The position numbers and the translations under genes are program-made. The notes under the pieces are model-generated. The model saw only the letters and a list, made by a program, of their open reading frames with translations. It made no database searches and was not told the origin of the DNA. A stretch of 64,000 nucleotides of DNA from Epithemia pelagica (taxonomy: Eukaryota > Protista > Bacillariophyta), in NCBI GenBank assembly GCA_946965045.2, contig OX337231.1, positions 2,604,001-2,668,000 of the forward strand, written 5' to 3'. Shown here one piece after another: positions 1 to 64,000 of the stretch; the stretch's first letter is position 1, and the number at the start of each line of letters is the position of its first letter.

Positions 1-69
1 AAAGACCATGAATCATATCAGAAACAATCTAGTACGCCAACAAGAAAAAACAGTTGTGTGGCAACGCAC

Positions 70-1422
70 CTTTTCCGTCTCGGGTTTGTAGGCGTATTCC
101 TCAGGTGATCGATTCCTTCCTGGATTTTTGCCCACACGGAACGAACAAACCGTTTTGGTTTCGGCATCCCAAGGAAGAAACCGAGCCCGATTAAAGTCAT
201 TGAGCTTGACTCGGCCATTCTTGACCATGACGAATTGAGATGGGGTAATGTCGGCGTGTACAATGGAGGCACGTCCCTCCTTGTCAACGTTATGTACGGC
301 AGAAAGCCCGACCGTGGCCTGTATGGCTGGAAAAATGGAACAAGAAACCAAAGATACTGTGAGATCGATATTGTTTCATTGTGTTGGTTGGTAGGTCAAC
401 AAGTAAAAGAAAATGATCGTACCATATCTCAGGTATTCCGTGGGAATTGTGATATTATCACCACCATGAACAGATAACTGTTCGTCGTCTTCGAAAATGG
501 CATCATGAATGGATCCATTGGAGGCATACTCTGAAATACTAGAGGATCCACAAAAGCCATAAATGTCAAGAATCCATGGTGACTTGGTCAAGTGTTCCAT
601 GGCCATGGCGTCACGGCGATTCCGATCCATGTTACGAATAGAAAACTCATGTTCCGCTCGTTGGGTTTTGAGGACCACAGTCTCCACTTGTTCGGGTTGT
701 GAATTGTTGCTGCTGCGTGTAATCGCTTCCATGATCCAGACATCTCGCCAATATCCATTGTTGACGAGATCCACCGAGCCACCTAGACTCAACAGAGGAA
801 ACGAAGAATCAAGCCGCATGCCAACTTCATGCACTGTGTTACATGTCGGTTTGGAATCCATTTGCCAAGAATACTGTGCTTTACAATGCTCTGTTTCAAG
901 TACATCACGTGCTCTCGTTCTGTAGTCATTGGAACCATCCAACATCTCTTGGCGTTTTCGGGATATCATGGGCTCCACCTTCCTTGGGATTAATATTGGG
1001 CGGAAGACCGCCTGGTTGGGGTCGTTTTTCAAGTCATCTTCTTCGATGAAAAATGTCACTCGATGATCCACGTGCAATTCTTGACGACCAAGACTGTTTT
1101 CCAATAGTTGAAAAACCCTTGGATGTACCCGGTCCTTTTGTCTGAAAAAGAATGTGTTGCGTATGGACTCACCGGCTTGAAGAAGCAACCTTGGATGAGC
1201 AAATTCCTTGTTACTGCTGGACCAGGGCGTTAAACAGTAACACAAGAGCAGAATTACATTCAAGGTACCCAATAAAAGGACAACTTTGATAAAGATAGAT
1301 TTCTCCTGACGTGCATGTTGTGCAGCAATCTTGACCTGTTTCTCATCCTGGAGAGAAACAGACTCTACATCATTGTTGGTTTCAAAAGACGATGGTCGCG
1401 ACGAACGGCGATTGTTGAGCAT
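70..1422 (-). CDS. Membrane-anchored (type II) protein kinase of the divergent HxD/DFN type; 3' end runs off the window start
   Basis: ATG at 1422 (MLNNRR). One hydrophobic segment (IFIKVVLLLGTLNVILLLCYCL). Kinase motifs VVLKT, HADITPSQF, KLNDFN, NRSPEEY. GT-AG intron 327-422 joins EYLRY to AIQATVGLSAVHN. A second donor (GTGCGT) at 69 has no convincing acceptor inside the window. Confidence 0.85.
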
Positions 1423-1880
1423 CTTCTCGACAATGAGAATTAGTGTCTTTTCTGAGCTCTGTGTTGCGCCTCGAAGAGAGTCTTTTCGGACCTGCCCTTT
1501 TGTAGTGTCTCTGTGGCCGTAGCCTTGGCGATTCCGTATTATGTTTGCATCTGTGTTCTTGTTTGGATGGTGGCACGCATTCCGTATCATGGGATCGTCG
1601 ACTCGACCGATCTATGGAACAATGTTTTTGTTGAACACATGCCAAAAATTGAGTCGTTCACACGACACCATCTCCCCCGGAAGTCCCCAGTTCGCGCGCT
1701 GTGACATTGTCCGGCGCGATCGCAAGCATAGCCCGCCTGTCGCCACATTTTGATTGATCGATGACGTTGATGCGCTTGGAATCAGAGTCTGACGCCGCCG
1801 CTCCCTAGCTCAAGGCAGTCTTCTTTTTCCTTCTTCTCAATGATCTCAATGGTACTGGTCTAATTTGCAATTCACATAAA

Positions 1881-2568
1881 ATGATGAACTCTTCGACGTG
1901 CGTTTCCCTCTTCTTCGCTGCAACTGTCCTTTTGATTACTGCGCCACATGCCAGTGCATGGTCGTTTGGTCCGACAAGTGATGATTCCGTGAGAACGATG
2001 AACCGACGTGAGTCACTGGCTGGAATGGTTTCGGTCGCCTTGGGAACCGCTGCGACACTAGGGAACCCCATACCAGCCTTTGCCGATGTGGCAAGTGGGA
2101 CGGAATTACCCAAGGGAGCCCAACAATTTAACCGGATTATTCGTCTACGATCAGATCTCAAGGTACGTTTCGTGTCCTACTGTTTTTGTTTTCATGCCTT
2201 TGATATCGAATCACATTGGAAGCTCATATCGTGGTGGCGATTGACATGGCGTGGTATAGAAAGTCAAGAGGCGTGTCATGGAAGGCGGAAGTGAAGTTGA
2301 CAAGGAGGAATGGGCCAATATTGACAACTTTTTACGGCTCGCCTTTTCGGTGGGGGATGATATGAAGGCGGTCAGTGCCAGTATCACAGATGCTAAAAAC
2401 AAGGAACGTGCCTTGGAGGATATTGAACAGCTTCGAAAATATGCTCAAGCGGGCGATTTGGTAGCCAACAAACAAGATGGACCCGGGTTTATTGCCATTG
2501 CCGAAAAAATGGAGTTTTATGTCAATGATTACTTTCAAGCCCTGATTGATGTACCCGATGAGATTTAA
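1881..2568 (+). CDS. Thylakoid-lumen-targeted small helical protein, PsbQ-like (putative)
   Basis: Signal peptide ending ASA-W (ASAF-type), transit peptide, twin-arginine NRRESL, hydrophobic stretch and AFA cleavage site. Intron 2163-2259 (GTACGT...TATAG) joins SDLK to KVKRRVMEGG. C-terminus DVPDEI. The PsbQ-like assignment rests on size and helical character only. Confidence 0.6.
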
Positions 2569-2903
2569 GAAAATTTCGTTCCAAATCACAAAAAAGGTCT
2601 CTTTTGGTTGAGAGAATAATTGCACAGGAGCGTCCACCGTCCATACGGTTGGTCCTTGACTCGATTTGGCGGTCATCCAATCGCTCTCTGCGCCATAGTC
2701 GACTTGAATCAAATTAATGACTTTTTCGTGTAGAGCACTGACACCAAACAAAAGAACTCTGAGACCACACATTTACTGATTCCTCGCCGTTTGTGTAGAG
2801 CCTTGATACCATTCTTTTTTCTGAACAGAGAAGAATTCAACAAATCCTGCAATTAACTACCGTCTTGGAGCCATGGAGTTGTTTCTCAAAATCGGGCGGC
2901 TCG

Positions 2904-5046
2904 CTATCTCGCTTTTTTGCGGAATTTGGCAATGAAAAATCCCATGACATTGTCACTACTTCGAGTGTTGTCCACGTCATCCAGAAGAAAGGAGGTATCA
3001 AATCGGAGACAACAATGACGTTCCCATTCATTCAACCCATGACCCGCCAGTCCGGGTACACTCCGTGTCAATGTGTCGGTCCAGGCCCTGTCAATGGGTA
3101 CCAGTTCCATGGTATCACCAAGTTCGTCCAATACAAATCGTACATTGGCTTCGTTTTCCATGGCATGTGTCGAACAGGTACTGTAGGTCATGACGCCGGA
3201 GGGTCGCAGGAGTTGGACGGCTTGTCGAAGGAACCGTTGTTGATATTTGGCAAAGGATTGCAACTCCTTGGTTCGAGACTGCGAAATGGATAATTTTGGA
3301 CGGAGTCCCAAGGCACTACATGGCTGCAAAGTTGAGTGTTGCCAAGAGCAACCACAGTAGTCCGAGTCATCAATCAAAAGTCAGAATGGAAAATACAAAA
3401 TGCCCCTGTTCCATTCATGGAAACACTTACTGGATCTAACAAGATTTTGTCAAACGATTCGGGTGGGAAACTGGAAACCTCCCGGAGGCCATCCTTTTCC
3501 GATATTTTGGATTCCAAAAGTATCTTGAACAAGAACAAGAGTTTGAATTAGTTTGGAAATCCAAAATACGATTGAGCGACTTGTCACAACAAAGAACAGC
3601 GACTCTACAAAATGGGATTCGTACCTTCTGAACAGTAGTTGTGGTTTCGGCGGATGCATGGATCGTCGTGTCGTGTGGATGTGTCGTGACACATTTGGTG
3701 GCATCGATATGCAATGGAACAATCGAATCTCCCAATCCGAGACTTTCAAACAAGGATTTGGCCGCCAGGACTTTGGTACGACTCTTGTCCGACATGACAA
3801 TCGTGGTAATTGCTCCTGCTGCTGCGGATGGTCCTTGCGTGAGCAGGGCGAGATGCGAGGTTTTGCCACCCGGTGCTCCACACATGTCATAAATGACATT
3901 GCCCGGTTGCGGATCCAACACACGACTTACCAACATGGAGGGTAAATTTTGCGCATACAAGAGGGACGACAAGGATGAAGAGGAGTCCGTGTTGTCGTCC
4001 TCCTTGGTGTTGTCCATGAGAATGGTGGATAGAGGTGGAAGGACAGGACCCGCGCGTTCGTGGGCTTGTGCCGACATGCGAATCCCCACACCCGAGGACT
4101 GAGAGAAAAAGAGGGACCGATCTCGACAACAGGATTGACCCAGACCCAACAAGACACAGTGTCCACTGTAGTGTTGCAAGGCCAGGCCACGATTCGGGGT
4201 GGACGATGAGGAGGAGCCAACATGAGCATAAACAGCCACCCAGTCGTCCATACGAATCCCCATGTCGGCTGCCAAGATTCCCTTGACAAAGATATCGGCT
4301 CCTCGTAACACGGCTTCTCCACAAAATCGGTCCACCACCACAGCTCGATGCGTCAAGGGCCATCCTTGTGTTTGACGAGTGGGCCAATCGGGAAACAAAC
4401 AAGGATACCGGTCGGGAGGAGGCACCCGGCAATTGTACAAACTACTCAATGGTAGGACGGTCGGTTCCTGTGGTTTGTGCTCAGTCAAATGTTTAGGAAC
4501 TCGTGGAACAAGGTCCACAGTAATCACCTCATTCATGGTATCGTGAACCTGAATTTGAGGAACAATCGATTCGTTGGCGCTAGCGCTGTCAATCCAGTCC
4601 TTGACAAGGTCCTGGACTCGCTGCAAAAGATCATTCGAATCATAGAATCGCTGTCGTGGTTCTTGGTCGGGATCTGCAGTTTTCGTTGGGGGTGCAACGG
4701 TTCGTCGCAAACTGGTTTGGGGAGGTGCTTGTTTGAGGTTTTCACAAAATCGTTCCACATGACCCTGGGCCTTTTCTAGGGCCAAACCCTGCGGATGATC
4801 CTCGCCTTGAACGTCATTGGGATTGCTCTTGTTGGTGGCCATGAGAGAACGATAATGGGTTTCATACATGGTTGTGAGATAGGATTGGATCTCGTCGCTC
4901 AGGGGGACTTGATATTCCTGCAATGAACAGATTCGAGGAATTGGAATCTCCAAAGCCTCTGGGTAAGGTCGTTTCTTTGCACTGACACTCCCCTCATTGT
5001 CTGGTACCTCTTTCATCCTATGCTGTTCGACCAATCGGACCATCAT
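2904..5046 (-). CDS. NSUN6: NOL1/NOP2/Sun family RNA m5C methyltransferase with PUA domain, NSUN6-like
   Basis: PUA-like VDRFCGEAVLRGADIFVKG; motif I DMCGAPGGKT. Introns 3524-3624 and 3324-3430 restore FDKILLDP-PCSALGLRP (motif IV). Motif VI TYSTCS and FFIAKFRK near the C-terminus. Confidence 0.9.
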
Positions 5047-5152
5047 TGCAAATGCCCTCGAAAAGATCCTTCGTCTATCGAGTCGCGCTTAAACTTCATG
5101 ACTTCTTGTGCGACCAAATGACGGCCCACAAAACGGAAACCGAGTGGCGACC
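5047..5152. promoter_or_regulatory. Probable bidirectional promoter between the NSUN6-like and SNAPC4-like genes
   Basis: Only 106 bp separate the two divergent ATGs (5046 on minus, 5153 on plus). No specific motif was identified. Confidence 0.45.
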
Positions 5153-6676
5153 ATGGCGGCGGCGACGTATGTTTTTGACAAGGACGCCTTTGAGAAAGCT
5201 CTCGAGAGCAATCAAGAGCTCCAAAAAAGTATTCTCCAACGACTAAAAGTGTTACAAGAGAAAAAGTTGAAAAATCGACAACAAGCTGCCGTGTTGGTGG
5301 AACAGCTTCGTGTGGTGCCCCATGTTCCAGCGTCTACCGCAGCATCCGAACCATCCGAGCGGTCAACTGCTTACAATTCCTTCAAATGGGAACGATCCTT
5401 TTTCCAAGGCCCCGATCATACATGTCCCGAACCCAACCAGGATACCATTGATCGAAGAATGGCTCAAGAGCGATATCTCTTGCGATGCAACAACCACCCT
5501 TGGTCTCCCAGTGAATTGAAACAACTCGGTAGTGTAATCAAGGAACTCCAAAAGGAAGAAGAAGAAAAAGAAGCAGATTCCAATCCATCTGGAGCAACCA
5601 CCACCAACGATCCGCAATCTTCTGCACAAGATACTTTTTATGCACGCGTGGCGCAACGTCTCGTGTTGCCGTCCTCCTCCAAACTTCCTCCTGCCACCAA
5701 ACGTCCGGCTGCCAAACGTCGGGCAAGTAACACCACCCGTGTAGTTGTGCAACGATCGGCCCAAGAATGTCGCTTGGCACATGTCGGAATGCAAAAGACC
5801 TTGTTTGACAAGAAGCAGCGACAAGAGCTTTTCCATGTCGTTCAGGAGGCGTCCATGGTCCGTTTGGAAACGACGGGACGTGGTCGAATCGATTGGTCCG
5901 CCGTGGCTCGCCGGTTGAATAATCGATCCGCTTGGGAGTGCTTTCACGAGTACCAACTCTACCAACACAAACAGAATCCAAAAACTACAACACAAGCCAA
6001 ACCATGGACCTTGCTACAGGATGAGTTACTCTTCACCTATGTCGCAGCCCTGGGACCACAAGTGGTCCTGGATGGCACAGAAATGGCTCGTCTACGGTCC
6101 AGTGCCGTGTTTCGAGACAAGTCCAAAGCTCAATTGTTTCTCCGAATCAATCAGAGTTTACTCAATCCCAATCTGAAACATGATGCGTGGAATGAAGAAG
6201 AAGAACGACGACTGGCTCTTTGTATGAAGATTTATAGTGACCAACAGACCGACAATCTTACTAGTAGTGGTACGTCAAAGGCCCTCTACTTTGCTGGTAC
6301 ACACATTGCTGGTCGATCGGGCACGTCCGTGAATGACAAGTGGAATCGATCCCTGAATCCAGCCTTTTCGGCGCGACCCTTTACCAAGGAGGAAGACCAA
6401 GCATTGCTCCACGTTATGAGACAGCATGTCAACTTTGGATGGGTGGAAATTGCCCGTCAATTTTTTCCCGATCGTCATCCTCATCGTCTCATGAATCGAT
6501 GGTCCGAAATTGCTACAGACGACGATATTGTCAACCGCTGTGCACCATCCCTATTACTCCCTTCATCGGCAACAAAATCATCAAGATTGAATGTGGGAGG
6601 TACGGAAGCAACAAACGACGACACCAACCTTACAGCCAACGATTTGGTCGTACAGGTGAGAAAGCGAAAGAGATAG
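5153..6676 (+). CDS. Multi-Myb-repeat protein, SNAPc subunit 4 (SNAP190)-like
   Basis: N-terminal coiled coil (ALESNQELQKSILQRL). Successive Myb/SANT repeats: WSPSELKQL, IDWSAVARRLNNRSAWECF, WTLLQDELL, WNEEEERRL, FTKEEDQALL...WVEIARQFFPDRHPHRLMNRW. Single exon. Confidence 0.7.
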   Translation: MAAATYVFDKDAFEKALESNQELQKSILQRLKVLQEKKLKNRQQAAVLVEQLRVVPHVPASTAASEPSERSTAYNSFKWERSFFQGPDHTCPEPNQDTIDRRMAQERYLLRCNNHPWSPSELKQLGSVIKELQKEEEEKEADSNPSGATTTNDPQSSAQDTFYARVAQRLVLPSSSKLPPATKRPAAKRRASNTTRVVVQRSAQECRLAHVGMQKTLFDKKQRQELFHVVQEASMVRLETTGRGRIDWSAVARRLNNRSAWECFHEYQLYQHKQNPKTTTQAKPWTLLQDELLFTYVAALGPQVVLDGTEMARLRSSAVFRDKSKAQLFLRINQSLLNPNLKHDAWNEEEERRLALCMKIYSDQQTDNLTSSGTSKALYFAGTHIAGRSGTSVNDKWNRSLNPAFSARPFTKEEDQALLHVMRQHVNFGWVEIARQFFPDRHPHRLMNRWSEIATDDDIVNRCAPSLLLPSSATKSSRLNVGGTEATNDDTNLTANDLVVQVRKRKR

Positions 6677-6678
6677 GT

Positions 6679-9600
6679 CTAAAAGGAAAGGGATCGCCTG
6701 GGTCCGCTGTTGTCAGGGTCCAAGGAATAGATCCCTTCATCCACAAGACTCCCTGGTTGACCCTCTTCCTCGCTTCCAGAGCTGAACCGCAAGGCAGCAA
6801 TCGGATCCGATCCACTGGATACGGTGGAACAAGTGATTTCCAACCTGCCAGACATGTCGTCGGCGCGAGGAGAATCCTTCTTGGTGAAACCCGGACACAC
6901 CATTTGATCAATCATGTTCTCGACTGCTATAATGACATCTTCCAAAGTCGACATCCACTCGCCACGATGTTTCAATTTTTCTGCCTTCTTTTTCATTTGC
7001 GTTTCTCGCGTCGAATCCGACAGGAAATAAAACTCTTCATGGCCATCGGCAAACCTAACTCGTCGACTACGATAAAAGGGCCAGTTTCGTCTCTTGCTTG
7101 CAGTTTCCGTTCGAGGGAGTATTTCAGAATCCCTGGGTGAACACATGGATCTCGCAATGACTTCAATCGTTTGGTTCTCATTATTCCATTCAATCACGTT
7201 TTTGTTCATCGACAATCGCTTACTGGCACTGGACGTATCCGAAAAGAGGGACAAAGACTCGCTTTCTATACTGGTACAGTCTGTGGAGTCCCCCTCCAAT
7301 GAAACGGTCGAAGATGTTCGATATTTGCGTATGCCCCAAAATCGATTCTTGTACTCCACAACTTTGGAACTAATTTTGCCCACAAACGACGGATCGGAAA
7401 CTCCCGGAAGCTTCTCGTGGTGAGATGCTTTGCTGCTAGGAGGTGTTTTTTGGGAGGAATATGGTTCTCGGGCTTGGTCGTCGTGTTTGGCTGTCATTGT
7501 AGTTGTCTTTGTTCCTCTTTTGGTGTGTACGTCTTGTTTTACATCTCCATCATTTGATGCTCTTGCGAGTGCCAGTTCCCGGCGCAACCGTTTAATCTCC
7601 TTCAGTGCGGATGCAAGATCTGTTATGTCATCGAGGTCGTTCGATAGTCCCTGTGACTCAAAGTCCCCTCCTTGCGTGGTTACGTTGACTCTAGGACTGT
7701 TGTGGAAGTCATTCGTCTCTGTCGTTGTGGCTGTGGTTGTATTACTACATGTCTCGCGTTGCGAGCCCCTATCATGAATATCATGCCCAAAGTGCGTGGT
7801 GTCCATATGCTCCATCTCCCCATGTGTGGGCAATGTCCGGTCCTTTTCTGTTTGGGTTTGGTATTCAAGGATTGCTTCTGTTCGAGACGATACTGTTTGC
7901 ACATTCTTTGCATCCCTTCTTTTCTGTTCCATTTTGGCAAATTCTCTCCGCGAACGGAAACTTTTACTAAATGGAGGCGTTCCAGCCCGGGGTGGGAAAT
8001 GAGGTGAACTAGACTGCTGATGCAATAGTTGCTGGTATGATTCTTGATCATTTGGCATTGCAATTTCTAATTTCTTGTTGTCAAATGTATCATTCACTCC
8101 CATATGGTCCCTCAGCTTTCTTGATTCCCGTATGGAACTAGGCATCTCTTGTCCAGCATTGCCATGCGCTTGATCCCTCTGTTTCCAAAACTGCCGTACG
8201 GAATTTGGTGTAAGCGAGGCAGACCGAGGTGATATTGTACGTATTTTGCGCCGCGGCGACATTTGTGTAAGCGAGGCAGATCGAGGTGATATGGTACGCA
8301 TTTTGCGCCGCGGCGACATTTGTCCATCTTTTACCAAGTCAGGAGGCGGAGGGGGAGGAGGGGGAGGGTGCTGTGAAAGAGGAGATGCCATGTGGTGGTA
8401 AGGAGGCGGATTGCGAACCATGGCACTGGAATGTGTCTCACTGGCCATGCCGTTTGTGCTATCATCCAGGTGCTGAGGTAGCGATTCAACTTCATCGTCG
8501 AGATCGAGCAAACTCTTCATTTCCCCCCAAGGGCGTCGTTGTCGATTTTCTTCAAACGAGGATTTCGGAGAACTTACGTCTGAGCTCAAATCCAAAGAAT
8601 TACTGAGACCGTTGTTGGCTATGGGTGACTCATGATCAGAAGCAGTTTCAGAGTCTGTGTCCTGTTCAATTTGAAGCGTGGTATTTCCCATCTCAAGCTT
8701 CCTGCTCGCTTTAGATCGAAAATCACGACGTTTCCCGGGTCGCTCGTCAATTGTCGAGAGAAAATTGTATCCGATGTCCGCCCCATTCTGCTCTTTCTTC
8801 TTAACTGTCGACTTTTCCCGAGGACGAACGAATTCTTTTGATTCGAGTTCCATGGAGTTGGCGCCCTTGTCAAAAATTTCATAGGGTTGCTGCTCGCTCA
8901 CATTGTAACGACGACTAGCTATTGGAACGGGGCCTGTCACGGACGATGCATTGTCTGAACTAGCATCAATTTCTCTCGATTTGATGCCTGCTTGACTTTC
9001 CCCAAAGACAAATCGCAGTGTGCCCATCGGGGTAGTAACCTCATCATGTGTATATGGCTTTGACGACGTTTCTATGTAGTGATGGTTGTTGGGGGGCTTT
9101 TCAGAGTTCTTTCCATCACTGTCACTTTGTTCTTTGCTTTGAACAATTGACTTGAGTTTCTGGAGCCGGGATATGGTTTCCCAGCTACTACTGGAACCAA
9201 GCTCTGTCAAGAATTCATTCAGACTGGTTGAATCAGAATTGTCGTCATCATCGTCCATGCGCTTGTCCATGGCTCGAAAAGCTCTACTATTCCGCTGCCA
9301 ACGTTCCTTAACGGGTATTTCTGGCCCATCTTCCATATGGGCGTCGTCGCTTCCAACCTGCTTCAACCCACGCCCAGATTCCTCGGACTGAAATTGTATG
9401 ACTTCCTCTTTCGTCAGATCCCCTTTCCGAAAGTAGCCGATGCTTTCATTCGATAGTCCCTGTTTCCTTGACCGCATGGCTTCTCTCTCGACTTGTTTGA
9501 AATCCCCTAATCGGGCGTCGTCGCTACCACGTTGCTCCAACCTAGGTTCTGTTTCTTGCAAACCATCAAATATGCTGTCTTCAGCCACACTATCTCCCAA

Positions 9601-11712
9601 AATACTGTCATCAAATGTACTGACATCTCGGACAACTGGAACAACGTCGCTTGACTTTGCCTGTGTTGCTTTTTGGCTCGATCCCCGGTTTTCTGGATCA
9701 GTTGCTTCCCGTTGCTTCTGTTCGTTAGAATCCAGATTGGAATCATTTAGTGCTGGAGTGTGATGTTTTCTATCTTCGCCATCGTGATCGAATATGTGCC
9801 CACTACCACAGGGTCTTTCTGCGGTTTCTGGTTTTGCATTTATTTGATATGTGACATTTTTGTTCGAATCCAGGTCTGAAAGCGAATCTCCCACGTGTTC
9901 CGAATCTCTGAGCTTCTGATACATCGCTCCCTTCCATGGTGTCCTCAATTTCATTTTCATTCGTGATTCCGGACTTGGTGCTGTCGATCTATTTTTTGTC
10001 GTCAAATTGAACGTGTCGTTGAGTACACTTTGCTCTGAAGAACTTTGTCTCGGGCTGACAACCACCCCTTTCGAATCCGACGTTTCCTGAGGGTCGAGTT
10101 CCAACGTTTGGGGTATCACATCCACATCATGTCTGATGCTGTCACTAGAAGTTGCAGCCGGAAGTCTCTGCAATGTATCCTTTCCCTTGGATCTGTCACT
10201 AATACTTCCAGGCGATGGTCTCGGCAATGCAGCTCGATAATCCGCTCCCATTAGGTTCCGCACCACACCCACTGCGGCGAGATGGCCCTTTCGAGAGTCT
10301 TTTTGGCTGCTGCTAATTCTGGGAGTTCTGGCATCAGCGATTGCGTTGGTTTCTGTTGGTCCCTGACTGCTGGCAAGCTCTGGAGGAATTTCCTCTTGTT
10401 GCTTGATTGCTTGTTCCATTCTTTCAAGTTCGAAACGTAACGAAGCGTTGTGTTCCGCAAGTGCACCCAGCTCGGCGTCCAAACCATCATCGGACAGAAG
10501 CTCAATAGTGGAATCATCCGACATGGCAGGAAACAGTGCCGATGGGTCGTTTCCGCTCTTGTTTACTTTCAAAATTTCACGAAGTTCCATGTCTTGTATG
10601 AGATAGGAATGACTCGTACTACCAAGATATGAAGTGGACGATGAAACAACGGTTGAAGCCTCGGTCATATCAGTGGTGGTCGCCGTGGTCGATACTCCGT
10701 ACATTTCCTCGTGATGTGGATTTTTCAGACCGAAAGCCAGGGAATGGCTAAGGAATTCCTTGTCGATTTTGTCCATATGAATGTTGTCATTTAAATTTTC
10801 TCCATTGAGTGCTGCTTGTTGACATGATTCAGTCTCACTCGAACTCTGTCTGGCACGAGAAAGGGAATCCATATCTTCACCTGCCAGTTCCTTCTTGGGA
10901 AAAGACTCTGAGGTTGTAGCTGTTTCTACGGAATCGATCAAGCTTATTTGAGGCAATCTCTCCACGGTACTTGCAGAGTCGTCATCGAACGACTCCAAAT
11001 GAATGATTTCAGTCGACGACGTAGTTTTGCTGCTTTGTGTGGATTTTGCGTGTAAAGATCGATGCATCGTTTGTTGGGTCGACGGCTTGTTTCCTTCGGC
11101 TCTATTATCTATACCACGTTTCACGGTACCACGCCTTATTGGAGACTCGCAAGCATCGACTGAGCCCCCATTTTTGTTGTTGCTGCTCTTTTTGAGCCCT
11201 GGGGGCTTTTCCTCCGTACAGGTGGTACATGTTTGATTTGGGTCGGCACACATGGAATGTGCCTCGGCCCAGAACGGCCCAGCTCTGTGTGTAATCGATT
11301 TGTCCGCATCATCCAGTAGCTGCTGTATTCTGGACTGGAATTGTGGTGAAAGCGTCTCAAATTGACTTTCTGAGTACTGGAGACTGGATGTTTCATGTTC
11401 TGTTGTGACTGCAACAAGTTGATCGAATTTCAAGAGTTCTCCACAGGATGAATCATCAGACGATCCTCCCGTTCCATATTTACGACTCACGTCCATGTCC
11501 GAGGAATACGAGGCTAAACCCCTTCGAATGTCTCCACTTGATGAGGAGGCAGCAATATCAATGTCGGCACAAAACCATGTATCATCTGTCTTTCTCTTTG
11601 GGAGATTGGCCGAGGCTGGTGTGGTTGGTTTCCTAAACGCATGGAGATCCTCCTCGCAGAAGAAAGCATCCCCGTCTTCGCTTCTTACATTGAACAAATT
11701 ATTTGTCTCCAT
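6679..11712 (-). CDS. Large low-complexity, probably disordered hypothetical protein (1677 aa)
   Basis: Uninterrupted 5 kb ORF rich in Ser/Asp/Glu, with two short coiled-coil segments (LAEHNASLRFELERMEQAIKQ; ALKEIKRLRRELALAR) and a polyproline tract. No recognisable domain. Confidence 0.75.
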   Translation of the reverse strand: METNNLFNVRSEDGDAFFCEEDLHAFRKPTTPASANLPKRKTDDTWFCADIDIAASSSSGDIRRGLASYSSDMDVSRKYGTGGSSDDSSCGELLKFDQLVAVTTEHETSSLQYSESQFETLSPQFQSRIQQLLDDADKSITHRAGPFWAEAHSMCADPNQTCTTCTEEKPPGLKKSSNNKNGGSVDACESPIRRGTVKRGIDNRAEGNKPSTQQTMHRSLHAKSTQSSKTTSSTEIIHLESFDDDSASTVERLPQISLIDSVETATTSESFPKKELAGEDMDSLSRARQSSSETESCQQAALNGENLNDNIHMDKIDKEFLSHSLAFGLKNPHHEEMYGVSTTATTTDMTEASTVVSSSTSYLGSTSHSYLIQDMELREILKVNKSGNDPSALFPAMSDDSTIELLSDDGLDAELGALAEHNASLRFELERMEQAIKQQEEIPPELASSQGPTETNAIADARTPRISSSQKDSRKGHLAAVGVVRNLMGADYRAALPRPSPGSISDRSKGKDTLQRLPAATSSDSIRHDVDVIPQTLELDPQETSDSKGVVVSPRQSSSEQSVLNDTFNLTTKNRSTAPSPESRMKMKLRTPWKGAMYQKLRDSEHVGDSLSDLDSNKNVTYQINAKPETAERPCGSGHIFDHDGEDRKHHTPALNDSNLDSNEQKQREATDPENRGSSQKATQAKSSDVVPVVRDVSTFDDSILGDSVAEDSIFDGLQETEPRLEQRGSDDARLGDFKQVEREAMRSRKQGLSNESIGYFRKGDLTKEEVIQFQSEESGRGLKQVGSDDAHMEDGPEIPVKERWQRNSRAFRAMDKRMDDDDDNSDSTSLNEFLTELGSSSSWETISRLQKLKSIVQSKEQSDSDGKNSEKPPNNHHYIETSSKPYTHDEVTTPMGTLRFVFGESQAGIKSREIDASSDNASSVTGPVPIASRRYNVSEQQPYEIFDKGANSMELESKEFVRPREKSTVKKKEQNGADIGYNFLSTIDERPGKRRDFRSKASRKLEMGNTTLQIEQDTDSETASDHESPIANNGLSNSLDLSSDVSSPKSSFEENRQRRPWGEMKSLLDLDDEVESLPQHLDDSTNGMASETHSSAMVRNPPPYHHMASPLSQHPPPPPPPPPDLVKDGQMSPRRKMRTISPRSASLTQMSPRRKIRTISPRSASLTPNSVRQFWKQRDQAHGNAGQEMPSSIRESRKLRDHMGVNDTFDNKKLEIAMPNDQESYQQLLHQQSSSPHFPPRAGTPPFSKSFRSRREFAKMEQKRRDAKNVQTVSSRTEAILEYQTQTEKDRTLPTHGEMEHMDTTHFGHDIHDRGSQRETCSNTTTATTTETNDFHNSPRVNVTTQGGDFESQGLSNDLDDITDLASALKEIKRLRRELALARASNDGDVKQDVHTKRGTKTTTMTAKHDDQAREPYSSQKTPPSSKASHHEKLPGVSDPSFVGKISSKVVEYKNRFWGIRKYRTSSTVSLEGDSTDCTSIESESLSLFSDTSSASKRLSMNKNVIEWNNENQTIEVIARSMCSPRDSEILPRTETASKRRNWPFYRSRRVRFADGHEEFYFLSDSTRETQMKKKAEKLKHRGEWMSTLEDVIIAVENMIDQMVCPGFTKKDSPRADDMSGRLEITCSTVSSGSDPIAALRFSSGSEEEGQPGSLVDEGIYSLDPDNSGPRRSLSF
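8208..8321. repeat. In-frame tandem duplication, 2 x 57 bp (19 aa) inside the 1677 aa ORF
   Basis: GTGTAAGCGAGGCAGAYCGAGGTGATAT...GCGCCGCGGCGACATTT at 8208 and 8265, encoding QMSPRRKM/IRTISPRSASLT twice. Confidence 0.9.
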
Positions 11713-13093
11713 GTCGTCTTGGTTTTTTCCAGAGAGACGACGGATGTTGTCGGTCCATTGTCAATTCACCACGGTCCGATTTCGTGCAGGATCTCGTCCA
11801 GACGGTGTCGTATTTTGCGACAGGTTTGGCGATGACACCAATGAGATGTCGTCTGGCGCGCAACCGTCCTTTTGAATGCGACGATTAAAGGGCACAAGGA
11901 AACTTGTGTCTTCTTTTGGTCTTGGTAATTAAATAAATTATAGATAGTCTTCAAAAAAATCTTCACACATTCCATCCCTATGGATAAGGATAGATAGTCA
12001 GCACCAGACGTGCACCGCCATTTTTTGGACGCCAATCATCTAACCAGGTGTGGTATGCAAGATGACTACCGAACGAATGTAGCGGCACTCTTTGGATATT
12101 AGAACGCAATGCTTTTTCCGAAGCACTCTCAGGAGAGAAAACTACGGCTCCTGGCGGCAAAACTTTTGAGTCGGGGCTTCATGCTAGCCTTTGGCTGATG
12201 TTGTCTCTATCGACTTGCTCTACCTAGTAGCCTCCCGGCTGTTTCCCAACCCTAGAGAAAGGAAAAATTATTTGTTCCACTTAGTTGCACTGTTTATTCC
12301 TGAACGATCATGTTGCTTCGTTATGATGTTATTGTTTGGTTCTTTCCCTTTCTTTCGTAGTGTTGCTATCCAAGACTAAGTGAAAATGGTATTGGTGGGA
12401 TGCGAATAGATGCGAGAGGTATTGCATCTATCCAATACAATTGCACGAATCACGAATCACGAGCAGCGATCTACGATACACCCAGTCAAAGTTACCATCG
12501 ACGTGTTTGCTTGATTCTCACTGGGTTTCACTATAACCAAGTACGTTCCTCGTTAACAGTGTGGAGAGGACAGGAAAAAAGTGACGCAGCGTGGGGGATG
12601 AGTGGGACATCAACGGGGGATGGAGAATGGAGAGTTGAATCGTGATGGACACCGGCTTCCAGTGATATCTAAGTGATTTAAAGATTAGGCGATGCGAGCT
12701 CGCGAGTTTCCTATATACATAAGAAGCCATCTCGAGTTTCAGAATAGCCCCACAAACCCGTTTTCGAAATTCATGGAGTGTGGTCAGACTGCGAGCACCC
12801 ATGCTAGCCAGTCATCCTCATGGTTTGCTCCGAAACGAATGAGGAGGGACTGGCTTTGTATTTTTTGTGCGTGTCAACGTGTCAGAGATTCCCTTCTCTT
12901 CGAGTCTCTCCCTCCGCGTTCTTCGTCTCTTTTTCGAGCCGCAACTTGCCTTTTGTGTCCAGTCATTTTTCCACATTTCGGACGACTTTAAAAACAAACA
13001 ACGGCACCCAAAAATTCCATCTGGACGATGATCCCTTCTTCGCGTCGTCGCCACTTCCAAACCAGCAACACTCGGCGTGTCCGTCCACGTCGC

Positions 13094-14389
13094 ATGGACG
13101 CGCGACGTCCTTTTGCACCTCCAGACCGCCCCTCCACCGATGGTGCAGGTCTGAGCTTTCTGGAGCTTCAAGAAGCCGAGCCCCAACAGGCTGCGCCGGA
13201 AACTCACATTCCCATCATTCCCAGAGTCTCGTCGAAAGATCCAAGCTCCTTGACGCTAGTGAATGCCTCTGGCTCATTGCCAAGTTCCCCCAGAGACGCG
13301 CTTCCTTCCGTTGCCATTCTCAATGCCGATGAAACTGCGGCGTACTCCTTTTTGGCCGTCCGAAGCAACCTGAAGCATGACAATGAGATATGGGGAGAGA
13401 TTTGGTCCTCTGCCCGTTACACCAAGACAGAGACGGGAACCTACAAGATTTCTAAGGACAATGTTGCCATCAAGAAGCTCAACAAGACAGTCGTGGACGC
13501 CTATCTTGCCAGAGGGCGTACACCCACGACAGAACCTCAAGACCTCATTCATATCGGCCACGAATATCTTGCACGAGTGCTTGAAATCAGTGGCCGGGAG
13601 AATCCCTATAGAGAAATGTCGCGTATGGACGAGATCGGGGATAATATCCATGTTCTACGGCAGATTGAGTTCCTGCAAGACGATCATAATATCTACATTG
13701 TGATGCCCCATGCCTGCGAGCTTGGTTCACTGGACTACGTGGCTTTCAACCGTGAATCCCCCATGCCGGCAACAGAGGCGCAGCGTATCTGGAAGCAGAT
13801 CCTCGAGATTTTGACCTATCTCGAGCGCCACAATATTCAACACAGGGACGTGTCACCAGATAATTTTTTGTTCTTGACACCCGACCGTCTGGTTCTCATG
13901 GACTTTGCCATGTCTGTTCGAACCCCCGTGGATGAAGGGACCGGCCAGCGAACTTTGATTCATGCCATGGGACGATTTGGTACCCCGCCTTTTATGGCAC
14001 CCGAAGCCGCATACAACTTTCGGTTGATTGATGGAGTAGCCATTGATCTTTGGGCAGCTGTTCTGATTCTCTACTCCATGCTGACCAAAACGCTCCTGTA
14101 TGAGAGGCCGAATGCATTGGACGTCTGTTTTCGGTATTTCATTATTGCGGGTGGGATCACCAACGACTCAATGAATGAGCACATTGTAGAAGTTCTCAAC
14201 GAAGTCTTTGACGACGAAACAGGAGACCGCCAAGAGCAAAGCATATTGAATGATCGAGCAAAGGCAAACCTTGCCCTGACACCGGACTCGCGAGAAATCT
14301 TTAGCAACGTTCTCCAGGTGAACCCAGCGAGACGTTGGACGCTGTCACAAGTCAAAGAATCAAAGTTTTGCACTCGCCCTCAAGGCTGA
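13094..14389 (+). CDS. Serine/threonine protein kinase
   Basis: VAIKKL, ENPYREM (alphaC Glu), QHRDVSPDNFL, MDFAM (DFG variant), GTPPFMAPE, AIDLWAA, NPARRWTL. Likely ATG at 13094 (MDARRP). Confidence 0.9.
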   Translation: MDARRPFAPPDRPSTDGAGLSFLELQEAEPQQAAPETHIPIIPRVSSKDPSSLTLVNASGSLPSSPRDALPSVAILNADETAAYSFLAVRSNLKHDNEIWGEIWSSARYTKTETGTYKISKDNVAIKKLNKTVVDAYLARGRTPTTEPQDLIHIGHEYLARVLEISGRENPYREMSRMDEIGDNIHVLRQIEFLQDDHNIYIVMPHACELGSLDYVAFNRESPMPATEAQRIWKQILEILTYLERHNIQHRDVSPDNFLFLTPDRLVLMDFAMSVRTPVDEGTGQRTLIHAMGRFGTPPFMAPEAAYNFRLIDGVAIDLWAAVLILYSMLTKTLLYERPNALDVCFRYFIIAGGITNDSMNEHIVEVLNEVFDDETGDRQEQSILNDRAKANLALTPDSREIFSNVLQVNPARRWTLSQVKESKFCTRPQG

Positions 14390-14530
14390 TGAATTTTGTC
14401 TCACTGAGATCTTTTCATCCTCTTTTCACCAATCCTTTTCAAGAGCGGTCTAGAGCGTGGACCATGTGTTCCTGTTGCGCTCATCGCCTCCAAGAAACAA
14501 GCAAAAATACCAAAAATACGAGAAAGTAAT

Positions 14531-14670
14531 CAAGTTTTGTGGCAGATGGGACAGTTGTCCTCGCACCACACAGTTTTCATGTTTCACAAGAACCAACAAA
14601 CAAGAAATTCATACAAGTTCTCTGGCAGATGGGAAAGTTGTTCTCCCGAAACCCTGTTTTCATGTTTCAC
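14531..14670. repeat. Degenerate intergenic direct repeat: two ~57 bp copies, period 83 bp
   Basis: CAAGTT..TGGCAGATGGGA.AGTTGT.CTC...GTTTTCATGTTTCAC at 14531 and 14614. Confidence 0.8.
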
Positions 14671-16665
14671 CACCAATACATTTTGCCGTCCACTGACGTG
14701 GACCCCGGCCACATGGACCAGTGATAAGATAAAAAGACTCGTCTCATAGTGACTAGAGCTGTCATTGACAGATCAATCGTGGAAGAAAAAGTTGAACGAT
14801 GGAATGAGAGAATCGTTCGCTCCACAGCAGAAATCATTCATGCATATTGCAACGTACCCCTTGTTTCCGTGATCGATTCAATCAAGCAACCGAATGGACA
14901 AACCTTTGACACTTCAAAGGCATCATCAGCAAACCATGGCAAACATCCATTTCCAAATGTTTGTAAGAACCATGACCATGACATAGCGGTGTAGCAATTT
15001 AATCGTGATAGATAACGGTATGGTGAAATCAAATGATGCCACCTTCATTTCACGGCTCTGCATTCCAACAAATCCACAAACCGGTTGATTGCTGAAGACC
15101 GACTATCTTGCTCTGCTTCTGTTGAATCGCTAGAGTGGAGGGTAGGAGTACGTGTTTGCATCGGGTGTTCGGATTGACTACATCAACACACTTTGCTCGT
15201 AGAATCACAGAACCAGCGATACTTCGCAAGTCCAGTTCCACTAGTCCTTGAATGTCATACTGCCATACATCATCGTTGTGGTCGTTTTCCCCATTCCGTC
15301 TCGGTTCCATGGCAAAGCTTCGAAAGAGAGGGTCCATGCTTGCCGCTAGGCTCATTCACGACTCAAAACCGTCCAATTTCGTGGCACACCAAATCGTCTT
15401 CATTCTCTCATCATACCCCTTTCTCGACGGAATGAACTAATAAGAACGAAGGAAGTAGAGTCCCTCTGAATGTTGCTTGTCTCCCGTATCAAAGGCGCAC
15501 ATGGGAAGCCATTTTCCTCGTGTCAACAGCGATTCGAAACCGAGATGATCCGAATCGATCCGATCCGATCCGAGCCAACAAGATACGGCCAACCCAGTTC
15601 CACATCCCGATTCTCATGGTGAAGAGCTTTTCGTCTTTGCGATTACCATGGTTGTGGCTGAACATCCATAATGGAACTGGACCGACGTGACACTCCGTTC
15701 GCATCGAAACGTTCATGGTGGATCTTTCTTGACACACTACCTCGCGTCCTTACGATACGGTCTATCATTCATAATTAATACATTAGTACCTACGTTCGAT
15801 AGGTTGTGTTGTTGTATCCGGGTTACTAAGACACTTCAAGCACGTGACACGTGACGCCAAAGAATTTTGGTCCTTTGATCGACGGTATTTTGGGGGACGA
15901 CGCCAAGTCCTCCAGTTCCAGTTGGCCCCCCAAAACAGTCACAGATCTGTCCCAGTCATCAGTCATCTGTCAGTCCCCAGTCCCCACCAACAGCTGCTGC
16001 CAGCTGCGATGCTCATTCCGCGAGCATGCCCATAAAACGACACGTGCTTTGTCGATCTGTCTGGGTTCTACTCGTAGTATTATAGTCGTACTGACTGTGT
16101 GTACTGTACTCGTACCGTATGTATTCATAGCTACGTAACCGTAACTACTAAAGATACTCTTACTTACAGCTTTCTGTGGAAGCAGATGTTTTTCACACGT
16201 GACCTTTTCGCCTCATCCAATCACATGGCAAATCAAGAAACGAGAATCTTCGTGGTGCGATCTTTTCTCCTTCTGTGTTCTGCGCAACAAACAACAACTG
16301 TCCTCTCTCTAACAATAATTGGATCTCACATCATCAAGGACAAGAAAGAGAGCTCCATGTTGTCACTGGAGTCTTGAAAGAGCTTTGAACTTTGTCATCG
16401 TCATCTTGATCATCTTGAATCCTGAATGTTGTCGATCTGCCGTCTGCTGTCTGCTCCCTTTATTATTTCGGCTCGTGCATCGACGCACCACTTCGCCCTT
16501 CGAATAGCTAGATAGCACAAGGCACTCTGTGGTTCTCCCTCCCTCAATTCGTATGATTCTTTGCAGAACATATTATCCATCGAATTTTTCCGTTCCAATC
16601 GGCTAAAGTCGTTTGATTGTGTCGTTTTTCGATTTTCGTTCCATCTTGCCAACGATTCTCATCGC

Positions 16666-16692
16666 CATCATCATCATCATCATCATCATCAT
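16666..16692 (+). repeat. (CAT)9 microsatellite running into the ABC gene start codon
   Basis: CATCATCATCATCATCATCATCATCAT-G; the last AT plus G forms the ATG at 16691. Confidence 0.9.
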
Positions 16693-18535
16693 GCCCGCGA
16701 ATGAAGATTTGGTCAACGTATCTCTTCCTCATGTCTTGCTTTGTTCGGCACCTCTCGCTTTGGTTGCCTTTGCATCCTACTCCATGAACCTCAAGCTCGA
16801 GAGTCCCATTCTCGTCGGATGCGTTCGAACCTTTGTCCAACTGACGCTCTTGGCTCTTATTTTGCAACCCATTTTTGTATGGGGCGAAACCTACTGGGAA
16901 ATTGTAGTCGTTTATTCCGTCCTCATGGTTCTCATCACGTCCTACGAAAGTGTTCGCCGATGCACCTATTATTTCCACAATATGTACGCTTACATTCTCG
17001 CAAGTTTTTTGGTCAATATTGGTTTGGTCTCGCTCTTTACCTTTGGTATGGTCATTCAACCATTGCCCATGTGGAACCCACAATATGTCATTCCCATGCT
17101 TGGCATGCTGTTGGGAAACTCCATCAATGGAGCCTCTCTTTCTCTCAATTCCATGCTCACTTCCTTGGTGGAACAAGCCCCCGAGGTGGAACTCCTCCTC
17201 TCCTTTGGAGCCAATCGGAATGAGGCCAGTAGTCGATTGCTGCGAGAAGCCGTACGAACCGGTGCACTGCCCATGCTGAATTCCATGGCCGTCATTGGTT
17301 TGATATATATCCCTGGAATGATGACGGGTCAAATTTTGGGTGGTAGCGATGTCATGGAAGCGGCCCGGTATCAAATGATTATCCTATACTTGGTTGCCCT
17401 CTGTACGTTTGGTGTCATTTTGACCGAAGTCTATGTCGTGGTACGAGTCGGCTTTGATTCCGAAATGGATCGGTTGCGCACCGATCGGTTCCAGAAACGT
17501 CAAGAAGGACGGTCCTTTGTCGAATCCGTGGGACGACTTGTAACAGTGCTGTTTGGATCCAACAATAATAGTCGACAAAGAGCTGGACCCAATCGAAATA
17601 CAACAGGCCTCGGTATGGACCGCATGTCTAGTGGTGAGTCGGACACCCTCCTCGATGAGCAAAAAACCCCGAATCGGGACGAAGAGGACTCCTCCTTGTC
17701 CTATTCCAGCACAGTGCGCCGAGGACAGCTCCATGTGAGTACGCTGTCGTCGGCCTCCACAGCTGTGGTCCACGCCGAGCCCTTTCAAGTCTCCAACCTT
17801 CAATGCTTGTTTGTGGGAACGAGTGGAACCAGCACCAATAATACTGGGGAACAACGACACATTTTATTTCAAGACATTTCCTTTACGGTCCATCCGGGAG
17901 AAATAGCCTTGGTTTCCGGTGCCAGTGGATCGGGCAAGACGACCTTGCTGCGTTGTTTGAGTGGGATGCAAAGCATTGATGTCGGTGAGATTCGACGAGG
18001 CAGCCGTGTTGGAGTCGCCACCACGGCGACAACAACGACAGCCGATTCGAATGCTGCGGCCTGGCGTCGTCAAACACGTTATGTGACACAGTACAAAATT
18101 GCCATTCCCGGTACACCCATGGATCTCATTCGACGCTTTACCAGTTTTCAATCCTGGAAACGAACGACAACCACCGCAAATACAACATCATTGAAAGAAG
18201 CAGACGAAACAGTCTTGGCTCCGTCCAAAAGTGAGGTGGTATCATATTGTCGTGACTTGTTGCATCAATGGGAAATGGACCGGACCGACATGGATAAGGA
18301 ATGGAGTCAACTCTCGGGTGGAGAAGCGCAACGGATGCTTGTTGCTTTGGCATTAGCTTCCAAACCACAAGTCTTGCTCTTGGACGAGAGTACGTCGGCC
18401 TTGGATCTAGACGTCAAGCAAAAGGTGGAACACTGTGTGCAAGACCATGCCACCCGATTCGGTACCAGTGTGATGTGGATTACTCATGACGTGGAGCAAA
18501 TTGAACGCATGAAAAAGATGAATCAGCAGCCCTGA
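16691..18535 (+). CDS. Fused ABC transporter: UPF0014/YbbM (FetB, STAR2/ALS3-like) permease plus YbbL (FetA, STAR1-like) ATPase
   Basis: N-terminal half has RTFVQL, QYVIPMLGMLLGNSING, SLTSLV, LLLSFGA, IPGMMTGQILGG and AARYQMIIL, typical of UPF0014. C-terminal half has Walker A GASGSGKT, Q-loop YVTQ, signature LSGGEAQR, Walker B LLLDESTSALD and H-loop ITHD. One continuous ORF. Confidence 0.9.
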   Translation: MPANEDLVNVSLPHVLLCSAPLALVAFASYSMNLKLESPILVGCVRTFVQLTLLALILQPIFVWGETYWEIVVVYSVLMVLITSYESVRRCTYYFHNMYAYILASFLVNIGLVSLFTFGMVIQPLPMWNPQYVIPMLGMLLGNSINGASLSLNSMLTSLVEQAPEVELLLSFGANRNEASSRLLREAVRTGALPMLNSMAVIGLIYIPGMMTGQILGGSDVMEAARYQMIILYLVALCTFGVILTEVYVVVRVGFDSEMDRLRTDRFQKRQEGRSFVESVGRLVTVLFGSNNNSRQRAGPNRNTTGLGMDRMSSGESDTLLDEQKTPNRDEEDSSLSYSSTVRRGQLHVSTLSSASTAVVHAEPFQVSNLQCLFVGTSGTSTNNTGEQRHILFQDISFTVHPGEIALVSGASGSGKTTLLRCLSGMQSIDVGEIRRGSRVGVATTATTTTADSNAAAWRRQTRYVTQYKIAIPGTPMDLIRRFTSFQSWKRTTTTANTTSLKEADETVLAPSKSEVVSYCRDLLHQWEMDRTDMDKEWSQLSGGEAQRMLVALALASKPQVLLLDESTSALDLDVKQKVEHCVQDHATRFGTSVMWITHDVEQIERMKKMNQQP

Positions 18536-18895
18536 GAAGAGAAACATGACAGGTCATCGCAATTTGATTGAACCATAATGGAGCCAACAAGAATATTTGG
18601 GGTTGTCACAAGGCGACCGCGGGTTACATTCCAAATGGAGTCCCACGCCAGTCCCTTGCCATATTCCCTTTCCACCACTTCTTGCTGTCTCCATACGTTT
18701 TTCCATGAGAACGCTTGGTCAATGGAGGCTTGCAAATACTTTGTACAAATGATATCATGTGTCGATTTAATGTACAAATTTCTCTTTTGTCCGATTCACA
18801 TAGACTGATCAGTTTTTTTTCTTGAATAAAGTCATGATTTTGCGCTGTTGCACCAATCATGAGAGAAATATACACACCATACACATGTGATATCC

Positions 18896-20083
18896 CTACA
18901 AGAGTGGTTCATCCAAATGTCTGGTATAGGCAACTTGCATTCTCGATTCGTGACCTGGTCGTTCCAGGGTTTGCATCGTCTCTGTTTCCAATTCCTGCAA
19001 ATCCACATGATCCGTAATGAGAATGCCTCGATCATGATCGTATTCGTGTTGAAAGGCTCGTGCTTGTTCTCCTGTCAAGCGACGACGCTCGACTGTAGAT
19101 GTCCTGGGATCCCACGAATCGACCTCAATCCAGGCATCCCGCAAGACAGTGGCACGAAAACTGGGTGGTAACACTAGACACTCTTCTCGCCACACTCGCA
19201 TCTCCATTTCGGGAGACCGTCCCACAATGTGTGGATTAATGAGGAAAACATCGTTCTCATCTAGAGAGTTGCCACGTTGGGCGTGTTTGGGTGGTTGCAA
19301 ATAAATGATTCGGGCGTTGACACCACATTGTTGTGCCGCCAACCCAACGGCTCGATTTCTCACGGCTGTTTGTTTCAAACAATGACACGCTTGTTGCAAC
19401 TCCACCGTTCCCAACCAGGAAGGAGGAACCGGATCGGCACTACATCATTCCGAGTGCACATGAAAACAAAAGAAAGCGAGGTAAAAAGGCAGCAGACGAT
19501 TAGGAGCAAAATATCGAGTGTGATTTCAAGGTTGGAATGTATTGGAACCAAAACGCGCAAGCGAATCCAGACACACGTACGCTTGTCGAAGAATGGGATC
19601 TGGCCATTTTGCCATGGGCCAGTTCCGATCATGGTCGTCCGCCAGATCAATGGCCCGGGAAAGGGACAACCACGGCAGTTGCGTGCCGGTCCATTGCGGA
19701 GAATAGACAAAGGGTTCTTGTGAGAGGATGGAGGTGGTGATTGGTGTGAATTGTTCGGCCGCCACCAACGACGGTCTCATTGTCACGAGTGCACTGGTGG
19801 CCGCCATGGCGCAGGCAATCAATTGACGACGATGGTTGCCTTTGGCCCATGATTGTTTCTCTGGGGACGCCGGTACCGAATTTGGTGGCGTCGCCGCCAC
19901 TTTAGTTGTTGGCTTGCTGGAGAATGGAATACATTGGTTATTCCTTAGTCTTGACTGGCGTAACAGTAACATGGCGTTGTATCGACGAGACAAAGGTTTC
20001 GTCACAAAAGAGAAAGCTAAACAACAAGAAGAAGTACACAACAGCATCCATCCGACCACCAAACGGAGGATGGAGCAACTCAT
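18896..20083 (-). CDS. Plastid-targeted peptide deformylase-like protein
   Basis: Signal peptide ending CLA-FSF. Intron 19440-19580 joins WPDPILRQA to ADPVPPS. PDF motifs AVGLAAQQ, EECL and QHEYDH retain the metal-binding Cys and HExxH. Confidence 0.85.
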
Positions 20084-20942
20084 GCGACGAACCCATGGGC
20101 AAACGGTAACTGTCTTGATCACGAACGGTTGTCCATTCACCACCATTTGATTTGATGCGCAGGTCTAATTCCTTCCTTCTTCTCTTTCTTTGTTAACAAG
20201 GATCCTTCAACTTCTGTAAACAAGAGGCACAATCTTTGGATGCGAGACTCTCACGGACGCACGATGATCGATGATGTGAATGACTGGCGATCCAAAATCC
20301 AAATCCAAACCCACATCCGCTCACGCCTGCATCTGTAAGGCTTGCGTGTTCTCCACGCGCGCCGGGAGTCCACTCCTCTCGCATCATGCGGTCGCCCCAC
20401 AAAATGATGCGGCGATCGGCAATTGCAATTCTGCAAAAGGCAGTCTCTGGTCTCTGGACTCTGGACTCTGCTCTTGGACTATTGGAAATTGTACGAACAG
20501 AACCACGATGAGTGATCCATTTCAAGCATATATGTGTGTCAACGTAAATTCAAAAGAGAACAAGAGCGAACATAGGTGATAAGTGGTGTCAACTTGCAGC
20601 TTACCGGACACTGTCAAGAATAGCCAAGATCCAAGATCCCTTGCAGCCAATTTCTACAATACAGAGGCCGACGCAACTCATTCTTGTTGGTTTGTTGTGC
20701 TTCGTCAACCGTGACGATCGAGACTACCTAGCTCCGACTGATACTCCAAGCAGTAATCCAGAAGCCGGTATCTTTTCGAAGATGTGGTCAGTGAAAATTT
20801 TGGATTTTCTGTGTTACCCTTGAGTCTTGCCCTTTTTGTCACGCTTCGTTCCCTCCATTCCTTCCCGACAACAACAACGACAAAGACAACAAAGAATTGA
20901 CCTGGTCACTCTCTCGTTTGGTTTCTCCTTCCAACATTAACC

Positions 20943-23900
20943 ATGTCTTCCTCCCTTTCGTATCAGGCTGGAGATGTCGTCTGGACTACATATGGTGCTG
21001 GAGTCATTGTGGGGAATCATGAACCTACAACCACGACGACGACGACGACCTTCCAAATGGTCATGGTCCGATTGTGGAGATTTCCGGGCAAATCCATCGG
21101 ATCCGCTGCCTTGGCCTTTCTTCAAGAATCTGCTGTAAGTAATCGCACTCTTTTAGGGGCTGAGGAATGTTGTTGTTGAGGAGGGAATCCACTGAATCTC
21201 TCTCTGTGTTTTTGTTGTTGTCTTTGTTGTCTTCTTTTTCCTTCCCATAGATTGTGCGTCGATTGCCCGTTGCCCCCGGCATGGAAACCTCGATTCGTGA
21301 TCCGACCAAAGACGAACAACCATTGGGTGATGACAAGGATGGCCCTAACATTGATGAGGAGGGAAAAGAAGAAGAAGAAGAAGATGTTCGAGTGATGGTG
21401 CATGCATATTATCCAACGACCGACACGTTTTTGGTAGCTCCCACCACCACATCAACCACACCATCATCATCCACCCTTCGTTTGCCCTTGCATCTGACTC
21501 CCAAATCGCCGTCTTTGCAATACACTGAGGTTCCCGCGTCAGCGTTGGAAGTTGCTCCCGCTGCCAAATTCTATCCCATTTTGGAAACTCTCATGGTCCG
21601 AGGCGATCAAACAGCACAACAGGCTACACAACTCTTGCAACACGAAACCACACAAACCTTTATTCATCAAACTCAAGCTACTTTACAATCCAAATTCAAT
21701 AGCGCCTCGGAAACACTCCTTGGAGACGGCTCGACGACCACCCCCAATCTCGAGGAATGGACCGATACGGTCGAGGCGGCGGTGGTGGCTCATACACCGT
21801 CGGAACCCCAAATCAAACAAGTCTTGGCCATGGTCAAGGATCAAGAATTGACCGAATTGCTACAAAATTGTCGGGAACGATTGGAACATTTGGTCCATGA
21901 GGAATTGCCCCAGGCCACTCAACAGGCACTTTTGAAAACGGGCATTCAAATCAAACTCGTCGAGTCTTCTGAAACTGACGACAATGACAGCAACAAGGAT
22001 ACGCCTACCTTTGCCGCATCGATTCACGCATCGCGCAAGGCAGCCTTGGAAGCTGTTCGAGAGTATTTGGACAAGGCGGATTTGATGGATTCCACACAAT
22101 TAGAACAAGTACGAGCGGATGTGACCAACAAATTTTCCCAAACTTTTGATTCCTTGGCAGCTGCAGCGAAATCTGATCGGAGTTTGCATGACTTGTTTCA
22201 GTCGGTAGCCGACAAGACGACTGTGTGGCAACAGTCGACCGGACGACTTTTGGAAACGCGGTCGGCTAGTCTGTTTTTGGAAGGTGCCAGTCGCTTACAG
22301 GCACGGGCGGCGACGATTTTTCAAATGCAATGGACTGGTGGAGGAGAAATTGGATCCAAATTGACCAAGGCTTTTACCGAAAAAGATGCCGCCTTGGCTC
22401 GACTCAAATCCATTGAATTGGGAGATGCTGTCAAGAAACGGCTGGTCGAGGCCATTGAAGTTCGGAGTGATTCGCTGGGTGGATTGGATGGAATCATTGC
22501 CGGAGCCTTGGCCAAGGTACGAACGACGGGACAAGAATCGGGAGATCAAATGAAGGTCATGTTGAGTCAATTGCAAGATTCGGCGTCCACTGCTACGGCC
22601 AATGCGCATGAAACCCTCATTTCTGTACTGTCTCACCGGAGCATGTACCGAGATGTCGCCCTCCTTCGGATTGAACGTGTTTTTTGCGAATTGCAAAATC
22701 ATTTTGGAGATGATTTGTCTCCCGAAGATATTGCTGCCGTGGCACGGGGAGAAGGGGGAACGGCCAAATTGTTTCAACCCATTGCCAAGCGAGCCGTCCA
22801 ACAAATTGAAAAACAATTGGATACAGCAGAATCTCAAATCACGGACCAAACCATGTTGGCGGTCTTGCAACGGGTCCGGAAAATTACGTCGGGTGAATTG
22901 ACCGTTTCGGCCTTGACGGAAGAGTTGGTGGGAATTCTCAACGACGAACGCATTGTCGCGGCCAGTGAGACCTTTGTGCAACACGGCGAACATGTCTTGG
23001 ATGCCATTGAGGGAGTGTCGAGCAACAAGGTCGTGAATGACGCCCTCAAAATTGCCGAAAAGGCGGGCATTACCAAAGATTCCATGATGAAGGAAATTGA
23101 AAAATTAGATGTCGATCAACTGTTGGATACGGCCGGGAGTGCCGTCACGGACGAAACCAAACGATTGCAACTCTTGTCGTCGGCCACTGATACCGCCTTG
23201 GATTTCATTTTGCGCATCTTACCCTCCATGCCCGTCCCACCCTTTGATGGTGCACGAGATGGATTGGTCTACAATATTTCTAATCTATCCATGGAAGGAT
23301 TCAAGGTACGAAAGGAAGACATTCAAATTGAATTGGCGGGTATGCGAGCCACGAAACGACGAGCATCCTCCATTGTTCAGCGCCATTCCTCCAGTTCACT
23401 CGAACAAACATCACAACAACAACCGGCGTCTGCCTCTATGAGTGATACTTCCTCTATGGATGTGGAAGATATGGAAGATGACGGTGAAGAAGATGTAGTG
23501 GGATTCGACCAAGTATCTTCCAGCGTCAAAGCCACAGAACTTTTGATTATTGATGTTCGACGGATATCGGCCATTCTGAATGATGCTGCGTGGAGCTTTG
23601 AACAGACCTATATGCCCTACTTGAAAGGAAGTGGACATGCCGACATTAAGCTTTCCAATGGAGCCATTCGGTTGCAATTCGAATTGCGACGTCGTGCCAA
23701 ACCAAGTAGTAGCGAATCCAATGGCGAAAATGGGGAAACGGAATGGGAACCCGTGCTGTGTTTGCATGACAGAACGTGTTCGATTGGGGAAATAGAGTTG
23801 GTGTTACAAGGAGAAGGACGATTGACGTGGATTTTTAATAAGCTTGCGTCCATTTTCAAAGGTTCCTTGAGAGACTATGTTGTACGGACGATTGTACGAG

Positions 23901-25562
23901 TTTTGACGCAACAAAGTGGATGGATCTTGGAAAGGATGAATGGCATATTATCGCCCTATTGGGATTTGTAAGTCGTTCACTAAAATGTGGGCACAGATGC
24001 ATTTGGCGTCTCTGTTTCAAAACATCGGCATCTGACGATATCTTGAATTTTTTAATTCTTGCTGCAGAATATTAAAAACTGCAAAGTTGAAAATGGTAAG
24101 TCAACGGGGCAATCTGCGTTTCGAAAATTCCTTCCGAAAACGTACCTCATCGATGGATTGTTCGCAGGAAGATCTGGTCGAAGCCGACGATGAAGTTGTT
24201 GTGAAATCGGAGTCGGCCTCTGATTCAATGCTGATAGAACTTGTATGGAGAGAGAGACTTCCTTTGGGAATGAATTTACTCACGAACGATGATTCCGGGC
24301 AACTCAAGGTTGTCGATTTTCCTAGAGGAAGTCAAGCGCGGCAAGTATGTGAGAAGAAAAATCTGACCCCAGACCTATTCAAAGGTGCAACAATTGTGGC
24401 GGTGAACGGCACAACGTCAGACCATCAAGACGATTTGTTTGAAGCTTTGAAAGATCCTGCTCGTCCGAAAACAATCCAATTTCGTCTGGCCGAAAGTGCT
24501 GAATGGGAGCGAGTTCGTAGGTTTGTGGAAGGGGATCGAAAACCGTCCTCAGACGACGGTAGCGAGATCAAACCCCGGGCCCTCTCCACCCGTGTCGTCG
24601 AATTCAACAAAGAAGGAGAGCTCGGAATTGTTTTTGCACCAGCGCTGGACAACAATGGCTTAGTGGTTGACGGTTTTCTGGAGGGAGAGGATGGCATCGT
24701 ATTGGCAGCAGAACGATCAAACGACATTATCCTTGGTGACATACTAACTCACATCAATGGCGAACTTGTGGTTGGGAAGGAAGGTACACAAAAGTCATTA
24801 AAGATCCTTGAAGATAAAGCTCATGAACGACCGCTATCTTTGACTTTTTCAAGATCCTATCTCTACCGTGAAGTTATTGTACGCCCGGAGGAACTACCAG
24901 GAATTTACACAAAAGGAGGTCCAGAGGAACTGGTGCTGGAAGACCGAAAACTGGAAGATGGAACTCGACGAGTTGTCATCAAGAATTTTAATCCAGTTAG
25001 TGGTGCTGGTGAATCCAGTGGGATTCTGATTGGTGACCACCTCGTATTCGTGAATGGAACACCAGTTGGTGCCGGGGCCAGATGGTTGGGCGAATCGACC
25101 AGTCCAAACTTGGACGAGGTTTACGAAATGCTTGGAGACAAAATGCAGTACCCAATTGGTTTGACCTTTGCACGCCCTCAGAACAAAGGTGGCGTGTCGA
25201 ATAGATGGTCTTCTTCAAAAAGCACGGAACCGTTCTCGGATTTTGACGCCGATACAATTTGTGTCACCTGCGAGGAACAAAATCGTTTAGGTTGTATCTT
25301 TGATACAACTGAACATGGCGACATTGTCATATCCGATTTCAGTTCCGTCCCGGGTATGTTTCATCGGCATCTTTCACGATACAATGAAATGGACGGGAGA
25401 CTGAAAATATCCATTGACTCCATCAATGGTCAGTTCGTACCGTCCTATGCTACGAAGGATATCGTCATGAATGCGCTCAATAGAAGCTGGAGAAATGATA
25501 AGCGTGTGGAAATCATACTGTGCGATGATGAGAGGAAGCAGTACATACAATCACTCACTTAG
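20943..25562 (+). CDS. ~1443 aa protein: helical N-terminal region, BPI/LBP (TULIP)-like domain, then about four PDZ-like domains
   Basis: Four exons (20943-21134, 21251-23967, 24068-24095, 24168-25562) with GTAAGT donors and AG acceptors sum to 4332 nt, in frame. PDZ-like motifs: LGMNL...ATIVAVNG, LGIVF...GDILTHING, ILIGDHLVFVNG, LGCIF...SIDSING. Domain names are by inspection. Confidence 0.75.
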
Positions 25563-25703
25563 CAATAGAGAAGAAAAGTAGAAGAGTGCAAAAGCCAAAC
25601 CTGCCATTTATAGGAAATGAAATGCTAGCTACAGGTAGGTCTTTTCTATCATTCACACGATGAAGCACTCTGTGATCACATATGGCCAACACTGGTCTAG
25701 ACT

Positions 25704-28451
25704 CTAGACAAGCATTTGTCTCCGAGGAAGATGGCGACTATTGGTTGCCCTTTCGGTTGCTTCAGCATAAAGTTGTGCATACGACAACTCTTGGTGAGGC
25801 AAAGGATTGCTGAAACTGTCATCTCCTGCGTAATAGTCGCAAGGAGAATCTAAATAAACTCGGACTGGAACAACCGTGCGGAAACGACGTCTTTCGATCG
25901 GTGGCTTCACTTGGACTCTCGTGTCGTGGGATGGTATTGGTACCCGCTGACTGTCGACATGAACAACAGGTGTCGGATGACAAGGCGCATAAACAACCGG
26001 TCGCTTTGGTATTTCTGGAACAATAGAAGAAGGAGGAACCTCGTAGGTAGTACTCCTGTTCTCATCAATAGGACAAAGACCTGGAAGAGTCGATGGAGCC
26101 ATAGTCAAACGCCCATTCGAACCCCGAGCCTGTCCTTTCAATGAAGTGGACTGTAATTCCGAGGAGGTATCTGGCATGGGCTGCGTATTCTCTTTTGATT
26201 TTTCGTCCTGAATTGCTGTGGGCCTTTCGTCTTCTTTTGATTTTTCGTCAACGATTAATGATGAGGGCGTATGGTCTTCCTTTGCTTTTTCATCCTGGAC
26301 AATTGCGGGCTTTTCGTCGTTGGCCACAGGAGAAAGAGGCTTGTTGTTCTTGAGACTAGCCTTGTGCAATACTGCTGCTCGTCTTGATCGTACGGTCAGA
26401 GAGCAACTGGAACCACTCGACAAAGTATTCGCCATCGATTTTGGAGACACAGCGGAAGAGGACGCAACCGCAATGGCCTTTTGCTTGGGCGATATCATGG
26501 GTGAACGGTTTTGCTTGGTGCAGGAACGAGGAGACGGGGTCGAGACTGCTGTTGTATCCACAGGTTTGTCGGGTGTGACCTTGTGACTTGTTCCACACAA
26601 TGGTTTCTCTGGTGTAACCGTGTTACTGGTTGTTTCGTGTTTCTGAGGAGAGTAAATCTGTGTGGTCGCGTGCTCCATTTCTTTGGCCGTCTCCAGTCGA
26701 TTCTTCAATACATCAATCTGTCTCTTCATTACCACAAATCGAGACGCCACATCGGCAGCTTTGACTACCATGGGAGAGCAGTGCAGTTCAAAAGTAGGTG
26801 TTTCTGCACCAGTATCGGAATCGAGGGATATATCCAGGGCAGGATTCGAATCTCCGTCTTCGACGGATACAGCTGCGGAGGCGTCTTGTACCTGTTCTTC
26901 TTTGTGGTCACTGCTGTGGGAGGAATTCGAAGATGTGTCAGAATGTGCGGCATGTTGTTGAAGTTCATGTTCGCTTTTGTCACCGCATGGAGTCTGATTT
27001 GTCTCTACATCGTCCGGTTTAGATTCAACGGTGTTGGAGTTGGATTCCACCTCAGAAACCACTCCACGTGTCTCGTCGAGTTCCTGTTGACCCACCAATT
27101 GATCCTCATCCTGATTCTCCGCACCAATGGCATTTGATTTCGAACAGGAGTCATCATCGTTTTGATCTGATCCCGACTCATGAAAAAGATTCTCCTTCTT
27201 GCTGGATGGTCCGGTTTCTTCAAAGACATTGGACAAGTCCAACTTGGGAAGACTGGCTTGCGAAATGTCTTTTACCTCAATCTCGTCCATGCTACCCTCA
27301 TCCATGATTCCCGTTAGCCAAGCCACCAAGTCATGGTGGTCTTCCATCACTTTCTCTTTCAATGGCGACAGAACACCAAGTTCTTGTAGTGGTTCCTCCT
27401 CCTCAACGCATTCAATATTGTCATTGTGGCCGTCAAACAAGAGTGCAATCGATGGTGCGCGAGTGGTGGACGTTGTGGCGCACTCGGACGGAGAGCCCGT
27501 TTGACTGTCGGCAGTGCCACTAATCTGGGAGAGATCGACTGCCTTGAAGGGGGAAAGGAGACCCTGATTTGCCTCACTCGCTGTTGTCACTGCCAGGGGA
27601 CTAAGGGGCGGTGGTGAAGGTTGTAGAGTAAAGGAGACATTGCTTTGGGGTGGTGTCAACGATGTTGCCGTGTGATCGGAATCCTTTTTGGTACAAGGAC
27701 TCGTGGTCTCCAACGACGTACAACAGGTGGGCATGAATGGAATTTCCTCCGTGTCGGCACCCCGACCAGTCACCATGCCCCGCAGTTCGAAGCAGGCACT
27801 CTCATCATTGCTTTTGCGAAGTCGCTCGGGTGTCTCGAGGGCCCAGACACGACTGCTGTCAAAGTAACTACTTCCGTTCTTATCGTCCTGGTCCAAATCG
27901 AGTGGTGCCCCCTCCAAGTGGCTTTGGGATGGAGAGGATTCCTTCATGTTGGACAGCAATCGCGGCACTTGCTCCGATAACAAGAGAGAGCTGGAGAGCG
28001 AGACATGAGAGAAGGACCCATCCAAAAGGCGATCCCATTCCTCATCCAACCGACGCGAAGGGGAGGCTGCTTGTGAGGCTCCACCATTGTTTGCATCGTC
28101 TTCTTTCTTGATTGTTTCCGCGTCATATTTGGACGAAAAATCGTCATCCAAACCAAACTTGGCTACATGACGAGCATGTTCGTTCAAGGCTGCTTGTGCT
28201 CCAATGGAAAGATTGGCCACCATGTTGGTTTCATCGTCGTCATCATCATCATCGTCGTGGTAAAACGAAGCATCATCATCGTCGTCATTGTATTCTTGAA
28301 TGGCTTCCAAGAAGGGAGGAAAGTTTTCGCTTTCTGAGAGTTGCCGGAATGGATTGACAGTCGGAAGAATATTCGCCAAAGGAGGAGACTTGGGCGTCGG
28401 TGTTGCTGTTGGTTCGACCGAGGACAATGTTGGTTCCAAAGATTCCGACAT
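25704..28451 (-). CDS. Acidic Ser/Thr-rich hypothetical protein (~915 aa)
   Basis: 2.75 kb open frame from a likely ATG at 28451 (MSESLEP). Poly-Asp tract and a short coiled coil (MKRQIDVLKNRLETAKE). No recognised domain. Confidence 0.7.
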   Translation of the reverse strand: MSESLEPTLSSVEPTATPTPKSPPLANILPTVNPFRQLSESENFPPFLEAIQEYNDDDDDASFYHDDDDDDDDETNMVANLSIGAQAALNEHARHVAKFGLDDDFSSKYDAETIKKEDDANNGGASQAASPSRRLDEEWDRLLDGSFSHVSLSSSLLLSEQVPRLLSNMKESSPSQSHLEGAPLDLDQDDKNGSSYFDSSRVWALETPERLRKSNDESACFELRGMVTGRGADTEEIPFMPTCCTSLETTSPCTKKDSDHTATSLTPPQSNVSFTLQPSPPPLSPLAVTTASEANQGLLSPFKAVDLSQISGTADSQTGSPSECATTSTTRAPSIALLFDGHNDNIECVEEEEPLQELGVLSPLKEKVMEDHHDLVAWLTGIMDEGSMDEIEVKDISQASLPKLDLSNVFEETGPSSKKENLFHESGSDQNDDDSCSKSNAIGAENQDEDQLVGQQELDETRGVVSEVESNSNTVESKPDDVETNQTPCGDKSEHELQQHAAHSDTSSNSSHSSDHKEEQVQDASAAVSVEDGDSNPALDISLDSDTGAETPTFELHCSPMVVKAADVASRFVVMKRQIDVLKNRLETAKEMEHATTQIYSPQKHETTSNTVTPEKPLCGTSHKVTPDKPVDTTAVSTPSPRSCTKQNRSPMISPKQKAIAVASSSAVSPKSMANTLSSGSSCSLTVRSRRAAVLHKASLKNNKPLSPVANDEKPAIVQDEKAKEDHTPSSLIVDEKSKEDERPTAIQDEKSKENTQPMPDTSSELQSTSLKGQARGSNGRLTMAPSTLPGLCPIDENRSTTYEVPPSSIVPEIPKRPVVYAPCHPTPVVHVDSQRVPIPSHDTRVQVKPPIERRRFRTVVPVRVYLDSPCDYYAGDDSFSNPLPHQELSYAQLYAEATERATNSRHLPRRQMLV

Positions 28452-28959
28452 GACCAATGCAAAACAATTATTGTTACGATTCTTCCAAAACAAGGGAAAG
28501 TGACTGTTTCAAACAATCCAAAGACACTTTTGTGGCTGACTTTGATTGTTCTTCGAATCGTTGCTCTTTCTCGTATTGAGTAACCAACAAAATACTACAA
28601 CGAGCAAAAAGATCTGAGGCGCTGGTTTCTTGAGGGCAACCACACCAACCAGCAACCGTCAAAAGAGAAGTGTCAGGTGTCAGGTCGGCTTTCCCGCAAC
28701 AAACAGCCAACCTGTCGTTGTCGTTTTTTTTTGTGTACTAGTAATTCGTTTGATCGATAGAACATGTGGGGATGGTGGCGTGGTGGTAGTTGTCCCCTCT
28801 AGGAGTGTGACAATATTAATATTATGAGGGCCTTTACAAAGAGAATCTGCCTGCGTGATAGCCGTTATATGTTCTACACCAGCATAACGTAGTTTCTGTA
28901 CAGTGCCCCTATTTGAAGACAGTCAATTTTCGTTTAATAGAAGACGAGAGCGTGCCGTT

Positions 28960-29264
28960 TAGAGGTTGGACCCGCGAGCTCAAATCGATGCGGGTAGGCT
29001 ACCCGCGCATGCCAGCCTTTGCGGTTCCAAGTACCCGCGTGTTCCGCAGTTCCGCACTACTATGGGATTTTATGTACTCTGCACAAATGTGACGTACGGG
29101 CGGTCAGACCTAGAGAGGACCAAATCGCTGCACCCCGCCTTTACTGTGCGTAGGTGCGAGTAGTGCGGATCGGAACCGCCAGTCTCTTTCGTTGCGGTGC
29201 CAGGGATCAGCACCGCGGATCCGCGAATCCGCTCCGCAGCACCGCGGTGCGGGTCCAACCTCTA
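28960..29264. mobile_element. Non-autonomous hAT-type MITE (305 bp)
   Basis: Perfect 16-bp TIRs TAGAGGTTGGACCCGC (28960-28975) and GCGGGTCCAACCTCTA (29249-29264). 8-bp target-site duplication GTGCCGTT (28952-28959 and 29265-29272). Many subterminal CCGC/GCGG motifs and no transposase ORF. Confidence 0.92.
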
Positions 29265-29491
29265 GTGCCGTTCCAGTCGATATTTGGGGGACAAACGTTT
29301 GCTCGGCCACGCGATCCAGAGACAACGACGGATATATTCAAACCACAAAGCACACATACATGCGCGTGAATCTGATCCCCAGAACGCACGTCGACCACAT
29401 CCAACAACTGCACACCCCATGTCGTCGCACAAACTGCAGAAATTGTCCCTCCTGTCTCCCTCTTGTCGAAATGATGGGCATTGATCTTGAT

Positions 29492-29547
29492 CTTGAGCAT
29501 TGAGCACGGCCAAGTCCCCAAAACCTAATAGCCATGACGATATCCAT
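29492..29547. repeat. Diverged copy of the sequence downstream of CRNKL1 (60049-60104)
   Basis: Ungapped alignment with 47 of 56 identical bases by manual count, same orientation. Confidence 0.8.
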
Positions 29548-29577
29548 CTCAAGCTAAAAAGCCCACAGTGCAATTTC

Positions 29578-29727
29578 CACTTGTGCCACGCGATCCAAAT
29601 CACGACTGGTCATTTCTTTATTTCCGGCATAGTAGATCCAGAAATAAATATACCGCCGTCAATCCTCCTGCATGTTGGAAGGAGGTACTAGCGCAACTTT
29701 TCGTTCGTAATTGTCCCACACGACGGC
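29578..29727 (-). pseudogene. Decayed internal fragment of crooked neck/CRNKL1
   Basis: Aligns without gaps to 61110-61259 (about 124/150 nt by manual count). Translates AVVWDNYERKVALVPPSNMQED*RRYIYFWIYYAGNKEMTSRDLDRVAQV versus [50 protein letters not shown]; TGG has become TGA. Confidence 0.9.
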
Positions 29728-29960
29728 AAACGTCGGGCTCGGGTCTGATGTTCGAGTGGGGTTTCTTCTTCTCTGTTGGCGGACCAGGACTAGCAGGGTC
29801 ACCGTTGGCCATGCCAATTTGAGCCCAAAAAGCTACTGCTGCCTAGTGGAATATATTCCTATTGTACAAAATCTACCACTATACACTCCAACACCAGAGA
29901 GTATACGTATATGGCATGCAAAAGGAAGTTCCACCAACAACTCCAGAACTATAGTCAATC

Positions 29961-32900
29961 GCCATCATCTTCGAACAATTAGATCATGAGGCCCATGGAC
30001 TCCATCCGAATTCTGACACAGGCTCCCTTCTAACTTGGTAATAACAGGAAGCATCATGCAGTTTCATAACAAGCGATGCCATCGACAACCGTTGGTATGC
30101 CTACGTACTGTCGACCAATTTCTTGTGGTCCGTGGCACACTGAAATGGCCATCTTTTTCGACCCCTTCCATCATGAGACCAATGGACTCGAATCTAATTC
30201 TGACACTTGCTCCATTTCTATTTGGCAAATACAGAAAGCATCATGCAGTTTCATTATAAGCGATGCCATGGATAAGCATTTGTATAGCTTCGTACTGTGG
30301 ACCAATTTCTTATGGTCCGTGGCACACTGAAATGGCCATCATTTTCGACCCCTTCCATCATGAGACCAATGGACTCGAATCTAATTCTGACACTTGCTCC
30401 ATTTCTATTTGGCAATTACAGAAAGCATCATGCAGTTTCATTATAAGCGATGCCATGGATAAGCATTTGTATAGCTACGTACTGTGGACCAATTTCTTGT
30501 GGTCCGTGGCACACTGAAATGGCCATCTTTTTCGAGCCCTTCCATCATGAGACCAATGGACTCTAATCCAATTCGAACACTTGCTCCATTGTTATTCGAG
30601 AATAACAGAAAGCATCATGCAGTTTCATTACAAGCGACATCATGGACAAGCATTTGTATAGCTATGTACTGTGGACCAATTTCTTGTGGTCCGTGGCACA
30701 CATAAATGGCCATCTTTTTCGAGCCCTTCCATCATGAATCCAATGGACTCCAATGTGATTCTGACACTTGCTCCATTCTTATTTGGCAATAACAGAAAGC
30801 ATCATGCAGCTTAATTACAAGCGCCATCATGGACAAGCATTTGTATAGCTACGTACTTTGGACCAATTTCTTGTGGTCCGTGGCACACTGAAATGGCCAT
30901 CTTTTTCAAACCCTTCCATCATGAGACCAATGGACTCCAATACGATTCTGACACTTGCTACATTCTAATTTAGCATTTACAAAAAGCATCATGCAGTTTC
31001 ATTACAAGCGATGCCATAGACAAGAATTTGTATAGCTACGTACTGTCGACCAATTTCTTGTGGTCCGTGGCACACTGAAATGGCCATCTTTTTCAAACCC
31101 TTCCATCATGAGACCAATGGACTCCAATGCAATTCTGACACTTGCTACATTCTAATTTAGCATTTACAGAAAGCTTCATGCAGTTTCATTACAAGCGATG
31201 CCATGGACAAGCATTTGTATAGCTACGTACTGTGGACCAATTTCTTGTGGTCCGTGGCACACTGAAATGGCCATCTTTTCAAAGCCCTTCCATCATGAGA
31301 CCAACGGACTCCAATGCAATTCTGACACATTCACCATTCTTTTTCACCAAGAACAGAAGGCATCATGCAGTTTCATTACAAGCGATGCCATGGACAAGCA
31401 TTTGTATAGCTACGTACTGTGGACCAATTTCTTGTGGTCCGTGGCACACTGAAATGGCCATCTTTTTCAAGCCCTTCCATCATGAGACCAATGGACTCCA
31501 ATGCAATTCTGACACTTGCTCCATTCTTATTTGGCAATAACAGAAAGCATCATGCAGTTTCATTACAAGCGACGTCATGGACAAGCATTTGTATAGCTAC
31601 GTACTGTGGACCAATTTCTTGTGGTCCGTGGCACACTGAAATGGCCATCTTTTTCAAGCCCTTCCATCATGAGACCAATGGACTCCAATGCAATTTTGAC
31701 ACTTGCTCCAATCTTATTTGGCATTAACAGAAAGCTTCATGCAGGTTAAATACAAGCGACATCATGGACAAGCATTTGTATAGCTACGTACTGTGGACCA
31801 ATTTCTTGTGGTCCGTGGCACACTGAAATGGCCATCTTTTTCGAGCCCTTCCATCATGAGACCAATGGACGCCAATACAATTCTGACACCTGCTCCATTC
31901 TTATTTAGGATTAACAGAAAGCAACATGCAGGTTAATTATAAGCGACATCATGGACAAGCATTTGTATAGCTACGTACTGTGGACCAATTTCTTGTGGTC
32001 CGTGGCACACTGAAATGGCCATCTTTTTCGACCCCTTCCATCATGAGACCAATGGACTCCAATGCAATTCTGACACTTGATCCATTCTTATTTAGCATTA
32101 ACAGAAAGCATCATGCAGGTTCATTACAAGCGATGCCATGGACAAGCATTTGTATAGCTACGTACTGTGGACCAATTTCTTGTGGTCCGTGGCACACTGA
32201 AATGGCCATCTTTTTCAAGCCCTTCCATCATGAGACCAATGGACTCCAATGCGATTCTGACACTTGCTCCATTCTTATTTAGCATTAATAGAAAGCAACA
32301 TGCAGGTTAATTACAAGCGACATCATGGACAAGCATTTGTATAGCTACGTACTGTGGACCAATTTCTTGTGGTCCGTGGCACACTGAAATGGCCATCTTT
32401 TTCGAGCCTTTCCATCATGAGACCAATGGACTCCAATGCAATTCTGACACCTGCTCCATTCTTATTTAGCATTTACAGAAAGCTTCATGCAGGTTAATTA
32501 CAAGCGACATCATGGACAAGCATTTGTATAGCTACGTACTGTGGACCAATTTCTTGTGGTCCGTGGCACACTGAAATGGCCATCTTTTTCGAGCCCTTCC
32601 ATCATGAGACCAATGGACTCAAATGCAATTCTGACACCTGCTCCATTCTTATTTGGCAATAACAGAAAGCATCATGCAGGTTAATTATAAGCGACATCAT
32701 GGACAAGCATTTGTATAGCTACGTACTGTCGACCAATTTCTCGTGGTCCGTGGCACACTGAAATGGCCATCTTTTTCGACCCCTTCCATCATGAGACCAA
32801 TGGACTCCAATCTAATTCTGACACTTGCTCCATTCTGATTTAGCATTAACAGAAAGCATCATGCAGGTTCATTACAAGCGATGCCATGGACAAGCATTTG

Positions 32901-35900
32901 TATAGCTACGTACTGTCGACCAATTTCTTGTGGTCCGTGGCACACTGAAATGGCCATCTTTTTCGACCCCTTCCATCATGAGACCAATGGACTCCAATGC
33001 AATTCTGACACTTGCTCCATTCTAATTTAGCATTTACAGAAAGCTTCATGCAGTTTCATTACAAGCGATGCCATGGACAAGCATTTGTATAGCTACGTAC
33101 TGTGGACCAATTTCTTGTGGTCCGTGGCACACTGAAATGGCCATCTTTTCAAAGCCCTTCCATCATGAGACCAACGGACTCCAATGCAATTCTGACACAT
33201 TCACCATTCTTTTTCACCAAGAACAGAAGGCATCATGCAGTTTCATTACAAGCGATGCCATGGACAAGCATTTGTATAGCTACGTACTGTGGACCAATTT
33301 CTTGTGGTCCGTGGCACACTGAAATGGCCATCTTTTCAAAGCCCTTCCATCATGAGACCAACGGACTCCAATGCAATTCTGACACATTCACCATTCTTTT
33401 TCACCAAGAACAGAAGGCATCATGCAGTTTCATTACAAGCGATGCCATGGACAAGCATTTGTATAGCTACGTACTGTGGACCAATTTCTTGTGGTCCGTG
33501 GCACACTGAAATGGCCATCTTTTTCAAGCCCTTCCATCATGAGACCAATGGACTCCAATGCAATTCTGACACTTGCTCCATTCTTATTTGGCAATAACAG
33601 AAAGCATCATGCAGTTTCATTACAAGCGACGTCATGGACAAGCATTTGTATAGCTACGTACTGTGGACCAATTTCTTGTGGTCCGTGGCACACTGAAATG
33701 GCCATCTTTTTCAAGCCCTTCCATCATGAGACCAATGGACTCCAATGCAATTTTGACACTTGCTCCAATCTTATTTGGCATTAACAGAAAGCTTCATGCA
33801 GGTTAAATACAAGCGACATCATGGACAAGCATTTGTATAGCTACGTACTGTGGACCAATTTCTTGTGGTCCGTGGCACACTGAAATGGCCATCTTTTTCG
33901 AGCCCTTCCATCATGAGACCAATGGACGCCAATACAATTCTGACACCTGCTCCATTCTTATTTAGGATTAACAGAAAGCAACATGCAGGTTAATTATAAG
34001 CGACATCATGGACAAGCATTTGTATAGCTACGTACTGTGGACCAATTTCTTGTGGTCCGTGGCACACTGAAATGGCCATCTTTTTCGACCCCTTCCATCA
34101 TGAGACCAATGGACTCCAATGCAATTCTGACACTTGATCCATTCTTATTTAGCATTAACAGAAAGCATCATGCAGGTTCATTACAAGCGATGCCATGGAC
34201 AAGCATTTGTATAGCTACGTACTGTGGACCAATTTCTTGTGGTCCGTGGCACACTGAAATGGCCATCTTTTTCAAGCCCTTCCATCATGAGACCAATGGA
34301 CTCCAATGCGATTCTGACACTTGCTCCATTCTTATTTAGCATTAATAGAAAGCAACATGCAGGTTAATTACAAGCGACATCATGGACAAGCATTTGTATA
34401 GCTACGTACTGTGGACCAATTTCTTGTGGTCCGTGGCACACTGAAATGGCCATCTTTTTCGAGCCTTTCCATCATGAGACCAATGGACTCCAATGCAATT
34501 CTGACACCTGCTCCATTCTTATTTAGCATTTACAGAAAGCTTCATGCAGGTTAATTACAAGCGACATCATGGACAAGCATTTGTATAGCTACGTACTGTG
34601 GACCAATTTCTTGTGGTCCGTGGCACACTGAAATGGCCATCTTTTTCGAGCCCTTCCATCATGAGACCAATGGACGCCAATGCAATTCTGACACCTGCTC
34701 CATTCTTATTTGGCAATAACAGAAAGCATCATGCAGGTTAATTATAAGCGACATCATGGACAAGCATTTGTATAGCTACGTACTGTCGACCAATTTCTCG
34801 TGGTCCGTGGCACACTGAAATGGCCATCTTTTTCGACCCCTTCCATCATGAGACCAATGGACTCCAATCTAATTCTGACACTTGCTCCATTCTGATTTAG
34901 CATTAACAGAAAGCATCATGCAGGTTCATTACAAGCGATGCCATGGACAAGCATTTGTATAGCTACGTACTGTCGACCAATTTCTTGTGGTCCGTGGCAC
35001 ACTGAAATGGCCATCTTTTTCGACCCCTTCCATCATGAGACCAATGGACTCCAATGCAATTCTGACACTTGCTCCATTCTTATTTAGCATTAACAGAAAG
35101 CCTCATGCAGGTTCATTACAAGCGATGCCATGGACAAGCATTTGTATAGCTACGTACTGTGGACCAATTTCTTGTGGTCCGTGGCACACTGAAATGGCCA
35201 TCTTTTTCAAGCCCTTCCATCATGAGACCAATGGACTCCAATGCGATTCTGACACTTGCTCCATTCTTATTTAGCATTAATAGAAAGCAACATGCAGGTT
35301 AATTACAAGCGACATCATGGACAAGCATTTGTATAGCTACGTACTGTGGACCAATTTCTTGTGGTCCGTGGCACACTGAAATGGCCATCTTTTTCGAGCC
35401 TTTCCATCATGAGACCAATGGACTCCAATGCAATTCTGACACCTGCTCCATTCTTATTTAGCATTTACAGAAAGCTTCATGCAGGTTAATTACAAGCGAC
35501 ATCATGGACAAGCATTTGTATAGCTACGTACTGTGGACCAATTTCTTGTGGTCCGTGGCACACTGAAATGGCCATCTTTTATAAGCCCTTCCATCATGAG
35601 ACCAATGGACTCAAATGCAATTGTGACACCTGCTCCATTCTTATTGAGCATTAATAGAAAGCAACATGCAGGTTAATAACAAGCGACATCATGGACAAGC
35701 ATTTGTATAGCTACGTACTGTGGACCAATTTCTTGTGGTCCGTGGCACACTGAAATGGCCATCTTTTTCAAGCCCTTCCATCATGAGACCAATGAACTCC
35801 AATACAATTCTGACACTTGATCCATTTCTATTTGGCAATATCAAAAAGCATCATGCAGTTTCATTACAAGCGATGCCATGGACAAGCATTTGTATAGCTA

Positions 35901-38900
35901 CGTACTGTGGACCAATTTCTTGTGGTCCGTGGCACACTTAAATGGCCATCCCTTCCATCATGACACCAATGGACTCCAATGCAATTCTGACACATTCACC
36001 ATTCTTATTTGGCAATAACAGAAAGCATCATGCAGTTTCATTACAAGCGACATCATGGACAAGCATTTGTATGGCTATGTACTGTGGACCAATTTCTTGT
36101 GGTCCGTGGCACACTGAAATGGCCATCTTTTTGAAACCCTTCCATCATGAGACCAATGGACTCCAATGTGATTCTGACACTTGCTCCATTCTTATTTAGC
36201 ATTAAAAGAAAGCATCATGCAGGTTCACTACAAGCGACATCATGGACAAGCATTTGTATAGCTACGTACTGTGGACCAATTTCTTGTGGTCCGTGGCACA
36301 CTGAAATGGCCATCTTTTTCGAGCCCTTTTATCGTGAGACCAATGGACGCCAATACGATTTTGACACTTGCTCCATTTCTATTTGGCAATAACAAAAAGC
36401 ATCATGCAGTTTCATTACAAGCGATGCCATGGACAAGCGTTTGTATAGCTACGTACTGTGGACCAATTTCTTGTGGTCCGTGGCACACTGAAATGGCCAT
36501 CTTTTTGAAACCCTTCCATCATGAGACCAATGGACTCCAATGTGATTCTGACACTTGCTCCATTCTTATTTAGCATTAAAAGAAAGCATCATGCAGGTTC
36601 ACTACAAGCGACATCATGGACAAGCATTTGTATAGCTACGTACTGTGGACCAATTTCTTGTGGTCCGTGGCACACTGAAATGGCCATCTTTTTCGAGCCC
36701 TTTTATCGTGAGACCAATGGACGCCAATACAATTCTGACCCTCTCTCCATTCTAATTTGACAATAACAGAAAGCATCATGCAGTCTCATTACAACTGTTG
36801 CCATGGACAAGCATTTGTATAGCTACGTACTGTGGACCAATTTCTTGTGGTCCGTGGCACACTGAAATGGCCATCTTTTTCAAGCCCTTCCATCATGAGA
36901 CCAATGGACGCCAATGCAATTCTGACACTTGCTCCATTCTTATTTAGCATTAACAGAAAGCATCATGCAGGTTAATTATAAGCAACATCATGGACAAGCA
37001 TTTGTATAGCTACGTACTGTGGACCAATTTCTTGTGGTCCGTGGCACACTGAAATGGCCATCTTTTTCAAGCCCTTCCATCATGAGACCAATGGACTCCA
37101 ATCTAATTCTGAAACTTGCTCCATTCTTATTTAGTATTAACAGAAAGCATCATGCAGGTTCATTACAAGCGATGCCATGGACAAGCATTTGTATAGCTAC
37201 GTACTGTCGACCAATTTCTTGTGGTCCGTGGCACACTGAAATGGCCATCTTTTTCGACCCCTTCCATCATGAGACCAATGGACTCCAATGCCATTCTGAC
37301 ACTTGCTCCATTCTTATTTAGCATTAACAGAAAGCATCATGCAGGTTCATTACAAGCGATGCCATGGACAAGCATTTGTATAGCTACGTACTGTGGACCA
37401 AATTCTTGTGGTCCGTGGCACACTGAAATGGCCATCTTTTTCAAGCCCTTCCATCATGAGACCAATGGACTCCAATGCGATTCTGACACTTGCTCCATTC
37501 TTATTTAGCATTAATAGAAAGCAACATGCAGGTTAATTACAAGCGACATCATGGACAAGCATTTGTATAGCTACGTACTGTGGACCAATTTCTTGTGGTC
37601 CGTGGCACACTGAAATGGCCATCTTTTTCGAGCCTTTCCATCATGAGACCAATGGACTCCAATGCAATTCTGACACCTGCTCCATTCTTATTTGGCATTT
37701 ACAGAAAGCTTCATGCAGGTTAATTACAAGCGACATCATGGACAAGCATTTGTATAGCTACGTACTGTGGACCAATTTCTTGTTGTCCGTGGCACACTGA
37801 AATGGCCATCTTTTATAAGCCCTTCCATCATGAGACCAATGGACTCCAATGCAATTCTGACACCTGCTCCATTCTTATTGAGCATTAATAGAAAGCAACA
37901 TGCAGGTTAATTTCAAGCGGCATCATGGACAAGCATTTGTATAGCTACGTACTGTGGACCAATTTCTTGTGGTCCGTGGCACACTGAAATGGCCATCTTT
38001 TTCAAGCCCTTCCATCATGAGACCAATGGACTCCAATCTAATTCTTACACTTGCTCCATTTCTATTTGGCAAGAATAGAAAGCATCATGGAGTTTCATTA
38101 CACAAGCATTTGTATAGCTACGTACTGTGGACCAAATTCTTGTGGTCCGTGGCACACTGAAATGGCCATCTTTTTCAAGCCCTGAATTCATGAGACCAAC
38201 GGAGTCCAATGCAATTCTGACACTTGCTCCATTCTTAAATGGCAATAATAAAAAGCATGATGCAGTTTCCTTACAAGCGATGCCATGGACAAGCATTTGT
38301 ATAGCTACGTACTGTGGACCAATTTCTTGTGGTCCGTGGCACACTGAAATGGATATTTTTTTCAAGCCCTTCCATCATGAGACCAATGGACTCCAATGCG
38401 ATTCTGACACTTGCTCCATTCTTATTTAGCCTCAACAGAAAGCCTCATGCAGGTTAATTACAAGCGACATCATGGACAGGCATTTGTATAGCTACGTACT
38501 GTGGACCAATTTCTTGTGGTCCATGGCACACTGAAATGGCCATCTTTTTCAAGCCCTTCCATCATGAGACCAATGGACTCCAATGCAATTCTGACACTTG
38601 CTCCTTTCTCATTAACCATTAACAGAATGCATCATGCAGTTTCATTACAAGCGATGCCATGGACAAGCATTTGTATAGCTACGTACTGTGGACCAATTTC
38701 TTGTGGTCCGTGGCACACTAAAATGGCCATCTTTTTCGAGCCCTTCCATCATGACACCAATGGACTCCAATGCAATTCTGACACATTCACCATTCTTATT
38801 TGGCAATAACAGAAAGCATCATGCAGTTTCATTACAAGCGACATCATGGACAAGCATTTGTATGGCTATGTACTGTGGACCAATTTCTTGTGGTCCGTGG

Positions 38901-41900
38901 CACACTGAAATGGCCATCTTTTTGAAACCCTTCCATCATGAGACCAATGGACTCCAATGTGATTCTGACACTTGCTCCATTCTTATTTAGCATTAAAAGA
39001 AAGCATCATGCAGGTTCACTAGAAGCGACATCATGACAAGCATTTGTATAGCTACGTACTGTGGACCAATTTCTTGTGGTCCGTGGCACACTGAAATGGC
39101 CATCTTTTTCGAGCCCTTTTATCGTGAGACCAATGGACGCCAATACAATTTGGACACTTGCTCCATTTCTATTTGGCAATAACAAAAAGCATCATGCAGT
39201 TTTATTACAAGCGATGCCATGGACAAGCGTTTGTATAGCTACGTACTGTGGACCAATTTCTTGTGGTCCGTGGCACACTGAAATGGCCATCTTTTTCAAG
39301 CCCTTCCATCATGAGACCAATGAACTCCAATACAATTCTGACCCTCTCTCCATTCTAATTTGACAATAACAGAAAGCATCATGCAGTCATTACAACTGTT
39401 GCCATGGACAAGCATTTGTATAGCTACGTACTGTGGACCAATTTCTTGTGGTCCGTGGCACACTGAAATGGCCATTTTTTTCAAGCCCTTCCATCATGAG
39501 ACCACTGGACTCCAATACGATTCTGACACTTGCTCCATTCTTATTTAGCCTCAACAGAAAGCCTCATGCAGGTTCATTACAAGCGACATCATGGACAGGC
39601 ATTTGTATAGCTACGTACTGTGGACCAATTTCTTGTGGTCCATGGCACACTGAAATGGCCATCTTTTTCAAGCCCTTCCATCATGAGACCAATGGACTCC
39701 AATGCAATTCTGACACTTGCTCCTTTCTTATTAACTATTAACAAAATGCATCATGCAGTTTCATTACAAGCGATGCCATGGACAAGCATTTGTATAGCTA
39801 CGTACTGTGGACCAATTTCTTGTGGTCCGTGGCACACTTAAATGGCCATCTTTTTCGAGCCCTTTTATCGTGAGACCAATGGACGCCAATACAATTTTGA
39901 CACTTGCTCCATTCTTATTTGGCAATAACAGAAAGCATCATGCAGTTTCATTACAAGCGACATCATGGACAAGCATTTGTATGGCTATGTACTGTGGACC
40001 AATTTCTTGTGGTCCGTGGCACACTGAAATGGCCATCTTTTTGAAACCCTTCCATCATGAGACCAATGGACTCCAATGTGATTCTGACACTTGCTCCATT
40101 CTTATTTAGCATTAAAAGAAAGCATCATGGACTCCAATGCCATTCTGACACTTGCTCTATTCTTATTTAGCATTAACAGAAAGCATCATGCAGGTTCATT
40201 ACAAGCGATGCCATGGACAAGCATTTGTATAGCTACGTTCTGTGGACCAAATTCTTGTGGTCCGTGGCACACTGAAATTGCCATCTTTTTCAAGCCTTTC
40301 ATCATGAGACCAATGGACTCCAATGCGATTCTGACACTTGCTCCATTCTTATTTAGCATTAATAGAAAGCAACATGCAGGTTAATTACAAGCGACATCAT
40401 GGACAAGCATTTGTATAGCTACGTACTGTGGACCAATTTCTTGTGGTCCGTGGCACACTGAAATGGCCATCTTTTTCGAGCCTTTCCATCATGAGACCAA
40501 TGGACTCCAATGCAATTCTGACACCTGCTCCATTCTTATTTAGCATTTACAGAAAGCTTCATGCAGGTTAATTACAAGCGACATCATGGACAAGCATTTG
40601 TATAGCTACGTACTGTGGACCAATTTCTTGTTGTCCGTGGCACACTGAAATGGCCATCTTTTATAAGCCCTTCCATCATGAGACCAATGGACTTCAATGC
40701 AATTCTGACACTTGCTCCTTTCTTATTAACCAATAACAGAAGGCATCATGCAGGTTCATTACAAGCGACATCATGGACAAGCATTTGTATAGCTACGTAC
40801 TGTGGACCAATTTCTTGTGGTCCGTGGCACACTGAAATGGTCATCTTTTTGAAACCCTTCCATCATGAGACCAATGGACTCCAATCTAATTCTTACACTT
40901 GCTCCATTTCTATTTGGCAATAATAGAAAGCATCATGGAGTTTCATTACACAAGCATTCGTATAGCTACGTACTGTGGACCAAATTCTTGTGGTCCGTGG
41001 CACACTGAAATGGCCATCTTTTTCAAGCCCTGAAATCATGAGACCAACGGACTCCAATGCAATTCTGACACTTGCTCCATTCTTAAATGGCAATAATAAA
41101 AAGCATGATGCAGTTTCCTTACAAGCGATGCCATGGACAAGCATTTGTATAGCTACGTACTGTGGACCAATTTCTTGTGGTCCGTGGCACACTGAAATGG
41201 ATATTTTTTTCAAGCCCTTCCATCATGAGACCAATGGACTCCAATGCGATTCTGACACTTGCTCCATTCTTATTTAGCCTCAACAGAAAGCCTCATGCAG
41301 GTGAATTACAAGCGACATCATGGACAGGCATTTGTATAGCTACGTACTGTGGACCAATTTCTTGTGGTCCATGGCACACTGAAATGGCCATCTTTTTCAA
41401 GCCCTTCCAGCATGAGACCAATGGACTCCAATGCAATTCTGACACTTGCTCCTTTGTTATTAACCATTAACAGAATGCATCATGCAGTTTCATTACAAGC
41501 GATGCCATGGACAAGCATTTGTATAGCTACGTACTGTGGACCAATTTCTTGTGGTCCGTGGCACACTAAAATGGCCATCTTTTTCGAGCCCTTCCATCAT
41601 GACACCAATGGACTCCAATGCAATTCTGACACATTCACCATTCTTATTTGGCAATAACAGAAAGCATCATGCAGTTTCATTACAAGCGACATCATGGACA
41701 AGCATTTGTATGGCTATGTACTGTGGACCAATTTCTTGTGGTGCGTGGCACACTGAAATGGCCATCTTTTTGAAACCCTTCCATCATGAGACCAATGGAC
41801 TCCAATGTGATTCTGACACTTGCTCCATTCTTATTTAGCATTAAAAGAAAGCATCATGCAGGTTCACTACAAGCGACATCATGACAAGCATTTGTATAGC

Positions 41901-44900
41901 TACGTACTGTGGACCATTTTCTTGTGGTCCGTGGCACACTGAAATGGCCATCTTTTTCGAGCCCTTTTATCGTGAGACCAATGGACGCCAATACAATTTG
42001 GACACTTGCTCCATTTCTATTTGGCAATAACAAAAAGCATCATGCAGTTTTATTACAAGCGATGCCATGGACAAGCGTTTGTATAGCTACGTACTGTGGA
42101 CCAATTTCTTGTGGTCCGTGGCACACTGAAATGGCCATTTTTTTCAAGCCCTTCCATCATGAGACCAATGAACTCCAATACAATTCTGACCCTCTCTCCA
42201 TTCTAATTTGACAATAACAGAAAGCATCATGCAGTCATTACAACTGTTGCCATGGACAAGCATTTGTATAGCTACGTACTGTGGACCAATTTCTTGTGGT
42301 CCGTGGCACACTGAAATGTCCATCTTTTTCAAGCCCTTCCATCATGAGACCACTGGACTCCAATACGATTCTGACACTTGCTCCATTCTTATTTAGCCTC
42401 AACAGAAAGCCTCATGCAGGTTAATTACAAGCGACATCATGGACAGGCATTTGTATAGCTACGTACTGTGGACCAATTTCTTGTGGTCCATGGCACACTG
42501 AAATGGCCATCTTTTTCAAGCCCTTCCATCATGAGACCAATGGACTCCAATGCAATTCTGACACTTGCTCCTTTCTTATTAACTATTAACATAATGCATC
42601 ATGCAGTTTCATTACAAGCGATGCCATGGACAAGCATTTGTATAGCTACGTACTGTGGACCAATTTCTTGTGGTCCGTGGCACACTTAAATGGCCATCTT
42701 TTTCGAGCCCTTTTATCGTGAGACCAATGGACGCCAATACAATTTTGACACTTGCTCCATTCTTATTTGGCAATAACAGAAAGCATCATGCAGTTTCATT
42801 ACAAGCGACATCATGGACAAGCATTTGTATGGCTATGTACTGTGGACCAATTTCTTGTGGTCCGTGGCACACTGAAATGGCCATCTTTTTGAAACCCTTC
42901 CATCATGAGACCAATGGACTCCAATGTGATTCTGACACTTGCTCCATTCTTATTTAGCATTTAAAGAAAGCATCATGGAGTTTCATTACACAAGCATTTG
43001 TATAGCTACGTACTGTGGACCAAATTCTTGTGGTCCGTGGCACACTGAAATGGCCATCTTTTTCAAGCCCTGAAATCATGAGACCAACGGACTCCAATGC
43101 AATATGAACACTTCCTCCATTCTTATTTGCCAATAACAAAAAGCATCATGCAGATTCATTACAAGCGATGCCATGGACAAGAATTTGTATAGCTACGTAC
43201 TGTCGACCAATTTCTTGTGGTCCGTGGCACACTGAAATGGCCATCTTTTTCAAACCCTTCCATCATTAGACCAATGGACTCCAATGCAATTCTGACACTT
43301 GCTACATTCTAATTTAGCATTTACAGAAAGCTTCATGCAGTTTCATTTCAAGCGATGCCATGGACAAGCATTTGTATAGCTACGTACTGTGGACCAATTT
43401 CTTGTGGTCCGTGGCACACTGAAATGGCCATCTTTTCAAAGCCCTTCCATCATGAGACCAACGGACTCCAATGCAATTCTGACACATACACCATTCTTTT
43501 TTACCAAGAACAGAAGGCATCATCCAGTTTCATTACAAGCGATGCCATGGACAAGCATTTGTATAGCTACGTACTGTGGACCAATTTCTTGTGGTCCGTG
43601 GCACACTGAAATGGCCATCTTTTTCAAGCCCTTCCATCATGAGACCAATGGACTCCAATGCAATTCTGACACTTGCTACATTCTAATTTAGCATTTACAG
43701 AAAGCATCATGCAGTTTCATTACAAGCGACGTCATGGACAAGCATTTGTATAGCTACGTACTGTGGACCAATTTCTTGTGGTCCGTGGCACACTTAAATG
43801 GCCATCTTTTTGAAACCCTTCCATTATGAGACCAATGGACTCCAATGCAGTTCTGACACATTCACCATTTTTATTTGGCAATAACAGAACGCATCATGCA
43901 ATTTCATTACAATAGACGTAATGGACAAGCATTTGTATAGCTACGTACTATGGACCAATTTCTTGTGGTCCGTGGCACACTGAAATGGCCATCTTTTTCA
44001 AGCCCTTCCATCATGAGACCAATGGACTCCAATGCGATTCTGACACTTGCTCCATTCTTATTTAGCATTAAAAAGAAAGCATCATGCAGGTTAATTATAA
44101 GCGATGCCATGGACAAGCATTTGTATAGCTACGTACTGTGGACCAATTTCTTGTTGTCCGTGGCACACTTTAATGGCCATCTTTTTCAAGCACTTCCATC
44201 ATGAGACCAATGGACTCCAATGCAATTCGGACACTTGCTCCATTCTTATTTAGCATTAACAGAAAGCATCATGCAGGTTAATTACAAGCGATGCCATGGA
44301 CAAGCATTTGTATAGCTACGTACTGTGGACCAATTTCTTGTGGTCCGTGGCACACTTAAATGGCCATCTTTTTGAAACCCTTCCATTATGAGACCAATGG
44401 ACTCCAATGCAATTCGAACACTTCCTGCATTCTTATTTGCCAATAACAAAAAGCATCATGCAGGTTCATTACAAGCGATGCCATGGACAAGCATTTGTAT
44501 AGCTACGTACTGTCGACCAATTTCTTGTGGTCCGTGGCACACTGAAATGGCCATCTTTTTCAAACCCTTCCATCATGAGACCAATGGACTCCAATGCAAT
44601 TCTGACACTTGCTACATTCTAATTTAGCATTTACAGAAAGCTTCATGCAGTTTCATTACAAGCGATGCCATGGACAAGCATTTGTATAGCTACGTACTGT
44701 GGACCAATTTCTTGTGGTCCGTGGCACACTGAAATGGCCATCTTTTCAAAGCCCTTCCATCATGAGACCAACGGACTCCAATGCAATTCTGACACATTCA
44801 CCATTCTTTTTTACCAAGAACAGAAGGCATCATGCAGTTTCATTACAAGCGATGCCATGGACAAGCATTTGTATAGCTACGTACTGTGGACCAATTTCTT

Positions 44901-47900
44901 GTGGTCCGTGGCACACTGAAATGGCCATCTTTTTCAAGCCCTTCCATCATGAGACCAACGGACTCCAATGCAATTCTGACACATTCACCATTCTTTTTTA
45001 CCAAGAACAGAAGGCATCATGCAGTTTCATTACAAGCGATGCCATGGACAAGCATTTGTATAGCTACGTACTGTGGACCAATTTCTTGTGGTCCGTGGCA
45101 CACTGAAATGGCCATCTTTTTCAAGCCCTTCCATCATGCGACCAATGGACTCCAATGCAATTCTGACACTTGCTCCATTCTTATTTAGCATTAACAGAAA
45201 GCATCATGTAGTTTCATTACAAGCGACGTCATGGACAAGCATTTGTATAGCTACGTACTGTGGATCAATTTCTTGTGGTCCGTGGCACACTGAAATGGCC
45301 ATCTTTTTCAAGCCCTTCCATTATGAGACCAATGGACGCCAATGCAACTCTGACACTTGCTCCAATCTTATTGACCAATAACAGAAAGCCTCATGCAGGT
45401 TAATTACAAGCGACATCATGGACAAGCATTTGTATAGCTACGTACTGTGGACCAATTTCTTGTGGTCCGTGGCACACTGAAATGGCCATCTTTTTCGAGC
45501 CTTTCCATCATGAGACCAATGGACTCCAATGCAATTCTGACACCTGCTCCATTCTTATTTAGCATTTACAGAAAGCTTCATGCAGGTTAATTACAAGCGA
45601 CATCATGGACAAGCATTTGTATAGCTACGTACTGTGGACCAATTTCTTGTGGTCCGTGGCACACTTTAATGGCCATCTTTTTCAAGCCCTTCCATCATGA
45701 GACCAATGGACTCCAATGCGATTCTGACACTTGCTCCATTCTTATTTAGCATTAATTGAAAGCAACATGCAGGTTAATTACAAGCGACATCATGGACAAG
45801 CATTTGTATAGCTACGTACTGTGAACCAATTTCTTGTGGTCCGTGGCACACTGAAATGGCCATCTTTTTCGAGCCTTTCCATCATGAGACCAATGGACTC
45901 CAATGCAATTCTGACACCTGCTCCATTCTTATTTAGCATTTACAGAAAGCTTCATGCAGGTTAATTACAAGCGACATCATGGACAAGCATTTGTATAGCT
46001 ACGTACTGTGGACCAATTTCTTGTGGTCCGTGGCACACTTTAATGGCCATCTTTTTCAAGCCCTTCCATCATGAGACCAATGGACTCCAATGCGATTCTG
46101 ACACTTGCTCCATTCTTATTTAGCATTAATTGAAAGCAACATGCAGGTTAATTACAAGCGACATCATGGACAGGCATTTGTATAGCTACGTACTGTGAAC
46201 CAATTTCTTGTGGTCCATGGCACACTGAAATGGCCATCTTTTTCAAGCCTTTCCATCATGAGACCAATGGACTCCAATGCAATTCTGACACCTGCTCCTT
46301 TCTTATTAACTATTAACAGAAAGCTTCATGCAGGTTAATTACAAGCGACATCATGGACAAGCATTTGTATAGCTACGTACTGTGGACCAATTTCTTGTGG
46401 TCCGTGGCACACTTTAATGGCCATCTTTTTCAAGCCCTTCCATCATGACACCAATGGACTCCAATGCAATTCTGACACATTCACCATTCTTATTTGGCAG
46501 AAAGCCTCATGCAGGTTAATTACAAGCGACATCATGGACAGGCATTTGTATAGCTACGTACTGTGGACCAATTTCTTGTGGTCCATGGCACACTGAAATG
46601 GCCATCTTTTTCAAGCCCTTCCATCATGAGACCAATGGACTCCAATGCAATTCTGACACTTGCTCCTTTCTTATTAACTATTAACAGAATGCATCATGCA
46701 GGTTCATTACAAGCGATGCCATGGACAAGCATTTGTATAGCTACGTACTGTGGACCAATTTCTTGTGGTTCGTGGCACACTAAAATGGCCATCTTTTTCG
46801 AGCCCTTCCATCATGACACCAATGGACTCCAATGCAATTCTGACACATTCACCATTCTTATTTGGCAGAAAGCCTCATGCAGGTTAATTACAAGCGACAT
46901 CATGGACAGGCATTTGTATAGCTACGTACTGTGGACCAATTTCTTGTGGTCCGTGGCACACTGAAATGGCCATCTTTTCAAAGCCCTTCCATCATGAGAC
47001 CAATGGACTCCAATGCAATTCTGACACATTCACCATTTTTATTTGGCAATAACAGAACGCATCATGCAGGTTCATTACAAGCGATGCCATTGACAAGCAT
47101 TTGTATAGCTACGTACTGTGGACCAATTTCTTGTGGTCCGTGGCACACTGAAATGGCCATCTTTTTCAAGCCTTTCCATCATGAGACCAATGGACTCCAA
47201 TGCAATTCTGACACCTGCTCCATTCTTATTTAGCATTTACAGAAAGCTTCATGCAGGTTAATTACAAGCGACATCATGGACAAGCATTTGTATAGCTACG
47301 TACTGTGGACCAATTTCTTGTGGTCCGTGGCACACTTTAATGGCCATCTTTTTCAAGCCCTTCCATCATGAGACCAATGGACTCCAATTACATTCTGACA
47401 CCTGCTCCATTCTTATTGAGCATTAACAGAAAGCCTCATGCAGGTTAATTACAAGCGACATCATGGACAGGCATTTGTATAGCTACGTACTGTGGACCAA
47501 TTTCTTGTGGTCCATGGCACACTGAAATGGCCATCTTTTTCAAGCCCTTCCATCATGAGACCAATGGACTCCAATGCAATTCTGACACTTGCTCCTTTCT
47601 TATTAACTATTAACAGAATGCATCATGCAGTTTCATTACAAGCGATGCCATGGACAAGCATTTGTATAGCTACGTACTGTGGACCAATTTCTTGTGGTTC
47701 GTGGCACACTAAAATGGCCATCTTTTTCGAGCCCTTCCATCATGACACCAATGGACTCCAATGCAATTCTGACACATTCACCATTCTTATTTGGCAGAAA
47801 GCCTCATGCAGGTTAATTACAAGCGACATCATGGACAGGCATTTGTATAGCTACGTACTGTGGACCAATTTCTTGTGGTCCATGGCACACTGAAATGGCC

Positions 47901-50900
47901 ATCTTTTTCAAGCCCTTCCATCATGAGACCAATGGACTCCAATGCAATTCTGACACTTGCTCCTTTCTTATTAACTATTAACAGAATGCATCATGCAGGT
48001 TCATTACAAGCGATGCCATGGACAAGCATTTGTATAGCTACGTACTGTGGACCAATTTCTTGTGGTTCGTGGCACACTAAAATGGCCATCTTTTTCGAGC
48101 CCTTCCATCATGACACCAATGGACTCCAATGCAATTCTGACACATTCACCATTCTTATTTGGCAGAAAGCCTCATGCAGGTTAATTACAAGCGACATCAT
48201 GGACAGGCATTTGTATAGCTACGTACTGTGGACCAATTTCTTGTGGTCCGTGGCACACTGAAATGGCCATCTTTTTCAAGCCCTTCCATCATGAGACCAA
48301 TGGACTCCAATGCAATTCTGACACTTGCTCCATTCTTATTTAGCAGTAAAAGAAAGCATCATGCAGTTTCATTACAAGCGATGCCATTGACAAGCATTTG
48401 TATAACTACGTACTGTGGACCAATTTCTTGTGGTCCGTGGCACACTGAAATGGCCATCTTTTCAAAGCCCTTCCATCATGAGACCAATGGACTCCAATGC
48501 AATTCTGACACATTCACCATTTTTATTTGGCAATAACAGAACGCATCATGCAGGTTCATTACAAGCGATGCCATTGACAAGCATTTGTATAGCTACGTAC
48601 TGTGGACCAATTTCTTGTGGTCCGTGGCACACTGAAATGGCCATCTTTTTCAAGCCCTTCCATCATGAGACCAATGGACTCCAATGCAATATGAACACTT
48701 CCTCCATTCTTATTTGCCAATAACACAAAGCATCATGCAGATTCATTACAAGCGATGCCATGGACAAGAATTTGTATAGCTACGTACTGTCGACCAATTT
48801 CTTGTGGTCCGTGGCACACTGAAATGGCCATCTTTTTCAAACCCTTCCATCATTAGACCAATGGACTCCAATGCAATTCTGACACTTGCTACATTCTAAT
48901 TTAGCATTTACAGAAAGCTTCATGCAGTTTCATTTCAAGCGATGCCATGGACAAGCATTTGTATAGCTACGTACTGTGGACCAATTTCTTGTGGTCCGTG
49001 GCACACTGAAATGGCCATCTTTTCAAAGCCCTTCCATCATGAGACCAACGGACTCCAATGCAATTCTGACACATACACCATTCTTTTTTACCAAGAACAG
49101 AAGGCATCATCCAGTTTCATTACAAGCGATGCCATGGACAAGCATTTGTATAGCTACGTACTGTGGACCAATTTCTTGTGGTCCGTGGCACACTGAAATG
49201 GCCATCTTTTTCAAGCCCTTCCATCATGAGACCAATGGACTCCAATGCAATTCTGACACTTGCTACATTCTAATTTAGCATTTACAGAAAGCATCATGCA
49301 GTTTCATTACAAGCGACGTCATGGACAAGCATTTGTATAGCTACGTACTGTGGACCAATTTCTTGTGGTCCGTGGCACACTTAAATGGCCATCTTTTTGA
49401 AACCCTTCCATTATGAGACCAATGGACTCCAATGCAGTTCTGACACATTCACCATTTTTATTTGGCAATAACAGAACGCATCATGCAATTTCATTACAAT
49501 AGACGTAATGGACAAGCATTTGTATAGCTACGTACTATGGACCAATTTCTTGTGGTCCGTGGCACACTGAAATGGCCATCTTTTTCAAGCCCTTCCATCA
49601 TGAGACCAATGGACTCCAATGCGATTCTGACACTTGCTCCATTCTTATTTAGCATTAAAAAGAAAGCATCATGCAGGTTAATTATAAGCGATGCCATGGA
49701 CAAGCATTTGTATAGCTACGTACTGTGGACCAATTTCTTGTTGTCCGTGGCACACTTTAATGGCCATCTTTTTCAAGCACTTCCATCATGAGACCAATGG
49801 ACTCCAATGCAATTCGGACACTTGCTCCATTCTTATTTAGCATTAACAGAAAGCATCATGCAGGTTAATTACAAGCGATGCCATGGACAAGCATTTGTAT
49901 AGCTACGTACTGTGGACCAATTTCTTGTGGTCCGTGGCACACTTAAATGGCCATCTTTTTGAAACCCTTCCATTATGAGACCAATGGACTCCAATGCAAC
50001 TCTGACACTTGCTCCATTTTTATTTGGCAATAACAAAAAGCATCATGCAGGTTCATTACAAGCGATGCCATGGACAAGCATTTGTATAGCTACGTACTGT
50101 GGACCAATTTCTTGTGGTCCGTGGCACACTAAAATGGCCATCTTTTTCAAGCCCTTCCATCATGAGACCAATGGACTCCAATGCAATTCTGACACTTGCT
50201 CCATTCTAACTTAGGATTAACAGAAAGCTTCACGCAGGTTAATTACAAGCGACATCATGAACAAGCATTTGTATAGCTACGTACTGTGGACCAATTTCTT
50301 GCGGTCCGTGGCACACTGAAATGGCCATCTTTTCAAAGCCCTTCCATCATGAGACCAACGGACTCCAATGCAATTCTGACACATTCACCATTTTTATTTG
50401 GCAGTAACAGAACGCATCATGCAGTTTCATTACAATAGACGTAATGGACAAGCATTTGTATAGCTACGTACTGTGGACCAATTTCTTGCGGTCCGTGGCA
50501 CACTGAAATGGCCATCTTTTTCGACCCCTTCCATCATGAGACCAATGGACTCCAATGCGATTCTGACACTTGCTCCATTCTTATTTAGCAATAACAGAAA
50601 GCATCATGCAGGTTCATTACAAGCGATGCCATGGACAAGCATTTTTATAGCTACGTACTGTGGACCAATTTCTTGTGGTCCGTGGCACACTGAAATGGCC
50701 ATCTTTTTCAAGCCCTTCCATCATGAGACCAATGGACTCCAATGCGATTCTGACACTTGCTCCATTCTTATTTAGCATTAAAAAGAAAGCATCATGCAGG
50801 TTAATTATAAGCGATGCCATGGACAAGCATTTGTATAGCTACGTACTGTGGACCAATTTCTTGTGGTCCGTGGCACACTTAAATGGCCATCTTTTTCAAG

Positions 50901-53900
50901 CCCTTCCATCATGAGACCAATGGACTCCAATGCAATTCTGACACTTGCTCCATTCTTATTTAGCATTAACAGAAAGCATCATGCAGGTTCATTACAAGCG
51001 ATGCCATGGACAAGCATTTGTATAGCTACGTACTGTGGACCAATTTCTTGTGGTCCGTGGCACACTGAAATGGCCATTTTTTTCGACCCCTTCCATCATG
51101 AGACCAATGGACTCCAATGCAATTCTGACACTTGCTCCACTCTTATTTACCAATATCAGAAAACCTCATGCAAGTTCATTACAAACGATGCCATGGACAA
51201 GCATTTGTATAGCTACGTACTGTGGACCAAGTTCTTGTGGTCCGTGGCACACTGAAATGGCCATCTTTTCAAAGCCCTTCTACCATGAGACCAATGGACT
51301 CCAATGCAATTCTGACACTTGCTCCTTTCTTATTAACCAATAACAGAAGGCATCATGCAGGTTCATTACAAGCGACATCATGGACAAGCATTTGTATAGC
51401 TACGTACTGTGGACCAATTTCTTGTGGTCCGTGGCACACTGAAATGGTCATCTTTTTGAAACCCTTCCATCATGAGACCAATGGACTCCAATGCAATTCT
51501 GACACTTGCTCCATTTTTATTTGGCAATAACGAAAGCATCATGCAATGTACAAGCGATGCCATGAACAAGCATTTGTATAGCTACGTACTGTGGACCAAT
51601 TTCTTGTGGTCCGTGGCACACTTAAATGGCCATCTTTTTGAAACCCTTCCATTATGAGACCAATGGACTCCAATGCAATTCTGACACTTGCTCCATTTTT
51701 ATTTGGCAATAACAAAAAGCATCATGCAGGTTCATTACAAGCAATGCCATGGACAAACATTTGTATAGCTACGTACTGTGGACCAATTTCTTGTGGTCCG
51801 TGGCACACTGAAATGGCCATCTTTTTCGAGCCCTTCTATCATGAGACCAATGGACTCGAATGCAATTCTGACACCTGCTCTATTTTCCTTTGGCAATAAC
51901 AGAAAGCATCGTGCAGTTTCATTACAAGCGATGCCATGGACAAGCATTTGTATAGCTACGTACTGTGGACCAATTTCTTGTGGTCCGTGGCACACTGAAA
52001 TGGCCATTTATTCGACCCCTTCCATCATGAGACCAATGGACTCCAATGCAATTCTGACACTTGCTCCCCTCTTATTTAGCATTAACAGAAAGGATCATGC
52101 AGGTTCATTACAAGCGATGCCATGGACGAGCATTTGTATAGCTACGTACTGTGGACCAATTTCTTGTGGTCCGTGGCACACTGAAATGTCCATCTTTTTC
52201 GAGCCCTTCCATCATGAGACCAATGGACTCCAATGCAATTCTGACACTTGCTCCATTCTTATTTAGCATTCACAGAAAGCATCATGCAGGTTAATTGCAA
52301 GCGATGCCATGGACAAGCATTTGTATAGCTACGTACTGTGGACCAATTTCTTGTGGTCCGTGGCACACTGAAATGGCCATTTTTTTCGACCTCTTCCATC
52401 ATGAGACCAATGGACTCCAATGCAATTCTGACACTTGCTCCATTCTTATTTACCAATAACAGAAAGCATCATGCAGGTAAATTACAAGCGACATCATGGA
52501 CAAGCATTTGTATAGCTACGTACTGTGGACCAAGTTCTTGTGGTCCGTGGCACACTGAAATGGCCATCTTTTTTGAGCCCTTCCATCATGAGACCAATGG
52601 ACGCCAATGCAATTCTGACACCTGCTCCATTCTTATTTAGCTTTAACAGACAGCATCATGCAGGTTACTTACAAGCGACATCATGGACAAGCATTTGTAT
52701 AGCTACGTACTGTGGACCAATTTCTTGTGGTCCGTGGCACACTGAAATGGCCATCTTTTTCAAGCCCTTCCATCATGAGACCAATGGACTCCAATGAAAT
52801 TCTGACACTTGCTCCATTCTTATTTAGCCTTAACAGAAAGCATCATGCAAGTTCATTACAAGCGATGCCATTGACAAGCATTTTTATAGCTACGTACTGT
52901 GGACCAATTTCTTGTGGTCCGTGGCACACTGAAATGGCCATCTTTTTCGACCCCTTCCATCATGAGACCAATGGACTCCAATGCATTTCTGACACTTGCT
53001 CCATTCTTATTTACCAATAACAGAAAGCATCATGCAGGTTCATTACAAGCGATGCCATTGACAAGCATTTGTATAACTACGTACTGTGGACCAATTTCTT
53101 GTGGTCAGTGGCACACTGAAATGGCCATCTTTTTTAAGTCCTTCCATCATGAGACCAATGGACTCCAATGCGATTCTGACACTTGCTCCATTCTTATTTA
53201 GCATTAATAGAAAGCATCATGCAGGTTAATTACAAGCGACATCATGGACAAGCATTTGTATAGCTACGTACTGTGGACCAATTTCTTGTGGTCCGTGGCA
53301 CACTGAAATGTCCATCTTTTTCGAGCCCTTCCATCATGAGACCAATGGACTCCAATGCAATTCTGACACTTGCTCCATTCTTATTTAGCATTCACAGAAA
53401 GCATCATGCAGGTTAATTGCAAGCGATGCCATGGACAAGCATTTGTATAGCTACGTACTGTGGACCAATTTCTTGTGGTCCGTGGCACACTGAAATGGCC
53501 ATTTTTTTCGACCTCTTCCATCATGAGACCAATGGACTCCAATGCAATTCTGACACTTGCTCCATTCTTATTTACCAATAACAGAAAGCATCATGCAGGT
53601 AAATTACAAGCGACATCATGGACAAGCATTTGTATAGCTACGTACTGTGGACCAATTTCTTGTGGTCCGTGGCACACTGAAATGGCCATCTTTTTTGAGC
53701 CCTTCCATCATGAGACCAATGGACGCCAATGCAATTCTGACACCTGCTCCATTCTTATTTAGCTTTAACAGACAGCATCATGCAGGTTACTTACAAGCGA
53801 CATCATGGACAAGCATTTGTATAGCTACGTACTGTGGACCAATTTCTTGTGGTCCGTGGCACACTGAAATGGCCATCTTTTTCAAGCCCTTCCATCATGA

Positions 53901-56900
53901 GACCAATGGACTCCAATGAAATTCTGACACTTGCTCCATTCTTATTTAGCCTTAACAGAAAGCATCATGCAAGTTCATTACAAGCGACATCATGGACAAG
54001 CATTTGTATAGCTACGTACTGTGGACCAATTTCTTGTGGTCCGTGGCACACTGAAATGGCCATCTTTTTCGACCCCTTCCATCATGAGACCAATGGACTC
54101 CAATGCATTTCTGACACTTGCTCCATTCTTATTTACCAATAACAGAAAGCATCATGCAGGTTCATTACAAGCGATGCCATTGACAAGCATTTGTATAACT
54201 ACGTACTGTGGACCAATTTCTTGTGGTCAGTGGCACACTGAAATGGCCATCTTTTTTAAGTCCTTCCATCATGAGACCAATGGACTCCAATGCGATTCTG
54301 ACACTTGCTCCATTCTTATTTAGCATTAACAGAAAGCTTCATGCAGGTTAATTACAAGCATCATCATGGACAAGCATTTGTATAGCTACGTACTGTGGAC
54401 CAATTTCTTGTGGTCCGTGGCACACTTAAATGGCCATCTTTTTCGAGCCCTTCCATCATGAGACCAATGGACTCCAATGCAATTCTGACACCTGCTCCAT
54501 TCTTACTGAGCATTAATAGAAAGCAACATGCAGGTAAATTACAAGCGACATCATTGACAAGCATTTGTATAGCTACGTACTGTGGACCAATTTCTTGTTG
54601 TCCGTGGCACACTGAAATGGCCAATTTTTTGACCCCTTCCATCATGAGACCAATGGACTCCAATGCAATTCGGACACTTGCTCCATTCTTATTTGCCAAT
54701 AACAATAAGCATCATGCAGGTTAATTACAAGCGATGCCATGGACAAGCATTTGTATAGCTACGCACTGTGGACCAATTTCTTGTGGTCCGTGGCACACTG
54801 AAATGGCCATCTTTTTCGACCCCTTCCATCATGAGACCAATGGACTCCAATGCAATTCTGACACTTGCTCCATTCTTATTTAGCATTAACAGAAAGCATC
54901 ATGCAGTTTCATTACAAGCGATGCCATTGACAAGCATTTGTATAGCTACGGACTGTGGATCAATTTCTTGTGGTCCGTGGCACACTGAAATGGCCATCTT
55001 TTCAAAGCCCTTCCATCATGAGACCCATGGACTCCAATGCAATTCTGACACATTCACCATTTTTATATGGCAATAACAGAAGGCATCATGCAGGTTCAAT
55101 ACAAGGGACGTCATGGACAAGCATTTGTATAGCTATGTACTGTGGACCAATTTCTTGTGGTCCGTGGCACACTGAAATGGCCATCTTTTTCGAGCCCTTC
55201 TATCATGAGACCAATGGACTCCAATGCAATTCTGACACCTGCTCTATTTTCCTTTGGCAATAACAGAAAGCATCGTGCAGTTTCATTACAAGCGATGCCA
55301 TGGACAAGCATTTGTATAGCTACGTACTGTGGACCAATTTCTTGTGGTCCGTGGCACACTGAAATGGCCATTTATTCGACCCCTTCCATCATGAGACCAA
55401 TGGACTCCAATGCAATTCTGACACTTGCTCCATTCTTTTTTAGCATTAACAGAAAGCATCATGCAGGTTCATTACAAGCGATGCCATGGACAAGCATTTG
55501 TATAGCTACGTACTGTGGACCAATTTCTTGTGGTCCGTGGCACACTGGAATGGCCATTTTTTTCCATCTTTTTCAAGCCCTTCCATCATGAGACCAATGG
55601 ACTCCAATGCAATTCTGACACTTGCTCCATTCTTATTTAGCATTAACAGAAAGCATCATGCAGGTTAATTACAAGCGACATCATGGACAAGCATTTGTAT
55701 AGCTACGTACTGTGGACCAATTTCTTGTGGTCCGTGGCACACTGAAATGGCCATCTTTTTCGAGCCCTTCCATCATGAGACCAATGGACTCCAATGCAAT
55801 TCTGACACCTGCTCCATTCTTATTGAGCATTAATAGAAAGCAACATGCAGGTTAATTACAAGCGACATCATTGACAAGCATTTGTATAGCTACGTACTGT
55901 GGACCAATTTCTTGTTGTCCGTGGCACACTGAAATGGCCATTTTTTTCGACCCCTTCCATCATGAGACCAATGGACTCCAATGCAATTCGGACACTTCCT
56001 CCATTCTTATTTGCCAATAACAATAAGCATCATGCAGGTTCATTACAAGCGATGCCATGGACAAGCATTTGTATAGCTACGTACTGTGGACCAATTTCTT
56101 GTGGTCCGTGGCACACTGAAATGGCCATCTTTTTCAAGCCCTTCCATCATGAGACCAATGGACTCCAATGCAATTCTGACACATTCACCATTTTTATATG
56201 GCAATAACAGAAGGCATCATGCAGGTTCATTACAAGGGACATCATGGACAAGCATTTGTATAGCTACGTACTGTGGACCAATTTCTTGTGGTCCGTGGCA
56301 CACTGAAATGGCCATCTTTTTCAAGCCCTTCCATCATGAGACCAATGGACTCCAATGCAATTCTGACACTTGCTCCATTCTTATATAGCATTAAAAGAAA
56401 GCATCATGCAGGTTAATTATAAGCGATGCCATGAACAAGCATTTGTATAGCTACGTACTGTGGACCAATTTCTTGTGGTCCGTTGCACTCTTTAATGGCC
56501 ATCTTTTTCAAGCCCTTCCATCATGAGACCAATGGACTCCAATGCAATTCTGACACTTGCTCCATTCTAATTTAGCATTAACAGAAAGCATCATGCAGGT
56601 TAATTACAAGCGATGCCATGGACAAGCATTTGTATAGCTACGTACTGTGGACCAATTTCTTGTGGTCCGTGGCACACTGAAATGGCCATTTTTTTCGACC
56701 CCTTCCATCATGAGACCAATGGACTCCAATGCAATTCTGACACTTGCTATATTTTCATTTGGCAATAACAGAAAGCATCGTGCAGTTTCATTATAAGCGA
56801 CATCATGGACAAGCATTTTTATAGCTACGTACTGTGGACCAATTTCTTGTGGTCCGTGGCACACTTAAATGGCCATCTTTTCGACCCCTTCCATCATGAG

Positions 56901-57617
56901 ACCAATGGACTCCAATGCAATTCTGACACTTGCTCCATTTTTATTTGTCAAGGACAGAATGCATCATGCAGTTTCATTACAAGCGACATCATGGACAAGC
57001 ATTTGTATAACTACTTACTGTGGACCAGTTTCTTGTGGTCCGTGGCACACTGAAATGGCCATCTTTTTCAAGCCCTTCCATCATGAGACCAATGGACTCA
57101 AATCCAAGTCTGACACTTGCTCCATTCTTATTTGGCAATAACAGAAAGCATCATGCAGGTGAATTACAAGCGACGTCATGGACAAGCATTTGTATAGCTA
57201 CGTACTGTGGAGCAGTTTCTTGTGGTCCGTGGCACACTGAAATGGCCATCTTTTTCAAGCCTTTCCATCATGAGACCAATGGACTCAAATCCAAGTCTGA
57301 CACTTGCTCCATTCTTATTTGGCAATAACAGAAAGCATCATGCAGGTGAATTACAAGCGACGTCATGGACAAGCATTTGTATAGCTACGTACTGTGGAGC
57401 AGTTTCTTGTGGTCCGTGGCACACTGAAATGGCCATCTTTTTCAAGCCTTTCCATCAAGAGACCGATTGACTCCAATCCAATTCTGACACTTGCTCCATT
57501 TGTATTTGGCAATAGCAGAAAGCATCATGGAGTTTCATAACAAGTGATTCCATGGACAATTGTTGGTATGCTTACGGATCCTGGACCATTTTCTTGTGGT
57601 CAGTGGCACATTGAAAT
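29961..57617 (+). repeat. 187-bp tandem satellite array, ~27.7 kb, about 148 head-to-tail monomers with higher-order repeats
   Basis: Consensus GTACTGTGGACCAATTTCTTGTGGTCCGTGGCACACTGAAATGGCCATCTTTTTCAAGCCCTTCCATCATGAGACCAATGGACTCCAATGCAATTCTGACACTTGCTCCATTCTTATTTAGCATTAACAGAAAGCATCATGCAGGTTCATTACAAGCGATGCCATGGACAAGCATTTGTATAGCTAC (187 nt, ~43% GC). The 187-bp period is also visible in ORF-track offsets (e.g. 31232 to 31419). Confidence 0.99.
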
Positions 57618-58654
57618 AAAGGATTGTTCATGGATTCAATTCTAATAACTACGGAGTTGCTGCTTAGAGCTAGTTATCATTCATGGGGACATTGATTGTC
57701 TTTTTCCTGGTATAATGCACAGTCACCTTTGAAGGCACTAGCTATCTCTAGTCTAGCTCTACTAGGAGTAGCTATCAACAGTTGGTCAGGTCAAATAACC
57801 TATCTGCGATTGCATTAGTTCTTCCTGATACTCCTACTTAGTCACAAAACAGAAGTTTCTTACGTGTGCGTTGTGCGGTGTTGTCTTCGCTGGAGAGAGA
57901 AAGACAGAGTGCAGGAATAAGATCTGAGGTGACTGGTGGTCTGTCCATTGTCTGTGTCTGGCCCAGTCCCTATGTTCATCCAAATCCCGTGACCATCCAT
58001 CTCCTCGCACTATCTTTCCCATTTTAGTACTATTATACCAATAGTACCTGTGCTTTCCCATTTTGAATTTCCGATTTCATGATCGGTTCTGAACTTGTGA
58101 TTGGCTTGTTTGTTGCCAATGTCTCTTCTCATTGGCCCCTTTCTTGGCACCTCCATCGAACCTACTCTCTTCTGGATACAAAATCCATCCAGCCACCATA
58201 ACATTTGCTGCACCGACCAGTTCCAGTCAATGCCACGGAATGAAGGGATAGAGGATGTGGATGTGGGAGAATCACACGTACAACTTGATCAAGTTCCCAT
58301 TATTTTTTGAAGCAGGCCCATTGGTTCAGTCTTTGGGGTTGCAACCACATCGTAACACGTCTATTTCGTGGCCCAGTTTTTTTTCAAACAAGGGACACGT
58401 CAACCAGGTCTTCAGTTGAGGTGCCAGGAGCCTATTTATTGGCAATTGTTTGTGGGAGCTGAAAAGGTGCAGTAATAGGTTCCCAGCAGCAGTTGATTCA
58501 CCCTTCAGCTTTGCTTGTGTTTTGGGTTGTCGCAGCCTACTTGTCTTCTTGAACCATCAGGCCCAACCACAGTAACACTTGTGTTGTACCGAAGCAAGTT
58601 GGTACCGCCATAAGCCAGACCTTTGACAACATCAGTCACATTGAGCCCCTTGAA

Positions 58655-59536
58655 ATGAAATCAGAAATGGTAGAGAGAAACCATTGTTTTGGTATAGACA
58701 AGCAGTTCAGCCCACCTTGCCAACCATCAAACCCTCGCACGGGATCTCAATGCCTCATTCCACTTGATTTTGAGAATCAGAGCATCTCAAATTCATTCAT
58801 GACAGCTGAACAAGAGTTTTCTGACGGGAATTATGTCATGCCAATTTTGCCACGGCCATTTCAGCTACCCCAGGCTTTCTCATCGACCAAGAGTCGAGTG
58901 GGTATCATGTTTCTTTCTCATGATTTTGTCTCTGAAATGGATGCCGGACAAATGGGGAGTCTTCATCTTGTTCATCCCTCCTATGAGAGCAATTGTGTTG
59001 GCTCAGTTTATCCCCCTGACAAGTCACAGAAAAAACCAGAAGCACGTTCCCGATCACATTTGTGTTGGCAAGAATCCAACACGAAGAAGTCAAAAGCTAA
59101 GACAAAAATTTACCACCACAAGTGCAAGTCTCCAAAGGTGAATGAAAAAGCTTCACCCAGGCCTGGTGGTAGCATACAAATTGGCGTAAATGATGCTGTC
59201 TTTGGTCGTGGTGGAGAAGCGAACAAGCTAAGGAAGTCATTAAAGCTGTTTGGGTCTTTAATCGACCAGCACAGCATTTCCTACAGTGCTTCAGACAATG
59301 TGGAAAAGAAACGAATCGTCATGGAAATTATTCATGATGTAGAACAAGCTGGGGGGCAATTTTTTGTTTTACAGAAGGGAGAGTTGCTTCAAACATGCAA
59401 CTCTCACCTGATCCAAACCAAAATCCGACAAAAGCTCCGAGACAACAATTTACTTCCAAGGAAGAAGAGGGGATACAGGTGCAAAAAGGACACCGAATGC
59501 GGTTGCAGTTGCTCTGTTCAGGTTCATTGTTTATGA
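58655..59536 (+). CDS. Hypothetical protein with a C-terminal DUF6824-like domain (diatom-expanded family)
   Basis: DAVFGRGGEAN...FGSLIDQHSISY...EKKRIVMEIIHDVEQAGGQFF...TKIRQKLRD follows the DVLxGRG...GRFL...EKxSQALR pattern of DUF6824, though diverged. The N-terminal half and start codon are uncertain. Confidence 0.6.
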   Translation: MKSEMVERNHCFGIDKQFSPPCQPSNPRTGSQCLIPLDFENQSISNSFMTAEQEFSDGNYVMPILPRPFQLPQAFSSTKSRVGIMFLSHDFVSEMDAGQMGSLHLVHPSYESNCVGSVYPPDKSQKKPEARSRSHLCWQESNTKKSKAKTKIYHHKCKSPKVNEKASPRPGGSIQIGVNDAVFGRGGEANKLRKSLKLFGSLIDQHSISYSASDNVEKKRIVMEIIHDVEQAGGQFFVLQKGELLQTCNSHLIQTKIRQKLRDNNLLPRKKRGYRCKKDTECGCSCSVQVHCL

Positions 59537-59691
59537 TCTTCATGCACATCATAAACACTGCCCCATGCTAGTTCTCTTTTTAGACTTTCGATGCCTTTTG
59601 TTTTTAACAGTACACCTTAGATAATACACCATGAACTCTCTCATCTAAGAGAAGTTAGATCCTAGGCCCTATTCCTCTTCCTTTGTAGAGC

Positions 59692-59950
59692 ATCCAACTT
59701 AGTCTGATACCCGGAGCGTAGAAACCTCTGCATTGACTCAGGGTTGGAACAGAGGCTCCACCTCATTAGATTGTTGCCAGTGGTGGAAAGAGAACATCAA
59801 AATCACATACTCGTAGTATCCAACTTAGTCGGCTACCTGGAGCTTAGAAACCTCTGCATTGACTCAAGGTTGGAACAGAGGCACCTCCTCATAAGAAAAA
59901 AATTAGATTATTGCCAGTGGTGGAAAGAGAACATCAAAATCACATACTCG
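59692..59950. repeat. Imperfect tandem duplication: two copies (122 and 133 bp), period 126 bp
   Basis: ATCCAACTTAGTC...AGAAACCTCTGCATTGACTCA.GGTTGGAACAGAGGC...TTGCCAGTGGTGGAAAGAGAACATCAAAATCACATACTCG at 59692-59813 and 59818-59950. Confidence 0.9.
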
Positions 59951-60218
59951 GAGGGTCTCTTGGCCGCATGCGTGCCTGGAATCTTGTAAGGAGAAATTGG
60001 AGGATGAGATAATATCTATTTGTAGCTTGTCGATGGACATCAATTCGGCTTGAGCAGTGAGCACGGCGAAGTCCCAAAATTCCAATAGCCATAACTATGT
60101 CCATTGTCCATCTATCAAAAAAGTCCAATTTGTATCATGGGGCAGGCGTAGCTCTATGGTATATCCAGTTCCAAATAAAGATCTTGTTACGGTACTTGGT
60201 GTTGAAGTCTTCACGTCT

Positions 60219-62336
60219 TCACTCATCGTCGTCGCTGTCCAAATCCGAATCATCGTCTTGAGCCATTTTCTTCTGTTGCTCTTTCCATTTGGCAGCCATT
60301 TCCAAAATCTTAAAGTTCCCGGCAGCCGCCTCATCGTTGGCATCGTCTGGGAATTGATAATCAAAGTATTCTTCCCATCCACCCTCATCACGGGGACGTT
60401 TGCGCTTGATGCGACGGGGCATTTTGGCTTCTACTGCCTCCACGGCTTGGGCAGCCGCCGTGGCATCCGTCGCTGTAGCTTGTGCAGTCTTTTCCAGGGC
60501 CCTCCATTCGTCCAACAAAATGACCCGTTCATCCTTGAGTCCTTGTGCCTTTAACTGATCGTAACCACGCTGTAATACACGACGAGCTGCTTCCAAACCC
60601 TTGCCACCCAAACGCTGCGTCGCTTCAAACTGTGCCCATGAGATCCAGACCTTGACGTGCGCCGTCTTTTCCAACAGTCGCTGGTAGAGTTGCCGGGCTC
60701 GATCGGCTTCTCCTTCGTCAATTTCAAAGTCAATGTAGCCTTTCCACAAGAGTTCTGGCATATCCAAGGCTGGCTGGGCAACGGCCAGCTCGTACAAGGC
60801 ACGACACCGGTCCGTTTCGCCCACCGCCTTTTCCAGTTGCGCGTATTTGGACCAGGCCTGACAATTGTGTGGCATGGCCTTGAGATAGTTGTTGTACAAG
60901 GTCCGACATCGCTCGACTTCACCCAGTGCCAATTCCATGGCAATGTAAGCAATATAAATTTTTTCCTTGCCGCACATTCCAAGAGCCTTGCCCAAGAGTT
61001 TGCGTGCCGCGGTCAAGTCCTTGCGTCGCACATGCAACTGAGCGGCCAAGATCCAAATTTTGGCAAAACTAAAGGTTTCGTGCGGAATCAAAGACAGACA
61101 GGTTCGATACACTTGTGCCGCGCGATCCAAGTCACGATTGGTCATTTCTTCGTACACGGCATAGTAGATCCAGAGATAAATATATCGTCGCCAATCATCC
61201 TTCATGTTGGACGGAGGTACTTGCGCCACGGCTTGTTCGTAAATGTCTCGCACGATGGCAGGAGTCGGCGAGGGTGCTTCTTCCTCCATTTTCGCCCATT
61301 CAAACCAACCATCGTAATCGAAAGGATCCATCTCCATACGTTTCTTATATTGCGCTCGTTGTTTTGTGAGAACCAACTGCTCAATGCCCTCTCGGTCTCC
61401 GTGTTTCTTTTCAAAGCTGATGTAGGCTTTATACAGTTCGTCTCGCTTGGACTTTTCATAGTCTGATGTCACAGCATCTTCACTGTCACGGTTGTCTTCA
61501 CCGAGTTTGAGAAGATCGACGGCATGTCGATAAATGACCCTTGCTCGTTCGTGTTCTCCCTGTCGTTCTTCAAAGGACGCAAATTGCATAAAGACCCGAG
61601 CTTGTTTGACTTCTTCGGGTGGGAGTTCCGAAAGGGTGGCTTCGAAAATGGTTCGTGCCAAGGGTATTTGCTTGGCTTCGTATTCGGCCCATTTGGCAAA
61701 CCGCAAAAAGGAGCGTGCCGAAGGATAGGTATTGACATAGGTTCGCAAGACGGCTTGTGCTCTATCGAGGCCATCCGTGGCATGACGCGTTTCAAAGCGG
61801 GCAAAGGACAACCACGCATTGTCGTCCGGTTGCCATTTCATCCATCGTTCAAAGACGGCACGACATTTGGGGATATCACCGACGGTTTCCTCCAAAAAGA
61901 CATATTTGTACCACAAGAAATCGACCCGAGGAAGCAATTGGACAGCTCGGTCCAGAACATTCCGGGCATGATTGACAAATTCATTTCGCAATTCAAATTC
62001 GGCGTAGCGCAACCATAATTCCGAGGATCGATGATCGACTTCGAGGGATCGTTCGAAGATGGATCGGGCTCGTTCGTATTCTTTGTTGTCCTCTTCAAAT
62101 CGCGCATATTTGACCCAATTGCCAATATGCTCACGACGATATCGAATATTGTCTTCAAAATGTTTCCGTCGATCCCTCAAGTGCGCTTGGTATTCCTCGG
62201 CATCATGGATCTTGACAATGGGTTCCGGAACGTGAGCCTCTTGACGATCGGCCGCCTCCCGCAAAATTTGCTCGGACGAAATCTGAATCGCCGCCGGAGC
62301 GCGGTTCTTAATTCGAGTTGCTGCCGTTCCAGACAT
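60219..62336 (-). CDS. CRNKL1: Pre-mRNA splicing factor crooked neck / CLF1 / SYF3 (HAT-repeat protein), 705 aa
   Basis: Diagnostic N-terminus IKNRAPAAIQISSEQILREA, FEDNIRYRREHIGNWVKYARFEE and RARSIFERSL. HAT repeats throughout; C-terminal WEEYFDYQFPDD...KILEMAAKWK. Confidence 0.97.
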   Translation of the reverse strand: MSGTAATRIKNRAPAAIQISSEQILREAADRQEAHVPEPIVKIHDAEEYQAHLRDRRKHFEDNIRYRREHIGNWVKYARFEEDNKEYERARSIFERSLEVDHRSSELWLRYAEFELRNEFVNHARNVLDRAVQLLPRVDFLWYKYVFLEETVGDIPKCRAVFERWMKWQPDDNAWLSFARFETRHATDGLDRAQAVLRTYVNTYPSARSFLRFAKWAEYEAKQIPLARTIFEATLSELPPEEVKQARVFMQFASFEERQGEHERARVIYRHAVDLLKLGEDNRDSEDAVTSDYEKSKRDELYKAYISFEKKHGDREGIEQLVLTKQRAQYKKRMEMDPFDYDGWFEWAKMEEEAPSPTPAIVRDIYEQAVAQVPPSNMKDDWRRYIYLWIYYAVYEEMTNRDLDRAAQVYRTCLSLIPHETFSFAKIWILAAQLHVRRKDLTAARKLLGKALGMCGKEKIYIAYIAMELALGEVERCRTLYNNYLKAMPHNCQAWSKYAQLEKAVGETDRCRALYELAVAQPALDMPELLWKGYIDFEIDEGEADRARQLYQRLLEKTAHVKVWISWAQFEATQRLGGKGLEAARRVLQRGYDQLKAQGLKDERVILLDEWRALEKTAQATATDATAAAQAVEAVEAKMPRRIKRKRPRDEGGWEEYFDYQFPDDANDEAAAGNFKILEMAAKWKEQQKKMAQDDDSDLDSDDDE

Positions 62337-63213
62337 GACGGCGAAGACAACGATGATATATCTTCTTGGTGCTAGACCTCAAGGTGCGCCGTTGTGTGTC
62401 TTCCATAGAGTTAACCACGGCCATTGTGTCTGCTCGTCCGAACGAATCGCGAATCCAGTCGCTGGTGAGTCCATCATCCTTCGCGCGTCCGGAACGAGAT
62501 CCGGCGCGCCGGCAATGCTTTCCCGCGCTCCCGGGTATCCAAGACAATCTCAGCGACCATGACTAAACATCATTATAGATAGTCTATGGAATGTTAAACT
62601 GGTAACCGATCGAGTGTGTATTGATTGTACCGTTTGTCCGTACGGCACGTGCCTATGGAGGTGCGTGGAGGGCGACAATTGACACCGCAAAACCTGGATG
62701 CACTCATCGCGTGGAGTGAAAATCTCGATGCTCGGTGCACCCTTGCAGGAACAGAGAGCGAGATAGTGGACGGAGAGTGGAGAGAAAGACAAGACTTGTG
62801 GAAGAACAACAATAGAGGTGTATTTGGAGGGAAACTGACAAAGAACTTGGAACAAACATTAAGACGTTGAGAGAGTATTGTGTGGATTGTTTGGGAACAA
62901 GAGCAGTGTCTCATTGATAGAGCTGCAAACCAAAGAATATCCCTTCATATTGAAGCACAGTTTTTCTGTTTCACTGCACCAAACACAAACAGGTGCTTCG
63001 AGTACCTTGAAAAAAAAGCGAGTCCACAGCAAGAGGTCTTCGTAGACTCTGGATTCGCGTCTTGCGTCCATTCAGGTGGAACGAACTAGTGTTGGGAACA
63101 GCCGATCCATTTCTCCACTGGGACGCCCAAGAATAGTGATTCTCATTTTGGCACCATTGTTTTGAACGCAAACTACGAATACAGTCATGATGCTAGTGAC
63201 TGGCTGTAGTCGC

Positions 63214-64000
63214 ATGACGGAGCCCTCCTCGTCTACACCCAGTGGTAGTGCAAGTCGTTTGGCCACTCTTCCCATTCAAGAGGAAGAAGCCGAGAGCATT
63301 CTGAGTGATGAAGGATTTCGGGGAGATCGAATTCAAGGTAGGTTGGTCTCGGCGTTGTATGAAGTGAAAATTACGGTTGGAGTTGTGGAGGAAAATGCTG
63401 CGTTTGGTTTCAAGCATGGAAATGATAATTTGTCCACGTCGCTTGTCTGACACCTTTTATATGAAACCTATATTTGTTCGTTCCCATTATCTTTACAGTG
63501 GCTGTTCGAGTGCGTCCCTTGACAGTGCCCTCCAAGTCACTGCACAATGGAGATAGTAGTTCTGTGTCAACCAAGACATCGTTGTTGCCGCTGAGTCTAC
63601 GAAACATGCACCTGTCGAAGCATCATAACAGCGATGAAGCCGCAAGTGTCGTTAGTGGCAGTAGTCGAAACAGTCACAACAAGTCCTTGGCATCCACCAC
63701 TTCCTCTTGGAACCTTGTTGGACCCGATACGCTCGTATTAAAACCCTCCTCTTTGCTCGCTCGCAAAAAGACGGGACATTCCTTTACGGTGGACCACGTG
63801 TTTGACGAAGACCGCGATACGAAATCCATTTATCAAGAAATGGGTCGTCCCATTGTGCAGTCGGCCTTGACGGGTCGGAATGGAACCCTCTTTGCCTATG
63901 GACAAACGGGCAGTGGGAAAACCTTTACGTTGCAAGGCAACAGCGCGGATCACAGCCAAGACGAAAATGACGAAGAACAAGAGCACAAGGAAGGTCTCAT
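63214..64000 (+). CDS. Kinesin motor protein, 5' part (possibly kinesin-7/CENP-E-like), truncated by the window end
   Basis: Intron 63338-63498 joins DRIQ to VAVRVRPL. Exon 2 encodes HSFTVDHVFDE...IYQEMGRPIVQSALTGRNGTLFAYGQTGSGKTFT (P-loop). Not in the ORF track because exon 2 lacks a start codon. The subfamily call is tentative. Confidence 0.9.

Follow-up and report, generated by a model that had tools for sequence, protein, structure and literature searches.

A 187-bp satellite array that appears private to one locus of the diatom Epithemia pelagica, with signs of birth in place and turnover within each homologue

What is a 27.7-kb block of head-to-tail 187-bp repeats doing between the genes of a diatom chromosome? 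To our knowledge, satellite DNA has scarcely been described in diatoms, and the only diatom centromeres that we know to have been mapped are repeat-free. An earlier note on this DNA proposed that the array might be a satellite-based centromere or a block of heterochromatin. Our analysis of the window, a stretch of 64,000 nucleotides of E. pelagica contig OX337231.1 (positions 2,604,001 to 2,668,000, forward strand), favors an explanation other than a centromere. The array is rather likely to be a non-coding satellite private to this locus, one that was born in place, is turned over within each chromosome, and is silent. New here are the array of the other haplotype, the restriction of orthology to the array edges, the signs of in-place origin, and the ancestral spacer in related species. 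The locus thus offers a fully assembled, haplotype-resolved case of satellite birth and upkeep, in which relatives still show the ancestral empty site, both ends keep the phase of the proposed founding duplication, and two homologues show turnover within rather than between chromosomes.

The array occupies 29957..57617 on the plus strand, as defined by TRF, nhmmer, monomer spacing, and pairwise identity. Over 27,661 bp, 148 full monomers and 2 partial ones follow one another in a single orientation and without a break. The earlier count of about 148 head-to-tail monomers is borne out by TRF, which reports a single array (29983-57617, period 187, 147.9 copies, 85% matches), and by a profile HMM made from 10 monomers, with which nhmmer finds 150 successive matches, all on the plus strand, across 29957-57617. 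The same profile reveals no monomer copies in the rest of the 64-kb window. Monomers are spaced by exactly 187 bp in 126 of 149 cases, one 24-mer of the monomer sequence is present 99 times where 0 copies are expected, and the mean pairwise monomer identity is about 0.89-0.91. Apart from short indel variants and one 61-bp partial duplication (39955-40190), the array is regular. No foreign insert was found within the array, its longest ORF is 162 aa, and scans of the array for Rfam families, tRNAs, and Pfam domains gave no match, in keeping with the claim that neither genes nor transposons are interspersed. Likewise, the GC content, put at about 43% and modestly under that of the flanks, is 42.5% overall (0.417-0.432 in the array versus 0.46-0.51 in the flanks). 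A coding origin of the monomer was also considered and rejected: the satellite ORFs have no Pfam match, and there is no significant similarity to the nearby CLF1 gene.

Layered higher-order repeats had been suggested as well, and this suggestion holds in part. One-off block duplications are present, in two copies each, that span 4-11 monomers at lags of 6, 11, 12, 16, 30, and 63, and short local motifs occur in 2-3 copies. The largest recent duplication is an 11-monomer block at 37915-39954 that is copied at 40763-42802 (99.0% over 2040 bp), with the 61-bp partial duplication sitting between the two copies. Other blocks, also on the plus strand, include one of 10 monomers (31193-33062, repeated at 33250-35119; 99.7% over 1870 bp), one of 6 monomers whose copies lie 30 monomers apart (43163-44285 and 48750-49872; 100% over 1123 bp), and a tandem duplication of another 6 monomers (52112-53233 and 53234-54355; 98.9%). 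Because the block copies are 98.9-100% identical, these duplications are younger than the split between the haplotypes. There is, however, no regimented higher-order array, which is ruled out by a mean monomer identity that stays flat (0.88-0.90) over lags 1-40. A 374-bp period reported by TRF, which might be taken as a sign of such an array, reflects local alternation only.

As the earlier note had remarked, the edges are diverged. Identity to the consensus falls to 79% and 76% in the terminal partial monomers, versus 94% for interior monomers and 90-93% for those next to the terminal ones. The higher divergence is confined to the outermost 1-5 monomers, and identity is flat at about 0.94 elsewhere. 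The first, most diverged monomer (29957..30070, plus strand) carries phases 74-187 and has a 99% identical ortholog at the start of the other haplotype's array; the last monomer (57543..57617, plus strand) carries phases 2-76 and is identical to its counterpart there. On both haplotypes, the array begins at monomer phase 74 and stops at phase 76. These start and end phases agree within 3 bp (AAT), a coincidence that depends on this 3-bp match and on where HMM alignments end in diverged edge monomers. Neither terminal inverted repeats nor a target-site duplication were found around the array or around the larger island described below, the left and right flanks share no inverted or direct repeats, and nothing in the flanks has significant homology to the monomer. 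The coincident phases, together with the lack of terminal inverted repeats and target-site duplication, fit birth in place by tandem duplication. We propose that the array was founded by an in situ tandem duplication of a 187-bp stretch, located in a lineage-specific intergenic island that separates the PDZ gene from the CLF1 gene, probably through AAT microhomology, whose use would have fixed the phase at both array ends. The founding tandem pair would subsequently have expanded to about 150 copies.

By tblastn synteny, the PDZ and CLF1 genes of two related diatoms are only 50-100 bp apart, which places the array in a lineage-specific island. As defined by synteny and Pfam domains, this island measures 34.6 kb (25563..60218, from the stop of the PDZ gene to the stop of the CLF1 gene) and contains an orphan 929-aa ORF for which no protein family was found, a MITE, CLF1 fragments, the satellite array, and a DUF6824 gene whose upstream region adjoins the array. 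The best named homologues of CLF1 come from Cylindrotheca, Nitzschia, and Bacillariaceae (68-69%), which confirms the diatom origin of the DNA. The direct adjacency of PDZ and CLF1 in the two relatives, along with the single-locus character of the repeat family, favors the other option that the earlier note had left open, namely a lineage-specific satellite.

Such an island also raises the question of whether a mobile element carried the array in, or whether the array grew from one as an amplified remnant of transposon-end repeats. The MITE (28960-29264) is multi-copy, the orphan ORF lies in the same island, and a partial-duplicate relic of CLF1 is found by blastn on the minus strand at 29492..29736. 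The two parts of this relic, 29492-29547 (84% to the CLF1 3′ flank at 60049-60104) and 29578-29736 (82% to CLF1 coding sequence at 61110-61268), keep the order and orientation of the intact gene. We nevertheless consider a mobile origin quite unlikely. The bracketing repeats or element genes that would mark a transposon-borne array were not found: the edges of the array and the island carry no inverted or direct terminal repeats, and ORFs of the island and its neighborhood encode no transposase or recombinase domain. Furthermore, the same monomer phase recurs at both array ends on both haplotypes, and the protein-derived search detailed below gave no second monomer site.

The other haplotype of the locus is represented by contig ctg1244l of ENA assembly ERZ21939226, which carries the same flanking genes and is 99.1% and 98.6% identical to the flanks in the window. 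Its array is 29,492 bp long versus 27,661 bp in the window, a difference of about 6%. Only about four monomers at the left edge and two at the right edge are orthologous between the haplotypes. With window monomers denoted A and those of ctg1244l denoted B, orthologous pairs include A1=B1 (0.99), A4=B6 (0.99), A149=B163 (0.98), and A150=B164 (1.00). The interiors have no collinear block, and not a single run of at least three monomers at 97% is shared between haplotypes. For about 44% of monomers, a twin of at least 99% identity exists on the same haplotype, and best identities are 0.983 and 0.985 within haplotypes versus 0.955 and 0.951 across them. There are 37 identical monomer pairs inside each haplotype and 0 across, and the nearest neighbor lies on the same haplotype for 131 of 146 and 133 of 148 monomers. 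Haplotype-specific monomer types also exist, such as a 234-bp variant with 7 copies that is seen only in B. Because the mean identity within haplotypes (0.913 and 0.906) is about equal to that between them (0.906), the two arrays seem to draw on a shared pool of monomer variants. The comparison as a whole indicates that exchange between homologues is rare or absent.

Satellite arrays are prone to assembly error, and one could ask whether a short repeat has been expanded or mis-joined here. Indeed, over the 15,346 bp that were compared, the public contig and the window do not differ at all, and hence the contig is no independent assembly. However, the two haplotypes were assembled separately and have the same edges and similar lengths. 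Monomer divergence averages about 9%, near-identical blocks reach 2 kb at most, well below long-read length, and independent short-read contigs of two runs, one per haplotype, read across the left junction. An artefact of this kind is scarcely credible.

Continuing with the satellite born in place, its upkeep would proceed by intrachromosomal unequal sister-chromatid exchange, replication slippage, or break repair, with gains and losses of blocks of 4-11 monomers, such that the interior of each haplotype would have been rebuilt separately out of the common pool of monomer variants. The outermost monomers, which would be unable to pair out of register, remain orthologous and decay. Against a purely neutral model, the near-equal lengths in spite of full interior turnover might point to some constraint on array length.

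The 187-bp family appears to exist at a single locus, on both haplotypes. When satellite-derived ORFs from both strands were compared with 5.8 billion proteins, the matches fell on two allelic contigs only, a confinement judged from the gene calls of a single public assembly and from exact-word seeding, by which relatives with less than about 75% nucleotide identity would be missed. A conserved monomer 24-mer had 0 matches in JGI metagenomes. The summed contig depth in the array is of about the order expected from two assembled arrays, although such a value does not give the number of copies. The array has several of the features by which satellite DNA is recognized, including its length and head-to-tail arrangement, its want of coding or structured-RNA content, and its internal turnover, while high abundance or multiple arrays, another such feature, was not found by the indirect test through gene calls. 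The earlier note had argued that a monomer confined to this locus, if CENH3 mapped elsewhere on the chromosome, would speak against a centromere. The ORF matches supply the first half of that argument, as only this locus was seen, with no pattern of one array per chromosome.

Might the array nonetheless be the centromere of its chromosome, with CENH3 nucleosomes on the 187-bp units and with other chromosomes using other 170-190 bp satellites? The array is free of genes, is 28-30 kb long, is built from units of nucleosome length, and lies at 53-55% of the span of the public 1.62-Mb contig. Also consistent with this possibility are the alike haplotype lengths (27.7 versus 29.5 kb) despite wholly reshuffled interiors. 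Centromeric satellites, too, typically show rapid haplotype-specific turnover. Several observations argue the other way. The related satellite on each chromosome and the homogenized core with a pericentromeric zone that mark satellite-based regional centromeres were not found: the family is seen at one locus rather than being common to several chromosomes, consensus identity is flat at about 0.94 with a pairwise mean of 0.91, regimented higher-order repeats are absent, and genes lie 1-1.5 kb from either edge (the nearest ORF on the left is 1.46 kb away, that on the right 1.04 kb) with no pericentromere-like zone. Moreover, the homologous site is a spacer of 50-100 bp in two related diatoms, and the monomer has neither dyad symmetry nor the 10-bp WW periodicity that serves as a nucleosome-positioning signal. 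A chromosome-specific satellite centromere and a private satellite would look alike from sequence alone, and we judge the centromere to be unlikely.

Human alpha satellite has a unit of 171 bp, and Arabidopsis has the CEN178/180 satellite. As judged from general background and reviews (PMC8122249, PMC12692304), the diatom array resembles alpha satellite and CEN178/180 in its head-to-tail, non-coding units of roughly 170-190 bp, diverged edges, unequal-exchange turnover, haplotype-specific variants, and local multi-monomer blocks. In contrast, those satellites extend over hundreds of kilobases on every chromosome, whereas the diatom array covers 28-30 kb at a single locus and, as known here from sequence, has no regimented higher-order repeats or homogenized core and is not AT-rich (42.5% GC).

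Among diatoms, the centromeres of Phaeodactylum tricornutum, mapped by CENP-A ChIP-seq and episome assays, are repeat-free and have a GC content below 33% over at least 500 bp (10.1101/096016), and the predicted centromeres of Fistulifera solaris measure 1.4-2 kb with a GC content of 36-42% (10.1101/2021.11.10.468027). The array is like these in being gene-free between genes and lower in GC than its flanks, but it is 27.7 kb long and purely repetitive, unlike diatom centromeres of about 0.5-3 kb that are repeat-free and low in GC (10.1101/096016; 10.1101/2021.11.10.468027). Phaeodactylum centromeres are recognized by clusters of 100-bp windows with GC of at most 32% (10.1101/096016), and the array has 0 such windows. 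Its GC minimum is 0.34 per 100-bp window and 0.398 per 500-bp window. Neither the low GC nor the lack of repeats typical of P. tricornutum centromeres is found, the array being wholly tandem repeat, and most likely it is not a centromere of this type. If the centromere reading were true, it would reveal an architecture unlike the short, repeat-free, low-GC centromeres of Phaeodactylum, with length held near 28-30 kb while the interior turns over separately on each homologue. Otherwise, the array would be an ordinary, though well-documented, private satellite.

Like the euchromatic Cast1-Cast9 families of Tribolium castaneum (about 170/340 bp; PMC4675708), the array has a satellite-type monomer length, sits among genes, probably off the centromere, and is highly dynamic; it is, however, far longer than typical euchromatic arrays, and the Cast families occupy many loci with exchange across non-homologous chromosomes, whereas the diatom family apparently occupies one. 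Among stramenopiles, the PpSat1 and PpSat2 families of Phytophthora parasitica likewise emerged from an improved assembly and show family-specific dynamics (PMC7290008). Compared by description only, these families are abundant and multi-locus, and one is conserved among oomycetes (PMC7290008). The diatom array, by contrast, occupies a single locus, and two relatives lack it at the corresponding position.

The array might instead be a source of functional RNA, either a small-RNA cluster or an lncRNA acting on neighboring genes or chromatin. The array abuts the DNA upstream of the DUF6824 gene, and satellites are often transcribed at a low level, yet no observation points directly to such a role. 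We find this possibility highly improbable, in that the array strand folds no better than shuffled controls (z = 0.5), no Rfam family is represented, and fast turnover and 9% monomer divergence speak against sequence constraint. Moreover, no RNA-labelled run on record contains the stretch, the matching runs being DNA contigs only, although this does not imply silence. Internal sub-repeats, dyad symmetry, and strong folding were all sought in the monomer, and none exceeds shuffled controls. Most likely, the private satellite has no sequence-specific cellular function.

As for the heterochromatin proposed in the earlier note, the support is indirect and comes from composition only. The ratio of observed to expected CpG is 0.46 in the array versus 0.95 and 0.88 in the flanks, a value of little independent weight because the array is approximately one 187-bp sequence. 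CpG columns are 2.7 times as variable among monomers as the remaining columns, and the commonest monomer changes are C>T and G>A. From these patterns, it seems most likely that the array is packaged as silent, cytosine-methylated chromatin.

The array is genuine and cleanly assembled: a satellite that appears to occupy one locus. Tandem Repeats Finder (TRF) reports one array at 29983-57617 (period 187, 147.9 copies, 85% matches), and its 374-bp row spans the same stretch. When the whole window was searched with a profile HMM of ten monomers, 150 consecutive matches were obtained, + strand throughout, across 29957-57617 and none outside these bounds. Spacing is exactly 187 bp in 126 of the 149 monomer intervals, and the remainder are small indel variants (173, 177, 181, 185, 186, 188, and 197 bp), together with a single partial duplication of 61 bp. 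A conserved monomer 24-mer occurs 99 times versus 0 expected. The array contains neither an ORF >162 aa nor any Rfam family or tRNA, and the satellite ORFs have no Pfam match, all of which agrees with the earlier description of a tandem 187-bp array free of genes. Also as described, GC content (~43%) is modestly below that of the flanks (0.417-0.432 throughout versus 0.46-0.51) and the array edges are diverged: identity to the consensus rises from 79% and 76% in the terminal partial monomers through 90-93% in the few that follow to 94% in the interior. GC skew is constant at -0.14 along the array, a reflection of monomer composition.

A second copy of the locus makes it possible to compare haplotypes. 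The flanking 705-aa HAT-repeat protein is of the CLF1/crooked-neck type. Its highest-ranking homologues from named sources are those of the diatoms Cylindrotheca, Nitzschia, Bacillariaceae, Cyclotella, Skeletonema, and Chaetoceros (65-69% identity), and unnamed ones come closer, at 73-77%, which indicates a diatom genome with no near sequenced relative in the collection searched. This CLF1 protein is also encoded on contig ctg1351l (1,617,356 bp) of ENA assembly ERZ21939226, which is identical to the window across the 15,346 bp compared and carries the array at about 861-889 kb. With ORFs read from the satellite as protein queries, we found that ERZ21939226 has another satellite-bearing contig, ctg1244l (318,562 bp), whose locus was joined from its pieces without conflicts. 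It is the same locus, with genes for a 905-aa protein, a PDZ protein, and an orphan ORF on the left and DUF6824 and CLF1 genes on the right; flank identity to the window is 99.1% over 7.9 kb (left) and 98.6% over 5.6 kb (right). Its allelic array (245182-274673; 29,492 bp) shares the start and end phases of the window array (74 and 76). Short-read contigs from two runs span the left array junction, one without differences from the window and the other with the second-haplotype substitutions at 29950 and 29981. We take ctg1351l and ctg1244l to represent either the homologous chromosomes of a diploid or a pair of strains that occur together, and the argument on turnover is unchanged in either case.

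Orthology between the window monomers (A1-A150) and those of the other haplotype (B1-B164) is found only at the edges: A1=B1 (0.99), A2=B2 (0.94), A4=B6 (0.99), A149=B163 (0.98), and A150=B164 (1.00). No interior run of at least three monomers reaches 97% identity between haplotypes, and although a monomer-level global alignment scores above permuted orders, its high-identity pairs are edge monomers only. Mean monomer identity is 0.913 and 0.906 within haplotypes and 0.906 between them, and the plain reading is that both arrays were drawn from one old variant pool. In contrast, best matches average 0.983-0.985 inside the own haplotype versus 0.951-0.955 across haplotypes, about 90% of monomers have their nearest neighbour in the same haplotype, and there are 37 identical monomer pairs within each haplotype versus 0 between. 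A twin at ≥99% exists in the own haplotype for 66 of 150 A and 70 of 164 B monomers, whereas only edge monomers A1, A4, and A150 have one in the opposite haplotype. By type clustering, several monomer types occur in a single haplotype. One of them, a 234-bp form carrying a 48-bp insert that follows phase 47, has seven copies, all in B, and B has its own block duplications, such as a 6-monomer unit repeated ~3 times near its left end. Each array would thus have been rebuilt by block duplication and loss inside its own chromosome since the haplotypes split (about 1% flank divergence), with edge monomers presumably taking no part. Such edge-excluded turnover is the classical expectation for unequal sister-chromatid exchange or slippage, from which we infer the mechanism. 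The array is therefore most likely kept in flux via exchange within each chromosome. Nothing in the array data shows a new mechanism; this is a newly described locus belonging to a known class of DNA.

The layered higher-order repeats of the earlier note stand in part. Two-copy block duplications are present, but mean monomer-monomer identity is flat (0.88-0.90) over lags 1-40, and the array is therefore without a regimented higher-order repeat. An 11-monomer block recurs at lag 16 (37915-39954 and 40763-42802; 99.0% over 2040 bp), and between its copies lies the 61-bp partial duplication inside a monomer (39955-40190; TRF period 61, 2 copies, 93%). Other blocks comprise 10 monomers at lag 11 (31193-33062 and 33250-35119; 99.7%), 6 at lag 6 (52112-53233 and 53234-54355; 98.9%), and 6 at lag 30 (43163-44285 and 48750-49872; 100%), with smaller two-copy blocks at lags 12 and 63. 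Monomer-type clustering yields these duplications plus a few short alternating stretches. The 187-bp monomer itself has no internal sub-repeat, significant dyad symmetry, folding beyond shuffled controls (z = 0.5), or 10-bp WW periodicity, and "nucleosome-length" is thus a likeness in length only.

The ancestral site can be recognized in two related diatoms (L007, ENA k141_581674, CLF1 74% identical; L009, JGI Ga0400283_000770, 71%). In both, the counterparts of three genes (905-aa, PDZ, and CLF1) lie side by side, 50-100 bp separate the tail-to-tail PDZ and CLF1 genes, and no monomer homology is present. In the window these two genes are 34.6 kb apart (25563-60218), so the array sits in a lineage-specific island, and the suggestion of a lineage-specific satellite is supported by this and by its apparent confinement to one locus. 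In both haplotypes the array is a whole number of periods plus three bases, AAT (phase 74 to 76). Its left and right flanks share no inverted or direct repeats, and monomer homology in them is not significant (shuffles reached the observed score in 13/300 cases on the right and 205/300 on the left). Matching start and end phases between flanks without shared repeats fit an in-place tandem duplication. An array that a transposon delivered, or that was cut off at random, would not be expected to look like this, since a phase coincidence within 3 bp then has a ~4% chance. The array most likely arose in place, and the founding step may have been tandem duplication of a local 187-bp segment between short microhomologies; no similarity of the monomer to CLF1 was detected. 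With its turnover resolved by haplotype and its empty ancestral site identifiable, the locus is well suited to teaching and is an inexpensive target for experiments.

Among 5.8 billion proteins, the satellite ORF queries, 135 aa from the + strand and 86 aa from the - strand, match 3 and 11 clusters, and all of these map to the two allelic contigs; the conserved 24-mer has 0 matches in JGI metagenome contigs. Within the limits of this test, which is indirect and detects relatives down to ~75% nucleotide identity, the family appears confined to one locus. This indirect protein search thus speaks against one array per chromosome, the pattern that the earlier note had tied to a centromere. A centromere would be consistent with 28-30 kb of gene-free DNA, a mid-contig position, and two arrays of similar length despite fully reshuffled interiors. 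However, functional Phaeodactylum centromeres are short, repeat-free, and <33% GC over ≥500 bp, and were detected as clusters of 100-bp windows at ≤32% GC (10.1101/096016), whereas the array has 0 such windows. Its minimum GC is 0.34 per 100 bp and 0.398 per 500 bp, and the only two 100-bp windows ≤32% GC in the whole window are in the left flank. Predicted Fistulifera centromeres are 1.4-2 kb, 36-42% GC, and without highly repeated elements (10.1101/2021.11.10.468027). Unlike plant and animal satellite centromeres, the array also lacks a family common to several chromosomes, a homogenised core, regimented higher-order repeats, and a pericentromeric zone. Judged from sequence, it is quite improbable that the array is the centromere of its chromosome.

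The array is probably silent. Diatom repeats are usually cytosine-methylated. The array has a CpG observed/expected ratio of 0.46, compared with 0.95 and 0.88 for the flanks, and an excess of TpG and CpA. Taking the full monomers of the two haplotypes together (294), variability is 2.7 times higher in CpG columns than elsewhere; the commonest monomer changes are G>A and C>T, and CG is an alternative state at several TG/CA positions. This composition agrees with a methylated array, if weakly, since the array amounts in essence to a single sequence and what was counted is cells rather than events.

The island as a whole has gathered insertions and duplications: besides the array it holds an orphan ORF, a MITE, two CLF1-like fragments, and a DUF6824 gene. 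The orphan 929-aa ORF (25704-28493, - strand) is absent from the PDZ-CLF1 interval of the two related diatoms. About 90 cluster representatives, 200-1300 aa long, resemble its residues ~30-235 at ~40% identity; of the ten scanned, 0 have a Pfam family, and a match to 2OG-Fe(II) oxygenase is not significant (E = 0.05). The 305-bp MITE (28960-29264) has perfect 16-bp terminal inverted repeats (TAGAGGTTGGACCCGC / GCGGGTCCAACCTCTA) and a hAT-like 8-bp target-site duplication, GTGCCGTT. In three runs its summed contig depth is 20-100 times that of unique flank and loose contig ends begin exactly at both tips, so the element is multi-copy and probably recently mobile. The CLF1-like fragments, at 29492-29547 (84% identical to the CLF1 3' flank, 60049-60104) and 29578-29736 (82% identical to CLF1 coding region 61110-61268), keep the order and orientation of intact CLF1 with 975 bp missing between them, and are the relic of an old partial CLF1 duplication, across the array from CLF1. 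Directly right of the array, the 293-aa DUF6824-domain gene (58655-59536, + strand) is likewise absent from the interval in the two related diatoms. The gene-rich left flank contains two-copy tandem repeats at 8203-8323 (57 bp) and 14509-14670 (83 bp), the former inside a 1677-aa ORF.
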